Position numbers and translations under genes: made by a program
From: Psammoneis japonica
Taxonomy: Eukaryota
Assembly (NCBI GenBank): GCA_008632985.1
Contig: QPGO01000284.1
Span: 1 to 64,000, forward strand
Direction: 5' to 3'
DNA length: 64,000 bases
Notes under the pieces: generated by a model
Told to the model about the DNA's origin: nothing
Databases searched by the model: none
What the model saw: the letters and a program-made list of their open reading frames with translations, nothing else
Shown: piece after piece, positions 1 through 64,000 of the stretch
How positions within the stretch are numbered: the first letter of the stretch is position 1
Layout of the letters: each line of letters begins with the position of its first letter

Positions 1-131
1 CACTTGTCCAAAAGTTTCGATGCTGTCTTGCGGAGCATCGCCTTGGCTTCTTTGCCCAAAAGCCCATCACATGACACAACGAATGGTGTGAAATGACGGC
101 GTTGTTCCAGACAAGGCTGGAGGTGCTTGCG
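1..131 (-). pseudogene. CRE-type non-LTR retrotransposon, restriction-like endonuclease C-terminal fragment
   Basis: Minus strand reads RKHLQPCLEQRRHFTPFVVSCDGLLGKEAKAMLRKTASKLLDK, matching the K-Y...F.PFV.S.DG..G.EA RLE end of CRE elements (KY now KH). Runs off the window. Confidence 0.65.
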
Positions 132-134
132 CTA

Positions 135-660
135 GATTGGTTGGGACAGCAGGTTTGTGGATGACAGTGGCAGTGCATGCAAGGTGACGGTGGACGGCGC
201 TGACTTTCCCATCAACAACCAATGCCGTTCGACCCGATCTGGTGTTTGCACAAATTCAACGAGGCAGGACTTGGGTGCAAAATTGCCACATGCATTCAGA
301 CAGGTTGGATTGTTTGGGTGAATGGCCCCTGCCAGCTGGTTTGCCTGATTTGAGTGCAGCTCGAGAGGCAATCAATTGTGAACTTCAAGATGGAGAGCAT
401 CACCCAGCTGATGGGGCACACAACGACAGACGCCAGCATTGTGTGGCACCGACCGGCCTGCGGAATGCCGACCAACACATGAAAACCATGGCTCGCGCCC
501 GACACGAAGCTGTCAACGGTTGGTTTGAGTGCTTTCAAACAATGACAAGAAGGTGTGTCATCATCGATTGACGCGCCATCTTGTCTTCCGAGCAGTGGCA
601 AACATCACACAGCTTTCCCTTTGATGGCCCAAACCTGCTGTCAGACACCATTTTGGATGT
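135..660 (+). pseudogene. Harbinger/PIF DDE transposase, frameshifted fragment
   Basis: Across frames: VTVDGADFPI / WCLHKFNEAGLGCKIATCIQTGWIVWVNGP / ARARHEAVNGWF / VFRAVANITQLSL. Paralogous to the transposase at 35015-36010. Confidence 0.78.
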
Positions 661-1959
661 TTGCCATCTCGACTTGATGCACAATTTGTTCACAACACAG
701 ATTGGATGATTTGCGACAGTCTAGAAAGTGTCTGCCACACACGAACGTGCTGACTGTGAGCTGCAGAAGAAACCAACAACAAACACAGACAGCATGAAAG
801 CACTGAAATGGGTTCCAAGGGCTCAATGGGAATCATTCGAAAATGTCGCGTGGGTCACAATTGGTGTTTTGCACAAGGAAAAACACAAAATCGTGTGGAA
901 ATGTGCACAATGTCATGCGAGAGAGTGATCAGAGCTAACAACTTTTCGGGAGCTGAGCTGAAATGCTGTCTGATTGATGGCATTGGCCTTCACCATGTGA
1001 GTCAAAATGCCATCAATCAGATGGCATTTCAATTGATTTCCCGAGAAGTTGACATTCATGGGCGGACAGATGGACAGACTGACATCAATGATGTCCAGTG
1101 CTCTCCCACACAATTTCCACGTGATGACTCTCAGGACCCGAATGATTCCCACTGAGAAATGATTGCTGCAATGACTGGAACAGCTTTGATTGATTGTTGC
1201 TGTGATGAAGTTGTCTGAAAAAGTGTTTGACTGGGTGGTTGCATCCAGGATTGACGCAGCACCAGCTCAAGGAGTTGCAGAACACAACCAACAGGATGGA
1301 CAGTTGCCGCATCCAAAGCTGTCATGCCGGAAAAACAGTCGAAGCAACATCCAATCTTGACCAGATTGGCTGGCCCAGTTTCTGCATCACCACAAATGAA
1401 CGACGTGTTGGCCCAAATGGATGAACCACCAGCAATGACACCACAGGCTCCGAGAATCATTCACATGCTGACTCTCAACTCTCAACCCATCAGCGGACTG
1501 TGCAAGCAACCTCTGCAGATGCCAGCTGCAGAACAGAAAAGTTTTCACCTGTTGCGCCAGGATCATTGTCAACGAAAAACAGTGCTGCATTGTTGGCAAA
1601 TTCATGAACAGCATTGTTGTGAGTGACAGCACCTGTGGGAGGCAATGGAGCATCAAAACAATGACGTGAGTGTGTGTGATGCCATTTGTGCTGCATTCGT
1701 CGCCAACAGCTGGAGCAATGGCCTTGCCACTTGCATCAGGGACACAAGTGACAGTGTCAGCGGATCAGTGTCCTGGAAAGTGGTTGGCACCGATTCCCGA
1801 GACATTGTCATGGTCGAGTCGATGTGACGAGGTGTGTGTGTTGTGAGAAAAATGGGCAAAAATGACAGGTCATGAGCTTTTAACAAAAATCACAGTGATG
1901 GCCATGCAAACGTTTTGCACCCAGTTTTGAAAAGCGTCTGTCTGACATTGTGTGTCATG

Positions 1960-2190
1960 CAAGATGGAGACAATGCCGTCTCCATTTCGCATGGTCTGTC
2001 TGGCACCAAAAGTTTGTTTGGAAAAATTGACACGTGCCTGCATTGACCATTTCACACAGTCTGTCTGGCACCAAGTTTGTTTGGAAAAATTCACACGTGC
2101 CCGCATCGATCATGCGCCGGTGCAACAATGTCTGTCCAACACAGCGTGTTGTGCAAAATGGAGATGACGCCATCTCCATTTCGCACCTGC
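1960..2190. repeat. Local repeat cluster: two ~58-bp direct repeats flanked by two similar hairpins
   Basis: gtctgtctggcacca(a)aagtttgtttggaaaaatt.acacgtgcc.gcat.ga occurs twice (~1993, ~2058). atggaga...tctccattt(cgca) hairpins at ~1964 and ~2158. Confidence 0.6.
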
Positions 2191-2964
2191 ATGACAAGAG
2201 TTGCTGAATGACAATTTGACCTTTTTTTCCTTGTGTGACCCACAGCAAACAGGCACTGAGATTCCACAAAGCTGTCAGCCATGACAACAGGGAAATGACG
2301 AAAGACCCAATTGGCGAAGAATGTGCAATTGGAAATTTGGAGGGAACCTTTGCATTTCAAGAGATGGGCAATCTGGGGTGTGTGGCAGCAGCACACAACA
2401 GAATCTTGCCGATTGACAAAGAATTGACAGTGGAGCAGGTGCACACCATTTTCAGGGTCATTTGTGGCAAAGTGATCGTGGAGGATGCAACAGTGCCAAA
2501 GAATCCGATGGGGGATGTGAAATCAGATGGTGGATGCTTCAAGAAATTGAAACCACCATCATGTCCCCTGTCGAAAGGTGTCCCCTGCAAACTGGATGAA
2601 ATCACCAACAAAGATTGGGAAAAACTGATGAATCATCAAAAGAACAAATAAAAAGGGAGCAGACATGGGAGATCACTTCCACAGGGTCAACGCAAACATC
2701 AGTCCGGTGGTCATCTCTCTGTTGGCGGGGGTGACTTGTGCAAGAAACCGCGATGTTGCAGCCATGTGTCCTCTCAGTCAACCAGATGTCAACCAAAGGC
2801 ATGCCAACAATGAAAAGATCTGCAACACAGATTGCAGCCCACTGGCACCTGTCTTCGACAAGAACTCATGTGGGGACTTTGCAGAGTGCGCATGGGCTTT
2901 CCAGCAAATCACTCAACATTGTGCCACACACAGTGATGCCCCATGTGGTCACACATCAACCTGC

Positions 2965-3353
2965 GATGGGTTCCAGTCCTGGGTGGGACTCCGTGTGACA
3001 CTGGGCCCGCAGAATTCTGTGTGCAAGCTCTGCAGTTCGTACTCTGGTCAATGGATGCATTTGTCTTTGACACAAAACAAACGGCCAAATTTGCAGTGCA
3101 CACATCTCTGTTGGTGCTCGAAGTTTTGGACAACGCGCCTGCCCCACGCCATTCTTAAGACACTCGAGAATGGCGTAGAAGAAAAAAACATTGTAAGTTG
3201 CTGAATGGATCGCCTGACAATTGTGCCATAAAATGATGCAAAATTTTGCCAAAATCACACAGAAATGTACGTGCGCGACATGCGACACGATTCAAAAAAC
3301 TGTCGATGTCACAGTTCAGCAGTGCGAGGTCCCACCTAGGCCTGGAATGCTTT
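2965..3353 (+). mobile_element. MITE family copy (degenerate right TIR)
   Basis: gatgggttccagtcctgggtgggactccgtgtgaca...gtcccacctaggcctggaatgc; interior similar to the copy at 31104. TSD not clear. Confidence 0.85.
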
Positions 3354-4878
3354 GCTGTTTGCTTTGCTCACACATGCCAAGATGGAGGGCAACAATGCGG
3401 GCACAAGGGTGCAATTGACAGATTTGAAAGATGACTGGAGCATTCGGCAGAAGGGACTTTTCCTGACGTGCACACTTCATGTGCTTTTGGATCAACAACG
3501 CAATTCTTTGAGGAAGATGGCTGACTTCGAATCCTTGCACAAAAGATTGCAAAACATCTTGTGCCAAACTTTTGCCATTCAAAATGCATGTTTCGCCCCT
3601 TTCATGCACTGCAAGAACAAGATGACATGCAACAAATCTGTTCTCATGTTGGAGCACAAGCTGACGTTCCAAGCAATTGCATCCATTCGAAGCTCCTTCC
3701 TCAAAAGACAGCACCGCATGTTGGGCGTTAACCTGGCACTCATGCAGATGTTTCCCCCAAGGCAATTCAGCGAGTTGTTGGGGAAAAAATTGAATTGTGA
3801 AAAACAAGCACTCATGGACAGGATGTTGAAGAGAGCACCACTGGCAATGTTGTCTCCGTGCGTTGAAGAAAAATCCGAGCCGCACTTCGAGCTTGGTTTG
3901 TTTGGGGAAAGAAGTTTGTTCCTCTGCAAAAGATGCAGCAAGGTCATCCAAGCCGACACCACATTGGGTTCAAGGCAAAGCTTCAAGGATGCCTCAATCA
4001 GTTTGCTCAAGGATGCGCAGCTGAACATGCACAAATGGATGTTGGGTGAGCTGCGATGCAGGAAGGTGGTCACAGACAAGGAGGCCATGCAACCAAAGGA
4101 GAAAGGCAGTGACAGTGTCAAGCACATCAAAGTGCACAAGGGACTCAGGAAAATGGGGCTCAAGCATCTGTTCACTTCCAACTGCAAACCTGCAAAGGCT
4201 GTGGTTCAAAAGGCAAGGGAGGACACCAGCAGGAACCTCGAGCTGGGCAGCAATGTTGATGAAGCAGGAAAGTTTGCCGATGCAATGACCAAAACCTTGC
4301 GTGAAAGGAAATGACCTGGGTTGTGCAACAGCACAAAGCCAATGAGAGAAAGGGCTGGCATTGCCGGATTGATGATGTTGTTCACAAATTTTGTTTTTGA
4401 CAGCCAGTCCACCAAAACACTGAGCAAGTCATCAGAGGATCCCACCAATCTGAACCCACCCTGCTGGAGGGATTGCAATTTTTGTTTGTGACAGAATTGG
4501 GAGAAGGAGAAGATGAAAAAGTCCTTCGCAACTGCACAGGGCTGAACAATTTGGCTGAAAACGTGCAGGGAGAGGTGGTGGGTCTGTCATGACGGAGTTC
4601 CTGGTGATGGAAACTGCTGACAATGACGCACACACATTGAGACAATTCCTTGCTTTGGTGGGCCACAATGATTTCATGCTCAAGAAATGGTGCTTGACAT
4701 TTGCTCAATCACTCCTTTTCCTTGACATCACAGGGAACGAAAAGGGCAAATTACATTTGGTGAGTGTCAGAGCAATGGAGCCACATGACAATCTCCACAT
4801 GACAAGTGAAAGCCGCCAATTGTTTGGTTGTGTGCCTGAAAACCAAATTTCTTTTCTTTTCTTTTTGAAGGGAATTTT

Positions 4879-6898
4879 TGTGAAGGAACAGATTCACTTC
4901 AGAGGATTTGACAGCAAAGACGAGGAGGACACTTTTGCACCTGAAGAGCCTGAATCGGGGCAGACATTTGGAGTCACCTGTCAAACCTGCAAAGACGCAA
5001 TGAACCAAACGGATGGCACATCTCCAAGGATTGTCAACTGCTGGAATTTCAAAACTCTTTTTGATGAAGACACAGAGTCAAAAAAATGATTTGAGCACAA
5101 ATGCAGCTTGATTCACAAGAACTTCAGCAAGGCAATGCCGCGGGCGCACAACAACACAATGTGCGATGGATTCAAGAAGGAAAGACTGGAGAATGAGGAC
5201 AAAGCAAGAAGGTGATTTTGAAAGACAGAATGAAGGAAGAGAGCCAGAAAAGGAGGGCAAAAAAGGAAAAAAGCAGTCAAAGCAGGACGAGGCAGACACT
5301 GCAAACAAAAATGATGCAGAAGCGGCACAAGCAGAGGACACAGCAGAGGAACAGCAAGAGGGAGACAATGACGAAGGGGTGCACATCACCTTGGCAGAAC
5401 TGCAGCACAAAGATGGGAGCACACAACAAGTGGGCAAGGATGCAGCTGGCAACCCCGCTGTGGAACATGACAAGGAAGTGGACAAGAAAGAGGAGAAGGA
5501 GAGGGAGGCATCAGAGCAGGAGGAAGAGGAAACTTGCAACAGCAATGATGAAGATGACGATGACAAACATGGAGATCACACCCCTGACAAAGACAGGGAT
5601 GACACCCCCCCTCAAGATGAACAGCCAAAGAAAGATCATTCAGATGAGGGGAGCAAAGGGGCACCGGCAAGCCACCAGATGACAAAGCAACTTCTGTTGG
5701 AGACGGAATGTCAGAGGAGAACAACCAGCAACAGGAGGGGCAAGGAAATGACAAAGCAGATGAAGAGGAACCGTCTGCTGCAAACCCTGAGCAACAGGCA
5801 GAAGAGGACAACCAAAACATGGATCAAAGCATTGAGCCATCCGTGGCTTTGCAGAGTGAGGCAGATTTGAATGATGGATCCCTTCCAGGTGGGAGCAACA
5901 ATGACATCAGTGACATCCCAGAGCAACTCCAACAAGTGCCACGCTCCACTGCAAGGAACAATCCGGTGAGCACGCATTTTGGCTCCTCATCCTCTGAGTT
6001 GGAGTTTGAGGCATCAGATGATGATGGCCCTTCAAGTGCTGTGGTTGCTGCCAAAGTTTCAGCCACAATGAAAACCCCATCAAAAGCATCTGAACCACCA
6101 AACAAGGATGTGAGGAAAAGAGTTGTTTGAGAAACACCAGATCGCGAGACAAAAAAGGACACAAGGAAATGCAGGGCAATGGCAGAGGCCAAAAAGGAGG
6201 AAAAAAAGGAACGCACAAGGAGGAAGAAAATTGAGGCAGACAAGAAAAAGGGGGGGGAAGCAGGCGGCAAGAGCGAAGGCAATGGAGGCAGCAAGAAAGG
6301 AAAAGGAAAAAATGAAGAACACCAGCAAACCAAAGAAGGACATGCCGATGACAGGAAGAGTGTTGGCAGTGCAACTGCCACCCATCCCAACAAATTTGGC
6401 AAAGAAAAAAAGACGTTCAACTGGCCGCGGAACAAAAAACAACAAAAATGAAGTTCAGGCAGTTGGGCACATGCATCGACAACAAAAATGTTTGTGTGGA
6501 GCATCGCAGTCTCAAAATGGCTGCACTGCTGTGAGCCCCACAACACTCATTGTCCACTTTTTGTTTTTGGGTTTGTGGCAATTTTGGCACTCAGTTGCTT
6601 GTTTTGGGTGTTGCTTTCAGCCACACTGTTGGTCACAACATGTGTGAAACGATGCAAGACTGACTCGATTTGTGGGGCGACATGTCCTCGGCTCGACTGC
6701 AGCTGCCAAATGGACACAGGTGCGCACCCATTTTTGCATGGTCTGTCCATTGACAGGAGCAAAATTGCATCAATCGCTTTGGCAAATGTGCGTCCTGAGT
6801 TTGGCTGTGGATGCGAAACAGATGCAGGTGCACATCCATTGCTCGTGGTCTGTCCTTCAACCGCAGCCACTTGACATCGATTGGGTGGGGTCTGTCAC
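4879..6898 (+). repeat. Dispersed repeat R1 copy 1 (degenerate acidic/Lys-rich ORF of an unclassified element)
   Basis: Colinear with 23011-24979, from tgtgaaggaacagattcacttcagagga to ggtggggtctgtca. Cut at its 3' end by the satellite. Confidence 0.85.
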
Positions 6899-6901
6899 CA
6901 G

Positions 6902-7430
6902 ATGGCCAAGGGCGCAAAATCACAAAGGGTGCAAAATCACAAAGGGCACAAAATGGCCAAGGGCACAAAATCACAAAGGGCCGCAAAATGGCAGCAAAGG
7001 GTGCAAAATCACAAAGGGCGCAAAATGGCAGCAAAGGGTGCAAAATTACAAAGGGTGCAAAATGGTGGCAAAGGGTGCAAAATCACAAAGGGTGCAAAGT
7101 GGACAAATCACAGAGGGTGTGAAATCACAAAGGGCGCAAAATGGCAAAGGGCGCAAAATCACAAAGGGCTCAAAATCACAAAGGGTGCAAAATGGCGGCC
7201 CAGGGTGAAAAATCACAAAGGGCGCAAAATGGCCAAGGGTGAAAAATGGCGGCAAAGGGCGCAAAATCACAAGGAAAGCAAAATGGCGTCAAAGGGTGCA
7301 CAATCACAAATGGCGCAAAATCTCAAAGGGCGCAAAACAGCCAAGGGCTCAAATTCACAATGGGCGCAAAATGGCAGCAAAGGGTGCAAAATGGCAGCAA
7401 AGGGTGCAAAATCACAAAGGGCACAAAATC
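6902..7430 (+). repeat. 17/20-bp modular satellite, array 1 (AAGGGTGCAAAAT orientation)
   Basis: Tandem caaagggtgcaaaatca / ccaagggcgcaaaatgg / ggcagcaaagggtgcaaaat units. Confidence 0.95.
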
Positions 7431-10184
7431 GATGACATGGTCCATCAGCTGAAGAGCAGCAGCTGTGCGCCCAATGTGTTTCTTGCAGTTCGTTGTGATT
7501 GCACCTCCGTCTGTCTCCAGGTGTGAGTGACAATGTGGCAGATGCTTGACCTGATTTGTGTCGCATGGACAGTGACCTTGGTGAGCTCCTGCCAACTTGT
7601 CTGCTCGGATGTTGACTCTGGCATTTAAATGCAGTGTGTGCGCTGGAGATTGCCTGTCTTGGTGTCCCTTTGCCCATCGCACGGGAGGCAAGGCAAGGTC
7701 TTCTGAATCCGATGACTGCTTCAGAGCTTGCTGGGCATGGAGGATCTCATTCAAAATGTCCCAGTCTGGTGCAACAGTGTTGGCCCCGTGATGGCGGATG
7801 TGAAAATCGTGTTTCTCGTGCGCGTCATTCTTGGGATCAATCACCGGCAGAGTGGGCGTTAATTTGGACAAACAGTTCACCAGTGCTTTGTCATCACAAT
7901 GAATGACTGCATCCAAAGGAACCACAACACGGCAGCATTTGCACAGTCGGCAAATGAATCTTGCAATTGAAAGAATGCCGCAAGCCTCTGCTTGACATGA
8001 GGACGGAGTCTTGCCAAAAACTGGCCCTGCACAATCAACTGGTGGTGCCCCGTCAATGGCGACAGTCCACCCAAAGGTGGCCCCATCTTGGACTGACCCG
8101 TCACTGCCTGCGGCAAGAGCAGACAAAAGAAAGTGTTGGGCCACTGCTCAGGGAGAAATGTGGAACACCAAGTCTTCAAACAGCGTAGATTCCCACGTGT
8201 CCAGTCCTTGAAGATGCACTAGAAAGGAATCGGGGGAGGCCGGAGAGCGAGAGTCGGTTGATGAGGTGCGCGGGATCTTGAATCGCCAATGGCTGTCCTC
8301 GATTGTAGACACCTCTGCCGGGTGTGAAGCATCAGAGGGAGTCGGTGCAGTCTCGATTTCCCTTGTAGAATCGGCGGTTGTCCCATTTGCTTGGAAGATG
8401 TCAAAACCTGATGAGGAGCACACATGCAAATGTTCTTCAGCAGGGGAAAAACATGCAGTCAACTGCATTCTCATCTGGGACGGTGGCACCAGCCAATCTC
8501 CCAGAGGTTCCTTTAAATGCAGTGACTTCAGGTGACACAGAGCTGAGCAAAATTTCTTCCACACGGTCCAGGCTCTTGGACAAGGCTTGCACTGTTCGAC
8601 ATTGTTGAGGGTGCCAACGCTGCTTTGCAGGGACGGATCACCTTGCATTTTCGACCCATCCAGTGTCGTCCCATCCAAGAGAGCAATGTCGGAAACAGAT
8701 GAGACTTTCAAGTGCAAGTGGCAACAGTTTGTCCAACAGATCTCTCATGCAGCAAAGGACTGGGAATGCAATGCAATGTCCATCAAATGCTGGTCATTGT
8801 CTCTTTGAAGTGGAAGGACCCCATTGTGGAGCAGGAACACACAACCATTCATCCATTGCAAAAATGCTCTGACCGACGTGAACCATCGGGATTCCATGTG
8901 AGGCAACCCGGCATCTACGTCCCACAAAAAACTCTCGCCAGTTCCCAAATTCAGTTGGATCCATGCTGCTGCGACCTGAAGAAGTTTGTGCGGTTGATCC
9001 TCCCCAAGTTGCAAGTGTTGGACTCCTCTCGCGTGCTTCAACACTTGTTGCAGTTGGGCTGCACCTTGCTTGACGTCAAGTGATCGAAAACCTCCTCCTC
9101 TGAGGGATTGCAGTCCACACAAAATTGCCCGTTTGGTGTTCCCATTGTGCCTGCATTTGGCGAACATCGTCCGCATGGCCTTTTGTTGAACTTGTTGGAG
9201 TTCTTTTGGGAGAAAGTTTGAATTGGCCAGTGTGCATGTCATCAAAGACAAATGACAAGCATGGCAGCACCGCCATGTTTCTCTTCTGTCCAAGGGACAC
9301 GACCGGAGAAATGAGGTGACAGCATCAATCTTGTGTTGCAGCTTCTGCAGTTGAGTCTTCTGAGTTCCTGTGGGAGCCATGCAGTGTCCCAGGGTTTTGT
9401 GAGGTGTGCATGCAGACAATTGCTTGCTGCACCTGGAAGTGGACCGGTCTGCAGAAAAAATTTCCACTTTGATGTCATCATGACAAGGGTGGACATGCGG
9501 TTCATCACTTTCCATGAAATCCCACTCGATGGCATGGAGTGAACATTTTGGTGACTCCAACTTGTGCCCGGCAGCATCCAGCAGGTCACACCACAACTGG
9601 CCATCCGATTGTAGAGACCTGGACAACTCGAAAGTGGAAGGCTGGGGGTTGGCTCTGAAATCATTCACTTGCTTGGAAGTGTCGTTGACGTAACCTTGGT
9701 TGAAGACTTGGACATGGAACTGTCCGTCTGGGGTTTCAAAGCATGAGCCAACAGCCTCGGCATCAAAAATGTCAAACAGTCCACTGCATTGGGCATTCCA
9801 GCACCAGGGAGAGTTCCCGCCACCCTGTCCTGTCCCGCACAAAGGATGATCGGAGGAATGAGAGCAACTTCGCTGGGCGAGTCCCAACAGAGTGTGCAAC
9901 CAGCAGCGTGCATGGTGCAACGTTGCCATGTTGACTTTGACCACTCGTTCGTGCATGCCATCGCTCTTCGCACACAGGCCGACAATCGCTGGAATGTTCC
10001 CATCATGGCAAGAAGTGCAATCGTTTTCACTGGTTGGCAGTGTTTTTCTGGATGCATGTGAAATCTCCATCATCAAATTTTCAAGAAACACTGGTGTTTG
10101 AGCAGAAAGGAACAAGCGGCATCCGCAGATCCCTGGGTTGCACATGCGATGGTGTTCCACATGTTGAGCTGGCTCTCGCCACTT

Positions 10185-10580
10185 GATGCGTTCCAGACAC
10201 AGGTGGGAATCCGTGTGACATTGGGCCCGTAGACTTCTGCGTGCGAGCTCCGCAGTAAAATCACACGGCAATTAAAATGTCAATGATCGCCAACAGAAAA
10301 TGAGGCAATTTTGCGAACGCACAAACTCGCCCATGATTGAAGTGCATCATTTTTTACTTGGCCAGTTACATTCTTCAGACATTGAAGAATGCACCTGGCG
10401 CATCATTGTTTCTGTAAATTCGTCATGCAAAACGTCTGGGGCTTTGCAAAACAGCGAGTCTGGACAATTTTTTTTAAATGTCACACGCAGAAATCTACGT
10501 GCGAAACATGCGACAGATGGCAAAAATTGTTTGTGTCACACGTCAGTGCTGCGAGCTCCCACCCAGGGCTGGAACGCGTC
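10185..10580 (+). mobile_element. MITE family copy, 396 bp, TSD ACTT
   Basis: actt|gatgcgttccagacacaggtggga...tcccacccagggctggaacgcgtc|actt. Inserted in the LINE RT. Confidence 0.95.
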
Positions 10581-10774
10581 ACTTGACACTTGCGATCAAT
10601 TGGAAGTCCGCCTCGTAGATGTGAATCACACGCAACTGATGAATCTTGTCATTGCCTGGTTCTTTGAAAATCACAACGTCAACAATGTCTTTCCACTGTT
10701 CGTGCGAGTGGCCCCACTTCAGCGCACAATTGATCAGGTTGAGCCGCATTGCCACGAGAGACTGTTGGACCGAA

Positions 10775-11170
10775 GACGCGTTCCAGCTCCAGGTGGGACC
10801 TTGCACTGCTGAACTGTGACACAATTGTTTTTTGTCATCCGTCGCATGTTTTGCACGTGCATTTCTGCGTGTTCCATTGTAAAAAATTGTTCCACACTGC
10901 CTGTTTTGCGAAGCCAAAGGCTTTCTGTCATCTGCGTTCATGTCAACAAAAATGCACTGGGAACGTTCTTTAATGTCTGAAGAACATGCCCGGGCACACT
11001 GCAAAGAATGCACTTCAAGTGTGGAGGAGGAGATGTGTTCGCAAAATTGCCTCTTTTTCTGTTGGCTGTCATTCATGTGTCCATTGCTTGACAATTTTAC
11101 TGCGGAGCTCGCACGCAGAATTCTGCGGGCCCAATGTCACAAAAAGTCCCACCCAGGACTGGAACCTGTC
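10775..11170 (-). mobile_element. MITE family copy, 396 bp, TSD CGAA/TGAA
   Basis: cgaa|gacgcgttccagctccaggtggga...tcccacccaggactggaacctgtc|tgaa. Confidence 0.93.
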
Positions 11171-12281
11171 TGAATCTGGCAGTTCTTTCTGCTCAGATGG
11201 ATTCCCGTCGTCGTCGTGATTGGATGCATGAGAATGGGGAGCATGCGCGGCTTTCCAGTGTCCCAAATGAGTCCCAGATTTCAATGATGCAGACACAGAT
11301 TCTCACCACAATGCCATCTTTGACTGGAGAGCCTCGGGAGTGAGAGCGTTGGGAACTGCTGGTGGTGTGCGTCTTCGTAGATGCTGCATCAGTGATGATG
11401 TGGCCCGACTCAGGTGGTCCGTTTCGCGCTCCCCGTCTAAGATCAATTCGGCCATTGTGGCATCTCCTTTGCATCCGAGATCAACTGACAAGGGAGGGAC
11501 TGTGGGAGGAGCTCCATGTGCCTGTCTGAAATGGCGTTGACTGCAATGCTGGAGAGCAGATTCAACGTCTTCTGGAGCATCAATCATTGTCCAGTTCTCG
11601 CATGTCTTGGGATTGTCTCAAGGATCCGCAGGGATCTGAACAGCTCACACGCTGGAATCTTCTGACTTTTTACACGTGTTGATTTTCTGAAAGACTCGCT
11701 TGGTTTCTTCAGCACAGTGTTGGTTTTGCAGCAAACGAGCTTTTGCCTTTGACTGGTTTGCACACTCCAGCTTGAGTTCCGCGACACGTGTGTCTCTCTC
11801 AGCTTCACGATGTTTCTGACTCTCTTGTGTCACCTGTCGACATTCTGTCTGAGCCTTCCGCAGTGCGGCAGTGCACTCCTGTGAGGTCACTGGAAGAACA
11901 AATGAGTTCTTTAAATCAAACTTGGCACACAGAACAGCAGGCACCACACTCACTTTGTTGCAAAACATTGACATCATCCTGGACAATGCAAAGATCTGTT
12001 TTTGCAGGTCAGCCAATTTGACAGACAATTTGGGCTCTGTGCACCGGCGGCAACATTTGGCGGATGCTGAGCAGAACTGCGGCATGTCGCAATCAAGTCT
12101 CTCTGCCAATTTGTGGTCAGAGATCTTGAGCTGCAGCAATGACTCTGTACGTTCCCTGACGTTTCGACTTTGTGGAAGGGGCGCCATTGTCTCCAGGCAA
12201 GCAGCAACGTGTTCCGGAGAATTTGCATGTAAATCACGATGTTGCATGTGAGGTGGGTCAACAGCAGGATTGCCAAACAAA

Positions 12282-15200
12282 GTGACTTTGCCGCCGTTTT
12301 GAGCCCTTGGTGATTTTGTGCCCTTTGTGGTTTTGCGCCCTTGTCCATTTTGCGCCCTTTGTGATTTTGCACCCGTTGCTGCCATTTGGCACCCTTTGTG
12401 ATTTTGAGCCCTTTGTGAATTTGCGCCATTTGTTTGTTTTGCACCCTTTGATGCCGCTTTGCACCCTTTGCCGCCATTTGTGCCCTTGGCCATTTTGCGC
12501 CCTTTGTGATTTTGCGCCCTTGGCCATTTTGCACCCTTTGTGATTTTGCGCCCTTTGCCGCCATTTTGCACCCTTTGTGATTTTGCACCCTTGGCCATTT
12601 TGCGCCCTTTTTGATTTTGAGCCCTTTGTGATTTTGAGCCCTTGGCCATTTTGCACCCTTTGTGATTTTGCACCCTTTGCCGCCACATTGCACCCTTTGT
12701 GATTTTGCGCCCTTTGTGATTTTGCACCCTTTGTCATTTTGAGCCCTTTGCGACTTTGCGCCCTTGAACATTTTGCGCCCTTTGTGATTTTGCACCCTTT
12801 GCCGCCATTTTGCACCCTTTGTGATTTTGAGCCCTTGGAACTTTGCGCCCTTGGCCATTTTGCACCCTTTGTGATTTTGAGCCCTTGGCCACTTTGCGCC
12901 CTTTGTGATTTTGCACCATTTGCCACCATTTTGCACCCTTTGTGATTTTGCACCCTTGGCCATTTTGCACCCTTGGCCATTTTGCGCCCTTTGTGATTTT
13001 GGGCCCTTTGTGATTTTGTGCCCTTGGCCATTTTGCTCCCTTTGTGAATTTGCACCCTTTGCTGCCATTTTGCACCCTTTGTGATTTTGCGCCCTTTGTG
13101 ATTTTGCGCCCTTGGCCATTTTGCGCCCTTTGTGATTTTGCACCCTTTGCCGCCATTTTGCACCCTTTTTGATTTTGTGCCCTTGGCCATCTTGCGCCCT
13201 TTGTGATTTTGCGCCCTTTGCCGCCATTTTGCACAATTTGTGATTTTGCACCCTTGGCCATTTTGCGCCCTTTTTGATTTTGAGCCCTTTGTGATTTTGA
13301 GCCCTTGGCCATTTTGCACCCTTTGTGATTTTGCACCCTTTGCCGCCATTTTGCACCCTTTGTGATTTTGCACCCTTTGTGATTTTGAGCCCTTTGTGAT
13401 TTTGTGCCCTTGGCCATTTTGCTCCCTTTGTGAATTTGCGCCCTTTGCCGCCATTTTGCACCCTTTGTGATTGTGCGCCCTTTGTGCTTTTGCGCCCTTT
13501 TGGCCATTTTGCGCCCTTTGTGATTTTGCACCCTTTGCCGCCATTTTGCACCCTTTGTGATTTTGAGCCCTTTGCGACTTTGCGCCCTTGGCCATTTTGC
13601 ACCCTTTGTGATTTTGCACCCTTTGCCGCCATTTTGCACCCTTTGTGATTTTGCACCCTTTGCCGCCATTTTGCGCCCTTTGTTTGCACCCTTTGTGACT
13701 TTGCACCATTTGCCGCCATTTTGCGCCCTTTGTGATTTTGAACCCTTTGCTGCCATTTTGCACCCTTTGTGATTTTGCGCCCTTTGTGATTTTGCGCCCT
13801 TGGCCATTTTGCTCCCTTTGTGATTTTGCACCCTTTGCCATTTTGCACCCTTTGTGATTTTGCACCCTTGGCCATTTTTCGCCCTTTGTGATTTTGCACC
13901 CTTTGCCGCCATTTGGCGCCCTTTGTGATTTTGAGCCCTTTGCGACTTTGCGCCCTTGGCCATTTTGCACCCTTTGTGATTTTGCACCCTTTGCCGCCAT
14001 TTTGCACCCTTTGTGATTTTGCACCCTTTGCCGCCATTTTGCGCCCTTTGTTTGCACCCTTTGTGACTTTGCACCATTTGCCGCCATTTTGCGCCCTTTG
14101 TGATTTTGAACCCTTTGCTGCCATTTTGCACCCTTTGTGATTTTGCGCCCTTTGTGATTTTGCGCCCTTGGCCATTTTGCTCCCTTTGTGATTTTGCACC
14201 CTTTGCGATTTTGCACCCTTTGCAGCCATTTTGCGCCCTTTGTGATTTTGTGCCCTTTGCCGCCATTTTGCGCCCTTTGTGATTTTGCCCCTTTGGCCAT
14301 TTTGCACCCTTTGAAATTTTGCACCCTTTGCCGCCATTTTGCACCCTTTGCGATTTTGCACCCTTTTTTATTTTGCACCCTTGGCCATTTTGCACCCTTT
14401 GTGATTTTGAGCCCTTTGCAACTTTGCGCCCTTGGCCATTTTGCACCCTTGGTGATTTTGAACCCTTTGCCGCCATTTTGCACCCTTTGTGGCTTTGCGC
14501 CCTTTGTGGCTTTGCACCCTTTGTGATTTTGCACCCTTGGCCATTTAGCACCCTTTGTGATTTTGAGCCCTTTGTGATTTTGAGCCCTTGACCACTTTGC
14601 ACCCTTTGTGATTTTGCACCCTTTGCCGTCATTTTGCACCCTTTGTGATTTTGCACCCTTTGTTGTGATTTTGCACCCTTTGCCGCCATTTTGCACCCTT
14701 TGCTGCCATTTTGCACCCTTTGTGATTTTGCACCCTTTGTGATTTTGCACCCTTGGCCATTTTGCTCCCTTTGTGATTTTGCACCCTTTGCAATTTTGCA
14801 CCCTTTGTGATTTTGCACCCTTTGCCACCATTTTGCACCCTTTGTGATTTTGCACCCTTGGCCATTTTGCACCCTTTGTGATTTTGCACCCTTTGCCTCC
14901 ATTTTGGGCCCTTTGTGATTTTGCACCCTTGGCCATTTTGCACCCTTTGTGATTTTGAGCCCTTTGCGACTTTGCGCCCTTGGCCATTTTGCGCCCTTTG
15001 CACCCTTTGCGATTTTGCACCCTTTGCAGCCATTTTGCGCCCTTTGTGATTTTGTGCCCTTTGCCGCCATTTTGCGCCCTTTGTGATTTTGCGCCTTTTT
15101 GGCCATTTTGCACCCTTTGAAATTTTGCACCCTTTGCCGCCATTTTGCACCCTTTGCGATTTTGCACCCTTTTTGATTTTGCACCCTTGGCCATTTTGCA

Positions 15201-17269
15201 CCCTTTGTGATTTTGAGCCCTTTGCGACTTTGCGCCCTTGAACATTTTGCACCCTTTGTGATTTTGCGCCCTTTGCCGCCATTTTGCACCCTTTGTGATT
15301 TTGCACCCTTTGCCGCCATTTTGCTCCCTTTGTGATTTTGAGCCCTTTGCGACTTTGCACCCTTGGCCATTTTGCACCCTTTGTGATTTTGCACCCTTTG
15401 CCGCCACTTTGCACCCTTTGTGATTTTGCACCCTTTGCCGCCATTTTCTGCCCTTTGTGATTTTGTGCCCTTTGTGATTTTGCGCCCTTGGCCATTTTGC
15501 TCCCTTTGTGATTTTGCACCCTTTGCGATTTTGCACCCTTTGCAGCCATTTTGCGCCCTTTGTGATTTTGTGCCCTTTGCCGCCATTTTGCGCCCTTTGT
15601 GATTTTGCGCCTTTGGCCATTTTGCACCCTTTGAAATTTTGCACCCTTTGCCGCCATTTTGCACCCTTTGCGATTTTGCACCCTTTTTGATTTTGCACCC
15701 TTGGCCATTTTGCACCCTTTGTGATTTTGAGCCCTTTGCAACTTTGCGCCCTTGGCCATTTTGCACCCTTGGTGATTTTGAACCCTTTGCCGCCATTTTG
15801 CACCCTTTGTGGCTTTGCGCCCTTTGTGGCTTTGCACCCTTTGTGATTTTGCACCCTTGGCCATTTAGCACCCTTTGTGATTTTGAGCCCTTGACCACTT
15901 TGCACCCTTTGTGATTTTGCACCCTTTGCCGCCATTTTGCACCCTTTGTGATTTTGCACCCTTTGTTGTGATTTTGCACCCTTTGCCGCCATTTTGCACC
16001 CTTTGCTGCCATTTTGCACCCTTTGTGATTTTGCACCCTTTGTGATTTTGCACCCTTGGCCATTTTGCTCCCTTTGTGATTTTGCACCCTTTGCAATTTT
16101 GCACCCTTTGTGATTTTGCACCCTTTGCCACCATTTTGCACCCTTTGTGATTTTGCACCTTTTGTGATTTTGCACCCTTGGCCATTTTGCACCCTTTGTG
16201 ATTTTGCACCCTTTGCCTCCATTTTGGGCCCTTTGTGATTTTGCACCCTTGGCCATTTTGCACCCTTTGTGATTTTGAGCCCTTTGTGACTTTGCGCCCT
16301 TGGCCATTTTGCGCCCTTTGCACCCTTTGCGATTTTGCACCCTTTGCAGCCATTTTGCGCCCTTTGTGATTTTGTGCCCTTTGCCGCCATTTTGCGCCCT
16401 TTGTGATTTTGCACCTTTTTGGCCATTTTGCACCCTTTGAAATTTTGCACCCTTTGCCGCCATTTTGCACCCTTTGCGATTTTGCACCCTTTTTGATTTT
16501 GCACCCTTGGCCATTTTGCACCCTTTGTGATTTTGAGCCCTTTGCGACTTTGCGCCCTTGAACATTTTGCACCCTTTGTGATTTTGCACCCTTTGCCGCC
16601 ATTTTGCACCCTTTGTGATTTTGCACCCTTTGCCGCCATTTTGCTCCCTTTGTGATTTTGAGCCCTTTGCGACTTTGCACCCTTGGCCATTTTGCACCCT
16701 TTGTGATTTTGCACCCTTTGCCGCCACTTTGCACCCTTTGTGATTTTGCACCCTTTGCCGCCATTTTCTGCCCTTTGTGATTTTGTGCCCTTTGTGATTT
16801 TGCGCCCTTGGCCATTTTGCTCCCTTTGTGATTTTGCACCCTTTGCGATTTTGCACCCTTTGCAGCCATTTTGCGCCCTTTGTGATTTTGCACCCTTTGC
16901 CTCCATTTTGGGCCCTTTGTGATTTTGCACCCTTGGCCATTTTGCACCCTTTGTGATTTTGAGCCCTTTGCGACTTTGCACCCTTGGCCATTTTGCACCC
17001 TTTGTGATTTTGCGCCCTTGGCCATTTTGCACCCTTTGTGATTTTGAGCCCTTTGCGACTTTGCGCCCTTGGCCATTTTGCACCCTTTGTGATTTTGCAC
17101 CCTTTGCCACCATTTTGCACCCTTTGCGATTTTGCGCCCTTGGCCATTTTGCGCCCTTTGTGATTTTGCACCCTTTGCCGCCATTTTGGGCCCTTTTTGA
17201 TTTCGCACCCTTTGTGATTTTGCAACCTTGGCCATTTTGTCCCCTTTGTGATTTTTTGCCCTTTGCGAT
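12282..17269 (-). repeat. 17/20-bp modular satellite, array 2 (~5 kb) with 1,320-bp higher-order repeat
   Basis: Units gcaccctttgtgatttt (17), gcacccttggccatttt (17), gcaccctttgccgccatttt (20). Lines at 14161/15481/16801 and at 14881/16201 are identical (offset 1,320). Confidence 0.96.
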
Positions 17270-17453
17270 TGAACAAACGCTGCCATGACAGCCAAGAATT
17301 GGGTGTGAGACAAGACAGAGTGCACGACAGCATCAACAGGTTCCAGAGTTGTGAGATGTCACGCTGCTGGGACCACCAAATGAGCGACAGTGGACCAATT
17401 GCCAATGTTGTGTGAATTGCCAGCATTCGTGACAGTGTGCCAGCATTTGTTCA
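17270..17453 (-). repeat. 3' LTR of the Copia element (184 bp)
   Basis: Bounded by the 8-bp inverted repeat TGAACAAA...TTTGTTCA. On the minus strand it is preceded by a purine tract (ttcaagggggc) just after the RNase H end. Confidence 0.8.
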
Positions 17454-20400
17454 GCCCCCTTGAACTGACGCTGGCTCCACTTGGGCCAGATTGACAGACA
17501 AGTGCAACCTGATGCTGCCCTGCTCCAGGGCAGCATTTTCATGTTGGGGATGGGAAAAGCCGCACATGCGTGGCAAACCCATTCTGTTTGTCCCCTTTTG
17601 GGGCTTGCCACAGGACATGACTTGCAATTTCCTGGAGCTTCAGCCCAGGCAACAACTTGGTTGGCACGTCCGCCAAATTCGTGTGCCCGTCTTCCCAAGC
17701 AATGCGCGCTGTTCCAGCAGCTTGTGCCTCGCAAGTCCTGTGACAGGCAATCGCATTGTGCTTCTTCTTCAAAGCAGACTCTGGCTCAGTTGAGTTCTTG
17801 AAGACAGCTTCATTGTCGCAGATGACATCAGCGGCTCCATCCACGGGGATTCCCAGCATCCGAAGCTTGCAATGCAAGGCTTCAATTTGCTCCACTGCAG
17901 TCTTCATTGCCATGAACTCTGACCCAAAAGTGGATGATTTCATGGCATTCTGCTGCTCAGAGCAACACAAGATGGGAGCTTGTTGTTGAATGTCAGGATC
18001 CCAGTGTGGGACCTGCACATCACACAGCATCCGGCATGATCAGCGTTGACAAAGCAAGCAGCAGTCATGCTGTTCCCACGTGCTTCTGGCATGTTCGGCG
18101 GAATTGGTTCAGCCGCACCAGGACAATGTTCTCCCTGGTTGCACTTGGCAAAACGACTCTTGTCAAAGACCGGCTCAATGTCATCGAACACTGGCGCAGA
18201 CTTGGAGCGAGCCTTCAAGCATGCAAAGACATGGAGCACCTCGTCCAGGTGTTGAACTCGTGGTGCTGCCAAGCAGGAGAACATGAGTGAGAAAGCAACA
18301 AAAATGTCCACTTGCCTCAGCTCAACTGTCCATTGCAGCACACCAACAAGGCCTTGGCAGCAGTTGGCCATTTTGGCACTCAACTCAGGCAAGCCATCCA
18401 GCTCAGGCCCATGCCCCGAGCTCAAGGGCATCAATGCCTTTGTCAGAAGGCCCGCCAGTTTTCTTGAGCTCCAACTCAACATCGGCCAATGCCCTTTTGA
18501 CACAAAGGTCAGAGGACATGGCCCAGCGTGTCTTGCCATCCAAGTCAGACAACTGGCACTTTCTGATCTGGGCGCCCAAGCACTCTTCCGGCTCACAGAC
18601 ACTTCCGTCCTTGCGCCCGTGCCTGGAGCTCACATGATCCACGACCTTCTGAGGTTCATGGGAGATGCACAACAAGTCATCCATGCACACAAGCACATGT
18701 TCCCAGTGCTTGAAGCCACCCGGCTTGACCGCAGCTCACATCCAGACATCCGGGTCAGCCTTGCAAGACTCAAACCCAGCGTCATGCAAGGTGGCTGCCA
18801 TGTGTTCCCTGAATCTCGCACCTGAAGACTTGAGACCACACAAGGCTCAGACAACAATTGCCAGCCTTCCTTCGTTGTGCTTCCCAAATTCCAGGCCAGC
18901 AGCAGTGCAACACTTCTCCTCAGTGTGTGCGTTCAAGTGGGCACTCTGAACGTCAGCACTCAGGACCTCCAGGTCATTCAGAGCTGCTGCAGCAAATGCT
19001 GTCCCAGCGCTGTCATGTGATGCCACACCAGAACAAGTCAATTCCTTGGGTGGATTGGTTTGATGGCCTCCGGCCACAAACCTTGCTTTGCGTTGGAGGG
19101 TGCTCTTGATGTCAAAGATCACATGACAGTCAATGTGATTGTGCCTGACCGGTGCAGTGTCGTCATCACAGAATTCAAGCGCAGGCATGACGTTGCGCAT
19201 TTCCTTCTCAATGTTTGCTGCAGCGCACTCAGCAACCTCGACTGGGTCAGATTCCTTCAAATCCTTGAGGGGAACCCAGGATGCAGTCCCGTCCTTCCAT
19301 TTGACTTGCAGGTCCCAGCCTGCAGTTGTCCTCCCAGGAGCGTGCCTGCCAGTCTCAGACGTCATGCACCTGTCATCAGCCGTTGCGGCACGGGCATCAC
19401 ATTGGTGATCAACTGTCTCCTTCACAATCTGGCAGGCATTCCCTTCAGAGTCCATCTGAGCAAACAGGTTCTCTGCAATTGCGTCAGCGGCACAGGAATC
19501 AGTGGATCCATCAGGAAACTCCACATCGTGTGTCCTCAAGTCTGGGACAGGGTTGTCATTCCCAGCACCAATGGGAACCCCGTCATCATCTTATTTGCAT
19601 GCAATGACGTCCATGAAGTCATCAGGGAGTTCAGGGAAGTCAGCATTGGCACCCTGTTCCGGGATGTCGAGTCATTCAATCAAGGCCTGATTGACTGACG
19701 CAAGATCTGTTTTGATTGCCAGAGTTTTAAGGTCATCCTCCGGCATGGCCCACACATCTTTCTGAATGATGGGTCTGCCTGATTTGGGCAGGATGACAAA
19801 TGCCATGTCGTCAGTGCAGTTGCAGTTGTCAGCTGCTCCAAGCCAACGGCCGATGCACTTCTTCTTGTGTGGGAACTCTGCCACAGGCATGTGACAGCAG
19901 ACAGGTTGACACCAATCAAAGAGAGAGAGAGAGCGACAAAATGTCAGGTGTTGAACCTGTCACCTCTTCTTCTGGGACTCATCCTCCCATGTCTGATGTG
20001 CTGGCAGTCGCAATCATGCGTTGGACATCACATGTCCACTTGGCACTGCGGGACCAAAGTCGCCTGTGAGCGCCAGTCCGGCGCAGAGTCACTCGGACTC
20101 TCTTCTTCAACTCATGGATGGATGCCTTGGCCAGGTTCTGCCAGGGGCTGTGCGGGGTGGACACCTCCTGGTGCATCCTGCATTCCTTGCAAATCTCCTT
20201 GGTCTGGCCTTCTGCCATTTAAGGTGCGCCATCAAACACAAGGACTTGACATGACGGCACTCAGGTGGCCCTGTTTCTCTTCCAAGGATGGAGCCTGTCA
20301 TGCCCTCTTCCATTGGCAAATGTGCTCCCTCCCATCTTGCCATGCATTGACCTGACCTTCGAAAACATCTGGTCAGAGCAGAGGTGTCCTTTGACAGCAG

Positions 20401-20651
20401 GGAACTCAAGCCACGGGGCTTTCTTCCAGACTTTCCGCTCAGATGGCACGCAGACATTGCGGACCCCTGCCTGGGTTGTCACTCTGAGGGTGTTCTTGGT
20501 GGCCGTCACACCAATGCTCCACCTCTTGGAGAGCATCTCGGGTGTGATGGTTGATGCATGACTTGAGGTCAACAGCGCATGCACCCATTTCTGCTTGGCA
20601 CAATCCGGGTGGATGTCTGGGTTGCACCGGTCGTGCAGCCCATCTCCCTCA

Positions 20652-21034
20652 GACAGGTTCCAGCCCCAGGTGGGACTTTTTGTGACATTGAGCCCGCAGA
20701 ATTCTGCACGCGAGCTCCGCAGTAAAATCACTGGGCAGCAAACATGTGGGTGATCACCAACAGAAAAAGGGGCAATTTTGCAAATGCATCTCCTCCTCCA
20801 CACTTGAAGCACGTACTTTGCAGCATGCCAGGGTGTGTTCTTCAGACATTGAAGAACACACCCAGCGTGTTTTTGTTGACATGAAGCCTTTGGCTTCGCA
20901 AGACAGGCGGTGTGGAACAATTTTTTGTGACAGAGCACGCAGAAATGTGTGTGTGAAACATGCGACGGATGACAAAAAACAAACACGCCACAGCTCAGCA
21001 GTGCAAGGTCCCACCCAGAGCTCTGGAGCACGTC
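20652..21034 (+). mobile_element. MITE family copy, TSD CTCA
   Basis: ctca|gacaggttccagccccaggtggga...tcccacccagagctctggagcacgtc|ctca. Inserted in the Copia. Confidence 0.93.
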
Positions 21035-21128
21035 CTCAATGTTGTTGTGGGAGATGCGTTCGCCTGAGCAACCAGGCGGCAATGCAGAGAATTGTCGTCA
21101 TCAGTGTCCAGCATGTGGTTTTTAGTTG

Positions 21129-21240
21129 TTTTGCACCCTTTGTGATTTTGAGCCCTTTGTGATTTTGAGCCCTTGGCCATTTTGCACCCTTTGTGATTTT
21201 GAGCCCTTTGCGACTTTGTGCCCTTGGCCATTTTGCACCC
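21129..21240 (-). repeat. 17-bp modular satellite, array 3 (short)
   Basis: ttttgcaccctttgtgattttgagccc...ggccattttgcaccc. Confidence 0.93.
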
Positions 21241-23010
21241 CAAAAGCAAAGTGGACAGTGAGTTCATTCGCCTGTGACGCACGCAACTTGAATTTGGAGC
21301 ATTGCAAACATTGGGGCAGTTGGCAAATTGCCGTTTGTTTGATGTGAACCAAAATTGGGACATTCATTGTTGTGTGTTGTTTGTTGAGAATGGCAAAAAA
21401 ACCGTTGCACATCATCTGCAGTTTGATTCCCCGGGAATGAAACTGCAGGAGGCTTTTATTCTGGCTGCTGGCAGGGGCCCAGGCGGAAGGAAGAAAGCGG
21501 TTGACGGCCTGTTTTCTTTGGTGAAAGGAAGGCATGAATGCAAAAACTGGGTGTCCAACAATGGCAACAAGCCGCCAGGAGGGTTGAGTGCGTTGACAAG
21601 GTGATGTTCAGTGCCTCGGAGGAGAGAGATGGACGGAAACCAGAACATGCTGCAAAAAGATTCTGGGGGGCACAACAATGCAGGGAGGAGAGTGTCAAAC
21701 ATCAATCAGCCTGAATGTGGTTTGCTTGTTGCCATCACAAAAAATGCCAGAAGCGGTGGGGAAGGTTTGGAGGAGCTGTTGTTCTGTGCGGGAACACGGG
21801 TGTCAGCAAATGGTTGTCTGGTGAGCGAAAACAAAAAGTGCAGCACACGTTGAAAACCCACGTGAGTTTTGCACTGTCACAAAAAAAGCCCGTGGAGAAG
21901 CACGGCAACCAGCATCACCCACACACGGGTGTGAACACCGCGCTCCATGCGGTGTGACGCTCCACACAAATCCAGCATGTCACACGTGTGTGCGCTGCGC
22001 GCACACGCTTGGGTGAGCTTTCGGTTGGCCAAATCTTTGGTGAAGACGCTGGTGGGCAAGGTGCAGTTGACACGTTTTGCATTGTAGAATTTCATGCCAG
22101 CATCGGCTGGCGGATGAGCCCTTTCATGAACTGATGTTTTGCGATGACACAAACTGTCCAGAGAAAGTCACAAACATGCCTCAGATGGTTGTGTTCATTT
22201 GCGGATGGTTGACAAAGAAGAAGAGCCTCAAACTGCTCTCTCTGATTGGACACCTGGAAGAGCCAGGGAACATTTTGTCCAATGAGGCAAACCAGAAAAC
22301 AGTCTCCACCAAAGACTTTGTTCCCAAATTTGAAATCAATCCAGTTGAGAAGGGCAGCGGTGAGTGTGACCGAGAAATTGACACCACGTCGTCTCTGTGT
22401 CGCACGGTCTGTCCTCATTGGCTTCAATTCTGCGGAATCGATGAGCCATTGCACCAACCTGGCATTGTCTGTCTGTGCATTGGATTGTTTGCAGGATCGG
22501 AACACCAACGCGGTCCCCATCTAACCTGTTTGGTGATTGTTTCCACGCAGGAAATGCAAAGCATGCCAAGTCAACCTTGAAGGAATTGATTGAGGAGATT
22601 TGCATGGCAGGCATGAGCAATGTGCACGATGTGGCTGTTTCAGACAGAGTCGAGCTCAACCACCAAAGGCTGAAGAAATGGTTGGAAGAACCAAACAAGA
22701 GACTCATTGAGGTGGTGGGGAAATCAAAACAGAGCAAGAAAAGGAAAAGGGACGATGAGGACGAGCCCGACGAAGAAACTGCTGCAAAACCTGCCGCGAA
22801 AAGAAAACGCAAGAGAATGAAGTGGAGCAAGAATTCTGAGATGCACAAGTCCGTCAGCGGCGCATTGGACAACACCCTGGATGCAGATGACAGCCGACAG
22901 GAGGCTTTTGTGAAGTTGCAACAAGAGTGCGTTAGGACCTGTCAAACACAGGCGGCTCTTGGAGCAGCTGTCTGCCACCTGCAAAGCAACTCAAATCTGA
23001 CAGTGAAGGA

Positions 23011-25045
23011 TGTGAAGGAACAGATTCACTTCAGAGGATTGAACAGCGAAGACGAGGAGGACACTTTTGCACCTGAAGAGCAGGAATCGGAGCAGACATT
23101 CGGAGTCACCCACAAAACCTGTGAAGACGCAATGAACCGAACGCGTGGCACATCTCCAAGGGTTGTCAACTGCCGGAATTTCCAAGCTCTTTTTGATGAA
23201 GACACAGAGACAAAGAAACAATTTGAGCATGAGTGCGACTTGATTCACAAGAACTTCAGCAAGGCAATGCCATGGGCATGCGACAACACAATGCACAATG
23301 GACTCAAGAAGGAAAGACTGGAGAACGAGGACAAAATGAGAAAGACGATTTTGGAAGACAGAATGAAGGAAGAGAGCGAGAAAAGGAAGGCAAAAAAGAA
23401 AAAAAAGCGGGCAAAGAAGGACAAAGCGGCACAAGCAGAGGTCACAGTGGAGGGACAGCAAGGGGGAAACGATGACGAAGGGATGATGAACACCACCTTG
23501 GCAGTCCTGCGGCACCAAGATGGGAGCACACAACAAGTGGGCGAGGATGCAGCCGGCAACCCCACTGTGGAACATGACAAGGAAACAGATGAGGAAGAGG
23601 AGAAGGAGGAGGAGGCATCAGAGAAGGATGAGGATAAAACACGTGACAACAACGACAATGATGATGATGACAAAGATGGAGATCACACCCCTGACAAAGA
23701 TGGAGATTGCACACCCCTTCAAATTGAAGAACAGAAGATAGATTGTTCAGATGAGGGGGGCCATGGGGGCGCCGGCCAGTCGCCAGATGACAAAGCGACT
23801 TCTGACAGTGACGGAATGTCAGAGGAGAACGACCATCAACAGGGGGGGCAAGGAAATGACAAAGCAGATGAAGAGGAGCCGTCTGCTGCAAACCCTGAGC
23901 AACAGGTGGAAGAGGACGAACAAAACATGGATGTGGCTGGGAGTGATGCAGATTCGAACAACAAACCCCTTGCAAGTGGGAGTGACAGCGACAGCAGTTG
24001 CTCCCTCCTGAATCGAATCCAAGAAGAGCCACGCTCCGCTGCAAGGAAAAGACGTGCGAGAATGCATGTTGTCTCCTCATCCTCTGAATCATCCTCTGAA
24101 TCAGAGATTGATGCATCAGATGATGACGACCCTTCAAGTGCTGTGGCTGCTGCCAAAGTTTCAGCCAAGATGAAAACCCCGTCAAAAGTGTCTGAACCAC
24201 AAAACAAGAATGTGAGGAAAAGAGTTGTTTGAGCAACTCCGGATCGTGAGACAAAAACGGACGCAAAGCGCTGGCCAAAATGGAGGAAAGAAAGGTGCAG
24301 GAAAGGAGGAAGAGAATTGAGGCAGACAAGAAAAGGGGGGGGGAAGGTGGTGGCGAGAGCAAAGGCAATGGAGGCAAAGAGAAAGAAATTGAAAAAATGA
24401 AGAATGCCAGCAAGCCAAAGAAGGACACGCCGCCGACAGGAAGAATGATGGCAGAACAACCCCCACCCATCCCAACGAATTCGTCAAAGAAAAAAGATGC
24501 ACAACTGCCTGCGGAACAAAAAACAACAAAAATGAAGTTTGGGCAGTTGGGCACATGCATCGACCACAAAAATGTGTGCGGGGAGCATCGCAGTCTCAAA
24601 ATGGCTGCATTGCTGTGAATCCCGCAACGTTCATTGTCCACTTTTTGTTTTCAGGTTTGTGGCGATTTTGTCATTCAGTTGCTTGTTTTGGGTGTTGCTT
24701 GCAGTCACGCTGTCAGTCACAACATGTGAAAACGATGCTTGACTGATTCGATGTGTGTGATGACTTGTCCTGAGTTCGACTGTGGATGAGAAATGGGTGC
24801 GGGTGCGCACCCATTTGGCATGGTCTGTCCATTGACAGGAGCAAATTTGCATCGATCGCTTTGGCAAATGCATGTCATGAGGTCGGCTGTTGATGAGAAA
24901 TGGACGCAGGTGCGCATCCATTTGGCATGGTCTGTCCTTCAACCGTGGCCACTTGGCATCGATCAGGTGGGGTCTGTCATTCAACTGGAAGCGTTTCGTG
25001 CCACCTCATGACCAAAACCCAAACCCTCCCATCCCAAATGCACCA
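23011..25045 (+). repeat. Dispersed repeat R1 copy 2 (longest; reading frame open 22475-24232)
   Basis: Colinear with 4879-6898 and 32663-33830. Encodes QIHFRGLNSEDEEDTFAPEE...FQALFDEDTE followed by acidic and Lys-rich tracts. Confidence 0.85.
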
Positions 25046-28000
25046 CACACAGTTGACATTTCCTTTTTTGGTCCACATTTTTTCGCCAACCATGTTTTTG
25101 CATCAAAAACAGGGTTTGAGCGAAAGAAAGAAAAGGGCATCAGCCGCAGTTGATCGCTTTCAACAACATGGTCACAAGGCGATTGCATGGGCAGACTGGG
25201 GCTACATTCGAAAGACAACTCAAGATGCAACACATCTCCAAAACTTCAAAATGACATCATTTGAGTGCAGAATGCACCGGGCCATGAGCGTGGTCCAACG
25301 GGACCAGGGCTGGACACATTTGGCATCACAGAATGAGTTGTCTTAGACGCAAATGTCCGCTTGAAAAATTAAAATGTGGCTGACCTGCGCCGTGCAACAT
25401 GGAGCACAGTTGCGCACAAATCTAATTTGGGAACAAGGGATCGGGAGAAAACTAACTTCAGAATGCATCAGGTTGTGAGCATGGTCAAATGGGGCCAGAG
25501 CTGGACCCACATGGGCAGACTTTGTTCAGTTGATGAGAAGGGTCAAATGGGGCCAGAGATGGGCCCATTTTGAATCACGAAAATGGGGAGGAAAGAAGCG
25601 CCATTGTCGACTGGACAGTTGAACAGCTGGTTTGGGAATTTGCAACTTCTTCGCCCCACACTTCACGAATGAGATCCTGGTTGGCTGTTCTGTCGGGTTC
25701 GCTGCCATCAACCAACTCTTGTGCCACGGCTCGCATGCCATTGAACACGCATGTCCTTCAAACACATGATGGCGTCGACGTTGGTTGGACCCTGGGCAGC
25801 CAAAACCAGTGTCTCTTTCTGGCTGTCACAGGCAGGCATTTGGGCAGGTTCTGCATCAGAAAAACCATGGCAGATGTTCACAACAGGGGCTTGTGACAGA
25901 CCCAACGAATCTAAACCAGTTCTTGCATGCCCAAAAAGAGAGTCGGGGTGGGCTGTGTTTGACAAAATTTTTACCCAAGTCCTTTGGAGCTGTGGTGTCA
26001 TCCCTTCTGAGTGACAGTGTGCAAGAGGAGCTGCCTTTGCGTTTGCAGCCTTTTTCCCTTTGAGCAACTTCACAGTGTTTTTCCAGAAATTTTCCGCTTT
26101 TTTGGATGTGTCGAAAAAATCGGCAAGTTTCACACCTCCTGCCAAGGGTGTGGACATTTCATCATTGCAGGCACGAGTCAAATCAAGCCGGGAGGAGCAA
26201 CCAGGCTCGGAGTGCATGTGTCAACGAGAGATCTGACCAAACACCTCGCAAACAAAATTTGGCCAATGTTCAGAGGGAGGTCGAGATGGGGCCGTTCCTT
26301 TCCAAGCATGCACAGCCAAAAGTTGTCTTTTCCAAGACCAGATTCCTCCAACAGGGTTTTGTTGGAAACAGCGTGGGCACGATCGTTGGCAACAGTTGGC
26401 GGGGTCCCTTGTTCTGGGATGTTGACAGCCCTGAACTCCCCCAGGTGTCGAGTCAAACAAGAAGTCACCGTGCTCCAAACAATTGGGAGCAATTGGCAAG
26501 GACGTCGCGCTGGTTGGTGGGGAACTGCAAGAGAGACACGTGTCGAGTTGGTGATTTGAGTGTGACCGACCCCCTCTTTGCTGGCCTTTTGACTGTTCTA
26601 CAATGCCACTCCTTGTCGCACATTGAAACAACGATGGAGCAGAGCATTTGAATCATGTCTCGAGTTCGTTCATTGCTCATTTCACTCAGTTCATCGTTGT
26701 CGGGTGTGTCGAAAACAGACACAGAGAAGTTGTTGTCTGTTTCTTTTCCTTCACTGTGACAATGCAAAACACGCTTGATGCAAGCCAGGGGCTCTACACA
26801 TTGTAGAGGACAAGTCATCTCACCCGAAAATGAGGCGGCTTTGATTCTCGAATGTGGCTGGGAAGAGGTGGTGATCAAGCTCCTGCTCAATGTGGGGGCA
26901 TTGGCGCTTTTCAAAGGCAACAGTGATGGGCGAACTCCACAGCCTGGCCCGGTCAATTGTTTCACTTGATCATTGATCTTCACATGCGACGCAACCGGGA
27001 CATCATGACATCCAACACCCCTTGTGCCCATGGCTTTGTCGAGGATGCGTGGTTTGAAAAATCGTGGGTTTGTCAGCATGACGGCAAGCTCCGCTTTGGC
27101 ACAACAAGCAGTTCTAACACTTGGTGACAACTGAGTTACGTCGAGACGTTTGTTTGGCGGGTTGTTCTTGTGAAGGTCAACAAGCTTTTTCAAAGCTGGA
27201 AAACAGCAATCCTTTGACTCCCTGCAGTGACGCAACAGATCTTGTTTCTCCACATGTCTCATGCAAGTCATTAGAAAGGGGGAATTGCACGCAGGCCACT
27301 GAGGTCTGGTTGCAGGTCGGCTCAGCTGTCTGCCTTGCTTGATGAAAGATTGTTCAATCATGAGTTCCATCAGGGGCCCAGTCACGTGAAAACACCCTTC
27401 AAATCTTGCGGTGTTTCTGTTGAAGGCTTCGAGCTGTTCAACGATGCAACTGACATGACCCTCCATTTCTTTTGTCAGCTGTGACAATTTGGCAGTGGCT
27501 TCTTGCAAATGATGGTCTCCACCCTCGCCCAGCAGAAGGTTTTCGACAACAGCGGGCAAACTGTTGATTTGTGATGCCCAACTCTGTCGAACATCTGACC
27601 TTGCACAATGCCGGGTCATCGGCATGCAATGCTGAGCACCGGCCAAGAGGAATTCCTCAAGTGGGTTTTTTACAGTGACGATGAGACCCGTTTCTGCAGA
27701 TCGTTTGACGCAAACAAGCACATGCCCGGTGGACACATTTCCAACGAGGTTGCATGTGGCCATTTGCTGGAACTCAGTTCCAGACTTGCCTGTGCATTCG
27801 GCATCTTCAATGATGGAAAGTCCGTCCATGGGAGGAGGATGGCGCACCTCGTCATCTTCCGTGTTGACGTTTTCGGGCTCGACATCAAGAATCCCGTCCA
27901 GTTGCATCTGGCTGAGGAAGGCTGTTCGACGCTGAGCCAATGTTTGTGCACTTGCCCTTTGATTTCTGCATTCTGGAAGAAAAAATGGATGCAAACACAT

Positions 28001-28152
28001 GGCTGGTCAACAAACGAGTGCCACATGGGACTGTTGACAGCCCCATTTGGGACATGGTCATGAGCACAAACAATGGGCCACAAATGCAGCAGGTTGTCAC
28101 TGGTTGTGAGCACTGTCGATTTGAGACCAGAGTTGGTCCCATTTGGGAATGT

Positions 28153-28577
28153 GCAGTGTGCATGCAGACAAAAGGTCATTTTTGTCACGCCTTTTGTGAC
28201 ATTTAAAGGCTGCAACACGTCGCCGTGATGCATTGACTCTTGTTGGCAGCTGTGTGTTGCACTCCTCCCCATGTGTCACGTGTCCACACGGCTCTTTACC
28301 AACGTGCACTGACACTGCACGGTTTTGGTGGAACAGTGTGGGCACGCACGAAGGAACATGCAGAACTGCACAGAGTTTTGCGCATTCGACAGTGATCAAT
28401 GTTGCTGCAGACAACTCCCACTCAGGGTTTCGAACCCCTGGCCTCCTGCCCAATGGTTGCGATGAACCACTCCGCTGTGAATTCACAACGCAGTGTGCAT
28501 GCAGACAAAAGGTCATTTTTGTCATGCCCTTTGTGACATTTAAAGGCTGCAACACGTCGCCGTGATGCATCAACTCT
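28153..28577. repeat. ~88-bp direct repeat pair (28153-28240, 28490-28577)
   Basis: gcagtgtgcatgcagacaaaaggtcatttttgtca.gcc.tt.gtgacatttaaaggctgcaacacgtcgccgtgatgcat..actct occurs twice. Confidence 0.85.
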
Positions 28578-29259
28578 CATCAGTGGCTGCACATTGCAAA
28601 TGCTTAAACCGGTTGGGAAAAGGACATCACTCACCACTCATTTTGCAATTCATCAAACTGTCAACACATCTGGCTGCACTGTCCATGTCGAGCACCAAAG
28701 ATCCATCATCGGATGGAGCCACGTTCAGCCCAAAGTCAACGAACAGACATGTGTCATCGGCCAGAGGGAGCTGCTCCATGTCGATGATTTCTCCCAAACC
28801 ACCTGACAAATCTGTCAAGTGATTTTTGCACTTCTGGACAAAAAGGGATCTTAAAGTTTGATCTGTGTTCACCCGCACAAGTGTTTTTTACACCAATGGC
28901 TTGTGCGGCAAACATTGTGTTTGCACAAAGCTCCTGTGCAACATTTGCAAGCTTCTGTGGAGAGAGACATTTCTCTTCGTTGAGCCCGGTCATCCTGGGA
29001 CCCCTGATGATGTCCTCAGCGGTGAAGCCAGGATCACCATTTGCAATGGCATCAAGAACTTCAACGAAACCATCAATGAACATACAGGCACAGTTGCCCC
29101 GGATTTTGTTGGTCACATTTTCTTGTTTTGGACGTTTGTGCTCTCCTCGTAAATCGTCTTGAGCCTCAAACACCGCAACGCTCTGCAGCTGGAGCAACAG
29201 TGCATTCTGCCATTCTTTTTGCTCATCAGCGAACTTCTCCTCATTTTTGTCCTGTCCAT

Positions 29260-29485
29260 CTTTTTCTTCTTTGCTTTCTTCATCACTGTCATCATCGCTG
29301 TCATTGCTGCCCTTGCCATTTTCGTCATGGTCATCCTCGCTGTCATTGCCGCCCTTGCCATTTTCGTTGCTGACATTGCCGCCTTTGCCATTTTCGTTGA
29401 TGTCATCATCATTGTCATTGCCGCCCTTGCCATTTTCGTCGGTGTCATCATCACTGTCATTGCCGCCCTTGCCATTGTTGTCACT
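29260..29485 (-). repeat. Coding minisatellite (~39 bp; ENGKGGNDxDDD) inside the minus-strand ORF
   Basis: About five tgtcattgccgcccttgccattttcgt-type units. Confidence 0.8.
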
Positions 29486-31103
29486 GTCTTTGTCGGATTG
29501 ATCATTGTCAGGCACTCCTTGGTTTGATTCCGGCGACCACACCTTCTTGAAACTTGTCAACTGTGAGTGCATTGTCCTGACAATGTCAAAACACACATTG
29601 ATCACCGCAATCATCTCGTCGGCAAAGTGTGCGTCATCTGGGATGCAGCTGCAACCGACAAAGTGAAAGCAAACAAACATCTCAACACCAGCCTTGCATG
29701 TTTTGATGGCTGCAATTTGAAGGCTTGGCACCCTTTCAAGAAGAACCTGATTGGATGCCACACCGCAAACCCGAATGGGAAGATCAAATTCATCTCTGCA
29801 AATGGCAAAACGAGTCGATTTGGAGTTGTGCGCACGACCCGCAATTGAGCTGAAGTGGATTTCTGCTTTGCCATTGACGGCAAGCAGCCCCGCCATTTCA
29901 GAGAGGTCTGGTGAAATCGAGTGAAAGGAGTCAGCACCAAAGTGTAAATCAACATCCATGCCCGGTTTGAGAACAGCCAAATCCAAGTCATCGGCAACAA
30001 TTTGGAAATCTTCAGCTTCCACCTCCAATGGTTGCTGAATTTCCTGCAGATCATCTCCATTGGTTTCAAGGTTTCCAACAATGGTGAGGACGTTTTGGCA
30101 AATTGCAAGTTTCCTTGCTGAGGTGCGCTCCATGAAAAGGTTCTGCATTTGATCCGTCACCTCCTGAACGTGTCCACAGTGACAAAACGCGCTCATCGCT
30201 TGTGAAAGGGCAGTGTCAAGTTCTGCATTGCGGCTCATTGTGCCACCTGCATCAAGAGATGGGGAAACAGGCTTTAGTGCATGTGTTTTGTTGAAAAGGC
30301 TTTCAGTCGAATCAACAATTTTACAGTTGAACCAAAAATTTTTTTATGGCATCACAAACAGAGAACAAATCTGTGGCACGGGGTGGGCGTCTGGGCAATT
30401 TGAGACCAATGGTGGACCCATTTGGACCGGAACAAAAAAAAATGAGGCCGCGCAACCGTTTTTGACTGCTGCAGTCAAAATTAGCGAGTTGGGGTGTGAT
30501 TTGCCGTTGGCCATTTTGAGACCAACAGCGGGCCCATTTCGACCATGCACACATTGAAAAACACATGGTCCCTTTTGCACAAAGGACAAAACAAGAAGAC
30601 CGAGGCGCTGGAGACACGGTCATTTTGAGACCAAAGGTGGACCCATTTCGACCACTGTTTTGAGGTGTGGATTTCTTGGCAAACAAGAAGCCCATGATGT
30701 CAGACTCTGAGTGCCATGAAATTTTTGTGCAGCATTCAGGTGCTGAGTTGAACAGGAACGAGCATGTCCCACTCAAACGGCAATGATTGAACATCGTTGA
30801 AAACAACTGGTGTGGCTGGCTAAAAAATCGGGCGGCAATTTGCAAAGCGAAATTTTAAGACTCGGAGTGCCATGGAAATTTTTGTGCAACAATCAGTTTT
30901 TGGGTTCAACATCAAAAAACGTGTCAAACTCAAATGGTGACATTTGATGACAACGGAAACAATTGGTGTGCCCAGCTTCACAAATTGGGCAGCAATTTGC
31001 AAAGATGCAATTTGGAGAGTGGTGAAATTTTAATGCATCATGCATTGACCAGGTTGAACAGAAACAAGCATGTTGCACTCAACGGTCACAACAAATGAAC
31101 ACA

Positions 31104-31493
31104 GACGCGTTCCAGCCCTAGGTGGGACTCCGTGTGACATTGGGCCCGTAGAATTCTACGTGCGAGCTCCGTAGTACGAGAATTTAATTAATGGATACAT
31201 TTGTCTTCAACATCAAATAAACGCCCAAGTTTGTGGCACAATTATGCCTCTTACCACTCGACGTTTTTGCAACTTCGCCTGCCCTACGCGATTCTTAAGA
31301 CATTATAGAATCGCGCTGTAACAAAAAATGTCAAAAGTTGTTGGACGGATCGCTCAATAAGTGCACCGTAAAATGACACAAAATGTCGAAAAAATCACGT
31401 AGAAATCTACGTGCGCGACATACGACGAGACTCAAAAAACTATCGATGTCACAGTTCAGTAGTACGAGGTCCCACCTAGACCTGGAACGCGTC
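31104..31493 (+). mobile_element. MITE family copy, young/TA-intact, 390 bp, TSD CACA
   Basis: caca|gacgcgttccagccctaggtgggac...gtcccacctagacctggaacgcgtc|caca. About 25 TA retained. Confidence 0.96.
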
Positions 31494-32662
31494 CACAATT
31501 GAAACATTTGGTGTGGCTGGCTGGACCAATTGGGTGCCAATGTGTAAGAATGAATTGTGACAGTGGCGAAAATTTAATGCATCACACATTGACAAAGTTC
31601 AACGGAAAACAGGCCTTGCACTCAAAATGGGATGCATGGAGAATTGCTCGCATGCATCACTTGACATCAAAGCAAGTGCGATTTTTGGCGGGAAGATCAA
31701 GTCTTACGAAAGAGGTCCCAGGAAAAATTGCACTCGGGTCCTCACCACGGAGAACCAACACAGAAAACAACAACAACAACAAAGACAGCAGCAACAAAAC
31801 AAACGAACGAAATGAACACCCGGGGGCCACACTCCGAAGTGGCAGGTGCAGTCTTCACCGTGAGCAGCACTTGCCGGCACCTTCCGGAGGATGAGGAGAA
31901 GGTCAGTGACGGAGAGCAGTGGATTTGTGGGAGGTCGGTCCCTGCACTGAGAGATGATCAGAGCATTGTGAGGAGTGTGCTCGGATGCGATTGCAAAGAG
32001 GGCGTTCAGATGCGCTTCAAGAAGGAATGGCTGGAGGCCGTCGCTCACGAATGGCGAGTTTCATTCTGCATTTGTTTAACTCCAGAATCCGCATTCCTGC
32101 TGGGCAAAAGAAATGTTGTGTTTTGGAAAATGACATTTGACAATTCCACATTCCTGATTCCACTCTGAGTTTGAAGTCAAAATGAGTCCAAGGCTGGTCC
32201 CAAAATGACAATTCCACACACCTGTTCCCACCATCAGTTTGAAGTCGAAATGGGTTCAACGTTGGTCCCATGTGGACACATGATTTTCCATTCGTTTGCC
32301 AAATCTGGATTTCAACAGAGAATTTCGGAGCACACGTTGTCAAATGGGACCAATGGCAGCTCCATTTTGGCCTTCTAATTGTGACACAGATCATTTTCAT
32401 TCGGTTGTTTGACTGTTTTGCCTGTCAACATGGGTCCAAGAGTGGACCCATTTGACCATGTCGGGTTGCTGGACTGACGTTTTTGTTTCAACATCTTGTG
32501 TTTCCACTTTAGTCAGTTGGATTTGACTTGCGACAGCAATGCACCGGATCATTGCAAGAATTGCCTCGAAGTCTTCATTGGGAAAAAACCAAAGTACGGC
32601 AATTTGGTTGGAACTGTGATGTTGCGTGAGATGGCCAGTCCAGGCTCCGTTTCTCGCATTTG

Positions 32663-33830
32663 TGAGCAACAGGTGGAAGAGGACAACCAAAACATGGATG
32701 TGGATTGGCAGAGTGGTGCAGATTCGAATGTTGGATCCCTTCCAAGCGGGAGTGACAGCGACAGCAGTTGCTCCCTCCTGAATCGAATCAACCAAATGCC
32801 ACATTCCGCTGCAAGGAAAAGACGGATGAGAAGGGATTTAGTCTCCTCATCCTCTGAATCATCCTCTGAATCGGAGATTGATGCATCAGATGATGACGAC
32901 CCTTCAAGTGCTGTGGCTGCTGCCAAGGTTTCAGCCAAGATGAAAACCCCGTCAAAAGTGTCTGAACAACAAAACAAGAATGTGAGGGAAAGAATTGTTC
33001 GAGCAACTCCGGATCGTGAGACAAAAACGGATGCAAGGAAATGCAGGGCAGTGGCGCAGGCCAAAAAGGAGGAAAGAAAGGAACAGGCAAGGAGGAAGAG
33101 AATTGAGGCAGACAAGAAGGGGGGGGAAGGCGGCGGCGAGAGCAAAGGCAATGGAGGCAAAGAGAAAGGAAAAGGAAAAAATGAAGAACGCCAGCAAGCC
33201 AAAGAAAGACATGCCGCCGACAGGAAGAGTGACGGTGCAACAACCCCCACCCATCCCAACGAATTCGGCAAAGAAAAAAAGACGTGCAACTGCCCGCGGA
33301 ACAAAAAACAACAAAAATGAAGTTTGGGCAGTTGGGCACATGCATCGACCACAAAAATGTGTGCGGGGAGCATCGCAGTCTCAAAATGGCTGCATTGCTT
33401 TGAATCCCGCAACATTCATTGTCCACTTTTTGTTTTTGGGTTTGTGGCGATTTTAGCATTCAGTCACTTTTTTTGGGTGTTGCTTTTAGTCACGCTGTCA
33501 GTCACAACATGTGAAAACGATGCTTGACTGATTCGATGTGTGCGACGACATGTCCTGAGTTCGACTGTGGATGAGAAATGGATGCGGGTGCGCACCCATT
33601 TGGCATGGTCTGTCCATTGACAGGAGCAAAATTGCATCGATCGCTTTGGCAAATGCATGTCCTGAGGTCGGCTGTTGGTGAAAAATAGATGCGGGTGCAC
33701 ATCCATTTGGCATGGTCTGTCCTTCAACTGTGGCCACTTGGCATCGATCAGGTGGGGTCTGTCATTCAACCGGAAGCGTTTCATGCCACCTCATGACCCA
33801 AACCCAAACCCTCCCATCCCAAATGCACCA
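32663..33830 (+). repeat. Dispersed repeat R1 copy 3 (3' part only)
   Basis: Colinear with 23896-25045, from tgagcaacaggtggaagaggac to cccaaatgcacca. Confidence 0.88.
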
Positions 33831-35014
33831 TGTGCAATGCCATCAACGGACCTTGGGAAAGAGGAGGGGCTGCGAAAATGCCAAGGGGCTGCGGTCACGC
33901 CGTCGGGCCGTGGTGTCACCCTCGGGATGCCGGTCAAAAGTTGAAATGGCAGTGAGAGATGGAAATGGGTGCGCCTGCCATGAGGGCACATTTGCTTTTT
34001 GTGTCAACAGAAGGCAAGTTTGGGGATGCTCTTGCTGGTGATTGCTGGTCTGGCTGAATGGCACGACAGAAGCGCAGCGTTGATTTCCCAACTGTGGATG
34101 CATCTGGTGCTCACACAAATGTCTGCCTCCACATCCTTTGCAGTCTTGATGTTGGCAGGCACGGCGAGTCCTTCCACCCCTTTTCTCTTTGTCAGGGCCA
34201 TGCAAGACTGCAGCGGAGCCAATGAAAAGCACTGTCAAAGTTGACATTTCCATGAATGTGTGACAAATTCATCAAAACAAAACTTGTTTTTCAACAATGA
34301 AACACATGTCGAAAGTCTTTGGCAAATTTAAATCAAAACAAAAAGATGACAATTGTGCACATGAAAAGGAAACAACAAATTCAACTTGACGGCTCTGCGG
34401 GAAATCGACGATTTTGCCAACCTGCCTCGCGCGCCAAGCGCGAGCTTGTCTGCTGCTGCAGCCAGAAACCTGGTCATCCAACCAAGGTTTCTGGAGGTCG
34501 GCTCTGAGTGTGTTTCCTGACATGGCTTAAGATTGAGAGTCACTGCTCCCACTGCAGTCACATCCAATGCCACACCACCATGGACTTCCACAGCATGTCC
34601 GCCACACGTCTGTCGGCCATCAGTGCTCTGGAATCCTTCCTTCACCCCCTCGCAGTGCGCTGCGCACGCGAGACAGAAAAATGGAAAGACACTGCAATGA
34701 GGAAAAAATGTGTGACAAACTTTACTTGTCATTTAATGAAACACATGCAATGTCATCTTCATGGAATCATGTGTCATTTCAGTTGCACCTGCACACGAAA
34801 TAAAAAGATGTTTCGCGCCTTGTCGAGAACCGCAACTGCAATGCTGCCACGATGTGACCCCTTCTCTTCTACAGCATGGCAGGACCCCGGGCTTGACGCC
34901 TTCAATTGTTGGTGCAGCACACTTTGGATGGCACTCTACCAGCAGTTTTGGCACAGTCTAGAGCAGTGTGCATAAAACCAGTTTTGAGAAAATGATGCCA
35001 CTGGAGAATGATGG

Positions 35015-36010
35015 TCACAAATCATCATAATCTACATCAAAAAGTGGCTCACCATTTTGAATGGAAAGCTGTGTTGCCACTGCAACTGCCCTAAAAACAT
35101 CAGCATGCTTGGAGAGGGGACGGTGTCTGAACTTCGTGCTCAGCACCCCCCAACTCTTGAACCGTTCATTGCAGGTCTCCTGTCTGGCACGAGCACGCCT
35201 CTGCATTTCTTCATTTTCTTTTCGGTTGACAAAGAACTGGGGCACTTTACATGCATGGGTGCCTCACCCAAGTGCCCATCATCAGCTTCCACGCGTTCAC
35301 CCTCATCAAGTTCCGTCTTCAATGCCGATCGAAAAATTTGTAAGTCGTTGTACACACCGGGCTCAAAGGGCCCATTAATCCACACAATTTCACCAGTTTT
35401 AATGCATGTTGCAACTTCGTAGCGAAGTCCACACTCGTTGAACTTCTGCGAGCAGAACTTCCTGCCGTGATTCGGAGTGCAAAAGTCTGTCCCGTCAACT
35501 GTTGCCAAACAATCGTTCCCGGTGTCGCCAATGCGGCGATTCTCCCAAACAATCTGGACAGAGCAAACAGCAAAAAAATCAATGCAGGTGAGAATCGATT
35601 TTAATTGCATGGAAACATTGCTTCACTCGGGTGCTCACCACATGCGGCTCGAGTGACGATGTCGCCTCCACAATCGCCCACTTCCACTCTCGAAAAGTTT
35701 TTTCGTCCACCCCCCCAGCCAAGGAGGCAAGTTCAGTTTCCTTGCCATCAGTTTTCACAAAAAGAAGTGCCCACATCATGTGGACAACATTGCCGCCTTG
35801 CGGCAGGACGTCGTGCAGGACGAGTGGGTTCCACAGCGTGAGAGCCACGATTGGGCTGCAACCAAAAAATTCACGAAAACGCCTGTCCTCGGTCATTGTG
35901 GCGCCGAACTTCTTCTCGCGTCTATTCATCATTGAGCGTCCCAAATTGATGATGTCCTCAACTCCGACGGCAAGCCAGCGCATCCTCTTTCTTGGCGGCA
36001 GAGAAGCCAT
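35015..36010 (-). pseudogene. Harbinger/PIF DDE transposase with one intron (35638-35554) and a frameshift near 35240
   Basis: Exon 1: RRFREFFGCSP...HMMWALLF...VDEKTFREWKW...LEPHV. Intron gtgagcac...tgtccag. Exon 2: IVWENR...ATVDGTDF...QKFNECGLRYEVATCIKTGEIVWINGPF...VEADDGH...RARARQETCNERFKSWGVL. Confidence 0.9.
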
Positions 36011-36716
36011 GGTGGAAAGTGGCGAGCCGGAACAAAATGAAACCAGCGTTGAGTGATGGAAACAAGGTTGGGCCGTGGATTGTCTGCTGCTGTTGAAGTG
36101 CACGCATCGGCACAGTGCACGACGTAATCTGACGGTCACGATTTGTTCGTGTTTCAACCGTTGTTCTCTGTTCTTGCATAGAAAGCACACATTTTTATGT
36201 GAGGAGAGCTCGCACGTTTTTCAACCAAAGATTTCAGAAGGTGTGACACAGCTTTTGTCAACAAAAAGTCTTTGTCACAGTCATTTTTCTGCACATCCGG
36301 GTTTTTCTTTCTATCCTGCAGGATTCTCAATGCAGTTTCTACACAAATTTTTGCAACCCGGATGTGCAGAAAAAAACTGTGGCCAAAGCTGCACATCCGG
36401 GTGCTTGTGTGTTGTAGCTGCTGGCAGTGCTCCTGTGCAGTTTCCGGGTTTCACCCAAATCCAAAGCTGCACATCCGGGTGTTTTGTCAAAAATCTGTGA
36501 TGCAATCACAATGCCCCTGTCATCATGTGACCGAAAACGTGTGAAAAAAATGTCGTTTTCACGAGCTCTTCGTAGAGACACACTGGGAAAACCTGGGTCG
36601 CGCCATTTTTCCGTTGGGTTTCGTGTCTCGCCCGTTTGGCGACCGTCTTGCAGAAAAACCAGTGCTGCGCTCCAAACCATCATAATCACAACAGCAACCA
36701 GTCCACGACGAACGCC

Positions 36717-38029
36717 ATGAGCAATGAAGGGACGAAGGCCCGTTGGACGAAAGATCACGACATGAAGCTTGCAAAACTTTTCAAAGAACGCAAGCTTGAT
36801 CCGAATCTTCTTGACTTGCAAAGCGTCAAGAAAGCATGCGAGAAGTGCTTCAGCGACATTCCGAAGTGTCAGACTTTCGCGCAACAATACCGCAAGAAGT
36901 GTCGGCAGTGGGAAACCGACGAACTCATTCGAGCCAGGCGGAAAGGCAAGAAGCACATTTGTTTCCACTGTTCCATTGTTTTGTTCGTCTTACACTCACA
37001 CCATCGTCTTTCTGCTTTGACTTGCACTTGCACGACTCAGGTGCCAAGCGAAGCGCCGAGAACGTCGTGGAAGACACACAAGACGAGGAGTCGAGCAAGG
37101 ACGAGGAGCACGAAACCTCAGAAGACGAAGAGGAATGCTCTGGCGACGAGGAGGTAGCCACCAGCATGCCGGGCAAGACCAAGAGGACCCCCAAGACGAC
37201 GCGAGACGTGAACCGCGACCTTGCGTCAAAGTTCAAGTCGTCTGCTGCCATTTCATCATCTGGCAAGACCAAGTCGAGGAACAAGAAGAAGGCGGACTCG
37301 CTTGTGAAGAAGGGCAAGATCACCCATGAGTGTGGATGCTTTTTCTTAGCGTCTCCGTGGGCAGCATCCGACAAGCGCATGCACACTGCCGTGGATGTCC
37401 TTGTGCCGCCCTTCGCCACGTCACACTGGAACCCAAAGGTTTCTGATTGTGGCACGAGGGTCATGCTCAACGAGCGCATCCCTCCTTGGATTTTTAAGTG
37501 GGATCGCGTGCGTGCTTCTATTCTCACTTCTAGGCTGTCTTCGCAAGACCAAGTTCTGAAGGAAAGCGGAGTCGAGCAAGCCGGGCAAGAGCTGCTCAAG
37601 AGCTGCGGCGTTGAAGAGACCTTGGGTGACGGCAAACGCCGCATGGTTCACTGCCGCCCCCATGTCATTCACCTCCCATTCCCCTGCGAGACCGATTTTT
37701 ATTCCACAAGCAGCAAGGCCGGTTGGAAGCTTGAAGCATTCGCACATGACAACGAAGAGCTCATGGAGCAAGCACAAGGGTGCATGCTCCTTTCGATGGA
37801 GCTCGTGGCGGTGGAGAAGCCTTTAGACGAGGGCAAGGCAGTTGAGAAAATCAAATTTCTTGGTCAGTCTCCTCTAGATGCCGCAATTGCCAAGCAGGAA
37901 GCGAGGAAGTGTCGCCAAACTAGATTCGAACACTCGGCGGTGGCGGCGGAGGGAGTCAACTCGCATGACGACATGGTTTCGGATTCTGAGGAATGCGGCA
38001 ATCTCAAAGATGACAATGAGCATTTGTGA
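36717..38029 (+). pseudogene. Probable second (DNA-binding) gene of the Harbinger element, divergent from the transposase; intron 36946-37040
   Basis: MSNEGTKARWTKDHDMKLAKLF...QQYRKKCRQW (SANT/Myb-like start). Removing gcaaga...cacgactcag joins the 36636 and 36836 frames exactly (K-G|AKRS). Harbingers normally carry two genes. Confidence 0.65.
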
Positions 38030-39179
38030 AGTCGCAGCAGTTGTTCTGTTTTGGCAAAACAGCACATTTTGTACTCTCTGGTCTTGCTCTAGTCTCATGT
38101 TGGCATTTGCAAATCGGCTGGATGCGTGTGCCACTAGCATGTCATAGAAAAAAGATGACATTTCCCAATTGTCAATCAATTAAAGCAATGTGTTCGGTGC
38201 TGAACGTTTTAAAATGCATGACTGAATGTGCAAATAAATGATGCTTTCGAAACCGACCTCGTTCGTCCAATCAGGCTGTGCATGCCAGTGCAGTGCGATT
38301 TCAGACCAAACACGTTCATTCTGGCACATTTCTGCATGAATTCTGTCCGTTTTTCGACACAATCTGCGATTTCCCGCAGAGCCGACTCTTAAAATTGAAA
38401 TTGACGCCAAACCACAACAACACACTTTTGTGCAACTCAATGTTCCGAAATTTACAAAGGAAAGTGAACAACACTGCATTGCCGCCTCTGATGAAATGCA
38501 GAGGGTGAAAGGTGGGACAAATGGATCATTGTGTCAAGTCTCAAAAGTGGCTCAAGAGTTTCAGCCAACAAGAATTGATGGCTTTGTAATTCACCAAGTG
38601 AGTGAACGGCAAATGGCGTTGATTTGGCTGACAGCACAGCCAACATGCGGGCGCGCCTTGACAATCTGTTGCGCTGCACTCTGATGTTGTGGAATGAAAA
38701 GAACAACTTTGGTTTGCATTGATCCATCATGACAGAAGTGTGTGAGCTTTCCCTGGCCCTTTTGGAGCAATCGGGCAAGTGAAAGAGGAGCTGCAGAAAG
38801 ATGCGGATGATGCCATTTTGATGCATGGTCGTCACGTGGTGTTGTCGTGAGTCGCTGATGGGCGTGCCGTGCTTTCTGTTTTTGTGCTGCGTCTGTGTGG
38901 GAATGCACGTGCTTGGCTCTCATGCAGTTTCTGCGTAAAAAGTGCACCAGGCTGTCTCCAGACAGCCCTCTCAAATGGAACATCATGATGGAGTCAACTT
39001 TTTACATTGCAGTCAACTTGCTGGTTTTGCACGTCCTCAATCGGCATCACCCTGATGTGGTGTTGTGCCAAAAAAACTTGCAATGGTGCCAGTGCCCCTT
39101 GCTGCCAGATGCCAGGCTTCGCAGATGCTTGACTTGAACATTGGTTGAGCCATGGCCAACCAGCTGCACAACCTGTGGG

Positions 39180-39720
39180 TCAAACAAGTGAGGTGCTCCT
39201 CCACTGAACTGAGCAACTCGGATTGATTGCAAGCTGAACAGCTGCCTGCCTTGGAGTGGATGGCTCATGCTTCTGCCTTGGCGTCGCGGTGCTGTGAGGA
39301 CTTTCTTGTGCCAAAATTGCACCCATGTGCAGCACCATCATTGAGAGTTCCCGCCATTGGGGCCACACAAAACTGCCAGTCGCAGCGGCCCAATCTGAGT
39401 GCTTTTCCATGTTCGACAAGGAGCGGCACAATCCAGTTGACAGCAAGCATGATGGCTGAGCTTTGTTCCACAAAGATGAGAAGTGCCCATTGAAAATCTG
39501 TCTCCAACCAATTTTGTCTTGAGCTTGAAACACCGCCACAGCACTTTGATGGACATTTGCTGAGTGCAACACCTTGTCGTGAAACCAACACACAAAAAAC
39601 CAGCGTTGTAAAATTGCCAACTCAACTGCAATCCTGTTTGCAGTTCGATTGCGGATTGCAATGGAAATGACTGCAATCTGCTGATTGTTTGTCTGGCGCT
39701 GGTCACAAAGATCGCAGTTG
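39180..39720 (-). pseudogene. C-terminal fragment of another Ambal-like LINE ORF
   Basis: QAQDKIGWRQIFNGHFSSLW...W....W..WREL motif, typical of the C-terminus of these RT-RNase H ORFs. Confidence 0.5.
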
Positions 39721-40135
39721 CATTTGCGATCGATCGCGATCGATTCGTGTCTAAAATCCAGTCGTGAATCGGGATTTTCAGCTCACACGGGGCCAAAAAT
39801 TGACCGAAACGTGGTGTTCATTCACGAAAAATTCGCAGGGCACCCCTGCGTGGGGCGCGCGAATTCCGCACGGGGGCCAATCGCGATCGGGATTGCAGTC
39901 GATTGTTGCACATGGCAAGCGCACACGTGCATCAGAGTGCACGACATCGCAGCATCTGCGCGCATGACAAAATCACATTGCTGTGTTACAAAATTTGCTC
40001 ATCTGCACATGACGGTTTTTGTCATTCAGCCAATCATCAATCTCCTGCCATTCTTCATGTTTCAACACAGATGCTTCTTAATTTTTGTGCTCTGTCTTTT
40101 TCTCAACAACTGACGATCTTTGACGACAAGCCAAA

Positions 40136-40231
40136 CATTGCAGTTGCATGCAATGAAATTTTCATCATGTAAAGTGTGCACTGCATTGCAGCTGCATGCA
40201 ATGAAATTTTCATCATGTGAAGTGTGCGCTG
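40136..40231. repeat. 48-bp tandem duplication
   Basis: cattgcag.tgcatgcaatgaaattttcatcatgt(a/g)aagtgtgc occurs twice; one copy has TA where the other has TG. Confidence 0.85.
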
Positions 40232-41018
40232 ATTGTTCAATCAACAACTGTGCTCCAACTGGCCTGTTTGTCCGCATCATCCTCTTCATTCCACATGTCT
40301 TGTCCGCTCTCTTGCAAGAATTTCAAATGTGCCGCTGCCGCGTTGGATGTTTCCTCATTGCCGTTCCAAAAAAGCCACACTGCATTTCTTGCATTTGGGC
40401 AAACATCATCAAGAGGAAGAATTCCCTCGAAACGCAGAATCGTGTCGCTGCTCCCCTCTTGATGTCGTGTTGTCTGCTTCTTTTTCTCTTTCTTCATTTT
40501 GCCCATCCCATTTTTCTCTTCCTTCTTCATCTTGGCGCCGCCTGTTTTCACCGTCTCTGGCGTCTTTCCATCTGAATCCTTCTTTTTCATCGATCCCGCA
40601 GCCGTTGCCTTCATTGTGTGTCACTTTGTTTTGGATCCATGTTTCTGACTTCTCTCTGCGCCACATCCATTTCCGAGTGTTTCTTTGTGATTGTTCGCGT
40701 GCGTCACTTGAAGGCACCCACGTGTTCTTCATGCACCTTAACGCGTGTGTAGAAATCCATGTTGTTTTCCAGCACATTCACCCTTTCTCCTGATGCATGT
40801 TCGCACAACATTTTCTTCCATCAACTCTACACTCCGCATTGCCCTTTCCCGGCACAATCTCACGCAGGATTTCCCTGGGAGAAGTTGCGTGCGCGTCTGG
40901 CAGGTTTTTGTGTTTAAAACTCCAAATCCTGCCAGGCGTGCATGTGACTTCTCCCACACACCACTCTGGCACATTTCCACAGAAACCAGAATTTTGTGAC
41001 TGATGCACGACCAATCTG

Positions 41019-42274
41019 GTGAATGCAATGGCGGACCCACGACCACAACAATCAGAGCATTGGAAGAAAACCATGTCAGATGAACTCCGTCTGTCCGCTG
41101 ATGAGGATTTCCGTTGCCGGATGATGGAGACAGTTGGTGGTTTTGTTCACGCTGACACTGCTTGTTGTTTGGAGGAACAGAGAGCAAAGGATGCAAAGGC
41201 TGCTGTGTCAAGATCGGTGGAAGCAATGGCAGAAGCCTGTTGTGCCGTTGTGGCTGCAACGACTGCACTTGAGAGTGCTTTGTTAAATCAAGCAACAACC
41301 ACTCACGAATTTAAAAGCACATCTGTGCGCAGTGCATCAAGTCATCAATCGAGACACACCATTCAGACAACGACCACATTGTTGCAGTGGAAAATTGCAG
41401 TGTGAAGCGGAAATGAGTTTCCAGCGCTTTCTTCACGGCAATGCATTTGACGCAAAAGAGCTGGGGCTCCCAATCTCTGTTGTGGGACATCAAAAATCAG
41501 AATGCAGGCTGCACATGCTGCACAGCTGTGACTCGACATTGCTTCTGAGAAGCCTCAGGGAAAATTCTGACACAGATGCCACAAGAGTGGAGAGGGAGCA
41601 ATCTGCGATTAACAGCATTGACAAATCCATCCGCCGCCGTGCCGTGCCACTCCTTTGAAGGCGACATCTAACACAGCCGCAGCGCATCCTGAAAGATGCA
41701 ATCACGTTGCTCCACGAGGCCCTCGACGATTTGACAAGGAAAGACGTTGCCTTGCAGCGACAGTGGCAAGCTTTGTGTGATCTGAGGCCAGGCACAGATC
41801 AAATGCGGGGAGGGACATGGACCGCGATCCGGGCTGTGGACGAAGAAGCTGTGGCAAGAGAAAGGGTCCTGCAGCTGGCATTGCAAATTGAGGCACAATT
41901 GGTGGCTGTCAACCAGCCTGAACACAGCGCCGACTTTCAACAGGCGATTGTGGCTGCCAGGGAACATTTCATGGCGCAGGATGACCAAATGGACCGTGTG
42001 AGTGGACACTGCATAGAATCTGTGAGGAAGTGATTGCTCTAAAACTGCACACATCTGATGCATCAAGAGTTTCCTGTCATGTCGGTGGTTGGGAAAGCCT
42101 TCCGATCAGGAAGAAGCTCATCTTGGAGTTTCAGAAGAAGACATCAGAATGAAAGCAACGGAAGGTGCTCGCACCACACTGCTTCAAGTGTGCCAAAATG
42201 ACTTTGCTGATTCTGAAAGGATCAAACTCATCATGTTTGCAAGAAAGAGTTGGGAAATCACTGTGAGTGAATGA
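41019..42274 (+). pseudogene. Degenerate unknown ORF convergent with a Plavaka-like transposase end
   Basis: Protein-like pieces; WLGKPSDQEEAHLGVSEEDI resembles WLGKPSDQEAMHSGVTEQEI at ~50840. Confidence 0.45.
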
Positions 42275-42289
42275 TGGGCTGATGCGCGC

Positions 42290-42760
42290 ATCCTGTTTTA
42301 GAAACAAATCTGACCAACACTTCCTTCTGTCCTGTGCAGCCCAAACAAATGGGGCCTTTTCTTGCGCTTCTGCCACTCCTGGACATTCTTCATAAACCAA
42401 AACATTGTCCCCAATTGCTTTGACAGGGACAACATGTAACTCAGTTGAGCACTGAGTCTTCTCAGGCATTGAAAGCCAGTTGCTTTGTTTGTGATCAAGC
42501 TGCCAGCAACCAACCAAGTCTGTGTGCTGATGCCGTTGCCTCACAGTTCTCTGGTCAGCTTGACAAGCAGTTGGATGGACCACTGCAAAAATCAATCCTG
42601 TGTCTTTCTGTTCAAAGAAACACAGCAAACGGGAGGGAAACTGTTGATTGCCCTTTCATGTGCCAAAGGTCAATGTTCATTTTTTGTGCAAAAAGGAGGG
42701 GCATCTGTGTTTAGCTGTTGCTCAAGCAACTTTGCATTTTCTTGCTGCTCTTTCCACATT
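42290..42760 (-). pseudogene. Plavaka-like transposase, C-terminal fragment
   Basis: IFAVVHPTACQAD...TDLVGCWQLD...LHVVPVKAIG...QDRRKCW aligns with LFAIVHPCTCQAD...TDLVSRWQLD...LHLVPIEAVG...QDRRKTW at 51250-51560. Confidence 0.65.
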
Positions 42761-42834
42761 GCTGCTGCCTGCACTGCTGTTGCTGATGCACCTCTGCTTG
42801 TTGTTTTTTTTAACATGCAAAGTGCCTGATCCAC

Positions 42835-43620
42835 GACGTGTTCCAGCTCCAGGTGGGACCTCGTGCAGCTGCGCTGTGACATCAACAGTTTTTTGGATCA
42901 CGTCGCATGCACGCACATTTCTGCGTGTTGTGTTCTGTGAAATTGTTTCATGCTCCCTGTTTTGCAAAGCCAAAGGCTTTCTGTTTTCAACAGTTGTGAG
43001 AGTCGAAAGTGTGCTGGGTGTGTTCTTCAATGTCTGTGGAGCACACCTGGGACGCGTTCCAGGTCTAGGTGGGACCTCGCACTGCTGAACTGTGACATCG
43101 ACAGTTTTTTGAATCGCGTCGTATGTCGCGCACGTACATTTCTACGTGATTTTGGCGAAATTTTGTGTGATTTTGTGGTGCAATTGTCAGGCTGTCCATT
43201 GTGCAACTTTTAACATTTTTTTCTTCTACGCCATTCTCGAGTGTCTTAAGAATGGCGCAGGGCGGGCGCATTGTCCAATGCTTTGAGTGCGGACAGGGAT
43301 AGATGCACTGCAAACTTGGCCATTTTTTTCATGTCGAAGATGAATGTGTGCGTCAACCAGAGTACAAACCACAGAGCTCGCACGCAGAATTCTGCGGGGC
43401 AAATGTCACAAAAAGTCCCACCTGGGGCTGGAGCCCGTCCTGGACAAACCATTGTTGATGCACTTCAAGTGTGAAGGAGGAGATGTGTTCGCAAAATTGC
43501 CTCTTTTTCTGTTGGCGATCATTCACATTTTCGTTGCAGGTCAAATTTGCTGCGCAGCTTGCGCACAGAATTCCATGGGCCCAATGTCACACAGAGTCCC
43601 GCCAAGGACTGGAACCCGTC
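42835..43620 (-). mobile_element. MITE family copy (old, no TA left), TSD CCAC/CCGC, split by a nested MITE
   Basis: ccac|gacgtgttccagctccaggtggga...(insertion)...gtcccgccaaggactggaacccgtc|ccgc. Confidence 0.9.
43051..43439 (-). mobile_element. MITE family copy nested in the previous copy, TSD CTGG
   Basis: ctgg|gacgcgttccaggtctaggtggga...tcccacctggggctggagcccgtc|ctgg. Confidence 0.94.
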
Positions 43621-44992
43621 CCGCCGACAACGAGCACAAACCAAGACCAGCACAATTTGCAGAGTGCACAGCCGTGCGGCAAAGTGCTGCTCATCAGCAT
43701 TGGCTCCAACATGCCATGCATTTGTGTCTTTTCCATGATGGAGTTTGGGTTTGTTTCTTTTGTCCATCTGGTGTCATTTAAAAAGGAGTGCCTTGCCAAG
43801 GTTTTTTGCCAGCGATGTGTTTTCAACCCAGGTGGGTCACTTGGGGACAATGCACGAGGTTTTCTGCACATTTCTGCGCGACACGCACTTTTTGCACCAC
43901 AATCGTGTGCAATTTTTGAGCTCCCACATGATGCCATCTTTTTTTCATGCCTCATCCACAAATTGCACGCACACCAAAAATGGCACCATGCCGCTGCCAT
44001 GAACTCAACCATCCTTGCACCATCGTCCGCAATGACAAAGAAGGCAAGAATGCCAAAAAAGGTCAATGAAACTAAGGTCAATGCGACGATGTGGTTGAAG
44101 TTTTGATTTTTGCTGTTTGTTGTGTCTTGTGGATGGCCTTTTTCCTCATGATGTTTTTTGTGCCAATTTTTCCCATCCTCAGATTGTGATGTGGCATTCT
44201 TTGACATGCAAGGCTCTGTTGACTTGACACTTCATGCACGCAACAACGTGTGTCTTTGTGATGCGTCAGTGTGATTTTTGTGATGCATTGAATGCACTTC
44301 AAGTCAGTGTGGATGATGCTTTTGGGTCACACGCAAACATCAAACATTGGTGCCAACAAAAGAGTGACTCTTCATTCAGTTTTGAGGGTGCACGGCAATG
44401 AAGAAGCCACTGGATGAGTCCAATGGGTGCAATGTTGTAAAGCAGAACAAACAAAAGTGACGTCTGTGTGTTGCATCCATTTTGCTTTGTTCCAAGGCAG
44501 AACCAGTCAATTGCACATGGAAATGCTGTCTACATTGTTTCGTTGTTGCCGCTGCTTCTGCTCATCAAATGACCCAATTGCTCCACATTCATCAATCTTT
44601 GTTGCTGCTGACATTTCAGTGCTGGCATGCAACTGACTCAAGACTCCCACACAGGTCAACAAATCAGCCGATCTTTGAAACAGCAGATTGTGCAAAAATG
44701 CACACACGAAGTCACCAAAAAGTTGATTTCGAAAGAGCTTTCTCTTTTTGTCCACACCCTCCAACAAACAAAGAAGGCGGCCGGTCATTGAAAATGAGCA
44801 CATCTGATGAAAGAACAAGCAAAAAATCAGGGGAAAGTGTGAGCTCGGATGAGAATTTTTTCTCGCACAAAAAGCACGGTGACGGAAAACAGACAGACAC
44901 AATGTCACACCCTCGTGCGCACGCAACCCACCTGGGATGATGAAAACACATCCAGTGCAGCAGCGCTTTCAAATGATTGGAGAGAGGAGAAC

Positions 44993-45349
44993 GACGGGTT
45001 CCAGTCCCAGGTGGGACTTTTTGTGACATTTGCCCCGCAGAATTCTGCGTGTGAGCTCTGCAGCTCATGCTCTGGTCAATGAACACATTTGTCTTCGACA
45101 CAAAACAAACGGCCAAGTTTGCAGCACATGTGTCTCTGTTCGCACTCAAAGTTTTGGACAGCGTGCCTGCCCTGCGCCATTCTTGGGACACTCAAGAATG
45201 GCGCAGAAGAAAAAATGTTAAAAGTTGTTGAATGGATCGCCTGACAATGTGCTGTAAAATGACACAAAATTTTGTCAAAATCACGTAGAAATGTGCGTGC
45301 GCGACATGCGACGCGATTCAAAAAACTGTGACAAGACCTGGAGTGCGTC
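44993..45349 (+). mobile_element. MITE family copy with a deletion near the right end, TSD GAAC/GAAT
   Basis: gaac|gacgggttccagtcccaggtggga...gacctggagtgcgtc|gaat. Confidence 0.88.
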
Positions 45350-46099
45350 GAATGCTGCTGCTGCAAGAACACACACACTTTAGAGGCAAGTGGTGCTGGC
45401 AGCAGCATGTTGGAAATGAGACCTGAGTCAAGTGCACTTGGAGTGCCAGCTTTCTTCTTGGCTTTCTTCTTGATTGTTCTCAGCCCAGCTGATGGGAGAC
45501 CCTGCCACGTGTTGTTTTTTTTTCTGTGCCACACAGCACTTTTCTTTTTTGCTTCTCTTTCATCAGAGGCGGCAACACAGTGGTTTTCAATTTTCTGCAC
45601 AAATGTTGCCAATCACAGTTAATTTTGTTGCACCTTCAATTGTCATTTTTGCATTCAAATTGAAGCAACACACTGAACTCATTAAATCCGTTTTATGCCG
45701 ACATTTGTCATCCATTTGTGTTTGATCATTCTTGACAATTTAATTCGATTTTCGCTTTTGTTGGATTTTGTAAATTTCCATTTGATCTTAATGTCACATT
45801 TGCATTGAATCGACATCTTTGATTTTGGTTTTTAATGTCTCCACATCATGCACACCCCACCGTGTTGACTGGCATGTCCTCTGCTGTTCGGCATGCTCCA
45901 GTCTCCCCCGCGCACATTTCCAGCATCATTTTTCCAGCACCTCCTGGAATTTCTGTGCTGCCCTGCTTCGGGTGCTCATTCTACATGCGCAATTGTCTGC
46001 ACAATTTACAACAGTGCATCCTCTCCCCAAACTGCTTTCCACCTGAGCATGCGCTGTTGTCATCCACGCACTTTCTACGCGAATCACAACTGACCTCTT

Positions 46100-49000
46100 G
46101 CCATGGCGGTCAATGACTTCACCCCGTCTCACGACGATGTTGACCCCGATCCTTCCTTCCAATTTCCTGATGAATGTGATTTTGATGATGTGGAATGTTT
46201 TGCCAATGGTTTTGGAATGGAGTTGTTTGGTCCCAAGCTCAAAAGCATGGTTTCAATGCGTGCATCCAAAAAGCAGTTTTTGGAATCGACGAAATGGACT
46301 CCCTCTCCACAATTTCTTGCTCTTCCCTTCCTTTGCCACAAGCCGAAGTTGCGTCGAATTCCGTGTGTCACGGAAGTCATCCGCGCCAACAATGTCATCA
46401 GGAAAACTCTTGGATGCCCTGACGTTTGGTCTTGCATCAAGACTCGTGGTGGTCCCTGAAGAAATCCTGCTTGGTGAAAGGTCAATGCTGCCTTCGTCAT
46501 CGAAATTTGGACAAAGCTCTCCATTTCTCCAAAATGCCCGGAGAGACAGTTCAACAAGAAGAGCACCACATGAATCTTCACCGCAACATCTTGTCTGTGC
46601 GATTGTTGCCGGTGACGACCCAAATGATCCCGTTTCCGGCAAGCCTTGTTTCCGGTTTCTAAAGGAAGACAATCTCAAAAAACTGATCGACGACCGTGCA
46701 AAAGACCTCCACGGTGCATTTTTTGTCACCGAAATCGCAACGCGTCACATTCAGCACAAACAAAATGACTTTGACTGCTGGTTCATGCAGATTTTTCATC
46801 ATGTCCAATCGCAAAAGGAGTGGCGCCTGTTTGCCAACAGCTTTCTTGTGCCATGCAACTCTAACGACCCGGGCTCTCAGGCAGATGATGTCAAGGAACA
46901 CCTCGCTCCGGACCAAATCGGCAACATGAAGAACAAAGTGACAATGGCTGGTGATTCCCTTGCAAAGAAAAAATGAATTCCATGTTGAACCACGAATTTG
47001 GGAAGCGCTGTCCTGAGGAACAACCTGGCACACAACCCAAGTGCAGCAAGTTGCTCACAATCCTTTGATGCAGAATGCGTGATCAGAGGGCGGACTGCAT
47101 GGATGATGACAACAAACGAGAGCATCAATCCAAAACCAAACACAAAATTGGGAGGACCCGCAAAGACGGCACCTGTTTGTACGATGGTGCGTGCCCCCCC
47201 CTCCTTGTTGCCGCATGTTTCTTGTGCATCCGTCTTCTCATGCACCCATGTTTTACCCTGTTGTTCACATTCGCTGCATGAGAGCCTTCCTTGACAGTCC
47301 CCAACAAGAAGCCAAAGACTGCATCACGCTCCACCAAGGCACGTCCTCCTTCGTCTGCCAACCTGCCGTCGTCACGGGAGGCAAACCGCATTCTCACGGC
47401 CGACCTTCCCACTTTGTTGGAAACCATGGATTCCCACAAACCTTCCTCTTCACTGGAAGGTCCTCCTGCCCAGCTGCCAGCCTCTCTGCTGGTTCGCACC
47501 ACGAAAGGCCCGGTTGCGTCGTCTCCCCCACTGGACCCCAACGACATGTCGTGGTTGGACAAGTCCACACTCCGACAGAGCTTTGACCCGTCCAAGTGTC
47601 GATCTGTCACCTCAGACGAAGTTGCTGCTCATGTGTCACGCCTTCACATCATTGACAAGGCAACTGACACGGAGCGTGTGCTTCACCATTCCGCGGCCGA
47701 CTTTTACCTTGCCGACAACCTCAGGGAAAACTGGCACATCTTTTCAAACAAAACCCCCATCAGCGACCCAACTGCCGCATCTCGTGTGAGAGCTGAGTGT
47801 CCTCCTGACCTCAATCACTGCTCAGACGAACTCTCTGTTGCCCGTCATGCAAACTCTCTTTACAAAGGGCACTTTGGTTGCCTTCGTGTGTGCATTCCTG
47901 CCCTTTTGCTTTTCATTTTGTTGAAGGGAGAGTCTGATTTTCAAATGTGACGGATCACTGGCAGTTGACAAGGAAGACAGACAAAGGATCAAGATTGGCT
48001 GTGCTGGTCGGTCATGTCATCCAAAGGAGCCTGGCTCTACAAAATCAGCCAAACCCAAGGCCACACACGGTCTTCATGTTTTTGATCCTGACAAAAACTT
48101 CGACGTGAAAGAGTCTTCCAAAATCAAGGCCATGGTTGCTGACATTCTTGACTCGACTCAGCTTTGCGAAAACAACGTCGAGCTTTGGAAGCTTCGCAAC
48201 CCCCCACCGTTCAACTGGTCACTTCAGTGTGAAGAGCATTCGAAAATGTTTTGTGATGAAATGGGTTGTCCACATTTCCGTCGTGAGGACGTCACCCTGC
48301 AGGGATCATGCACATCCCGTGGTCAATGTTGTGAAGGACACCGCGACGTAAAAAACTGCACCTGGCTTCAATGTCGGAAGACAGCCGCTGGTCATTTCTT
48401 TGTCATGGGTGCATTTGGCGATGTGTGGTCCTTCAAGGTAGTCGCCAACAGCAGAAGCCCCATCGGTCAATGCTGCGATGATGAGTGCGACATGAACCCG
48501 ATGTTGACTCGGATGCACCACAACCGAGCTCAGCTTGACTTTGTGCTTAAAGACATGGATCTCCAACACGATGGTCCCACCCATCCTGACTCTGTCCTGA
48601 CCACACGCACATTCAAAAAACTCTCGCTGGATGACAGCCGGCCATGGAACAATGTTGTCATTGGCGGAGGCGGTGTCACGGGAATCCCCCATGTGCACAT
48701 GGATCGGCTCAAGTTCCCAACATTCCCTGTGAGGGACTTTCACCTGTCCGCCCCAAGCACAGTTCTGTTCCGTTTCAAGAACATCTGTGCACAGATCGGG
48801 GCCAGATCCGAAGCAAGTGATGCGGTTGGCCATTCATGCTGGTCATCCGACAGGGCATCACCGATTCTACTGTGTCGGTGACAAGCACCTGCCTGAGCTG
48901 TGTTGCCAAGGCGTCGACCCATTTCTACAATTCGCTGATTGCTTGATGAATGAGTTTGGCGTTTTGTTTGGTGATCCACAGGTGGGCAGGATTGGCCCAA

Positions 49001-51070
49001 CCAATTTGACCTACGATGAGCTCGCCAAGGTTTTCATTGACGACAGGTGCATTGGCACCGCTGATGACCCAGTCAAATGTGATGGTCGACGAAATCTGTG
49101 CAGTGCTGCTTTGGCTCAATGATGGCGTCACCACCGATGAGTTCTGTCCCAATTTAATGGAACAACGCTGCAAGGCTGCCTGCGATGTTTGGGCACACAG
49201 GGGAGCAGATTTTAGCGAGATTCATCTCATGTCAGTGCTGCATTGTCTCGCTCTATCCAGTGTTGTGGTGAAGGACCACCTGCGTCTGAACAACATGATG
49301 TGTCCTGCATTCAATTCTGGCACGGCCGCTCAACTGGCCCACATCAACCCAGACAAACCAACTGGCCCACATCAACCCAGACAAACGACCGCTCATGCAC
49401 CAACGCATGTGATTGGAGACCGGGGCCGAGGAGCACGGTTGGAACGGTGCAGAGCACAAACTCTGTGAGAACTCGGACAATCGCTGCACGTGCATGTTCG
49501 ATTGCATGTTCCGCGGTCCATGTTCCGGACAAGATCTCTTCTTCATTTTCTCCATCAGGCAAGCGATTGCGCAAACCCTGTGGATCAGTGGATTGTCAAA
49601 TTGTGGAGTGCGTTGACTCAGACCCTCGCCTTTACGACCAAAAAGATGCGACGGTTCAAGGTGGAATTGCGGCTGACCTTGGTGATGAGTCCTTGTTGCG
49701 TGATGGAGTGGCTGCTGACAATGAATTAAACTCATTGTCTGGATCATCCAACCAGGACAAATCCTTGCCGGAAGAATCCTCCGACGATGAAGACAGTGCG
49801 GGATTAATTTCTTGCGCATCGGACAACAACGAATCATTGGCACTTGACGGAGTTGTGGCAGACAATGAACTTGGCTCCTTGCATGATGAGTCCTCCAACG
49901 ACGAAGAATGTGCGGGATCATTTTCTGGTGCATCAGACAAGAACGAATCATTGACTCTGCATGGAGTTGTGGCAGACAACGAACTTGGTGACAGTGTTTC
50001 AGAATGCGGCGCCCCTGTCATTGCTCTCAAGGATGAGGAGAGTTCTGTTGATGCCACCAATGACTGTGCGAATCCACCCGACCTTTCACAAAATCCCACT
50101 GCAAATGTGGACGAACACGTGGCGGCAACTTTGGCGCAAGTCTCGCACCTTCTCCTTTGAGACTTGAGTGTGAATTGCTGTTGTGGCTGATGTGTGACTC
50201 TTTCTGCCCTGCTTTTTAACAATGCACAGTCGCGACAGCAGCGCCAAAATCCTGTGGCTGTGCATGTCCAGGCCTGCAAATGCCGGACAGCTGTCCTTCA
50301 ACGAGCTTTGTTCCGACCGTGGGGTGCAGGCCGTGGCCAACACTCAGCATCAAAGAGACGAGGCTGGGTGTCAAGTTGCGGAAAACCTGTGCACGAATGC
50401 CAGCGTTGAGGCATGCACCATCTCTCTGCAGGACGGAAGTGCCATGCACCACCTCAATTGCAACATTTCTGCAAAGGATTTTGTGTCTCGAGTGAAGTCA
50501 CAATTCGGCGGTGAAATTGATTTTAAGAACAGTGGATTCATCCAGATTTGCATGGACTGTTGCTGGATGCAATGCGGCGAGTGGAACATGACGTCTTTTG
50601 GCAATCGCTTCTTCCGCGAAAACCCAAAAGAGATGATGCCATCCTTGTTGCATCCCAAGTTTGAAAGGTGTCGCATCACAGTCCCACACAACCTGTGGTC
50701 TCTCTCCCAAGTCGTGCGCAACTTGGAGCATGTAGAAGAATGCGCGCTGATTCAATTGATGACTCACGAAACGGCATTGGACGAAATTACGATGTGCCAA
50801 ACGTCGCTCGAAATCGCAGAACAAGACAGGGGGATTGGCTGGGAAAACCATCCGACCAGGAAGCCATGCATTCAGGAGTCACGGAACAGGAAATTTGGGA
50901 AACACTTCCGGAAACAGAAAGGGACAAGGTCTTAGACTTCACAAGAGAAGTTAAGAGTTATGATCCGAATGATCCATGGAAGTTTTTTTCTTTCGAAAGA
51001 AGCGTGCCAAATTGGCAGACCTGCCTCGACCCGTGGCCCCGGTGGTTTCTGGACCCGCACATCGACGAAT
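46100..51070 (+). pseudogene. Long degenerate ORF series of unknown function, convergent with the Plavaka-like transposase
   Basis: Consecutive protein-like + ORFs (46103, 46098, 47291, 48105, 48787, 49016, 49243, 50222, 50668). Includes a GHRDVKN motif and three ~120-140-bp ESL..DGV.ADNEL repeats (49685-49990). Confidence 0.45.
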
Positions 51071-51239
51071 GAAGCTGACTCCTTCAATTCTTGTGGCCTT
51101 GTCAACTGCACAAATTAGGTGAGTGCTGATGGTTGTGTCGTCTGTTTCCGAAATTGCGCATGTTCCAACAATGGCATGCTCTGACACTGTTTCGAAATGC
51201 AAAGCACTGTTTGCAGTTGCCAATTGTCGATTGTGCCCA

Positions 51240-54200
51240 TCAACCGCATTGTGAAACTTGGCCGCCCATGTTTTTCTCCTGTCTTGAACTGCCCAAACGT
51301 GCTTTGTCTTCTCGTGTGACTCTGTGATTCCCGGTTGTTCCTCGCACACCTGCAATTTTTCACCGACCGCCTCAATTGGAACCAAGTGCAGTTTTGGAGC
51401 ATGCACGGCTTTTTGCGTGTGGACAACTCTTGGTTTTTTACTTGATCCAATTGCCATCGACTGACAAGGTCGGTGTGTTGCATGCGTTCCACCATGGTGC
51501 GCTTGTCCGCCTGGCAAGTGCAAGGATGCACAATTGCAAACAACTCACCATCGCTCATTCTTTGAAAGAAAGAATGAAGTCGTGAAGGGAAGAACAAATC
51601 ACCGCGCCAAGTTCCAAAGTTTGCATTTGCCCAGTCATGAATGGCGCCTTTGCTGTTGCAGTCCGGGTGCGCGCGGTGAGTGTCGATGCCGTTTTTGTCA
51701 CAAATTTGAGGAGAACAGGGTGCACCTGACAATGCTTTTGTTTTCCCTTCCACAGGAACAAAACAGCCTTGTTCGAAGCATTGCACTTCAACACGCATGA
51801 GGAACCACCAAGACGGTGATTGGCCGCATCACCCGCCGCACGCATTTTGCGATCCGACTTCTTTGTTGTCCATGGATTGGCGGAGATGGCTCGGCGAACC
51901 ATCATTTGGTCTTCCATGCGAGACGCAACCTGACCCAGAAGGACATCAAAGCTCCGCTGTTGAGCCATGGCGGCTGGCAATTTGAAAAAATCCTTCAACA
52001 GTGATTTGCCAAGACCAGCATCGAAATTCATGGCATGACGGTAGAAGAACAGGAAAGTGGGCAAATGGATCAATTCATGGAGTTTTTGCAGCTTCCAACC
52101 AGCACCCTTTGAAGGTTGTTTCTGTCTGAAGGAGGGTCACCCAGCTTGTGCCATGCATGGAATGCAAGCATGTCTTTGAGCAGCTTTGCATGCTGGTGAA
52201 CGCTGCATCTAATTGGGATTCTCTTTTTGTTGGCTCTCTTGCGCTTGCCCTCTCCTTTGTTGTCTGATTCGTTGTTGTTGTTTTCAACAGAACGGTCAGT
52301 GTCGCATTTGTTGGATGCTGCATCTTCTCTGTCATCTAGATCAACTGCTGCCTGGCAATCATCCTCCGGATCGCATTCTTGTGGCATGTGGATTCTGTCC
52401 ATTCTGAATTTTGGGATGCGGCGACCCAAGGGAAGTGATGGTTCTTCCGCGTCTTCTTCGCTGAAGCAGGATGCGCAGACCTCGCGACCCTCCTTTGCAA
52501 GCAACAGAAGGTAAAAGACAAAGGCCATCCCCGCCCAGTGATGAGAATTTAAGAAGGTGAGTGAAGTGGCCCCACCTTTGAAATTGGTGCCCAGAAAGGA
52601 GGAACTGCACGTGGATTGGTGATTCCCGAACATCTTTTCTGCCAGCCCGTCTACCTCCTTTCTCACGTTTGCAGTCATGCTGTCCACAAACACATGGATC
52701 TCCCTTTTCAGAGTGCCATTTTCATGCAGGTGCATCATGTCGCTGGCCATGGAAAGAGTTGCTCCGAATGGTTGCTCGCCAAAGTCTGCACACAGCAAAC
52801 TGTTGGTTGGAACATTGTGTTGCTTCATGTGGTGCAGTTCTTCCCTCCAGTGACTCCGCTCCTTGTCTTCAAGACTTTCATCATTGGCCATGCACTGAAC
52901 TCGCAGCAAGTTGCCAGCACGCACCAGCTTGCATTCCTTCCAAGGGTCGTCAAGGTTGTTGCATCCCGTCATGCAAAAACGGGAGCAGCGTTGGCGACAA
53001 TTCTTTGCCGTGCCTGCCCACAAGGCAGTCTCCGCTCTTTGCATCTCCATTGATTAGGATTGTGATTGGAATTACATGAAGGTGACGGATCTCGTCGCCT
53101 CGTCGCACATGACATTTGAAGCCACCCAGCTCCATTGCGTCAAGCAAAGGCTGAAGTGTGGTTTTCAAAACCTTGTGGTGCTCACGAAGACTTTGCCCCT
53201 TTTCCGACTTGCGTGCATTGGACTGCTGTTTTGCTGCGGAAGAAGACATTTTTTCAAGGTCGGGAATGCATCCAAGAACTCTCCACTTAGCTTTGTTGTG
53301 CCACTGTGTGAAGGCAACATGCGCGGAGGTCACTGTCACGGGTTCTCTGCAAGAAGATCCCATCGAAGCTGTCTGTCCCGTCTTGTCTACATGAACTGTC
53401 AAACATTCCAAGAACTGTTTTAGTGGATCCTTGACTCTGGCGAATCGTGCTCCTGTGCCACTCTCCGGCCAAGACGCATTTGTCATCCAAGCCCTTGGCA
53501 ACGTGCATGCCAAAAGGATTGTGTGTGTCCGCAAGATTGCTTTTGTCAGCCCACATGCAAGTGTCAAGCATGTGTGATTCCCACACCTCTTGGAAGTTCC
53601 ATCTTGGAACCATTGCAGTTTTCTCTCCCCGTTCGCCGCTTGGAGTTTCCAGGTTGACCGGTGTCATCTCTCGTTTGGTCCGGGGAACGATTTGGAAAGA
53701 GTTTCCATCAGTGCATTGCGATGAGGCATTTTGGTCCCAAGCTTGAATGTGGTGCTGCAATGTCTTTCGACAAATCCCACAATGTCGTCGCACAGGTGGA
53801 GCGGCGCTCTGCAGTCATCTGTCAGCTTGCTCAACTCCACACAGGCCCCGTTTGGGTTGCTCAATGACGACAAGCCGGCAAAGGCTGCCTCGGCGGGGTG
53901 TTGGCAGATGTTGCCCAATCGGCTGTCATCCAACAGAGAGGAAATGTTCCCTTGGGACGCTTGCGTGTCATCTGTCACATTGCTGTCTGGAACATCCATG
54001 GTGACGTCCGGCAGCGCGGCGAAAGAGTTTGCTTCTGTGTCGCTGCTTTCGTCTGAAAGCATCTCCAGTGACATGAAGCAACTGTCGTCTGGGCCACAAA
54101 TGGAGGAGAGAGGGGACATGTTGTCTTCGAATGCTGGCGACCATGGAGCGTCAGAAGGTGGTTCGGACGAACGGGCAGAACCAGCCATGCGGGCATTGGA

Positions 54201-54517
54201 AACAGAGGCCCCTCGTCTTGATCGTCTCAATCCATGTGTGGAGGTGTGGTTGGATGACGAGGAAGAATCGAGTCCACGAGAAGCCATTGAATGCAAATTT
54301 GCATTCCCAGGGTTGCTGTGCCTTCCAACCACTTTGACACAAGCATCGGGCAACAAGTTGGGTCCCGGCGCACCTTGTGACGCCAAGTTGGACACTTCGC
54401 GAGCGACAGACATTGTGGATTGCGATTTAAGTGACCGAGCATGCGCTGGAAGGAGCGATGGCAACAGGGACAGGCGATGGCTTCTTTGCCCTTGTTTTTG
54501 GACTGAGGAAGTTCCAT
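51240..54517 (-). pseudogene. Plavaka-like (EnSpm-related) transposase, frameshifted
   Basis: N-terminal CPCC...H.....C finger; GEWH; LTVHVDKTG (=YxDKT); EPV; WRVLGCIPDL; INGDAKSGDCLVGR; CSRFC; DMMHLHENG; HRAHPDC...HDWA (=YRAHP.Y...YDWA). Confidence 0.8.
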
Positions 54518-54704
54518 TTTGGTGTTTTGGTGGAAAGAAACAGCAAAGGATTGGCGAGAGTGATTGTGCAAATGGTTGCGGCTGAGGTTTGGTCGTGTGG
54601 ACGGTGTGTGTGTGTTGTGAGGGTTGGCGGGAAACAAGACATGAAATTGGCGCGAAAATGGTGATCATTGATTTTTTTGCATTGATGAATGCTTTTGTGG
54701 TTGC

Positions 54705-55053
54705 AACGTGTTCCAGCTCTAGGTGGGACCTCGTGCTGCTGAACTGTGACATGATTGTTTTTCATCATCTGTCGCATGTTTTGCACGCACATTTCCATGT
54801 GTTCTATCACAAAACATTGTTCCACACTGCCTGTTTTGCGAAGCCAAAGGCTTTCTGTTGTCTGCACTCATGTCAACAAAAATGCGCTGAATGTGCTTCA
54901 AGTGTGGAGGAGGAGATGCGTTCACAAAATTGCCTCTTTTTCTGTTGGCGATCATTCATGTATCCATTGCTCAATGATTTTACTGCGGAGCTCGCACGCA
55001 GAATTCTGCGGGCCCAATGTCACAAAAAGTCCCACCTGGGACTGGAACCCATC
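54705..55053 (-). mobile_element. MITE family copy (internal deletion), TSD TTGC
   Basis: ttgc|aacgtgttccagctctaggtggga...tcccacctgggactggaacccatc|ttgc. Confidence 0.93.
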
Positions 55054-55325
55054 TTGCCTGTCAAAAGAATGCATTGGGACAATTGAACACTTTCGTTTTG
55101 TGTGATAAATGAGAATGCAAAAATTGCCAACGGAAAGGGAAGAGCAAGTCAGAACACAGTCTTCGGAACATTTTGTGATCACCACTCACCATCAATTCTT
55201 TAACTTGCGCGCGCAGTGAAAAGGCAGGTGTTGTTCCACGTCCGTTAGTTCCACCATTGGGACAGTGTCAACGCATCAAAAACAACACCCGTTGTGCCAC
55301 AACAGCCGTGCAAGTGACGTGCACC

Positions 55326-56597
55326 ATGGCTTCCATTGTCCAGAACGACACCTTGCTGGCACGCTGGCCTGATGACTGCTGGAGGAAACTGGCTGAGGTG
55401 GAGAGCATGGGACAAGAAGCAAAAGAGGAAAAGATGGAGGCAGACTGCAGCGCAGCTAAAAAAGAGCTAGGTCGATGGTTGGGCACCGGCAGGAAGGAAC
55501 CATCCAACAACCCCTGCTTGCGAAGAGACTGCATGGACATGTGCAGTTTAATTGGCTCGCACAGCAAAGTCGCGCGCGGTGACTTGGGCGGAGAGCCCGC
55601 AGATGTCAAAGAAATTTGGGTGATTCATTTGATGATCATGGAAAGAGATGAACGGACCATCAAGGAGAAATGGAAGGAACTGTGGGAAACCAAGTGCAAC
55701 ATCATGAGCCGGGTGTGTGAGAACATGCATGAATGGACCAGGGAAGTGAGGGAATGCATGCACGCTGCACAGGCCATGTTCTCCATTCACGACAAGGACG
55801 AGCATTCAGGTTTGATCATTGAGCAAGTGAGGAATGCTCACAAAACACGCCAGCATTGGAACTTGCTGGCAACACACCCGGAGAGGCAGGGAGAACAGCG
55901 TGCGGCAAGCGGTTGGTTGAACGACCCAAGCGATGAGCTGTTTGATGAGTTTGCAGCTGGGTCAAGGGAGGGCGAGCTTTGTCTGGCAAATGACAATCAA
56001 GATGTTGATTCGTTAAGTGGGGAATCAACCATCAGCTTGCCCACATGTGGAATGGACCAAAGCGGGAATTGCGGACCGCTTGCATTGGACAACGGTTTGG
56101 GAGATGTGTGCAAACTGGTTGTGGACCAAAAGGGCGCAGTGTTTGATGCAAGGAAGCTGGCGCATTTGTTCGAGCGACAAGCAGAGCGAGACGCACCTTG
56201 CAGGTTGTGGCGGTGTGACGAATTGGAGTTCTTTGAATTGACACCTGGGAAGGTTGATGGTTGGATCTTGGAAAAAATTGAGAAAATGGGCTTGGGTGTG
56301 GGGTCCTTTGGCCATTGTGACAATGAAGAGAACAGGAGACTACGGAGACAACATCTAAAAATGAAAAAGGAAACGATTCGTCGCAATCACATTGAGCGTT
56401 TCGTTGGGTGTGTCAGCAAGGCAACCAGCGCGTTTGATCGCATGACTGGTTGCTCATGGGAGGGGAGGCACAGCGATTTTGTCATTGTCCATTTAGAGGA
56501 GGATGCGATGGAAGAATTGGATCAGAGATCATTTTTGGTGCCGAGTTTCTGTTGGAGTGCGCATGGAGCATGGACGCAAACTTCTGACCTGCAGTGA
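55326..56597 (+). pseudogene. Tyr-free unknown ORF (probably transposon cargo/accessory)
   Basis: Over 400 codons open, protein-like E/K/R composition, no Tyr, no recognisable domain. Confidence 0.4.
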
Positions 56598-56689
56598 TTG
56601 ATGTTCATGCATGATTCTGTGCAATTGAAAGTTTCAAATGCAATGATCCAGTTGCACATCAAAATTGTCATTGACATTTAATTGTGCAA

Positions 56690-57085
56690 GACGCGTTCCA
56701 GACGTAGGTGGGAATCCGTGTGACATTGGGCCCGTAGACTTCTACGTGCGAGCTCCGTAGTAAAATTATATGGTAATTAAAATGTCAATGATCGCCAACA
56801 GAAAATGAGGCAATTTTGCGAACGCACAAACTCGCCCATGATTGAAGTGCATCATTTTTTACTTAGCCAGTTACATTCTTCAGACATTGAAGAATGTAAC
56901 TGGCGCATTATTGTTTCTATAAACTCGTTATATAAAACGTCTGGGGCTTCGCAAAACAGCGAGTCTGGACAATTCTTTTTAAATATCACACGTAGAAATC
57001 TACGTGCAAAACATACGACGGATGATAAAAATTATTTGTGTCACACGTCAGTGCTACGAGCTCCCACCTAGGGCTGGAACGCGTC
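56690..57085 (+). mobile_element. MITE family copy, young/TA-intact, 396 bp, TSD GCAA
   Basis: gcaa|gacgcgttccagacgtaggtggga...tcccacctagggctggaacgcgtc|gcaa. About 28 TA retained; same subfamily as 10185-10580. Confidence 0.96.
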
Positions 57086-57353
57086 GCAATTCAAGTTGAA
57101 CAATTGGTCACTTGAGCTGAAACAAATGCAACCAAACATGTGGTCTTCAAAGTCAAATGACAAAAATCACTAATTGTGATGATTTGGGAAAGATTTGACA
57201 GTCAACAACACATGAGGAGGGGGAAGTGGCATCACCACAAAGTGTCAGGAACAGGTTTGAAATTTTGCAAAAAGACAATTTTCCTCGGAAGAGCTGTTGC
57301 GCTGCACGATTGCAGACAGGAGGAACTGACAGTGACACAATGAGTCGTGGACG

Positions 57354-58546
57354 ATGGGAAGGAGGAAGAAAGCAGCTAAGACAGATGCTGCAGGGGCAGA
57401 GGGAGCACCCCACAGCCCGAGGCTTATGGCGGCATTGCAGCGGATGGGGGCTGCGGCGGATCACAAGTCACTGAAGAGAGAGGTGGAAGAGGTGGCACGG
57501 AGAGAGCTGTCCCCAAAAGCGAAATTCCTCGTGAAGGTGGACACAGTGAGTGGTGGCAAGGTGTCACGGCCAATGCGCAAAAACACAGCAGATGGCAAGT
57601 TCGGCAAGCTCGAACGGGCGGGATCATGGGAGGACTGGGCCAAAAAAGCATGCTCAACGCGATCAACGCGAAAAGAAACACCGTGTGTCAGACGACAATG
57701 AGGAGTGCAATGAGTTGCAAGTGAGGAGGAGTGGAGCATTTCCGAAGCGAGAATAGAAAGTGGTGCCACTGATGAATTGCTCGTTTTTCCACAGTCGTCA
57801 CAACAGAAAAACAAGCAGAGGAAATCCGAGAAAAAAAAGAAAGAAGCAAGGAAGCAGAGATCCGCAAAAAAGCGGAAACAGGATGAAGCTGACATTGAGG
57901 AAGAGTTCATTGTGACTTGGGAGGATGGGACAGTGGACACAATTGTGATGGAGAAGCGAAAGGACAGAGAGGCGTGTGCATGGTTCTACGACAACGTCCC
58001 AAAATTCACGAAGAGCACCGCGATGTGGAGGAGGATGGCAGAGTCCGGAAGCACCAAGGCCACAGATCTGGCTGCTGCAAGCGCCGAGACACTGGCCCTG
58101 TTGATGATGGAAAACTGCTGGAAGGTTTGGGAGTGCAAGAAGACGCAGGAGTCAGATGAGGAAGGGAGCGAAGAGGAAAAACCGGCTCCGCTGCACACGG
58201 ACCCGTCGCGACAGCGTGACTCTTGGAAGGATGAAGGAACAAAGCGCTTCAACGATTTGCCAAAGGAGGCAAAGGAAGACAGGGCGAGAGAGCACGGTGT
58301 GCATTTCGACACATGGCACACAGACGAAAAGAAAAAGGAGTGCGAAGAAAAGGGAAAAAAGGCAAGAGCCACTCAAGAGCCAGCGAAAATGGAGAGGTGA
58401 GAACGCAGGCAACATTGGAACTTTCTAGTGATGACGAGGAGGACGATGAAGCAACGGAGACACCAGGTGGTGGAGAAGATGAGGAGGAAGATGAAGCTGG
58501 CCAGGAAGACAGCGACGGAAGCGGCGGAAATGAGAACCCAGTGTGA
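57354..58546 (+). pseudogene. Degenerate transposon-accessory-type ORF
   Basis: ASAETLALLMMENCW..W...PLHT.....SWKDEGTKRFNDL...KEDR resembles a recurring 'S.EA.ALL..ENYW...W..EG..RFN' DNA-transposon accessory motif (recalled, not verified). Frameshifted, with an acidic tail. Confidence 0.45.
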
Positions 58547-59549
58547 GCAAATTGGAGGTGCAGGACGTCCAGGACTGCAGCATCAACTTGGCATTGATTG
58601 AGCATTGATTGACAACAGATGTTAAAAAGCCGCAGAGATGCGCATTGGTTGATTGAGAAGAGCTGACTAACTTCATTGTGCTTGCCCCTTTAAATTGCAA
58701 AACTGTCATGTGATGTGAAGGTTGACAATGACGTTGATTGTCAGCAGTCACAGTGAACGAAGGCGCGTGCCAAATGGGAAAAGAGGGGGGTGTTTACACA
58801 GTTGAGGTTCACTCTTGTAGATAAAAGATGTCTCCACAGCAAAAAAAAATTGACTGCCACAGATTGAATTTTTTTGCCAGCTGCACAACCAATGAGGTTT
58901 GAAACTGTGAAAATTTTGTCTGTCAAAGAGATGAAAATCACAATGAAAAGACAAAGCCTGATCACTGTGTTGTGCCCTCTGATGTTTCCACAGCTGTTTT
59001 GTGCGGAACTGCGGTCAATGGTCAGAGCAACAAACAGAATGACACCTCTTCAATCTGTTGAGTTGCGTTGGGCTGTTGGTGGCATTCATGGCCCTCTTGC
59101 GTGCGCGGCTGGTTGCGTCGGTGTGAGGCCGTCGTGGCTTGTTGGTGGTCGCGTTTCGTGACTGAAACACGTCATTCTGGCACATGAAGTCGAATTAGTC
59201 CATCTCGCAACTTTCTCGCGCCTACAGTATGGCCTATATGATACCGTAGCTTCTTCAGCCTGCGCGCTTTTCACAAGCCGGCCGGCTCGCAATGCTTTGT
59301 CGTCTGCCCGCCGCAAACAAACCAACAGCATGCACAGCGCACTGCAGCATACCGGTAACAACAGCAACAGCAGATGCCGGTAGATGCTAGATGCAACCAA
59401 CGAACTCTTCTGGCGATAGCAAAGAACAACGCCGAGCTTGTAAAGCAAAACAAAGATCTAAATAGTAGTAGAGGTCGTTCTCTTTTGAGGCGAAATCAAA
59501 TGGCATGCTGATGCTTTCATAAGTGCAAAGAACCTCTAGACACACAAAG

Positions 59550-61759
59550 ATGGAAGAGCTTCAAGATGCTATTGAAGATGCCCAGTACGTCAATGCGATC
59601 TCTACCGTAAACGATGGTCCAAGACCCGTGCTGCCATGGGAGAAACCGACAGAAGAACAACTGCAGGGATGGAAAGACAGAAAAAGAAGGTCTTACGAAA
59701 ATGCTTTTAGCTTTGAATGGACGCTTCAACAAGCGCTCGGATTCTTCTTATTTTCGGCATTTCTCAAAGAGGAATCTCATGATTATGTTCGAATCAATTT
59801 CGTGGAAGAAGTCTTACGATGGCGTCGGCGAAAGTCAACACAGACTGCCAAACATATGTATGCGAGACAATTGCACGCGACGCAAATTGCAAAATACTAT
59901 TTGACCTACAACTACGATGGTGGTGCGACTCCTGTAGCACCACAAGACGAAGACGCACATGATGAAAAGCAGCTGCCGCCTCAGACGGAAATTGATGAAT
60001 ATGATCTGGAACGACCCCCGCCGAATCTCGGTATATCAAAGGAAGAATTCACAAAGCTCTGCAAAGACAGCATTGGATCGTACAAAAACTGTCCTGTTGG
60101 ACTCGAAGGACCTATCCTGAACGATATACTGGACCTTTTGCAAGAGAAAGAGGACAGCGAACATTCACAGGGCGACGCAAATAAGAACTCCAACACACAT
60201 GCCCCTCTCATTGCAAATTTGCCGGATGATGTATTCGACAAAGCAGAAGCGGTTGTAATGGAATCTCTAAGACGAGATTATTGGCATAAGTTTCTCGAGT
60301 CAGAGCAATACGAAAAGTTGCTCAACTTTTTGTGGTACCAAGATCGACGAATTGTTCCGGAAGATTTCTTCACCATGCGTGTGTTGGGACGTGGGGGTTT
60401 TGGACTTGTGACAGGTATGAACAAGTTATTGAAAACAAACTTGCGTGGTTTTGCAGCTTTGCAATCTAACTCTGTTGTCTGTACTGTATTCCATGCTTTT
60501 TTCGGCTCTTCAGCGTGCAAGAAGGGTACTTCTGGAAAGCTCTATGCCATGAAGATTATGAGCAAGAAACGGATAAAAATGAAGAAGGCGCAGGGCTTGG
60601 CTCTTCATGAACGTGCGGCTCTTGCTGCCGTTCAAAGTCCTTTTGTGGTGAATCTCAAGTATTCCTTCCATTCAAAAGATGATGTTTTCTTAATACTGGA
60701 CCTCATGGCGGGTGAGTATTGCTTGCAGATTATCGATTCGTTCAGCTTTTCATGTTGCAAAACTATATTGACAACGGATTTCTTCCTCTTTTCTTATTTG
60801 CGGCGTTTCATTCCAATAGGCGGAGATCTGGGATTTCATCTTCAGCAATGTCAGAAATTTGGATATCAGCAATGCGTTTACTACGCTGCTCGAATTATGC
60901 TTGGGTTACAAGCCTTGCATGATAAAGGATACGTCTATCGAGATCTAAAGCCCGAAAATTGTCTATTGGCGGAGGACGGCCGTGTTAAATTAACCGATTT
61001 CGACTAGCCACCACTGTGACGCCGCACTTGCACGGTGCGGCGGGAACACGAGGTTACTGGGCTCCCGAAATGCTACGTAGAGATGCCAAGGGCAAACGCA
61101 TGTCATATGGACACACGGTTGACTGGTTCAGCTTTGGATGTTGTGTGGCCGAGTTCATATCAGGAACAAACCCATTTCGATCCGAAACAGCACTCAAGTT
61201 CGGGCGTGATCGTGGACACGAGAAAAAGGTAAGCATCGCATAAGGAACGGTGGCAACTCCTTCTATCCTCTAGGTGCTAACACTGCATGCTTCGTACCGA
61301 TTATAGGAGCGTGCATTAGACTGTGCCACGTTGGAAATGGAGGTGACGTTTGACCCTGAACATTTCGACTCGTATGCTGCTGACTTTTGCTCGCGTCTTC
61401 TCGATAAAAATGAAAATACCCGACTTGGAACCAATGGAAGCGAAGAAATCATGTCGCATCCGTGGTTCGGGGGTGCAGATTGGGAAAAGATTATGTCAGA
61501 CAGAAAGAAACCCCCATTTGTCCCCGCCACTGATGTCAACGCGGCCTCACAAAGTGAAATCGGCACGTTTGCGGAAGACAAAGCCTATAAAGAAACAATT
61601 ATAACAGAAAAGGACGAAGAAACGTACAAGAATTGGGACTGGACTAATCCGCAGGCCTTCGCAGCTGAGGTGATCGAGTTTCTCATTTACGAAAGAGAAA
61701 CTGGTGAGCCCCTTGTGCCACAGGATCTCGCTTCAGCTTGCTGCTGTGTGATTTCCTAG
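59550..61759 (+). CDS. G protein-coupled receptor kinase-like protein (RGS-homology + AGC Ser/Thr kinase). Introns 60415-60513, 60712-60819, 61229-61306; apparent 1-bp frameshift at ~61002
   Basis: MEELQDAIEDAQY N-terminal helix; RGS-like LGFFLFSAFLKE...INFVEEV; VLGRGGFGLV, YAMK, YRDLKPEN, TDF[G]LA, GTRGYWAPE, DWFSFG, HPWF, KPPFVP. Canonical GT-AG introns keep frame. Ends CCCVIS-TAG. Confidence 0.92.
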
Positions 61760-62309
61760 AGGCCAACTTTACCAGTTCCGAAGGTGCACTTTACTCTATG
61801 GGGCGTTCTAAGCAGTAACGTAGAATCAAAGGACAGGTTTCTAGCACGTCCCAGTTTAATGTTTCGCAATCGTAGGTAGCGGTGCGGCAGCGACACCTTG
61901 CCGGGGCTTCTTCTGACTATTACGGTAGAGTAGATTAGATTTCGGTAACGGGTCACCCAGCGAAAGGGCACCACGAAACAAGCCGCATGCCGATCCTTTT
62001 TGACTGTAACTTATGGAGATGTATCTCGCTCTGTGACTTTGTCTTTGGTCAATTATTCTATGCCTTGGCGGCAAACTACTATCAACTTGACTTTGTGTTT
62101 AAACATACTGCCTTTAAATTAGTCGAGTCATTCTTTGTCCAAGTCGGCCATGTGTGGTGGCTTCAATCCTTCGTGGGTTCTCGGATAGGATTTTGGGTCA
62201 CATTGCTTGAGATTGACTAAAATCTCCAAGTTCTGATATGTGATAGAAAGCTTCTTTCGCCACAGTAACGGAAGGGCGGTTTATGAACAGGTCGCCGCGC
62301 GTTGTTAGA

Positions 62310-64000
62310 CTACAAGCAATAGCAAGTCAAGCCACGATATCCAACATTTGATTCTCCAATCAATTTGGCTTCTCCTGTACGCTTGTTGATCTTGATCAAT
62401 GATGACGGCCATGTTTCCCCATTTTCGTTGATGCCGCCAAAAAGGTCTCCGTCTGGTCCTATATCCGTACTACCGAAGTTGTTCACTCTCGTAGGCTCTT
62501 GGCTAGTAACATTGGCAATGAACGTTGCTCTCCCCGATTCCATATCCAGCGTTACTAACTCGGAGTGACTGTTTCCGCCGGATACGCCAAACAAGTCACC
62601 TGATCCCAAATCGTATGTGAGACCAGGAAGGGATTCCATTCCTGTTGGACCGATGACTTTGAAAGTGGATTTGATAGAATCCTGCAATGCTAAAAAAGAG
62701 TTTCGTGGATTGGTTTTTCGTTTTACCCATGTCCCGAAAAGCCCCGAGTTTTCCACGAATTCTAATCCCGATATAGGGCCCCTGATATGGGGAGGTTCAA
62801 ACTGAACGAGGGATGCGTCCGAAGCATTGACTTGACTTATTACAGAGCCACCGCACTTCTCATTCAAAACGATGTTCTTGCCCTCGTCGTATATTATTTC
62901 CGCAGAACATGTTGGGAGTCGTCCAACGAATTGACTTTGACCGGTATGAGGATCAACAATGAAGAGATTGTTTTTGTCAGAAGCGTAGAACCTGTTACCG
63001 CAAAGAGCGGAAATCTTCTCTCTGTCAACTTGTCGGACACATTTCATGATACTCTTTTGTGATTTCTTTGAGTAACTCCGTGCTGTCGGTGCTTTCCTGA
63101 GTTTCCTTTGGCGACCCTGCACACAACCCGTGAAACTGTAATCTTCCCCTTCGGCAACTCTCATGCGTGTCCGTTTGTCGCACTTCTTCAAAACGCCCGG
63201 CAAGAGGTCGCCGATTGAGCACCCATCTTCCGTCACAGTTACGTCTGACACACCGCTATCACAATCTTGAATTTTGACAGTCGTATCCAATTTTGTGAAG
63301 GGGCACCTATCACAGGCTTCGCCAACGCCATCTCCATCTACATCTGGAGAGAATATTCGGATCTCGTAAGCTGCTTCCTCCTCTTCGTCCTCAGGTACAC
63401 CCGCGTTATCAAAAACCCCAACCACGTACTGTCCTGTGAACGGAAGGGCTCTGATGTTGAGCTGAGCATCTCTAAATGGAGCATCTTCGCCACCGCAGGA
63501 TTCAGGTGGTTCAAGCTCGTCATCTCCTGATCCCACAATCACGCCAGTGTTGAAGAAGAGGTAGAAGGCTGGATCCATGCCGCAGCTTATTCGAGTTACA
63601 TTGATCTGAACCTCACGTCCTGCTTGTAGGTCTACTGACCAGTAATTCCAAAGATTAGGATCTCCAAGCGACCGAAAGGGCACTTCGCCAACATCAGGGC
63701 TTCCATCACAACCCGTAATAACACCCTCGAATGCAATTCTCGTTTCATTGGTCTATTTTTTTTTTAGCGAGAGAGGCGCGAGACTAGTGATGAGCTTTAT
63801 GTCGAGCAAAAGGAGTAGCCATAGTTCGAGTTTGGTCTTACCTCTTGTGCAGGCGACTCCTGCGGTGGCGCCATCGGCAATGGCTTGAGATAATCAGGAT
63901 GCCATGATGTCGGCGTTTCATCACAGGCATCGCCAATGCCATTCCCATCCGAATCTGGGGAGTTTACTCGGATCTCGTATGAGGCTTCCTCCTCATCATC
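62310..64000 (-). CDS. 3' part of a probable secreted protein: repeated [PPC-like beta domain + DxDGDG Ca-binding/TSP3-like] modules and a C-terminal beta-propeller-like domain; intron 63841-63753
   Basis: EEEAAYEIRIFSPDVDGDGVGEACD and EEEASYEIRVNSPDSDGNGIGDACD repeats; DPAFYLF...GDD; GLTYD..GDLFG and DIGPDGDLFG blades. A phase-0 gtaag...tag intron joins the frames. Gene starts beyond the window. Confidence 0.8.

What the first reader, a model, noticed from the sequence alone, without database searches (positions are those of the whole stretch)
1..59190. Repeat-targeted TpA->TpG/CpA hypermutation: a 'reverse-RIP' genome-defence signature
Seen: TA is almost absent over 59 kb of unrelated transposons (Copia, LINE, Harbinger, Plavaka, MITE) but normal in the two host genes. 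Established: conserved TE Tyr residues give the direction. Copia YVDD reads CMDD, LYGLK reads LCGLK, IAYHR reads IACHR; LINE YGTGQG reads CGTGQG; Harbinger ADxGY reads ADDGH; Plavaka YRAHPxY reads HRAHPDC. TAY->TGY (Cys) or CAY (His) is A->G in TpA on one or the other strand. Fungal RIP (CA->TA) and 5mCpG decay (CG->TG/CA) cannot produce this. Inference: a process that mutates adenines in TpA specifically in repetitive or silenced DNA and inactivates TEs. Candidate mechanisms are a DNA adenine deaminase (TadA-derived editors prefer TA) or Pol-eta-type error-prone patch repair (WA->WG signature). I know of no described system of this kind in diatoms, but could not search the literature.
Basis: partly seen in the sequence, partly recalled or inferred. 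Interest (0 to 1): 0.96.

Follow-up and report, generated by a model that had tools for sequence, protein, structure and literature searches.

The report
TpA-to-TpG/CpA hypermutation of diatom repeats
About nine in ten TA steps in 59 kb of transposon-derived repeats of a diatom have been turned into TG or CA while the neighbouring genes are untouched, the same odd mutation signature recently shown experimentally in an unrelated alga and probably a genome-defence process.

Summary
In 1-59190 there are 317 TpA against 3807 expected (O/E 0.08). The host-gene end has 205 against 339 (0.60). TG and CA are 1.3-1.97 times expectation in the zone.

Three tests show the direction TA->TG/CA.
- A 9-copy MITE family has two TA-rich copies (25 and 28 TA) and seven TA-poor copies (2-9 TA). 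Eleven sites show TA, TG and CA in different copies.
- Of 26 conserved Tyr columns of LINE homologues, the window reads Cys at 13, His at 5 and Tyr at 1.
- Of 11 conserved Tyr columns in a second, unrelated protein, it reads Cys at 6, His at 4 and Tyr at 0.

Depletion stops within about 100 bp of the repeat/single-copy boundary. Unique non-coding DNA beside it is normal (O/E 0.71). The host kinase's named relatives are all diatoms.

The same TpA-only A:T>G:C hypermutation of foreign DNA was shown by mutation accumulation in the chlorarachniophyte Bigelowiella natans (bioRxiv 10.64898/2026.01.13.699255). My six literature searches found nothing for diatoms. Verdict: real, a new member of a just-described kind. 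The enzyme is unknown. Of the TE labels, LINE and MITE are confirmed, Copia is weak, and Harbinger and Plavaka are unconfirmed.

The parts
1..58933 (.). TpA-depleted, TG/CA-enriched, CpG-reduced repeat zone (runs off the left end of the window)
   Evidence: 317 TA observed against 3807 expected in 1-59190; in 44001-59341 the summed contig word depth of run X1 is 569-70011, against about 56 over the host genes, so this DNA is repeated. No depth data were obtained for 1-44000.
7000..12250 (-). Non-LTR (LINE) retrotransposon, hypermutated, ORFs largely open
   Evidence: ORF 8748-10271(-) has 109 homologues of 906-2467 aa, many carrying PF03372 (APE-type endonuclease) or PF00078 (RVT_1). The named ones are from the diatoms Fragilaria crotonensis and Cylindrotheca fusiformis; tblastn hits run from about 7.0 to 12.2 kb (-). 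At 26 conserved Tyr columns the window reads C 13, H 5, F 3, Y 1, other 4.
39000..39300 (-). Second short LINE fragment
   Evidence: 62 tblastn HSPs of the same LINE homologues, in the 38.5-kb (1) and 39.0-kb (61) bins (approximate limits); two conserved Tyr columns here read F and H.
26480..30268 (-). Gene for a roughly 1000-aa protein of no known family, hypermutated; probably element-borne
   Evidence: 14 homologues among 1.84 billion representatives (best E 1e-39); 12 of the 14 were scanned against Pfam, with no family at the curated cut-off; no PDB relative of P0231; tblastn spans 26480-30268(-). At 11 conserved Tyr columns the window reads C 6, H 4, F 1, Y 0.
17336..19590 (-). Possible Copia-type RT remnant (weak)
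   Evidence: RVT_2 E 0.0059 (16.7 bits, cut-off 31.6) on 18850-19590(-). The motifs CMDD, LCGLK and IACHR are present. Five neighbouring ORFs gave no family at E up to 1.
12304..17270 (+). 17-bp satellite, about 283 copies, TA-free consensus
   Evidence: Tandem Repeats Finder. An inverted 0.5-kb piece lies at 6902-7430 and a related unit at 21129-21240.
56690..57085 (+). Young MITE copy with normal TpA (28 TA): an island inside the depleted zone
   Evidence: Perfect 4-bp target-site duplication GCAA. Compared with its 92%-identical relative at 10185-10580: 38 differences in 406 positions, of which 20 are TA>TG/CA.
31104..31494 (+). Young MITE copy with normal TpA (25 TA): second island
   Evidence: Target-site duplication CACA.
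10185..10580 (+). Old MITE copy (8 TA). Six further TA-poor copies lie at 2965-3350(+), 10772-11173(-), 20649-21037(+), 43054-43439(-), 44993-45329(+) and 54706-55049(-)
   Evidence: the seven old copies have 2-9 TA, 69-85 TG+CA and 12-24 CG. The two young copies have 25 and 28 TA, 51 and 55 TG+CA, and 30 and 26 CG.
4879..6897 (+). 2-kb repeat family; further copies at 23011-25045 and 32663-33830. All are saturated (0, 2 and 4 TA)
   Evidence: 32 CA/TG double differences between copies A and B. In the three-way alignment only 3 sites still hold a TA.
58934..59417 (.). Boundary: start of single-copy DNA and of normal TpA density
   Evidence: an X1 contig of depth 56.6 covers 58934-60397. TA per 250 bp rises from 0-3 to 7-10 at 59001; 58501-58933 has 6 TA against 32.7 expected; 58934-59417 has 11 against 27.2.
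59418..61844 (+). Host gene: RGS-domain protein kinase (GRK-like), 4 exons, expressed
   Evidence: Pkinase E 1.9e-23, RGS E 4.9e-08; a spliced X2 contig gives exons 59418-60411, 60511-60710, 60819-61226 and 61305-61844; 721 homologues; all named hits among the best 60 listed are diatoms or MMETSP transcriptomes labelled as diatoms.
62108..64000 (-). Host gene of unknown function (runs off the window)
   Evidence: an X2 contig covers 62108-63752 and 63842-64000; only one weak bacterial homologue. DUF4394 E 7.4e-4, below the cut-off.
35018..36220 (-).
   Evidence: The motif ADDGH is at 35272-35286. Pfam gave no family at E up to 0.01 or up to 1 for the ORFs tested.
50954..54761 (-).
   Evidence: The motif HRAHPDC is at 51658-51678. 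Pfam gave no family. X1 summed depth here is 724-1500.

Best explanation
The zone is a block of transposon-derived repeats in a diatom nuclear genome. A DNA-level mutation process has worked it over in place, converting TpA to TpG or CpA (an A:T>G:C transition at either base pair of the palindromic TpA step). The process acts on repeat or element DNA and stops at the edge of single-copy DNA.

Shown here:
- The direction of change.
- The restriction to TpA: ApA, ApT and TpT are not depleted.
- Independent hits on both strands, site by site.
- A rate of about 15 times the background per dinucleotide and about 6 times that of CpG decay, in one polarised pair of copies.
- Near-saturation, with about 90% of TpA gone.
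- Recently inserted MITE copies inside the zone that are still intact.
- A milder CpG>TpG/CpA decay in the same DNA.

Follows from the genetic code: these changes can never create an in-frame stop (TAA>TGA/CAA, TAG>TGG/CAG). Elements are therefore disabled by missense only. Every Tyr becomes Cys or His, and ATA Ile, GTA Val and TTA/CTA Leu codons and codon-spanning TAs also change. This is why long ORFs stay open in all frames.

Inferred: this is the same kind of process as the TpA-only hypermutation of integrated viral DNA measured in Bigelowiella natans. It serves as, or at least has the effect of, a genome defence aimed at silenced selfish DNA. Recognition probably works through chromatin, 5mC or small RNA rather than through the mere TpA content.

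Most likely chemistry (my estimate about 0.45): a TadA/ADAT2-type adenine deaminase acting on DNA. Adenine becomes inosine, which is read as G. The natural tRNA substrate of these enzymes is always A34 preceded by U33, that is a 5'-UA step (established knowledge, recalled).
For: Composition: with the numbers given in the observation check.

Direction, test 1 (paralogues): in the 9-copy MITE alignment, 11 dinucleotide sites show TA, TG and CA in different copies, and 9 show CG, TG and CA. From the young copy at 56690 to the old copy at 10185 there are 38 differences in 406 positions: 20 TA>TG/CA (12 CA, 8 TG), 5 CG>TG/CA, 7 other transitions and 6 transversions. Read in the reverse direction there are no TA>TG/CA changes. 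Over 143 comparisons of a young-copy TA with an old copy, the outcomes are CA 65, TG 53 and TA kept 25.

Direction, tests 2 and 3 (proteins): at 37 conserved Tyr columns in two unrelated families the window reads Cys 19, His 9, Phe 4, Tyr 1 and other 4. The controls are kept: Phe 25 of 32, Trp 26 of 30. Fisher's exact test on Tyr kept against Phe kept gives p = 1.8e-11.

Aimed at repeats: the boundary lies at 58934-59000 and coincides with the fall in X1 depth from 723 to 57. Unique non-exonic DNA has TA O/E 0.71.

Acts in place and over time: TA-rich MITE copies with intact 4-bp target-site duplications sit inside the depleted DNA. TG and CA outcomes alternate along each copy, with no strand-coordinated runs.

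Differences between this copy and other genomic copies in run X1 are 932 transitions against 232 transversions, with adjacent CA<->TG double differences.

Precedent: in B. natans mutation-accumulation lines sequenced by Illumina, 231 of 302 nuclear single-nucleotide mutations fell in two viral insertions and 230 of those 231 were A>G or T>C. The preprint states that all of these GC-biased mutations fall on TpA. TpA-poor CDS were enriched in RT and DDE domains, and an ADAT2 homologue is named as a candidate (Results and Discussion sections read).
Against: - No enzyme was seen. No genome is held for this window, so no deaminase, JBP/TET or polymerase candidate could be sought.
- Sequence cannot tell A>G from T>C at a palindromic step.
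- No de novo mutation was observed here. The process may be extinct in this lineage.
- All DNA in the part of the zone with depth data is repeated. 'Repeat-induced' and 'silent-chromatin-directed' therefore cannot be separated. In B. natans the main target is single copy.
- The platform of run X1 is not on record, and X1 may be the data the assembly was made from. It is not fully independent proof against an artefact.
- The flanking-base preference rests on a 5-kb host baseline and on non-independent MITE comparisons. TTAA has the same density in the zone as in the host stretch (1.13 against 1.18 per kb, both strands pooled). ATAT has 0 in the zone against 3.36 per kb in the host stretch. In the polarised data TTAA is still mutated in 7 of 11 comparisons.
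- The Cys:His ratio of 19:9 is not significantly different from 1:1 (p = 0.087).
Confidence: 0.75

Rival explanations
1. The signature and targeting are the same, but the chemical target is the thymine. A JBP/TET-type dioxygenase marks T in TpA of silenced DNA as 5hmU or 5fU. The oxidised base occasionally pairs with G and gives T>C, which reads as A>G on the other strand.
For: TpA is palindromic, so every result here fits this equally well. 5hmU made by a dedicated enzyme silences transposable elements in dinoflagellates, another SAR lineage (PMC11572971; search listing and abstract start only). That 5-formyluracil mispairs with G, and that dinoflagellate 5hmU favours TpA, are recalled and not checked.
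Against: No report found of 5hmU in diatom DNA, although that was not searched for specifically. There is no direct evidence here. The B. natans authors favour adenine deamination.
Confidence: 0.15
2. Sequencing or consensus artefact: a modified base at TpA in heterochromatin is miscalled, so the TAs are really there.
For: The platform of the only holder runs is not on record, and they share one sample with each other and perhaps with the assembly.
Against: - Identical sequence contexts give different outcomes in different copies. The CCTAGG of the 5' terminal inverted repeat reads CCTGGG, CCCAGG or CCTAGG. A systematic miscall would not do that.
- A symmetric miscall should also yield CG, yet CG is depleted.
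- TA-rich MITE copies are read normally inside the zone.
- Contigs built from run X1 alone reach 315 kb at word depth about 56 and hold 66% of the sampled words of 54001-64000. Of 9256 pieces laid, 1669 are at least 99% alike.
- The same signature arose de novo in Illumina-sequenced lines of B. natans.
Confidence: 0.04
3. Error-prone patch repair by a Pol-eta-type polymerase (the WA>WG signature) in heterochromatin.
Against: WA also includes AA, and AA and TT are not depleted: O/E is 1.29 and 1.39 in the window, with most zone bins between 1.0 and 1.7. In the polarised pair only 4 A:T>G:C changes lie outside TpA, against 20 inside.
Confidence: 0.03
4. ADAR-like A-to-I editing of element RNA, with the edited RNA then copied back into DNA by reverse transcription.
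For: ADARs prefer a 5' U (cited in the preprint's Discussion). The LINE shows more Tyr>Cys (13) than Tyr>His (5), that is more A>G on the sense strand.
Against: The MITEs have no RNA intermediate and are mutated in place, after insertion, on both strands: 65 CA against 53 TG, with intact target-site duplications. The satellite and all non-coding repeat DNA are equally TA-free. The 13:5 ratio, or 19:9 pooled, is not significant.
Confidence: 0.02
5. No targeted process: the elements arrived TA-poor, or GC-biased gene conversion or selection removed TA.
For: None specific was found. GC content in the zone (0.45-0.53) is slightly above the host end (0.47).
Against: Within single families, TA-rich and TA-poor copies coexist, and the same site reads TA, TG or CA in different copies. 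Gene conversion is not specific to one dinucleotide, and ApT (O/E about 0.9) and AA/TT are untouched. Dead elements are not under selection for protein-changing Tyr loss.
Confidence: 0.01

Closest known systems
TpA-specific hypermutation of integrated NCLDV and virophage DNA in Bigelowiella natans (Mettrop et al., bioRxiv 10.64898/2026.01.13.699255; outline, Results and Discussion read)
   Same: The changes are exclusively TpA>TpG/CpA. The targets are foreign or selfish DNA rather than host genes. The long-term footprint is TpA depletion with CpA+TpG gain, and TpA-poor CDS there are enriched in RT and DDE domains. The activity looks episodic: only some lines mutated there, and here intact young insertions sit inside a saturated zone.
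   Different: - The host is a diatom (Stramenopiles), not a chlorarachniophyte (Rhizaria).
- The targets here are high-copy transposons and a satellite. The main B. natans target is a single-copy viral insertion.
- The footprint here is near-saturated over at least 59 kb (O/E 0.08). There the NCLDV region has Rho 0.45, and clusters were defined as runs of at least three 1-kb windows; the one whose size the text gives is 4.4 kb.
- No rate was measured here.
- CpG decay accompanies the signature here, and a flanking-base bias is seen. The word search of the preprint found no 'TTAA', 'flanking' or 'trinucleotide'. Its supplements are closed and may hold context data.
Repeat-induced point mutation (RIP) of ascomycete fungi
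   Same: An irreversible transition hypermutation confined to repeated or selfish DNA. It leaves a dinucleotide footprint and sharp borders against unique genes.
   Different: The chemistry and the footprint are the opposite. RIP is C>T at CpA and so makes TpA; here TpA is destroyed. RIP creates stop codons, and this process cannot. RIP requires duplication and a premeiotic stage with RID/DIM-2 (recalled); none of that could be tested here.
5-methylcytosine deamination at CpG in methylated transposons
   Same: It produces TG and CA. It is present here as a second process: CpG O/E is 0.28-0.95 in the zone against about 1.0 in host DNA. Nine MITE sites show CG, TG and CA in different copies. Conserved Arg is kept at only 18 of 40 columns, with Gln 7 and His 3.
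   Different: It cannot remove TpA. It is about six-fold slower than the TpA loss in the polarised pair: 5 of 26 CG lost against 20 of 28 TA lost.
Deaminase-based restriction of retroelements and viruses (APOBEC3 C>U on cDNA; ADAR A>I on dsRNA)
   Same: Editing-type hypermutation used against selfish nucleic acids. ADAR shares the preference for a 5' U (preprint Discussion).
   Different: Here resident double-stranded genomic DNA of DNA transposons is hit on both strands without strand-coordinated runs. No replication intermediate or RNA is involved.

Membership tests
TpA>TpG/CpA hypermutation of foreign DNA (B. natans type) | The changes are A:T>G:C transitions, polarised from TpA to TpG/CpA | tested here: met
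   paralogues; Tyr>Cys/His at 28 of 37 conserved columns, Tyr kept at 1.
TpA>TpG/CpA hypermutation of foreign DNA (B. natans type) | Restricted to the TpA dinucleotide | tested here: met
   Only TA is depleted (O/E 0.126). AA is 1.29, AT 0.89 and TT 1.39. In the polarised pair 20 A:T>G:C changes lie at TpA and 4 elsewhere.
TpA>TpG/CpA hypermutation of foreign DNA (B. natans type) | Confined to foreign or selfish DNA; host genes and unique DNA are spared | tested here: met
   The boundary at 58934-59000 coincides with the start of single-copy DNA. Unique non-exonic DNA has TA O/E 0.71. Only one boundary and 5 kb of host DNA were available.
TpA>TpG/CpA hypermutation of foreign DNA (B. natans type) | Mutation rate raised by orders of magnitude, measured de novo | not testable with these tools
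   This needs mutation-accumulation or parent-offspring sequencing. The only estimate here is relative, from one pair of copies: TA loss 1.25, CpG loss 0.21 and other sites 0.044 per site.
TpA>TpG/CpA hypermutation of foreign DNA (B. natans type) | Same enzyme or homologous machinery (ADAT2-like candidate) | not testable with these tools
   No genome is held for the window. The enzyme is unproven in B. natans as well.
Fungal RIP | C>T at CpA, producing excess TpA and loss of CpA/TpG | tested here: not met
   The opposite is seen: TA O/E 0.08, with CA and TG 1.3-1.97. The direction was shown.
Fungal RIP | Triggered by sequence duplication | tested here: inconclusive
   All mutated DNA with depth data is repeated. 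However, two repeated MITE copies are unmutated, and no unique silenced DNA was available for comparison.
5mC deamination footprint | CpG loss with TpG/CpA gain, and no effect on TpA | tested here: not met
   CpG loss is present, but the dominant loss is of TpA, which this process cannot cause.
ADAR-edited retroelement copies | A>G on the transcribed (sense) strand of elements that pass through RNA | tested here: not met
   DNA-transposon MITEs are mutated in place on both strands, CA 65 against TG 53.
Pol-eta WA>WG mutagenesis | A>G at both ApA and TpA | tested here: not met
   AA and TT are not depleted. Only 4 non-TpA A:T>G:C changes are seen against 20 at TpA.

The most novel reading that the evidence does not exclude
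Diatoms possess an active, dedicated genome-defence enzyme that edits resident double-stranded genomic DNA at TpA steps. It would be a natural DNA adenine deaminase of the TadA/ADAT2 lineage, or a thymine-modifying enzyme with the same outcome. It is guided to silenced transposons and erases about 90% of their TpA without ever making a stop codon. The same system operates in chlorarachniophytes, so it would be either ancestral to much of the SAR supergroup or repeatedly evolved. The flanking-base bias (TA preceded by A or followed by T most mutable, TTAA least) would be the enzyme's fingerprint.
Probability: 0.4. Interest if true: 0.9.

Novelty: new member of a known kind. Interest (0 to 1): 0.74.

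Why it matters
RIP has long been the textbook case of a genome that mutates its own repeats, and it is confined to fungi. A second system with the opposite chemistry was shown experimentally only in 2026, in one chlorarachniophyte.

This window shows the same signature in a diatom, at saturation, on ordinary transposons, with a sharp border against genes. That moves the phenomenon from a curiosity of one alga towards a possibly widespread defence in ecologically dominant phytoplankton.

Practical consequences:
- Hypermutated elements escape Pfam-based TE annotation. Here 38 of 40 long ORFs gave no relevant family.
- TpA-poor, Tyr-free, Cys/His-rich open reading frames in such genomes are likely to be miscalled as genes.
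- The enzyme, if it is a natural DNA adenine deaminase with TpA specificity, would interest base-editing work. All current adenine base editors derive from a laboratory-evolved TadA (recalled).
- The footprint is easy to screen for, as Rho(TpA) against Rho(CpA+TpG) in windows. The phyletic spread of the system is therefore directly testable.

Tried and rejected
- Whole genome: none is held. No genome-wide profile and no search for deaminases were possible.
Stop-free ORFs were scanned instead. In the zone, 172 ORFs at E up to 0.001-0.01 gave only one weak RVT_2 hit and some chance-level hits. 14 ORFs of the Copia, Harbinger and Plavaka regions, re-scanned at E up to 1, gave nothing new. ORFs of 80-149 aa between 26 and 59 kb were mostly not scanned.
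- Host ORF 62313-63752(-): only one weak bacterial hit, of no use for placing the organism.
- PDB sequence search with P0231: no match.
- Pfam on 12 of the 14 homologues of the unknown protein: nothing at the curated cut-offs.
- Earlier findings of this scan: no notes for this genome. Two word searches returned nothing or only unrelated phage and bacterial windows.
- RNA: no RNA holder is listed for the stretch. Run X2 behaves like RNA, with spliced contigs over both host genes. In the repeat zone it lays only two short pieces (44714-44890 and 54706-54825). This is not counted as evidence of silence.
- Strand-coordinated clusters of the kataegis or RIP-cycle type: none seen in the seven old MITE copies by eye. 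No formal runs test was done.
- Cys:His asymmetry as a sign of strand bias: not significant.
- CA<->TG double differences between copies as proof of a TA ancestor: rejected as ambiguous, because a CG ancestor gives the same pattern. Three-state sites and young copies were used instead.
- Literature: searches found no paper describing TpA loss or A:T>G:C hypermutation of repeats in diatoms. Subscription journals are outside the library.

Full report
**1. Observation**

The window has TA at 0.126 of expectation, with TG at 1.564, CA at 1.535 and CG at 0.642. In 2-kb bins TA O/E is 0.00-0.33 up to 60 kb, and 0.61 and 0.60 in the last two bins. In 1-59190 I count 317 TA against 3807 expected from base composition. 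In 59191-64000 I count 205 against 339.

Because TAA and TAG are nearly gone, long ORFs appear in all six frames. Over the three + strand frames of 1-59000 the counts are TAA 132, TAG 80 and TGA 1436. There are 109 stop-to-stop ORFs of at least 150 aa.

Thirteen long ORFs in the zone hold 0.0-0.3% Tyr, with 2.4-7.0% Cys and 2.8-8.7% His. The two host ORFs hold 4.4% and 2.3% Tyr.

**2. What the DNA is**

The host end carries two expressed, spliced genes. One is an RGS-domain protein kinase at 59418-61844(+). The other is a gene of unknown function at 62108-64000(-) (Pfam; spliced contigs of run X2).

The kinase ORF has 721 homologues. The named ones among the best are all diatoms: Seminavis, Nitzschia, Fistulifera, Cylindrotheca, Thalassiosira and others. 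Identity is 45-49% over 98% of the query, and at most 63% over half of it. The window therefore comes from a diatom with no close relative in that collection, and not from Bigelowiella.

The zone is repeated DNA. In 44001-59341 the summed word depth of X1 contigs is 569-70011, against about 56 over the genes.

What could be identified in the zone:
- **A LINE at about 7.0-12.2 kb(-).** It has 109 homologues of 906-2467 aa, many with APE-endonuclease (PF03372) or RVT_1 (PF00078) domains. The named ones are from Fragilaria crotonensis and Cylindrotheca fusiformis. A small second fragment lies near 39 kb.
- **A MITE family of about 400 bp in nine copies.** It has terminal inverted repeats. Of the 8 copies checked, 6 have perfect 4-bp target-site duplications and 1 has a duplication with one mismatch.
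- **A 2-kb family in three copies**.
- **A 17-bp satellite of about 283 units** at 12304-17270, with an inverted piece at 6902-7430.
- **A roughly 1000-aa protein of no known family** at 26.5-30.3 kb(-).

'Copia' rests on one sub-threshold RVT_2 match (E 0.0059) plus motifs. For the 'Harbinger' and 'Plavaka' ORFs, Pfam gave nothing even at E up to 1, so those two labels remain unconfirmed. 'Unrelated repeat families' nevertheless holds, on the strength of the LINE, the MITE, the satellite, the 2-kb family and the unknown protein.

**3. Direction of change**

(a) Paralogues. Two MITE copies (31104-31494 and 56690-57085) keep 25 and 28 TA. The other seven have 2-9 TA, more TG+CA (69-85 against 51 and 55) and fewer CG (12-24 against 30 and 26). 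These two copies are exactly the two TA islands in the fine-scale map of the zone.

In the alignment, 11 dinucleotide sites show TA, TG and CA in different copies. For example, the CCTAGG of the inverted repeat reads CCTGGG, CCCAGG or CCTAGG. Only a TA ancestor explains three states with single steps. Nine further sites show CG, TG and CA, so CpG decay acts as well.

Between the 92%-identical pair 56690 and 10185 there are 38 differences in 406 aligned positions. They are 20 TA>TG/CA (12 CA, 8 TG), 5 CG>TG/CA, 7 other transitions and 6 transversions. Read the other way there are no TA>TG/CA changes. Taking the young copy as ancestral, that is a loss of 1.25 per TpA, 0.21 per CpG and 0.044 per other site. 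This is an upper bound, because all change is placed on one lineage.

Over 143 comparisons of a young-copy TA with an old copy, the outcomes are CA 65, TG 53 and TA kept 25.

(b) LINE proteins. I ran tblastn with all 109 homologues on the window. I took columns where at least 10 homologues align and at least 60% of them agree. There are 26 conserved Tyr columns, and the window reads Cys 13, His 5, Phe 3, Tyr 1 and other 4. The controls are kept: Phe 14 of 19, Trp 23 of 26, His 16 of 16 and Cys 6 of 7. Arg is kept at only 18 of 40, with Gln 7 and His 3, which is the CpG-decay footprint.

(c) The unknown protein. With 14 homologues and a threshold of at least 3 aligned, there are 11 conserved Tyr columns. 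The window reads Cys 6, His 4, Phe 1 and Tyr 0. Phe is kept at 11 of 13.

Pooled, Tyr is kept at 1 of 37 columns against Phe at 25 of 32 (Fisher p = 1.8e-11).

(d) Other genomic copies. Differences between this copy and the X1 contigs are 932 transitions against 232 transversions. Adjacent CA<->TG double differences occur, for example at 44228/9, 44828/9 and 45459/60. These doubles alone are ambiguous between a TA and a CG ancestor.

**4. Specificity and targeting**

Only TA is lost. AA is 1.29, AT 0.89 and TT 1.39. That argues against a WA-type polymerase signature and against GC-biased gene conversion.

Normal TA density begins at about 59000. An X1 contig of single-copy depth begins at 58934. 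Segment 58501-58933 has 6 TA against 32.7 expected, and 58934-59417 has 11 against 27.2. The 1121 bp of unique non-exonic DNA (upstream region, four introns and the intergenic spacer) has TA O/E 0.71 and CpG O/E 1.02.

The TA-rich MITE copies inside the zone have intact target-site duplications. The process therefore acts after insertion, and either slowly or in episodes. TG and CA outcomes alternate along each old copy, so hits are independent and fall on both strands.

Surviving TAs are biased by context. TTAA has the same density in the zone as in the host end (1.13 against 1.18 per kb, both strands pooled). ATAT has none, and the other classes are depleted 4- to 60-fold. An additive fit done by hand gives the ease of loss by the base before TA (equivalently, the complement of the base after it) as A > G > C > T. 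In the polarised MITE data survival is 4 of 11 for TTAA, 8 of 18 for GTAA and 4 of 52 for ATAN. This is suggestive only, because the host baseline is 5 kb and the MITE comparisons are not independent.

**5. A consequence of the code**

TA>TG and TA>CA can never create an in-frame stop, because TAA gives TGA or CAA and TAG gives TGG or CAG. Unlike RIP, this process inactivates by missense alone and removes two of the three stop codons. This explains the open frames. It also explains why profile searches fail on these elements.

**6. Artefact?**

Unlikely, at about 0.04, for these reasons:
- Identical contexts give different outcomes in different copies.
- CG is not produced.
- TA-rich insertions are read normally inside the zone.
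- Contigs built from run X1 alone carry the same sequence, holding 66% of the sampled words of 54001-64000. Of 9256 laid pieces, 1669 are at least 99% alike, and the longest contig is 315 kb.

The caveat is that the platform of X1 is not on record. It is of the same sample as the other holders and may be the assembly's own data.

**7. What is known**

A full-text search found bioRxiv 10.64898/2026.01.13.699255 (Mettrop et al., dated 2026-04-14). I read its outline, Results and Discussion and searched its text.

In B. natans mutation-accumulation lines sequenced by Illumina, 231 of 302 nuclear single-nucleotide mutations fell in an integrated NCLDV (186 kb) and a virophage (25 kb). Of these, 230 were A>G or T>C, and the preprint states that all of these GC-biased mutations fall on TpA. 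The rate was about 6e-7 per site per generation, and only some lines were affected. TpA-poor CDS were enriched in RT and DDE domains. There were 124 clusters of TpA-poor, CpA+TpG-rich 1-kb windows. An ADAT2 homologue was proposed as the enzyme.

The preprint text contains neither 'diatom' nor any term for flanking context. Five further searches found nothing on such a process in diatoms. One search listed PMC11572971 (abstract start only): enzymatic 5hmU silences transposable elements in dinoflagellates.

**8. Mechanism**

What is shown: an in-place, DNA-level, TpA-specific A:T>G:C process confined to repeat DNA.

What is inferred: it is enzyme-driven and guided by the silent state of the elements. 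CpG decay in the same copies points to 5mC, and TA and CG counts correlate across the nine MITE copies (Spearman rho = 0.88). Age alone would produce the same correlation.

For the chemistry I favour adenine deamination by a TadA/ADAT2-type enzyme, at about 0.45. These enzymes always act on A34 after U33 (recalled knowledge), and the preprint reaches the same candidate. Thymine oxidation at TpA, giving T>C, fits every sequence result equally well and gets about 0.15. Pol eta, ADAR acting through RNA, artefact and a passive composition effect are each below 0.05, for the reasons given under rivals.

**9. Verdict**

This is a real and striking footprint. It is the second lineage, and the first diatom, in which this recently described kind of hypermutation is seen. 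Here it is at saturation on ordinary transposons, with a sharp border against genes. Novelty: a new member of a known kind. Interest is high but tempered by the 2026 precedent and by the lack of any enzyme or de novo event here.

Noticed in passing
12304-17270 (+); 6902-7430; 21129-21240: A 17-bp satellite (about 283 units, TA-free consensus). A 0.5-kb inverted piece abuts the 3' end of the minus-strand LINE, and a related 51-bp unit lies at 21.1 kb. The satellite may derive from the LINE tail. It explains the extreme AT skew (-0.40 to -0.59) of 12-18 kb and the artefactual 1730-aa 'ORF'.
   Followed up: partly
26480-30268 (-): A roughly 1000-aa protein with 14 homologues among 1.84 billion representatives. 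It has no Pfam family at the curated cut-offs and no PDB relative. It is presumably encoded by an unclassified mobile element of protists.
   Followed up: partly
2965-3350, 10185-10580, 10772-11173, 20649-21037, 31104-31494, 43054-43439, 44993-45329, 54706-55049, 56690-57085: A MITE family of about 400 bp with roughly 24-bp terminal inverted repeats and 4-bp target-site duplications of variable sequence. X1 summed depth over the three copies in the laid stretch is 22389-70011, against about 56 for single-copy DNA, so there are hundreds to about a thousand copies. The superfamily was not determined.
   Followed up: partly
zone-wide (1-58933, excluding islands and satellite): Surviving TpA are biased by context. 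TTAA makes up 59 of 254 survivors and has host-like density. ATAT has 0, and ATAC/GTAT has 4. This may be a fingerprint of the mutator's flank preference.
   Followed up: partly
22445-24229 (+) and paralogue 4879-6897: A long ORF (595 aa) rich in Lys, Glu and Asp, inside the 2-kb repeat family. Copies A and B differ by many A<->G changes within purine runs (AA/GA 42, AG/GG 30, AA/AG 23). These are not at TpA, and their cause was not examined.
   Followed up: no
59418-61844 (+): The host RGS-kinase (GRK-like) has three short introns of 99, 108 and 78 nt. The first two are in frame and free of stops, so the genomic ORF 59523-61004 reads straight through them.
   Followed up: no

Follow-up and report, generated by a model that had tools for sequence, protein, structure and literature searches.

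In repeat-induced point mutation (RIP) of fungi, C is changed to T at CpA and TpA is thereby created. A hypermutation of integrated viral and TE DNA, confined to TpA, has been reported in mutation-accumulation lines of the chlorarachniophyte Bigelowiella natans where, according to the main text of the preprint, the rate is about 1000 times background, only some lines are active and the authors propose that an ADAT2-like deaminase is responsible (Mettrop et al., bioRxiv 10.64898/2026.01.13.699255, 2026). Judging from that text, this one 2026 preprint and one alga are so far the only documentation of a dinucleotide-specific regional A:T-to-G:C mutator; the main text holds no flank analysis beyond the dinucleotide, and the supplements may contain flank data.

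Here, positions 1-64,000 of contig QPGO01000284.1 of Psammoneis japonica (hereafter the window, meaning this whole stretch of 64,000 nucleotides) were analyzed. This nuclear DNA of a diatom carries the same TpA signature near saturation, together with a dependence on flanking bases that is, measured against the main text of the B. natans preprint, the first flank code for a process of this kind.

Compartments and repeat families of the window

The window is divided into a TA-eroded compartment and a gene island (Table 1). In the gene-poor DNA nearly every TA is now TG or CA. The switch in TA density lies between 58822 and 59196, an interval of some 400 bp that is situated upstream of a gene, and in the gene island the TA level is ordinary throughout, including the promoter, the introns and the spacer separating two convergent genes. 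The GC content of the eroded DNA is 0.494, as compared with 0.424-0.453 in uneroded MITE copies. None of the 150 ORFs with a length of 120 aa or more matched Pfam, the coding signal of the eroded DNA being lost. Since TA-free DNA is almost without TAA and TAG stops, long false ORFs are abundant (109 with 150 aa or more in the 64 kb), which gene finders and repeat libraries should take into account where genomes of this kind are concerned. The compartment that has lost its TAs also shows a CpG ratio of 0.61.

Table 1. Coordinates of the compartments, the previously flagged interval and the repeat copies in the window
Feature	Position	Strand	Remarks
TA-eroded compartment	1..59150	.	TA o/e 0.07, TG 1.60, CA 1.58, CpG 0.61; no recognisable coding capacity
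Gene island	59151..64000	.	TA o/e 0.60, CpG 1.00; uneroded reference
Interval flagged earlier	130..10580	.	33 residual TAs; 2 in ATA/TAT, 21 with a TA[AG]A half-site
MITE, ~400 bp, inverted repeats, 4-bp target duplication, partly eroded	10185..10580	+	keeps 8/28 TA sites of a 92%-identical uneroded relative
MITE, uneroded (young), same subfamily as 10185	56689..57089	+	TA o/e 0.85; ancestral proxy
MITE, uneroded (young), second subfamily	31104..31494	+	TA o/e 0.87; ancestral proxy
MITE, eroded, subfamily of 31104	2965..3350	+
MITE, eroded	10775..11171	-
MITE, eroded	20651..21034	+
MITE, partial, eroded	42835..43047	-
MITE, eroded	43050..43439	-
MITE, partial, eroded	43456..43620	-
MITE, eroded	44993..45329	+
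MITE, eroded	54701..55057	-
2-kb repeat, first copy	4879..6897	+	every copy eroded; others 23011-25045, 32663-33830

Repeat families gave access to the ancestral state. The same site is TG in some MITE copies and CA in others, for which an ancestral TA is the sole explanation, and 30 sites of the 2-kb family that are TG in one copy and CA in another point likewise to ancestral TA. Loss of TA grows with ordinary divergence, from none in the young copies through 20 of 28 sites at 92% identity to nearly all sites in copies with 40-50 transversions. Specificity and direction are best seen in the MITE pair 56689/10185 (92% identical), where 20 of the 30 differing positions read TA in the uneroded and TG or CA in the eroded copy, with no case of the reverse; the remaining ones comprise 6 of CpG type, 3 other transitions and 1 transversion. 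The earlier note had proposed a comparison of AA-to-AG with TA-to-TG rates; in this pair, A-to-G change affected 20 of 56 adenines in TA and 0 of 75 in AA, with 2/52 in CA and 1/45 in GA, and W-to-S changes outside TA showed no increase.

Flank dependence of TA loss

The earlier note had held that TAs remaining in 130..10580 lie in biased contexts, with TAT/ATA nearly gone. All positions it named exist and have the contexts given. Taking the flanks of TG and CA in the same interval as the expectation, 2 of 33 residual TAs are in ATA/TAT against 44.6% expected (binomial p=1.6e-6), and 21 have at least one TA[AG]A half-site against 28.4% (p=4e-5). Outside both transposon copies, in 3361-10174, the figures are 0 of 13 (p=0.001) and 8 of 13 (p=0.03), respectively. 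The eight TAs of the 10185-10580 copy are indeed of the types described (cgTAga, agTAaa, atTAaa, ttTAct, gtTAca, tgTAaa, ttTAaa and tcTAcg); seven further TAs in the older copy 2965-3350, including one ATA and two GTAC, were absent from the earlier list.

The bias extends over the whole eroded compartment. At its 263 residual TAs (both strands pooled) the +1 base is A in.46, C in.22, G in.25 and T in.07, the +2 base is A in.53, and a bias persists at +3 but not at +4, with p values of 5e-14 to 2e-5 against TG/CA flanks and 4e-11 to 0.03 against gene-island TAs. When the sites are grouped by tetramer class, their distribution departs both from that of the gene-island TAs (chi2 102, p=6e-18) and from the one given by TG/CA exposure (chi2 177, p=2e-33). 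The bias is still present with transposon copies and satellites masked, and is seen in light, middle and deep erosion classes alike. Only 36/263 residual TAs are in ATA/TAT, as compared with 101/205 in the gene island (p=5e-17), and TTAA, the rarest TA context in genes (6/205), is the commonest among residual TAs (61/263).

Relative to TG/CA with the same flanks, the survival index is lowest at R-TA-Y (0.0049), intermediate at mixed sites (0.020) and highest at Y-TA-R (0.049), so that R-TA-Y is scarcer than Y-TA-R by a factor of about ten; CTAG, with an index of 0.032, is one of the contexts that survive better. For single half-sites, with intervals obtained by block bootstrap, survival relative to AA is 0.93 for GA, 0.40-0.46 for CG, AT and AG, about 0.3 for CA, AC and GT, 0.20 for GC, 0.09-0.13 for CC, GG, TG and TT, and 0.05-0.07 for CT and TC, with none of 63 for TA. 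With an A at +2, the index is higher by a factor of 2.7 where +1 is A, 4.5 where it is G and 1.8 where it is C. Residual TAs with none, one or both TA[AG]A half-sites number 59/139/24, against 74/108/39 under independence (p=2e-5); this excess of sites with exactly one half-site counts against a two-strand survival model, which does not predict it.

Differential loss was also followed directly, by tracing the TA sites of uneroded MITE copies into eroded ones. Ancestral TAs survived in 18/69 cases with a TAAA/TAGA half-site and in 7/92 without (p=0.002), and in 4/59 cases in ATA/TAT and 21/102 elsewhere (p=0.02), both comparisons being partly pseudo-replicated, since the old copies partly share ancestry and the 161 observations, like the other 136, are thus non-independent. 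In the cleanest single pair of MITEs, survival was 7/12 with and 1/16 without such a half-site (p=0.004). Uniform survival is therefore rejected under three ancestry stand-ins, i.e. TG/CA flanks, gene-island TAs and uneroded MITE copies, and the mutator with extended sequence preference suggested in the earlier note is supported.

If A is the base hit, the product formed at a site shows which of its two adenines was converted. Where one half-site is Y and the other R, summed head-to-head counts gave 75 conversions of the A before Y and 26 of the other. Within the MITE family, an A followed by CG was converted 48 times and spared 8, with agreement among some 10 distinct sites from three lineages, and an A followed by G was converted 22 times and spared 51. 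MITE sites of the form CG[TA]G become CA and those of the form [TA]CG become TG, which contradicts a model where the base 5' of T decides. At tTAt sites in MITEs, CA was the outcome 9 times and TG 4 times, against a simple 3'-T rule. In the comparison with TadA proposed earlier, a TadA-like T-A-C-G preference is seen in MITE product choice (48 of 56 contests) and is weak window-wide, where the ratio of TGCG to CACG in bulk k-mers is 394/313 = 1.26, as compared with 1.12 in genes. The 2-kb family gave no strand signal at its 30 discordant sites (57% of them unbalanced, equal to the default), with low power.

Agents and alternative explanations

Loss of TA in this window is specific to the dinucleotide, directional, regionally confined and dependent on the flanks. 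On balance, we are inclined to attribute it to a flank-selective regional mutator of non-genic diatom DNA that turns TpA into TpG or CpA. Such a mutator would produce A:T to G:C transitions restricted to TA, at a rate set by the two neighbouring bases on either side of TA. Half-sites in which a pyrimidine follows A (TAT, TACT, TACC and probably TACG) would be lost fastest, so that R-TA-Y, and above all ATAT, would vanish first; TAAA and TAGA (TTTA and TCTA on the other strand) would be lost about 10-20 times more slowly, and present-day TAs would be mostly survivors in slow contexts. The agent is most likely a sequence-selective enzyme acting on DNA. The base hit would be A, and the flank read would be the 3' side of the hit A.

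Several candidate agents were considered. Polymerase eta, whose WA hotspot of the somatic-hypermutation type involves A-to-G at both TA and AA, is rejected by the absence of change at AA in the 56689/10185 pair. ADAR tolerates 5' U or A and prefers 3' G; ADAR-type editing carried into DNA is rejected, AA being spared, A before G being more often spared than converted and TAGA being among the best survivors. Drift and GC-biased gene conversion, of which the latter would favour every weak-to-strong change regardless of the neighbouring base, are rejected because A-to-G change is restricted to TA. The flank code narrows the field: it eliminates polymerase eta, ADAR-like enzymes and simple GC-biased conversion and leaves a TadA-like reader as a candidate. 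Our preferred candidate, tentatively, is a TadA/ADAT2-type adenine deaminase reading 5'-T-A-Y. T stands directly 5' of the target A, as does U33 in a signature of the TadA/ADAT2 type, an identity that would entail a CDA-fold deaminase gene (HxE-PCxxC) in addition to that of the tRNA enzyme. To our knowledge, U is never found directly 3' of the adenine that ADAT modifies in its natural substrates, which counts against reading of the 3' side; if instead the 5' side were read, the pyrimidine that these substrates carry at position 32 would correspond to the slow context here. Amphioxus ADAT2 acting on DNA is described as preferring GAA, not TA (PMC10354150), as far as that source goes, and this counts against an ADAT2 identity.

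Other chemistries are compatible with a flank-selective mutator and are given a minor but appreciable probability: the T of TpA could be modified (e.g. hydroxylated) and mispair with G, or T:G mismatches at TpA could be repaired by short patches toward G:C. TpA being self-complementary, a change at T on one strand looks the same as a change at A on the other, and the survival data fit both. The low CpG of the eroded part (0.61 vs 1.00) is what would be expected of methylated DNA with T:G repair enzymes, and the effect of CG on product choice could reflect a methyl-CpG-guided glycosylase; however, T-A-C-G matches the TadA motif directly, a repair bias would need a regional source of mismatches to account for the sharp gene/non-gene boundary, and a thymine-modifying system is undocumented for diatoms in the literature surveyed. 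We consider it improbable that erosion was uniform and that residual TAs are mostly new, created by C-to-T change at Y-C-A (e.g. through sunlight-type dipyrimidine damage) or by other back-mutation. A new TA derived from Y-C-A would carry Y-TA, or TA-R when read on the opposite strand, on a single side, in keeping with the one-sided excess and with the pooled purine share of 0.73 at +1, for which a one-sided model predicts about 0.74; the rise of ATA/TAT in the deepest-eroded third (5/22, against 3/70 in the middle third, p=0.018) is also expected if some TAs there are new. Yet all eight residual TAs of the 10185 copy are TA in 56689, with 0 of 52 TG-to-TA changes, TAs of older copies mostly coincide with TA in other copies and are thus survivors, and ancestral TAs survive in a flank-dependent manner. 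Creation would also leave unexplained that T on the free side is three times rarer than C (32 vs 94 sites), and the enrichment of A at +2 would require an unknown T-Y-C-A rule.

An artefact is very improbable, in which the TG and CA calls would stem from base calling or consensus building in a long-read assembly at heavily modified TpA of silenced DNA. Base-calling artefacts are k-mer dependent, as in bacterial Dam/Dcm cases, which would yield a flank bias, and a symmetric modification would give TG from the reads of one strand and CA from those of the other, roughly balanced as they are here. Against this stand the tracking of ordinary divergence by TA loss in MITE copies, the lack of CG as a double outcome in the states recorded at sites that are TA in young copies, the loss of the coding signal and, from the B. 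natans preprint as far as its main text goes, real TpA hypermutation measured with short reads in another alga. As for an account with no selective process at all (ancestral composition, motif selection, neutral drift or GC-biased gene conversion), its only support is that ancestral hexamer frequencies lack exact values, and we give it next to no credence: the three ancestral proxies reject it, the reversal at TTAA runs counter to it, and W-to-S change outside TA is not raised.

Comparison with known systems

A flank-selective adenine deaminase, our preferred candidate for the agent, would resemble TadA, and TadA* with it, which are described as preferring UACG(A), as in the anticodon loop of tRNA-Arg (PMC8052359), as far as that source goes. 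Like TadA and the adenine base editor, the process requires a 5' T, and in the MITE contests the A before CG is mostly the one converted, with weak k-mer support across the window; unlike in the TadA logo, TAT is lost no more slowly than TAC, and TAAA and TAGA are strongly protected. The resulting code (TAY fast, TARA slow) is a searchable fingerprint for other genomes and supplies substrates for biochemistry, i.e. TACG or TAT versus TAAA or TAGA.

Vsr very-short-patch repair in E. coli and enterobacteria turns T:G mismatches into G:C at CTAG and leaves this word scarce. The two processes are alike in that a TA-containing word is lost, there to CCAG/CTGG, by a context-specific activity favouring G:C; unlike Vsr, which acts genome-wide in bacteria and on a single tetranucleotide, the present process leaves CTAG comparatively well preserved. 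Decay of CpG by deamination of 5-methylcytosine likewise turns a self-complementary dinucleotide into TG or CA in silenced DNA and spares genes, although here it is TpA that is hit and A:T that gives way to G:C; we know of no base modification at TpA in diatoms.

With fungal RIP the process shares regional directional transitions that destroy repeats, a dinucleotide preference and sharp borders at genes. Unlike in RIP, TpA is destroyed, CpA and TpG are created and GC is higher in the eroded DNA; membership in fungal RIP is rejected, the direction being opposite. The uneroded copies within eroded DNA imply gradual or episodic action, unlike the immediate, duplication-triggered action of RIP. 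More speculatively still, the system might be a diatom defence resembling RIP with opposite chemistry, in which a DNA adenine deaminase derived from TadA/ADAT2 and recognizing a tRNA-loop-like 5'-T-A-Y(-G) word would be aimed at silenced transposon DNA and would remove nearly all TpA from it. The TpA-only signature is also found in a chlorarachniophyte, so such a system may be ancient and widely distributed in SAR algae. As in B. natans, according to the preprint's main text, change is nearly only A-to-G/T-to-C and only at TpA, giving TpG and CpA; erosion here spares the gene island, as it is there a matter of foreign or repeat regions with TpA-poor, CpA- and TpG-rich clusters. Unlike in that rhizarian, where depletion is moderate and the text gives a Rho TpA of 0.45 in the viral insert, the signature in this diatom reaches 0.07 over at least 59 kb.

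Regional erosion of TA

The window holds 522 TAs, 0.13 of the expectation, with TG and CA at 1.55, and this deficit is regional. In positions 1–59150, hereafter eroded DNA, where TA has turned into TG or CA, the observed-to-expected ratios (o/e) were 0.07 for TA, 1.60 for TG, 1.58 for CA and 0.61 for CpG. The uneroded reference at 59151–64000, hereafter the gene island, showed ratios of 0.60 for TA and 1.00 for CpG; these values cover non-coding parts as well, namely a promoter, introns and the stretch separating two convergent genes. TA density switched between 58822 and 59196. The border is sharp and precedes the start codon (59550) by about 350–700 bp. CpG o/e shifts there too, from 0.61 to 1.00, which suggests that cytosine methylation coincides with the eroded compartment.

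Recognisable genes were found only at 59.2–64 kb. The gene encoding RGS and kinase domains has its best relatives, at 45–63% identity, in both pennate and centric diatoms, among G-protein-coupled-receptor-kinase-like proteins, and the window is therefore diatom nuclear DNA. A 15-base dinoflagellate spliced-leader motif gave one match with two mismatches against 0.45 expected by chance, and a dinoflagellate origin was rejected. In metagenome contigs, a 19-base word of the inverted-repeat transposon family described below had 0 matches, and no relative of the first exon of the RGS and kinase gene was found.

Features of the window
Feature	Position	Strand	Remarks
Uneroded MITE copy	31104–31494		TA o/e 0.87
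Uneroded MITE copy	56689–57089		TA o/e 0.85
2-kb repeat, three copies	4879–6897, 23011–25045, 32663–33830		81–91% identical, no coding signal
17-bp satellite array	6850–7450	+	
17-bp satellite array	12200–17600	-	
Gene with RGS and protein kinase domains, GRK-like	59550–61759	+	several short GT-AG introns, open in frame by chance
Second gene, convergent with the former	62310–63752	-	weak DUF4394 match only
Repeat listed as internal with the second gene (DUF4394-like)	63309–63389, 63920–64000		80% identical

TAA and TAG are nearly absent from eroded DNA, and for this reason each of its six phases is crowded with long open frames; counted from stop to stop, 109 frames in the whole window reach at least 150 aa. 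The eroded part has 184 ORFs of at least 120 aa. Of these, 150 were compared with Pfam, namely all except nine in the satellite arrays and 25 lying beyond 52.1 kb, and none gave a match. A separate scan of 13 long ORFs, three of them satellite and four beyond 52.1 kb, detected a real domain only in the gene-island kinase. Such frames represent a hazard for gene prediction in the genome of Psammoneis japonica.

The 17-bp satellite has start-to-start spacings of 17, 37, 54 and 71. Its arrays show a very strong strand skew, with AT skew down to -0.59, and unit variants differ mainly by CG/TG/CA, that is, by CpG decay. The 5.4-kb array has few TAs and is spanned by a 1730-aa open frame.

Survival of TA in transposon copies and its dependence on flanks

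A family of inverted-repeat transposons of about 400 bp with 4-bp target duplications (hereafter MITE, copies being named by their start) is represented in the window by nine full-length and two partial copies. Copies 31104 and 56689 are uneroded and the remaining ones are eroded to differing degrees. The presence of uneroded copies inside fully eroded DNA indicates that the family was recently active and that erosion is gradual or episodic. CpG o/e of these two copies is about 1.5, and target-site duplications of 4 bp flank copies 10185, 31104 and 56689.

Copies 56689, taken as an ancestral proxy, and 10185, which is partly eroded, constitute a clean pair with 92.4% identity over 396 bp. Out of their 30 differences, 20 have TA in 56689 and TG (8) or CA (12) in 10185; the rest were six of CpG type, three other transitions and one transversion, and no change in the reverse direction was found in this pair. 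At many sites shared within the family, one copy has TG and another CA, for which an ancestral TA is the sole explanation. All eight residual TAs of 10185 are also TA in 56689, and TAs of older copies mostly recur in other copies. Because of these matches, on the question of DIFFERENTIAL loss, these residual TAs of eroded MITE copies are survivors. In the 2-kb repeat many differences are adjacent double changes, with TG in one copy and CA in the other, marking former TA sites of which no copy has retained the TA.

A half-site is defined here as the bases following TA read on either strand. Together the two uneroded copies have 53 TA sites; tracing these, by subfamily, into eroded copies yielded 161 observations (TA, TG or CA), 25 of them surviving TAs. 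Survival was 18/69 with the protective half-site TA[AG]A (TAAA or TAGA; TTTA or TCTA on the other strand) versus 7/92 without it (p=0.002), and 4/59 at ATA/TAT versus 21/102 at other sites (p=0.02). Some old copies have a common ancestor, which makes these counts partly pseudo-replicated. This problem does not affect the clean pair, and in it alone survival was 7/12 with and 1/16 without the protective half-site (p=0.004).

An earlier note, made from the sequence alone, had described residual TAs in biased contexts at 130–10580. All the positions it named are present among the 33 TAs of this interval, and the bias was confirmed: ATA/TAT accounted for 2/33, versus 44.6% predicted from the TG/CA flanks there (p=1.6e-6), and 21/33 carried a TA[AG]A half-site on one side or both, versus 28.4% expected on the same basis (p=4e-5). 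The bias remains when the interval's two transposon copies are set aside, and it was seen in all three thirds of the eroded region (light, moderate and deep). Without the two uneroded copies, whole eroded DNA has 263 TAs. With both strands pooled, the first base following these was A.46, C.22, G.25 and T.07, and the second base was A in.53; the third position was still biased and the fourth flat. The ratio of residual TA to TG/CA with equal flanks was 0.0049 for R-TA-Y, 0.020 for mixed contexts and 0.049 for Y-TA-R; ATAT stood at 0/607, and TTAA was the highest tetramer (0.071). Tetramer classes differed from those of gene TAs (chi2 102, p=6e-18). TTAA is the rarest TA context of the gene island (6/205) and yet has the highest residual ratio in eroded DNA, so the bias is not inherited composition. 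TACG was under-represented among residual half-sites, 5.0% against 7.8% at gene-island frequencies.

Half-site survival factors relative to AA, from a log-linear fit with block bootstrap on the masked set (every transposon copy and the two satellite arrays removed; 49 kb, 222 TAs left)
Half-site	Factor	Remarks
GA	0.93	
CG, AT, AG	0.40–0.46	CG probably too high, its denominator being reduced by CpG decay
CA, AC, GT	about 0.3	
GC	0.20	
CC, GG, TG, TT	0.09–0.13	
CT, TC	0.05–0.07	
TA		0/63 surviving

In the masked set, none, one or both half-sites were protective in 59, 139 and 24 residual TAs, versus 74, 108 and 39 under independence. A simple two-strand erosion model leaves this one-sided excess (139 observed, 108 expected) without explanation; under two-strand survival, the half-sites should be independent or deviate in the opposite sense. 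The excess of exactly one protective half-site would follow if part of the residual TAs were newly created, for instance by C-to-T change at Y-C-A, and so would the higher ATA/TAT share of the most deeply eroded third (5/22 versus 3/70); set beside this are the residual TAs of MITE copies, whose positions point to survival. That TG and CA calls are a base-calling artefact at modified TpA is formally conceivable, though unlikely. Against it, TA loss grows with ordinary divergence, double outcomes from TA to CG were none, and the effect is described as measured by short reads in another alga.

Specificity of the proposed mutator and choice of product

In the clean pair, A-to-G changes per adenine, on both strands, were 20/56 at TA, 0/75 at AA, 2/52 at CA and 1/45 at GA. 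These figures rule out GC-biased conversion and drift, and likewise the WA signature of polymerase eta, a comparison put forward by the earlier note. Flank-dependent survival and the restriction of A-to-G essentially to TA support the mutator proposed there, one whose sequence preference extends beyond the dinucleotide. By nearest-neighbour values GTAC would be the most stable flanking-step context and should survive best; it survives poorly (index 0.011), so duplex stability was rejected as the cause.

A half-site could act on its own strand, where it lies 3' of the A, or on the opposite strand, where it forms the 5' flank. Survival alone does not separate these two roles, but the choice of product does. 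In 136 erosion events of the MITE family, the A was converted versus spared in favour of its partner 63 to 13 times when followed by C (48 to 8 when followed by CG), 21 to 41 by A, 22 to 51 by G and 30 to 31 by T. Head to head, a pyrimidine after the A prevailed over a purine by 75 to 26. CG[TA]G gave CA, [TA]CG gave TG and aTAa gave mostly aCAa; the first and last of these contradict a rule set by the base 5' of T. The best single description is a fast context 5'-T-A-Y and a slow context 5'-T-A-R-A, with the A after T as putative target. The fast context fits survival because R-TA-Y presents TAY on both strands and Y-TA-R on neither. As caveats, tTAt sites gave CA 9 and TG 4 times, contrary to the rule, and the bulk TGCG/CACG ratio was only 1.26 versus 1.12 in genes. 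No signal of the rule appeared in the independent 2-kb repeat family at n=30, an uninformative sample; bulk TG/CA ratios by 3' flank were close to gene-island ratios in a k-mer test of low power; and regional TG-CA skew showed no correlation with the side on which the protective half-site lay (rho -0.01). What the agent is, and which base it would attack, are both inferred.

Comparison with known systems

ADAR prefers a 3' G. Fungal editing is described as favouring UAG/UAA, and amphioxus ADAT2 acting on DNA as preferring GAA (PMC10354150); all three fit worse than TadA as editors here. TadA and its base-editor derivatives are described as favouring UACG(A) in RNA, in the tRNA-Arg loop (PMC8052359), and T-A-C-G is here the word whose A was converted 48 versus 8 times in MITEs. 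In the comparison with TadA suggested in the earlier note, a TadA-like preference is seen for product choice in MITEs and is weak in bulk DNA.

A literature search on TpA loss in diatom repeats found nothing. The closest case is a 2026 preprint on Bigelowiella natans (bioRxiv 10.64898/2026.01.13.699255), which describes, in mutation-accumulation lines, A-to-G/T-to-C changes at TpA only. These changes affect integrated DNA of giant viruses and virophages, and each site changes at a rate of about 6e-7 per generation. According to the same preprint, TpA-poor clusters elsewhere in that genome bear transposon domains, and an ADAT2 homologue is the proposed agent. A term search of its main text returned neither a flank analysis nor a mention of diatoms. 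What is new here is the flank code. In logic, TpA erosion resembles fungal RIP, whose chemistry is the opposite. The diatom window and B. natans have in common the type of transition, the restriction to TpA and the regional confinement, whereas the diatom case belongs to another eukaryotic lineage and is much more deeply saturated.

Follow-up and report, generated by a model that had tools for sequence, protein, structure and literature searches.

The window analysed here, a 64,000-nucleotide stretch of contig QPGO01000284.1 of Psammoneis japonica (assembly GCA_008632985.1), consists of a repeat domain poor in the dinucleotide TA and an adjacent gene region (Table 1). The domain ends sharply at ~59.0-59.2 kb, with ~0.4 kb of upstream sequence separating it from the first ordinary gene, a kinase gene whose named relatives come from diatoms without exception. 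Pfam searches with 14 + 27 ORFs of the window identified only this kinase/RGS gene, besides matching RVT_2 weakly and DUF4394 below the threshold; the ORFs of the stripped domain gave nothing. Given this lack of Pfam matches, we regard most ORFs of the domain as decayed genes or as artefacts that the loss of stop codons produced. No RNA sequencing run containing the window is listed.

Table 1. Features of the 64-kb window. TA retention in the MITE copies refers to the TA sites of the reference copy.
Feature	Position	Strand	Description
TA-stripped repeat domain	1..59100	.	runs off left window edge; MITEs, copia relic, tandem arrays, segmental repeats
Subfamily-2 copy, decayed	2965..3350	+	TA kept 4/25
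MITE, TA-decayed	10185..10580	+	TA kept 8/28; 12 to CA, 8 to TG; TSD ACTT
Subfamily-1 copy, old, decayed	10775..11170	-	TA kept 1/28, 19 CA/TG; TSD TTCA/TTCG
Copia-type retrotransposon relic	17767..20581	-	homology to copia; frameshifted
Subfamily-1 copy, old, decayed	20652..21034	+	TA kept 1/25; TSD CTCA
Subfamily-2 copy, TA-intact	31104..31493	+	25 TA; TSD CACA
Subfamily-1 copy, oldest-looking	42835..43620	-	TA kept 0/27; split by nested 43051-43439
Subfamily-2 copy nested in 42835..43620	43051..43439	-	TA kept 6/25; TSD CCAG
Subfamily-2 copy, partial, decayed	44993..45215	+	TA kept 2/23
Subfamily-1 copy, old, decayed, internal deletion	54705..55053	-	TA kept 3/24; TSD GCAA
MITE, TA-intact	56690..57085	+	28 TA; TSD GCAA
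Adjacent gene region	59101..64000	.	ordinary composition, rho TA 0.60, CG 1.01; RGS + protein kinase gene

Throughout the domain TA occurs 317 times against 3803 expected (rho 0.083), with rho values of 1.57 for CA, 1.60 for TG and 0.61 for CG. The deficit of 3486 TA and 1386 CG compares to an excess of 4327 CA and TG. AA, TT and AT are not depleted, and GC-biased gene conversion was rejected on this ground. RIP-type indices of the domain are 0.095 (TpA/ApT) and 1.77 ((CpA+TpG)/(ApC+GpT)). We also applied the cut-offs for 1-kb bins of a preprint on Bigelowiella natans (rho TA <= 0.43, rho(CA+TG) >= 1.52; Mettrop et al., bioRxiv 10.64898/2026.01.13.699255). All 59 domain bins and none of the 5 genic bins pass the TA cut-off, and 45 of the 59 also pass that for CA+TG. 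The target is selfish and repeat DNA, the neighbouring host genes being spared; tandem arrays, segmental repeats and the DNA between elements are stripped of TA as thoroughly as the mobile elements themselves. Two MITE copies with intact TA nevertheless sit within the stripped domain.

These MITEs are non-coding, about 390-400 bp long, and occur in 10 copies in the 64 kb and in 1925 contig pieces of one public sequencing run. They have terminal inverted repeats (TIRs) with the ends GACGCGTTCCAG...CTGGAACGCGTC and a TAGGTGGGA core, and 7 of the 8 copies examined are flanked by 4-bp target site duplications (TSDs), which differ between copies; one duplication is mismatched. The 31104 copy, which is also TA-rich, has its termini in common with the 10185 and 56690 copies over ~73 bp and ~97 bp and a different interior. 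The elements are best explained as one young and very abundant MITE family with TIRs and 4-bp target duplications. A scan of metagenomes for a 24-base pattern of the MITE gave 0 matches. Among the in-window copies, TA retention tracks CpG retention and divergence: TA-rich copies have intact CpG and the lowest divergence, and in the stripped copies CpG has decayed and there are indels and an ordinary divergence of 20-27%. At 43051-43439 the nested copy retains more TA than its host copy, as expected of a later insertion.

The clearest view of the process comes from two of these copies. As the original prediction had it, 10185-10580 and 56690-57085 are colinear: they align over 396 bp without a gap and differ at 30 sites. 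An exact recount also reproduced the predicted TA numbers: the 56690 copy has 28 and the 10185 copy 8, every one of which it has in common with the former, none being private to it. Where the 56690 copy has its other 20 TA, the 10185 copy reads CA (12 times) or TG (8 times), so that the claim of a single direction holds at 20/20 (sign test 2e-6). The remaining differences, put at about 6 in CpG and about 4 elsewhere, number exactly 6 and 4. Compared by dinucleotide context, as had been proposed, 20 of the 56 positions inside TA differ and 10 of the 340 others do (Fisher p = 4e-12).

Polarised changes in the 10185 lineage (n = 26) comprise 21 A>G/T>C, 4 CpG transitions and 1 transversion. This lineage lost 20/28 TA (71%), 4/~27 CpG (~15%) and 2/~290 other sites (0.7%), rates that are relative estimates only, drawn from comparative data of one assembly in which no de novo mutation was observed. 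With a background divergence of 1.4-2.1% for the pair, the measured values lie close to the ~70% and ~1% first estimated by eye. Polarised by the family table described below, private changes amount to 0 TA and 4 others in the 56690 copy and to 20 TA and 6 others in the 10185 copy (Fisher p = 0.008). The former has a rho TA of 0.86 and is near the family majority. Its TIR cores read TAGGTGGGA...TCCCACCTA, those of the 10185 copy CAGGTGGGA...TCCCACCCA, that is, complementary in the TA-rich copy and mismatched in the other, just as described. The best explanation is that the 10185 copy was mutated after insertion, whereas the 56690 copy represents, in essence, the form before mutation. Calling the two copies sisters is correct among those in the window, since outside TA and CpG 2.1% of their sites differ and every other in-window copy differs at >=20%. 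This does not extend to the whole genome, where the family has very many copies and the true nearest relatives of the pair are therefore probably elsewhere. A single non-TA difference (10394 C, 56899 A) places 10185 with the old copies, which means that its source may be a sub-lineage somewhat older than a master resembling 56690, and not that master. For the domain as a whole, removal of >90% of TA by the same process over a longer time is the best explanation.

Taken alone, the pairwise pattern is symmetric and resembles classical repeat-induced point mutation (RIP). Under such a scenario CA and TG would be ancestral, and the lineages of the 56690 and 31104 copies would have gained TA by C-to-T change at CpA on both strands. 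The 56690 copy has a TpA/ApT of 0.88 and a (CpA+TpG)/(ApC+GpT) of 0.98, values near the customary thresholds for calling RIP. To polarise the changes, we surveyed the family through the 10 in-window copies, placed in two alignments of 6 and 4 copies, and through a depth-weighted contig table from one run; a second run (X2) covered a small part of the element. The alignments contain 38 variable sites with TA plus CA and/or TG (19 with all three, 10 with TA/TG, 9 with TA/CA). CA and TG at one site are each a single step from TA and together take three steps when starting from CA or TG, which favours TA ancestry; the 19 sites with all three states would require double hits under a RIP-like direction. 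CG occurs with CA and/or TG at 37 further sites, and TA and CG meet at only 1 more site, so that 1/39 TA-bearing sites in the 10 copies also carries CG. CpG decay as the only source of the CA/TG mixtures was rejected, the two classes of sites being almost disjoint (1 overlap).

The family table points the same way. TA is the majority state at 28/28 TA sites of the 56690 copy among the 1925 pieces of the public run, in a table that favours pieces resembling the TA-rich reference and a run that may be the assembly's own data. Changes of T>C or A>G at TpA make up 23/40 of the alternative letters listed there, and 277 of the 1925 pieces are >=99% like the TA-rich copy. What the 10185 copy carries at ~9 of the 20 sites of difference lies under the 5% listing threshold and is hence private to that copy. 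The TIR core has TA in 7/19 arms and never CG, and the arms are complementary (CCTAGG) in the TA state only; under a RIP-like direction, the original arms would have been non-complementary. Neither would that direction lead us to expect that the TA-rich copies have intact CpG and the lowest divergence, nor that the domain is poor in TA and rich in CA/TG, the opposite of RIPped DNA. The diatom relatives of the flanking kinase gene, where fungal ones would be looked for, add to these objections. What it does accommodate is that at 7 of 20 informative subfamily-1 sites all decayed copies, 10185 included, carry the identical product, a pattern that by itself also fits CA/TG as the ancestral state. 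We attribute this uniformity to the preference for certain 3' neighbours described below, a preference estimated from non-independent copies.

The copia relic provides a polarity test from outside the MITE family. Where 16 full-length copia homologues have Tyr, at 509 aligned positions, the relic has Cys 197 times, His 109 times and Tyr 0 times, a conversion of Tyr to Cys or His at 306/509 positions; for comparison, Phe is kept as Phe at 173/418. The change of TAY codons to TGY or CAY gives a polarity at the protein level that is independent of the MITEs, and C-to-T mutation cannot yield it. A metagenome search with the copia ORF found one weak locus, L001 (20 residues matched), which was set aside as irrelevant given its ordinary composition (rho TA 0.72). 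Together with the mixed CA/TA/TG sites, the family majority and the complementarity of the TIRs, the relic supports the predicted reading, judged from sequence comparison, in which TA came first and later gave way to CA or TG, a direction opposite to that of RIP. A family history with CA or TG ancestral, which would have overturned it, is contradicted by the in-window alignments, the family table and the copia relic, and we consider the RIP-like direction highly improbable.

Taken together, the observations are best explained by hypermutation of TA to CA or TG, acting on the MITEs and the 59-kb domain, a reading that we hold with high confidence. In this process a 5'-TA-3' step would become TG, or CA when the other strand is struck, equivalent to a change of A to G, on either strand, wherever T stands before the A. 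It acts far faster than other kinds of change and seems to strike copy by copy, unlike a steady clock. Strand choice is interleaved (15 runs against 10.6 expected). The neighbour on the 3' side matters as well: A was edited at 35/58 candidate sites when followed by C or T and at 12/66 when followed by A or G, the values for single neighbours being 22/37 for C and 7/38 for G. Direction, dinucleotide specificity, restriction to the domain, an approximate rate ratio and the interleaving of strands are thus all directly visible in the data. Its consequences can be seen in the window: Tyr codons turn into Cys or His codons and the CCTAGG core of the TIRs is destroyed; as TAA and TAG stops vanish, long spurious ORFs arise in all frames.

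The enzyme is probably an adenine deaminase. ADAR and TadA/ADAT2-ADAT3 likewise produce an A that is read as G and strongly prefer or require a 5' U/T, although their substrates are RNA. Bacterial TadA acts on U-A-C, which matches the preference for TAC/TAT here. ADAR differs further in that its edits are clustered by strand and favour a 3' G, whereas here the strands are interleaved and a 3' G is disfavoured. Most likely, a TadA/ADAT2-like enzyme deaminates adenine in DNA to hypoxanthine, the chemistry suggested for B. natans, possibly targeted to silenced repeats and serving in genome defence. A different chemistry with the same direction is unlikely, though by no means negligible: a modified thymine at TpA, such as hydroxymethyluracil or a base-J-like modification on silenced DNA, would mispair or be repaired to C. 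TA is its own reverse complement, so T>C and A>G on the opposite strand are indistinguishable in all our counts, and a 3'-pyrimidine preference for A equals a 5'-purine preference for T. Our data favour neither chemistry over the other. The U33-A34 context, which is invariant for tRNA adenosine deaminases, fits the strict requirement for a 5' T. The authors of the B. natans preprint favour an ADAT2-like adenine deaminase because a candidate gene is present.

We considered as well whether editing could take place on an intermediate, either single-stranded or gap-repair DNA during transposition or a hairpin transcript edited by ADAR and copied back. The all-or-nothing contrast of 0 versus 20 TA changes between similarly aged copies fits a single hit at insertion. 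However, non-mobile repeats and inter-element DNA are stripped equally, the interleaved runs are unlike strand-coordinated editing of single strands, the low editing before G is unlike the preference of ADAR, and a cut-and-paste MITE has no RNA intermediate, all of which makes this route very improbable. Least credible of all is an artefact in which a modified base at TpA in heterochromatin is systematically miscalled during sequencing or assembly. The data do come from a single assembly, and the sole matching run, which contains 0.66 of the window's words and has no library type recorded, may be the same data. Yet among the k-mer contigs of this run, hundreds of pieces represent the family, some in its TA and others in its CA/TG version, and two TA-intact copies lie within the stripped domain. 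CpG decay, indels, 20-27% divergence and the frameshifted copia relic are moreover what truly old DNA should show, and the B. natans signature was equally obtained with Illumina data.

Hypermutation of TA can be placed among known mutational defences. Fungal RIP is alike in being a dinucleotide-specific transition hypermutation of repeats or foreign DNA, with a strong skew and inactivation of transposons, and opposite in its outcome: C-to-T change at CpA creates TA and stop codons, which here are destroyed, TAA and TAG included. In fungi RIP depends on sequence duplication and takes place before meiosis. The target in B. natans is single-copy. APOBEC enzymes also provide a defence based on deaminases and leave context-specific clusters of transitions in mobile DNA, but they deaminate cytosine on single-stranded DNA and produce strand-coordinated G-to-A changes.

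The closest parallel is B. natans itself. In a mutation accumulation experiment, two viral inserts acquired 231 new mutations, 230 of them A>G/T>C and each of these at TpA (Mettrop et al., bioRxiv 10.64898/2026.01.13.699255). In the same preprint, DDE transposase and reverse transcriptase domains are over-represented among low-TpA coding sequences, and some ADAT2 proteins are reported to be active on DNA. Both systems change TpA exclusively to TpG/CpA, have as their long-term signature clusters of 1-kb windows depleted in TA and enriched in CA+TG, spare ordinary host genes and act non-constitutively, there in some lines and here in some copies. They differ in host (a chlorarachniophyte there, a diatom-like stramenopile here), in targets (integrated NCLDV/virophage DNA versus MITEs, a copia relic and tandem and segmental repeats) and in depth, with a rho TA of 0.083 over >=59 kb here compared to 0.45 for the NCLDV region and clusters from 3 windows there. 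The evidence differs too, being mutation accumulation in the one case and comparative in the other. The 3'-pyrimidine preference and the strand interleaving noted here were not met in the parts of the preprint consulted, and it mentions neither diatoms nor MITEs. Our literature search found no TpA signature in diatoms and no precedent beyond this preprint.

Known context-specific hypermutation of selfish DNA is C-to-T (RIP, APOBEC), and for A-to-G at TpA the 2026 preprint is the one report found. The same signature now appears in a different major lineage that is ecologically dominant, the host appearing to be a diatom, and here the process acts on transposons and ordinary repeats, near completion over tens of kilobases. 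If true, this widens both its host range and its target range and points to a natural DNA adenine-editing activity. An abundant young MITE with intact and decayed copies would then be a natural system in which to measure the process, with respect to its spectrum, its context rules (TAY) and its tempo. A wider reading is quite conceivable but on balance doubtful: diatoms and chlorarachniophytes would have in common a DNA adenine-deaminase defence, a mirror image of RIP, which might thus be widespread or ancient in SAR algae. Such a defence would act in place on double-stranded silenced repeats at 5'-TAY-3', in bursts on individual copies, and would disable transposons by removing Tyr codons and the cores of their TIRs; TAA/TAG stops would be erased along with them. 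For annotation, the process, if real, carries a warning that long false ORFs and Tyr-free pseudo-proteins evade family searches.

From the three-copy segmental repeats of the domain TA has already been lost in every copy, and they are therefore uninformative on TA versus CpG ancestry; the exchange of CA and TG is their commonest adjacent double difference, with 36 cases against 8 for the next.

The TA-decayed copy of the MITE at 10185 and its TA-intact counterpart at 56690 align without a gap over 396 bp, in agreement with the colinearity originally predicted. Both end in GACGCGTTCCAG...CTGGAACGCGTC, with the 5' end of the 10185 copy reading GAT, and each has a private 4-bp target-site duplication (ACTT and GCAA, respectively); they are independent insertions of a single transposon. 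Thirty positions differ over the 396 bp. The 56690 copy holds 28 TA dinucleotides and the 10185 copy 8, all 8 common to both, while the remaining 20 sites read CA (12) or TG (8) in the 10185 copy. Ten differences lie outside TA, six at CpG and four elsewhere. Differing positions thus comprise 20 of 56 within TA versus 10 of 340 outside it (Fisher p = 4e-12), and the direction at differing TA sites is the same in 20/20 (sign test 2e-6). The TA counts, the one-way change and the approximate numbers of CpG and other differences that had been read by eye were all recovered exactly. The description of the two as sister copies holds within the window, where they diverge by 2.1% at other sites (outside TA and CpG) and the remaining copies by at least 20%, but not beyond it.

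Comparative sequence evidence supports reading the pair as reverse RIP, that is, TA turning into CA or TG, the opposite of RIP. Ancestral TA, as the original prediction had it, agrees with mixed site states, family majority, terminal inverted repeats (TIRs) and the tyrosine polarity of a copia relic alike. In two alignments of window copies, one per MITE subfamily, in which only sites restricted to TA, CA, TG and CG were classed, the variable sites split into two almost disjoint classes: 38 combine TA with CA and/or TG (all three states at 19), and 37 combine CG with CA and/or TG. One more site only contains both TA and CG, and 14 contain CA/TG only. Ancestral TA fits the mixed sites because CA and TG are each one step away from it. 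An ancestral CA or TG would require two changes to reach the other form, and with CG ancestral some copies would be expected to retain it. Across the family, TA is the majority state at 28/28 TA sites of the 56690 reference in a depth-weighted table of run contigs that is biased toward pieces like this TA-rich copy. Of the alternative letters listed there, 23/40 are T>C or A>G at TpA, with both at three sites; the 20 sites differing in the 10185 copy include about 9 whose state there falls under the 5% listing threshold and is therefore private. CCTAGG stands in the TIR core of both ends only in the TA state. The mismatch noted in the 10185 copy and the self-complementarity noted in the 56690 copy are both present. 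Over 19 arms, the core is TA in 7, CA in 7, TG in 4, TT in 1 and CG in none.

With the ten non-TA differences polarised by family majority, the 10185 lineage carries, besides its TpA changes (12 T>C, 8 A>G), 4 CpG transitions, 1 A>C, and 1 A>G at GpA adjoining an edited TA. In the 56690 lineage no TA has changed; its own changes are 2 CpG transitions and 2 T>C outside TA. Per-site loss in the 10185 lineage reaches 71% at TA, about 15% at CpG and about 0.7% at other positions. TA and other changes number 0 and 4 in the 56690 copy versus 20 and 6 in the 10185 copy (p = 0.008), a pattern in the sequences that argues for hits falling on individual copies and not for a uniform clock. The C at 10394 in the 10185 copy matches old copies, and this copy may come from a slightly older sub-lineage. 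CA and TG products are interleaved along the element (15 runs vs 10.6 expected), which implies that both strands are targeted, and which strand is hit seems to be decided at each site. In the polarised comparisons, sorted by 3' neighbour, the edited A has C in 22/37, T in 13/21, A in 5/28 and G in 7/38 cases (pyrimidine vs purine p = 2e-6, the copies compared being non-independent). This would provisionally indicate a TAY preference, and the family-wide table is mostly in line with it, with T>C at GTA sites and A>G at TAC sites.

A BLAST search of the window with the element located ten copies in two subfamilies, whose only common sequence is the termini. The elements are short and non-coding, and 4-bp duplications are present in 7/8 copies examined. 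Contigs of a public sequencing run covering the window, possibly the assembly's own data, contain 1925 pieces matching the 56690 copy: 277 at >= 99% identity, 550 at 95-99%, 665 at 90-95% and 433 below 90%. The family is abundant and active in recent time. TA retention across copies drops along with CpG retention and as ordinary divergence rises, and the nested MITEs can be ordered in time because the insert retains more TA (6/25) than its older host (0/27). A base-calling artefact that creates CA and TG is unlikely, since intact and decayed versions coexist in contigs of the run and the decayed copies are old by other measures too.

Features located in the window and the evidence for each
Feature	Position	Strand	Evidence
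Subfamily 1 MITE (pair, TA-decayed)	10185-10580		BLAST
Subfamily 1 MITE (pair, TA-intact)	56690-57085		BLAST
Subfamily 1 MITE	10775-11170	-	BLAST
Subfamily 1 MITE	20652-21034	+	BLAST
Subfamily 1 MITE	54705-55053	-	BLAST
Subfamily 1 MITE, interrupted by nested element	42835-43620	-	BLAST
Subfamily 2 MITE	31104-31493	+	BLAST
Subfamily 2 MITE	2965-3350	+	BLAST
Subfamily 2 MITE, nested in 42835-43620 copy, TSD CCAG	43051-43439	-	BLAST
Subfamily 2 MITE	44993-45215	+	BLAST
Copia-type retrotransposon relic	17767-20581	-	tblastn with P0145 (public-library protein), three frames: 20581-19940, 19923-19213, 19212-17767
RGS + protein kinase (GRK-like) gene	59523-61007	+	Named relatives all diatoms, 37-50% identity
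457-aa ORF	62310-63683	-	Pfam, sub-threshold DUF4394 match only

Independently of the pair, the TA-poor repeat domain (1-59.1 kb) requires a TA-destroying process in the genome. Odds ratios (observed vs expected) over the whole window are 0.126 for TA, 1.54 for CA and 1.56 for TG. The left 59 kb has 317 TA versus 3803 expected (0.083), with CA at 1.57, TG at 1.60 and CG at 0.61; the right 4.9 kb, with the RGS and kinase gene, is of ordinary composition (TA 0.60, CG 1.01). The TA ratio is at most 0.43 in 59/59 left 1-kb bins and in 0/5 right bins. The edge falls at 58.8-59.2 kb, some 0.4 kb upstream of the ORF for the kinase. The kinase gene and the 457-aa ORF both have ordinary TA content, and one or more introns seem to interrupt the former within the kinase domain. 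The deficit of 3486 TA and 1386 CG approximates the excess of 4327 CA plus TG, and TA and CG ratios correlate (Spearman 0.72, 64 bins). A general AT-to-GC bias is ruled out, as AA, TT and AT are not depleted in the domain. TA-rich islands there number just two, both of them MITE copies (31.1 and 56.7 kb). TAA and TAG occur roughly ten times less often than TGA, which explains both the 94 ORFs of at least 150 aa across all frames and the result that Pfam assigned no family to domain ORFs, a weak match in the copia relic apart.

Other repeats occupy the same domain. Large arrays of units with a 17-nt period (17/37/54/71-nt spacing) lie at 11645-17426 (minus-strand sense) and 6880-7470, the latter inverted relative to the former and 83-86% complementary. 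They are nearly devoid of TA (5 in 5 kb), and their spurious ORFs, the longest 1722 aa, consist of KGAKSQRVQNH-like repeats. A segment of about 2 kb occurs three times (4800-7000, 22930-25100 and 32600-33900; 80-90% identical) with TA erased (0, 3 and 4), and CA<->TG outnumbers every other adjacent double difference among its copies by a wide margin (36, 17 and 9). The stretch 34700-38300 is intermediate in composition (TA ratio 0.14-0.18, CpG 0.86-0.96) and less decayed than its flanks. By eye, its ORF at 35140-35610 (-) gives the impression of a Harbinger-type DDE transposase with His/Cys at expected Tyr; Pfam returned no match for this ORF.

The copia relic offers an outside polarity. From a library of 1.8 billion proteins, 16 full-length homologues with 3.0-4.5% Tyr were aligned to it; the 12,785 aligned residue pairs are 39% identical. 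Opposite 509 homologue Tyr the relic has Cys 197 times, His 109, Phe 38, Trp 32 and Tyr 0, and homologue Phe is kept in 173/418 cases. The relic contains no Tyr codons. Tyr to Cys/His corresponds to TAY to TGY/CAY, which is not obtainable by C-to-T mutation. Pfam finds only a weak RVT_2 match in it (E = 0.005), illustrating how TA decay conceals genes from family searches. Among the 150 top copia homologue representatives, six (P0156, P0180, P0209, P0220, P0257 and P0260) have under 1% Tyr, with Cys + His raised, against a median of 4.2% for the 150; similar TA-erased relics are therefore present in public assemblies.

A full-text literature search returned a single precedent and otherwise only papers on fungal RIP and RNA editing. 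In mutation-accumulation lines of Bigelowiella natans, two viral inserts, one from a giant virus and one from a virophage, gained 231 new single-nucleotide mutations, of which 230 were A>G/T>C, each of these at TpA; rates were near 6e-7 per site per generation, with only some lines affected (bioRxiv 10.64898/2026.01.13.699255). Its authors propose an ADAT2-like DNA adenine deaminase, and the preprint makes no mention of diatoms or MITEs. The host here is not B. natans; every named relative of the flanking kinase is a diatom. Fungal RIP runs in the opposite direction and has opposite composition indices (domain TpA/ApT 0.095, (CpA+TpG)/(ApC+GpT) 1.77), while the strand clustering and 3'-G preference of ADAR-type editing are both missing from the window process. 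The comparative evidence, from one assembly, supports TpA hypermutation as in B. natans, a kind described once before, with both the host lineage and the targets new.

As judged from base composition and copy comparison, the transition process is specific to TA, acts on both strands and is restricted to a repeat domain in which CpG is depleted too. In diatoms, transposons carry methylation at CpG; given this and the CpG depletion, the domain is probably silenced chromatin. By analogy, we infer that adenine at 5'-TA in DNA would be deaminated: the TadA substrate, U33-A34-C35, resembles the strict 5'-T requirement and TAC preference of the window process. Modification of thymine at TA may be an alternative route, as it yields the same products as adenine deamination. 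Effects seen in the domain are loss of the TIR core, Tyr to Cys/His throughout the retrotransposon, and removal of TAA/TAG stops. The 10185 copy and the older 10775-11170 copy lie head to head with about 190 bp between them, as a 74%-complementary inverted pair, a hairpin-prone layout that might draw the hypermutation; the inverted partner of the intact 56690 copy is 1.6 kb off.

Follow-up and report, generated by a model that had tools for sequence, protein, structure and literature searches.

The closest precedent for the process considered here comes from the chlorarachniophyte B. natans (Rhizaria), in which integrated NCLDV and virophage DNA undergoes TpA-specific hypermutation (Mettrop et al.; 10.64898/2026.01.13.699255). 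The changes arose de novo over 378 days in two single-copy viral inserts, at approximately 1000-fold the background rate, and the figures given in the preprint (231 changes, 187,656 nt, 3132 generations, 3.3% TpA) would correspond, by our calculation, to a rate of ∼1e-5 per TpA. Deamination of adenine by an ADAT2-like enzyme is put forward there as a proposal, RIP is named as a comparison, and the TpA-depleted genes are enriched for transposase and reverse-transcriptase domains, with an extension to transposons being suggested (10.64898/2026.01.13.699255). The main text of the preprint, as far as it was available, makes no mention of “diatom,” “MITE,” or “trinucleotide.” In the literature covered, with subscription journals lying outside that coverage, the process has not been reported in diatoms or in MITEs and B. 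natans is the only close precedent. So far the only measurement of TpA hypermutation covers roughly one year and a pair of viral inserts in a single alga; we describe here the same signature in ordinary DNA transposons of a different eukaryotic supergroup, on which it has acted over a long period.

In the RIP of ascomycetes, C is changed to T, often as CA to TA so that TA is made, and the hits tend to be strand-coordinated and premeiotic. What we observe resembles RIP in that transitions in a particular sequence context degrade repeats over generations while genes are spared, but it runs in the reverse direction, raises GC, and proceeds without strand coordination. Editing of retroelements by ADAR and APOBEC enzymes is a single event that takes place prior to integration and affects one strand of the intermediate, be it RNA or cDNA. 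The likeness to such editing lies in the deaminase-type hypermutation of mobile DNA, whereas here both strands change after insertion in elements with the anatomy of DNA transposons, and the loss grows with age. In CpG decay of methylated transposons (PMC9998398), too, a dinucleotide is gradually converted to TG and CA, cumulatively and in repeats only, yet this decay has another substrate and is 7-9 times slower, and the TA and CG columns are separate in our alignments. With B. natans the diatom MITEs share the change of TpA to TpG or CpA on both strands, the confinement to foreign or silent regions, and a rate far above background, the long-term ratio of the TA rate to the neutral rate being 200-300 in the diatom. 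In B. natans, however, the target is integrated viral DNA in which TpA is partly depleted (rho 0.45; 10.64898/2026.01.13.699255), whereas here it is MITEs, which are DNA transposons, together with the surrounding repeats of a diatom, in which TA o/e comes near 0.05; further differences are that TAY is preferred here, that AY gives a weak secondary signal, and that a time series is available over copies and over two versions of the same locus.

The window is the whole stretch of 64,000 nt from Psammoneis japonica that was analyzed (contig QPGO01000284.1, positions 1 to 64,000, forward strand), and its features are listed in Table 1. From base 1 to ∼59,200, TA o/e is 0.13, and near 59,200 the number of TA per 200 nt climbs from 0-4 to 6-10, which shows that the erosion is regionally confined and that genes are spared. 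The gene beyond the boundary encodes an RGS-domain protein kinase (GRK-like; window 59523-61759), and the atlas cluster closest to it occurs most often in Bacillariophyta. Contigs of run X2 skip three introns, so the gene is transcribed and spliced, and the erosion ends ∼300 nt upstream of it. The eroded domain also includes a satellite of 17-nt units with a higher-order spacing of 54 and 71 nt (12250-17450 and 6900-7440), which holds 3 TA in 5.2 kb, as well as a dispersed repeat of ∼4 kb (34391-38384) with copies of 93-95% on contigs C26 and C27 and another of ∼2.6 kb (39930-42600) with more than 20 copies at 85-90%.

A second version of part of the window is present on contig C88, which is most likely the other haplotype, a segmental duplicate being the alternative. 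Positions 51872-72330 of C88 are colinear with window positions 42672-64000, being 93-98% identical in eroded DNA and 99.9% identical in 61671-64000. Between the two versions, eroded DNA diverges by ∼5%, with most of the differences at CpG and neither direction prevailing, and 61671-64000 by 0.13%; colinearity is lost upstream of 42672, and a stretch related to the satellite lies on C88 in reversed orientation. A search for a second version of window 24500-42600 matched only dispersed repeats, and none was found for the left flank of the copy at 31104. Public runs cover one sample only, and short-read contigs of run X1 carry the C88 letters at the four unique sites that were checked (42703, 42713, 43674, and 43774); among the 15 of 78 joints listed for run X1 there was no empty-site joint.

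Table 1. Features of the window. Losses are expressed relative to the reconstructed ancestor of each subfamily (sf); C88 is the second version of the locus.
Feature	Position	Strand	Observations
TA-eroded repeat-rich domain	1..59200		TA o/e mostly <0.2; CA+TG o/e mostly 1.4-2.0
MITE copy, sf1	2965..3353	-	25/31 TA sites lost
MITE copy, sf3	10185..10580	-	23/31 TA sites lost; same diagnostic sub-lineage as 56690
MITE copy, sf4	10775..11170	+	28/31 TA sites lost
MITE copy, sf4	20652..21034	-	30/31 TA sites lost
Young MITE copy, sf2	31104..31493	-	5/30 TA sites and 0/30 CpG lost; TSD CACA/CACA
Outer MITE, left TSD	42831..42834		CCAC; CCGC in C88
Outer MITE, left part, sf6	42835..43050	+	0 TA; ends in first CTGG (43047-43050)
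Inner MITE, sf1	43051..43439	+	9 TA; 22/31 TA sites and 3/25 CpG lost; empty site in C88
CTGG target site, second copy	43440..43443		
Outer MITE, right part	43444..43620	+	0 TA
Outer MITE, right TSD	43621..43624		CCGC; CTGC in C88
Truncated MITE copy, sf1	44993..45329	-	3 TA; 25/28 TA sites lost, 26/28 in C88, CA/TG pattern otherwise equal
MITE copy, sf4, internal deletion	54705..55053	+	21/25 TA sites lost; copy absent from C88
Young MITE copy, sf3	56690..57085	-	3/31 TA sites lost; TSD GCAA/GCAA; copy absent from C88
Uneroded genic DNA	59201..64000		TA o/e 0.5-0.7; holds spliced RGS-kinase gene; boundary sharp

The family to which these copies belong is ∼390 bp in length with imperfect TIRs of ∼24-26 bp and a 4-bp TSD, and it is a MITE family by size and terminal repeats. 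The TSDs are identical in 208 of 240 paired elements, and empty sites hold one copy of the target. High copy number is indicated by the 838 exact matches of a 12-mer from one MITE end, compared to 17 for a control, and more than 1000 candidate places for the family were found in the genome (G000), with five main subfamilies. Loci were gathered by similarity searches with five window copies and with the 12-mer of one end, and 240 unique paired elements were cut, of which the 230 of 340-425 bp were clustered on transversions only. This gave five subfamilies (224 copies; six copies in two small clusters were dropped), and after removal of five duplicate-locus copies 219 were analyzed, 159 originating from similarity searches, four from the window, and 56 from loci picked by position. 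The age mix of the 219 copies is therefore biased, since 159 of them come from similarity searches. The reconstructed subfamily ancestors have 30-35 TA each, and the alignment columns form two clean classes, one with TA, CA, and TG in which CG is almost absent, and one with CG and some CA or TG in which TA is absent. In four subfamilies, the two TA that lie directly inside the terminal repeat (positions 29 and 32 counted from the A end) disappear early and often together, and if these positions matter for transposase binding, their loss would be the fastest way to immobilize a copy. No autonomous partner was found in 20 stretches around apparently unpaired ends or in a cluster of MITE ends on contig C1; this cluster is instead a TA-free tandem duplication array (G000:C1:1180001-1210000; L253-L255) with units of ∼6 kb that are 93-98% alike and have MITE pieces in each. 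There is also a second MITE family of ∼400 bp (L280:3796-4196, L269:679-1073, L262:314-714, and L032:2237-2637), which has a similar spread of TA (26, 8, 3, and 3) and is twice inserted in the ∼390-bp family.

A preliminary description of this DNA had read the nested pair of MITEs as a clock, in which an outer and necessarily older copy with no TA is interrupted by an inner copy that has 9 TA and CTGG on both sides, and a recount gives exactly these numbers. The nine paired copies in the window have 7, 8, 3, 2, 25, 9, 4, and 28 TA, with 0 in the outer copy, and the recount also agrees with the 2-8 TA described for other copies, the 25 and 28 TA of those at 31104 and 56690, and the identical CACA and GCAA TSDs of these two. 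That the nesting is real is borne out by C88, which has the outer copy uninterrupted and with a single CTGG. Raw TA counts span different subfamilies, the outer and inner ancestors being 29% apart, but the difference persists after normalizing to the ancestors (31/31 vs. 22/31 TA sites lost, Fisher p = 0.002), with the whole outer copy having also lost 11/23 CpG. The TSD of the outer copy was probably CCGC, as judged from its four letters in the two versions, with one CpG decay in each. The TA-rich copies do form islands, in that 25-28 TA in ∼390 nt compare with 5-7 TA/kb in their 1-kb flanks, although the earlier wording of fully eroded surroundings is slightly too strong, as these flanks retain about one-tenth of the genic TA density.

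Nests elsewhere in the genome were compared as well, and among six host-guest comparisons, that in the window included, the guest was clearly more eroded than its host in none, with two ties. In a triple nest the losses are 30/30 over 21/27 over 24/31, and in a further nest (L016) a host with 28/30 lost has a guest with 5/30 lost. Guests of the second family are found in a host with 5/25 lost (L280; 26 TA in the guest) and in one with 26/30 lost (L269; 3 TA in the guest). The triple nest (L262; G000:C311:51918-53067) combines three subfamilies of the ∼390-bp MITE and has a duplicate on C597. Three nests with unrelated guests (L226, L193, and L234) were left out of the comparison, as the ancestral TA of these guests is uncalibrated; in raw counts these guests, with 1-3 TA, match or exceed their hosts in TA poverty.

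Across the 219 copies, the loss of TA tracks independent measures of age, as the clock reading required. The correlation (rho) is 0.45 (p = 4e-12) with private neutral change, that is, transversions and non-CpG C>T, 0.36 with transversions alone, and 0.83 with CpG loss, and in the 56 position-picked copies it is 0.52 with neutral change and 0.76 with CpG loss. In a class of 82 copies a TA loss of 7% is accompanied by 1.7% CpG loss and 0.17% neutral change, in a class of 48 copies the respective values are 70, 13, and 0.38%, and in a class of 75 copies they are 89, 28, and 1.06%. The figures for the two older classes give a TA decay 7-9 times as fast as that of CpG and 200-300 times as fast as change at neutral positions, and the TA clock reaches saturation at about 1% neutral divergence. 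It is a loose clock that saturates early: within subfamilies the neutral correlation is 0.12-0.38, with p < 0.05 in two of five, and the overall rho of 0.48 compares with 0.67 ± 0.04 expected for a simulated pure Poisson clock. CpG loss would be a non-independent timer if TA loss and CpG loss both need silencing, and what the clock measures is probably how long a copy has resided in silenced DNA rather than the age of its subfamily. The young copies have a neutral-change floor of ∼0.15%, which fits the TA and CpG data alike and may represent change gathered in protected masters or assembly error. If the mutation rate is that of Phaeodactylum (4.77e-10; PMC6604790), a 70% loss would take ∼1e7 generations, equivalent to ∼1e-7 per TA per generation; given the ∼1e-5 per TpA calculated for B. 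natans, an intermittent version of the process would suffice here. Over all copies, loss did not correlate with TA in the flanks (rho 0.07). Eroded flanks surround 182 of the 219 copies, a figure that stands without a genome-wide baseline of eroded DNA, and TA-rich DNA on both sides was seen for two copies only (L042 and L026, with 2/31 and 3/30 lost), which are both young and are candidates for protected master copies.

That the process is progressive and recurrent, as originally proposed, is supported, while its continuing activity is only a suggestion, the youngest copies having few losses. Whether it is steady is a separate matter, and the strongest competing explanation is that the same process acts in bouts, linked to stress, sex, or transposon activation, so that the loss in a copy reflects the bouts it has lived through. 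The distribution of losses is two-humped, none of the 56 position-picked copies falling between 27 and 52% (p ∼0.002 vs. uniform ages), and such a gap fits a steady process only if transposition paused. Bouts would also explain why in some copies heavy TA loss is unaccompanied by neutral or CpG change (private neutral change is lacking in 36 of 123 heavily eroded copies, and CpG loss is nil in four copies with at least 60% TA loss), and why host and guest are equally eroded in two nests (21/27 vs. 24/31, and 26/30 vs. 3 of ∼26 TA left). Losses in young copies are over-dispersed and clustered, 42 of 169 adjacent losses lying ≤12 nt apart compared to 15% when permuted, although shared descent confounds and inflates this measure, and in B. 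natans hypermutation occurred in only 11 of 15 lines (10.64898/2026.01.13.699255). However, CpG loss climbs in step across the gap, from 2.6 to 9.6%, as a pause in transposition predicts, and the uncoordinated change of both strands means that any bout must span several replications. The rise in CpG loss thus favors a pause in transposition as the reason for the gap, with bouts of activity possible, and we regard bouts as a serious contender that is nonetheless less probable than the accumulation of losses with time in silenced DNA.

Among the 30 closest relatives of the copy at 31104, 75 of 76 A>G changes follow T and 70 of these 75 are in TAY (TAC or TAT), while there are 11 CpG losses; when each site is counted once, 84 of 250 TA positions are changed compared to 24 of 660 others. 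Over all 219 copies the ancestral TA sites are now 3282 TA, 1793 TG, 1661 CA, and 23 CG. The outcome depends on context, with YTAY giving TG and RTAR giving CA, RTAY being the fastest and YTAR the slowest (1.72 vs. 0.61). Both strands are changed in every eroded copy, strand coordination is absent (mean z2 of 0.8-1.0 in 90 copies with 2-21 losses), with slight strand over-dispersion in heavily hit copies (mean z2 of 1.33, n = 105), and the direction is from TA to TG or CA, with CA>TA not raised. Old copies have in addition a weaker excess of A>G at non-TA AY (AAC 6.8%, CAC 7.7%, and GAC 4.1%, compared to ∼1% at AR).

Sequence does not by itself distinguish attack on the A from attack on the paired T, and the chemistry is accordingly less settled than the pattern. 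In the reading that we prefer, adenine at TpA in DNA would be deaminated to inosine by a TadA/ADAT-type enzyme and then copied as G, and to this we give an even chance. TAY preference resembles the context preference of TadA; no published TadA context preference for comparison was found in the literature searched by term. The genome has a TadA-like gene, an ADAT2-like gene, and two A_deamin genes, and with no deaminase expansion found in it, this appears to be an ordinary tRNA-editing set. The ADAT2-like gene (G000:C26 near 119851; two exons read separately) has HAE (HxE), PCxxC, and an Asn at the TadA-108 position, features that the B. natans preprint singles out; this Asn is usual in ADAT2, and as judged from its motifs it is a candidate only, its presence being no evidence of activity on DNA. 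The alternative is that T is attacked or that the error is replicative, by thymine modification, by a bias in the repair of T:G to C:G, or by an error-prone polymerase in heterochromatin, RTA>RCA being the same as TAY>TGY. The two readings are identical in sequence, the weaker non-TA AY excess in old copies fits a source of broad specificity, and a special deaminase was not found in G000; but a rate hundreds of times the background with nearly pure transitions would be hard to obtain from a passive repair bias, and Tet_JBP has no match in G000, nor in any of the controls, so that this negative carries little weight. We consider an origin on the T or in replication to be unlikely, though well within the range of plausible explanations.

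A single ancient event, with all TA-rich copies arriving afterwards, would account for the two-humped distribution of losses, but it conflicts with the comparison of the two versions of the locus. The shared outer copy has lost 31/31 and 31/32 sites, respectively, with CA or TG equal at all but two TA sites, and such common states mean that erosion ran before the versions split. The inner copy and those at 54705 and 56690 are missing from C88 at clean sites with one TSD, and one copy is found only in C88 (gap at C88:57361-57752). These version-specific copies have lost 22/31, 21/25, 3/31, and 23/30 sites, respectively, and hence erosion also took place after the split and in both versions, unless old copies were excised precisely each time. 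A single event therefore survives only if the eroded version-specific copies (71-84% eroded) are old and were excised precisely from the other version in three cases of three; the young copies, moreover, have TA-specific losses of their own. We regard this explanation as very improbable. In 14 kb, 84 sites are discordant between the versions for CA and TG, with contexts that resemble those of the CpG differences (p 0.17), and none of 41 single TA differences is in RTAY (p = 2e-6). With so few discordant sites, the host DNA must have been mostly eroded before the split, which supports the original proposal that the copy at 56690 arrived after its host DNA had been eroded. TA is absent from the TSDs of young copies (0/91).

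Founder sequence, with TA-poor copies descending from TA-poor masters, is more improbable still as the main cause and is refuted, as it is as a complete explanation of TA content, since only 1-3 of ∼30 sites are inherited. Such inheritance is real: one TA>CA change is common to about 20 of 30 copies of an sf2 sub-lineage and another to most copies of an sf3 sub-lineage, and no TA-rich copy was found among the 36 of sf6, the subfamily of the outer copy, for which reason the sf6 ancestor is a reconstruction only. Against it, each of six sub-lineages that are uniform in their diagnostic letters ranges from copies with 0-10% loss to copies with 53-87% (the widest ranges being 0-86% and 10-87%), and founder sequence is insufficient when one sub-lineage extends from nearly intact to heavily eroded copies. 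In these six sub-lineages, 64 low-loss copies have 22 neutral changes and 27 of 1808 CpG lost, and 15 high-loss copies have 26 neutral changes and 52 of 424 CpG lost (neutral contrast, p = 6e-8). The eroded relatives of the inner copy differ in CA and TG site by site, and the sf6 columns contain both CA and TG with CG almost absent. Assembly or base-calling error has nothing to recommend it beyond the extreme composition and is of negligible probability, as TA-intact copies and genes adjoin TA-free DNA, two contigs agree in their CA and TG states, and contigs of run X1 show the TA-poor C88 letters.

The few losses inherited from masters indicate that erosion and transposition alternate, and the transposing line itself appears to escape. 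Intact copies of four subfamilies have a TA o/e of 0.91-1.04 although the subfamilies are 15-35% apart, which is more than 10 times the divergence at which resident copies saturate, and the differences between intact subfamilies show no clear excess of TA vs. CA/TG. Intact copies are thus uneroded across such divergence; either the clock begins with silencing, or this lineage acquired the process or the elements only recently.

We are highly confident of the descriptive part of our conclusions, namely that TA is lost after insertion, copy by copy, that the losses accumulate with age, and that some of them predate and others postdate the split between the versions. As the best explanation overall, which we consider reasonably probable, we propose that a MITE of ∼390 bp inserts as a TA-rich sequence in the diatom genome and that, once resident in repeat-rich silent DNA, it would be hit site by site on either strand, TA becoming TG or CA by A>G after T, fastest in TAY. 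The clock would start when the copy lands in silenced and probably CG-methylated chromatin, copies that are still transposing would largely escape, and the process would act like a genome defense that degrades resident mobile DNA, the escape being suggested by the intact subfamilies. CpG decay and genes for C5-methyltransferases are both present in G000, and DNMT5 methylates CG in diatom transposons (PMC9998398). More tentatively, and as a conjecture to which we give a minor share of belief, diatoms may edit adenine in their DNA by a natural system directed at silenced repeats, a standing defense opposite to RIP with a clock that runs from silencing. Transposon families would then persist because fresh copies succeed one another, as in a relay, or because a few masters are protected in genic DNA, and fresh copies would be TA-intact across 15-35% divergence while residents are erased within ∼1%. 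Being shared with a chlorarachniophyte, the system would be an old one across SAR and could supply a natural deaminase for adenine in dsDNA. The adenine editors in current use were engineered from a tRNA enzyme, and a natural adenine deaminase acting on chromosomal DNA would be of wide interest.

Whatever the chemistry, the MITEs place TA loss on a time axis: nests and the two versions order the events, CpG and neutral change serve as yardsticks for the rate, and a preferred target emerges. TA loss may serve as a fast tool for dating very recent insertions, and in such genomes it distorts estimates of repeat age and of haplotype divergence (∼5% in eroded DNA vs. 0.13% in genes) as well as analyses of codons and GC.

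Several observations on the gene content of G000 are added for completeness. DNA_methylase gave 27 matches, of which five extend over nearly the full length and several are broken, so C5-methyltransferase loci are more numerous than expected for a diatom. A 491-aa frame (L248; G000:C79 near 88506, minus strand) has a cytidine/deoxycytidylate-type deaminase domain and, by eye, an apparent 2-oxoglutarate-Fe(II) oxygenase domain. Silicon transporters have 24 matches, in keeping with a diatom genome, and a single open frame of 1511 aa (G000:C38:226311-230342) contains three silicon-transporter domains in tandem.
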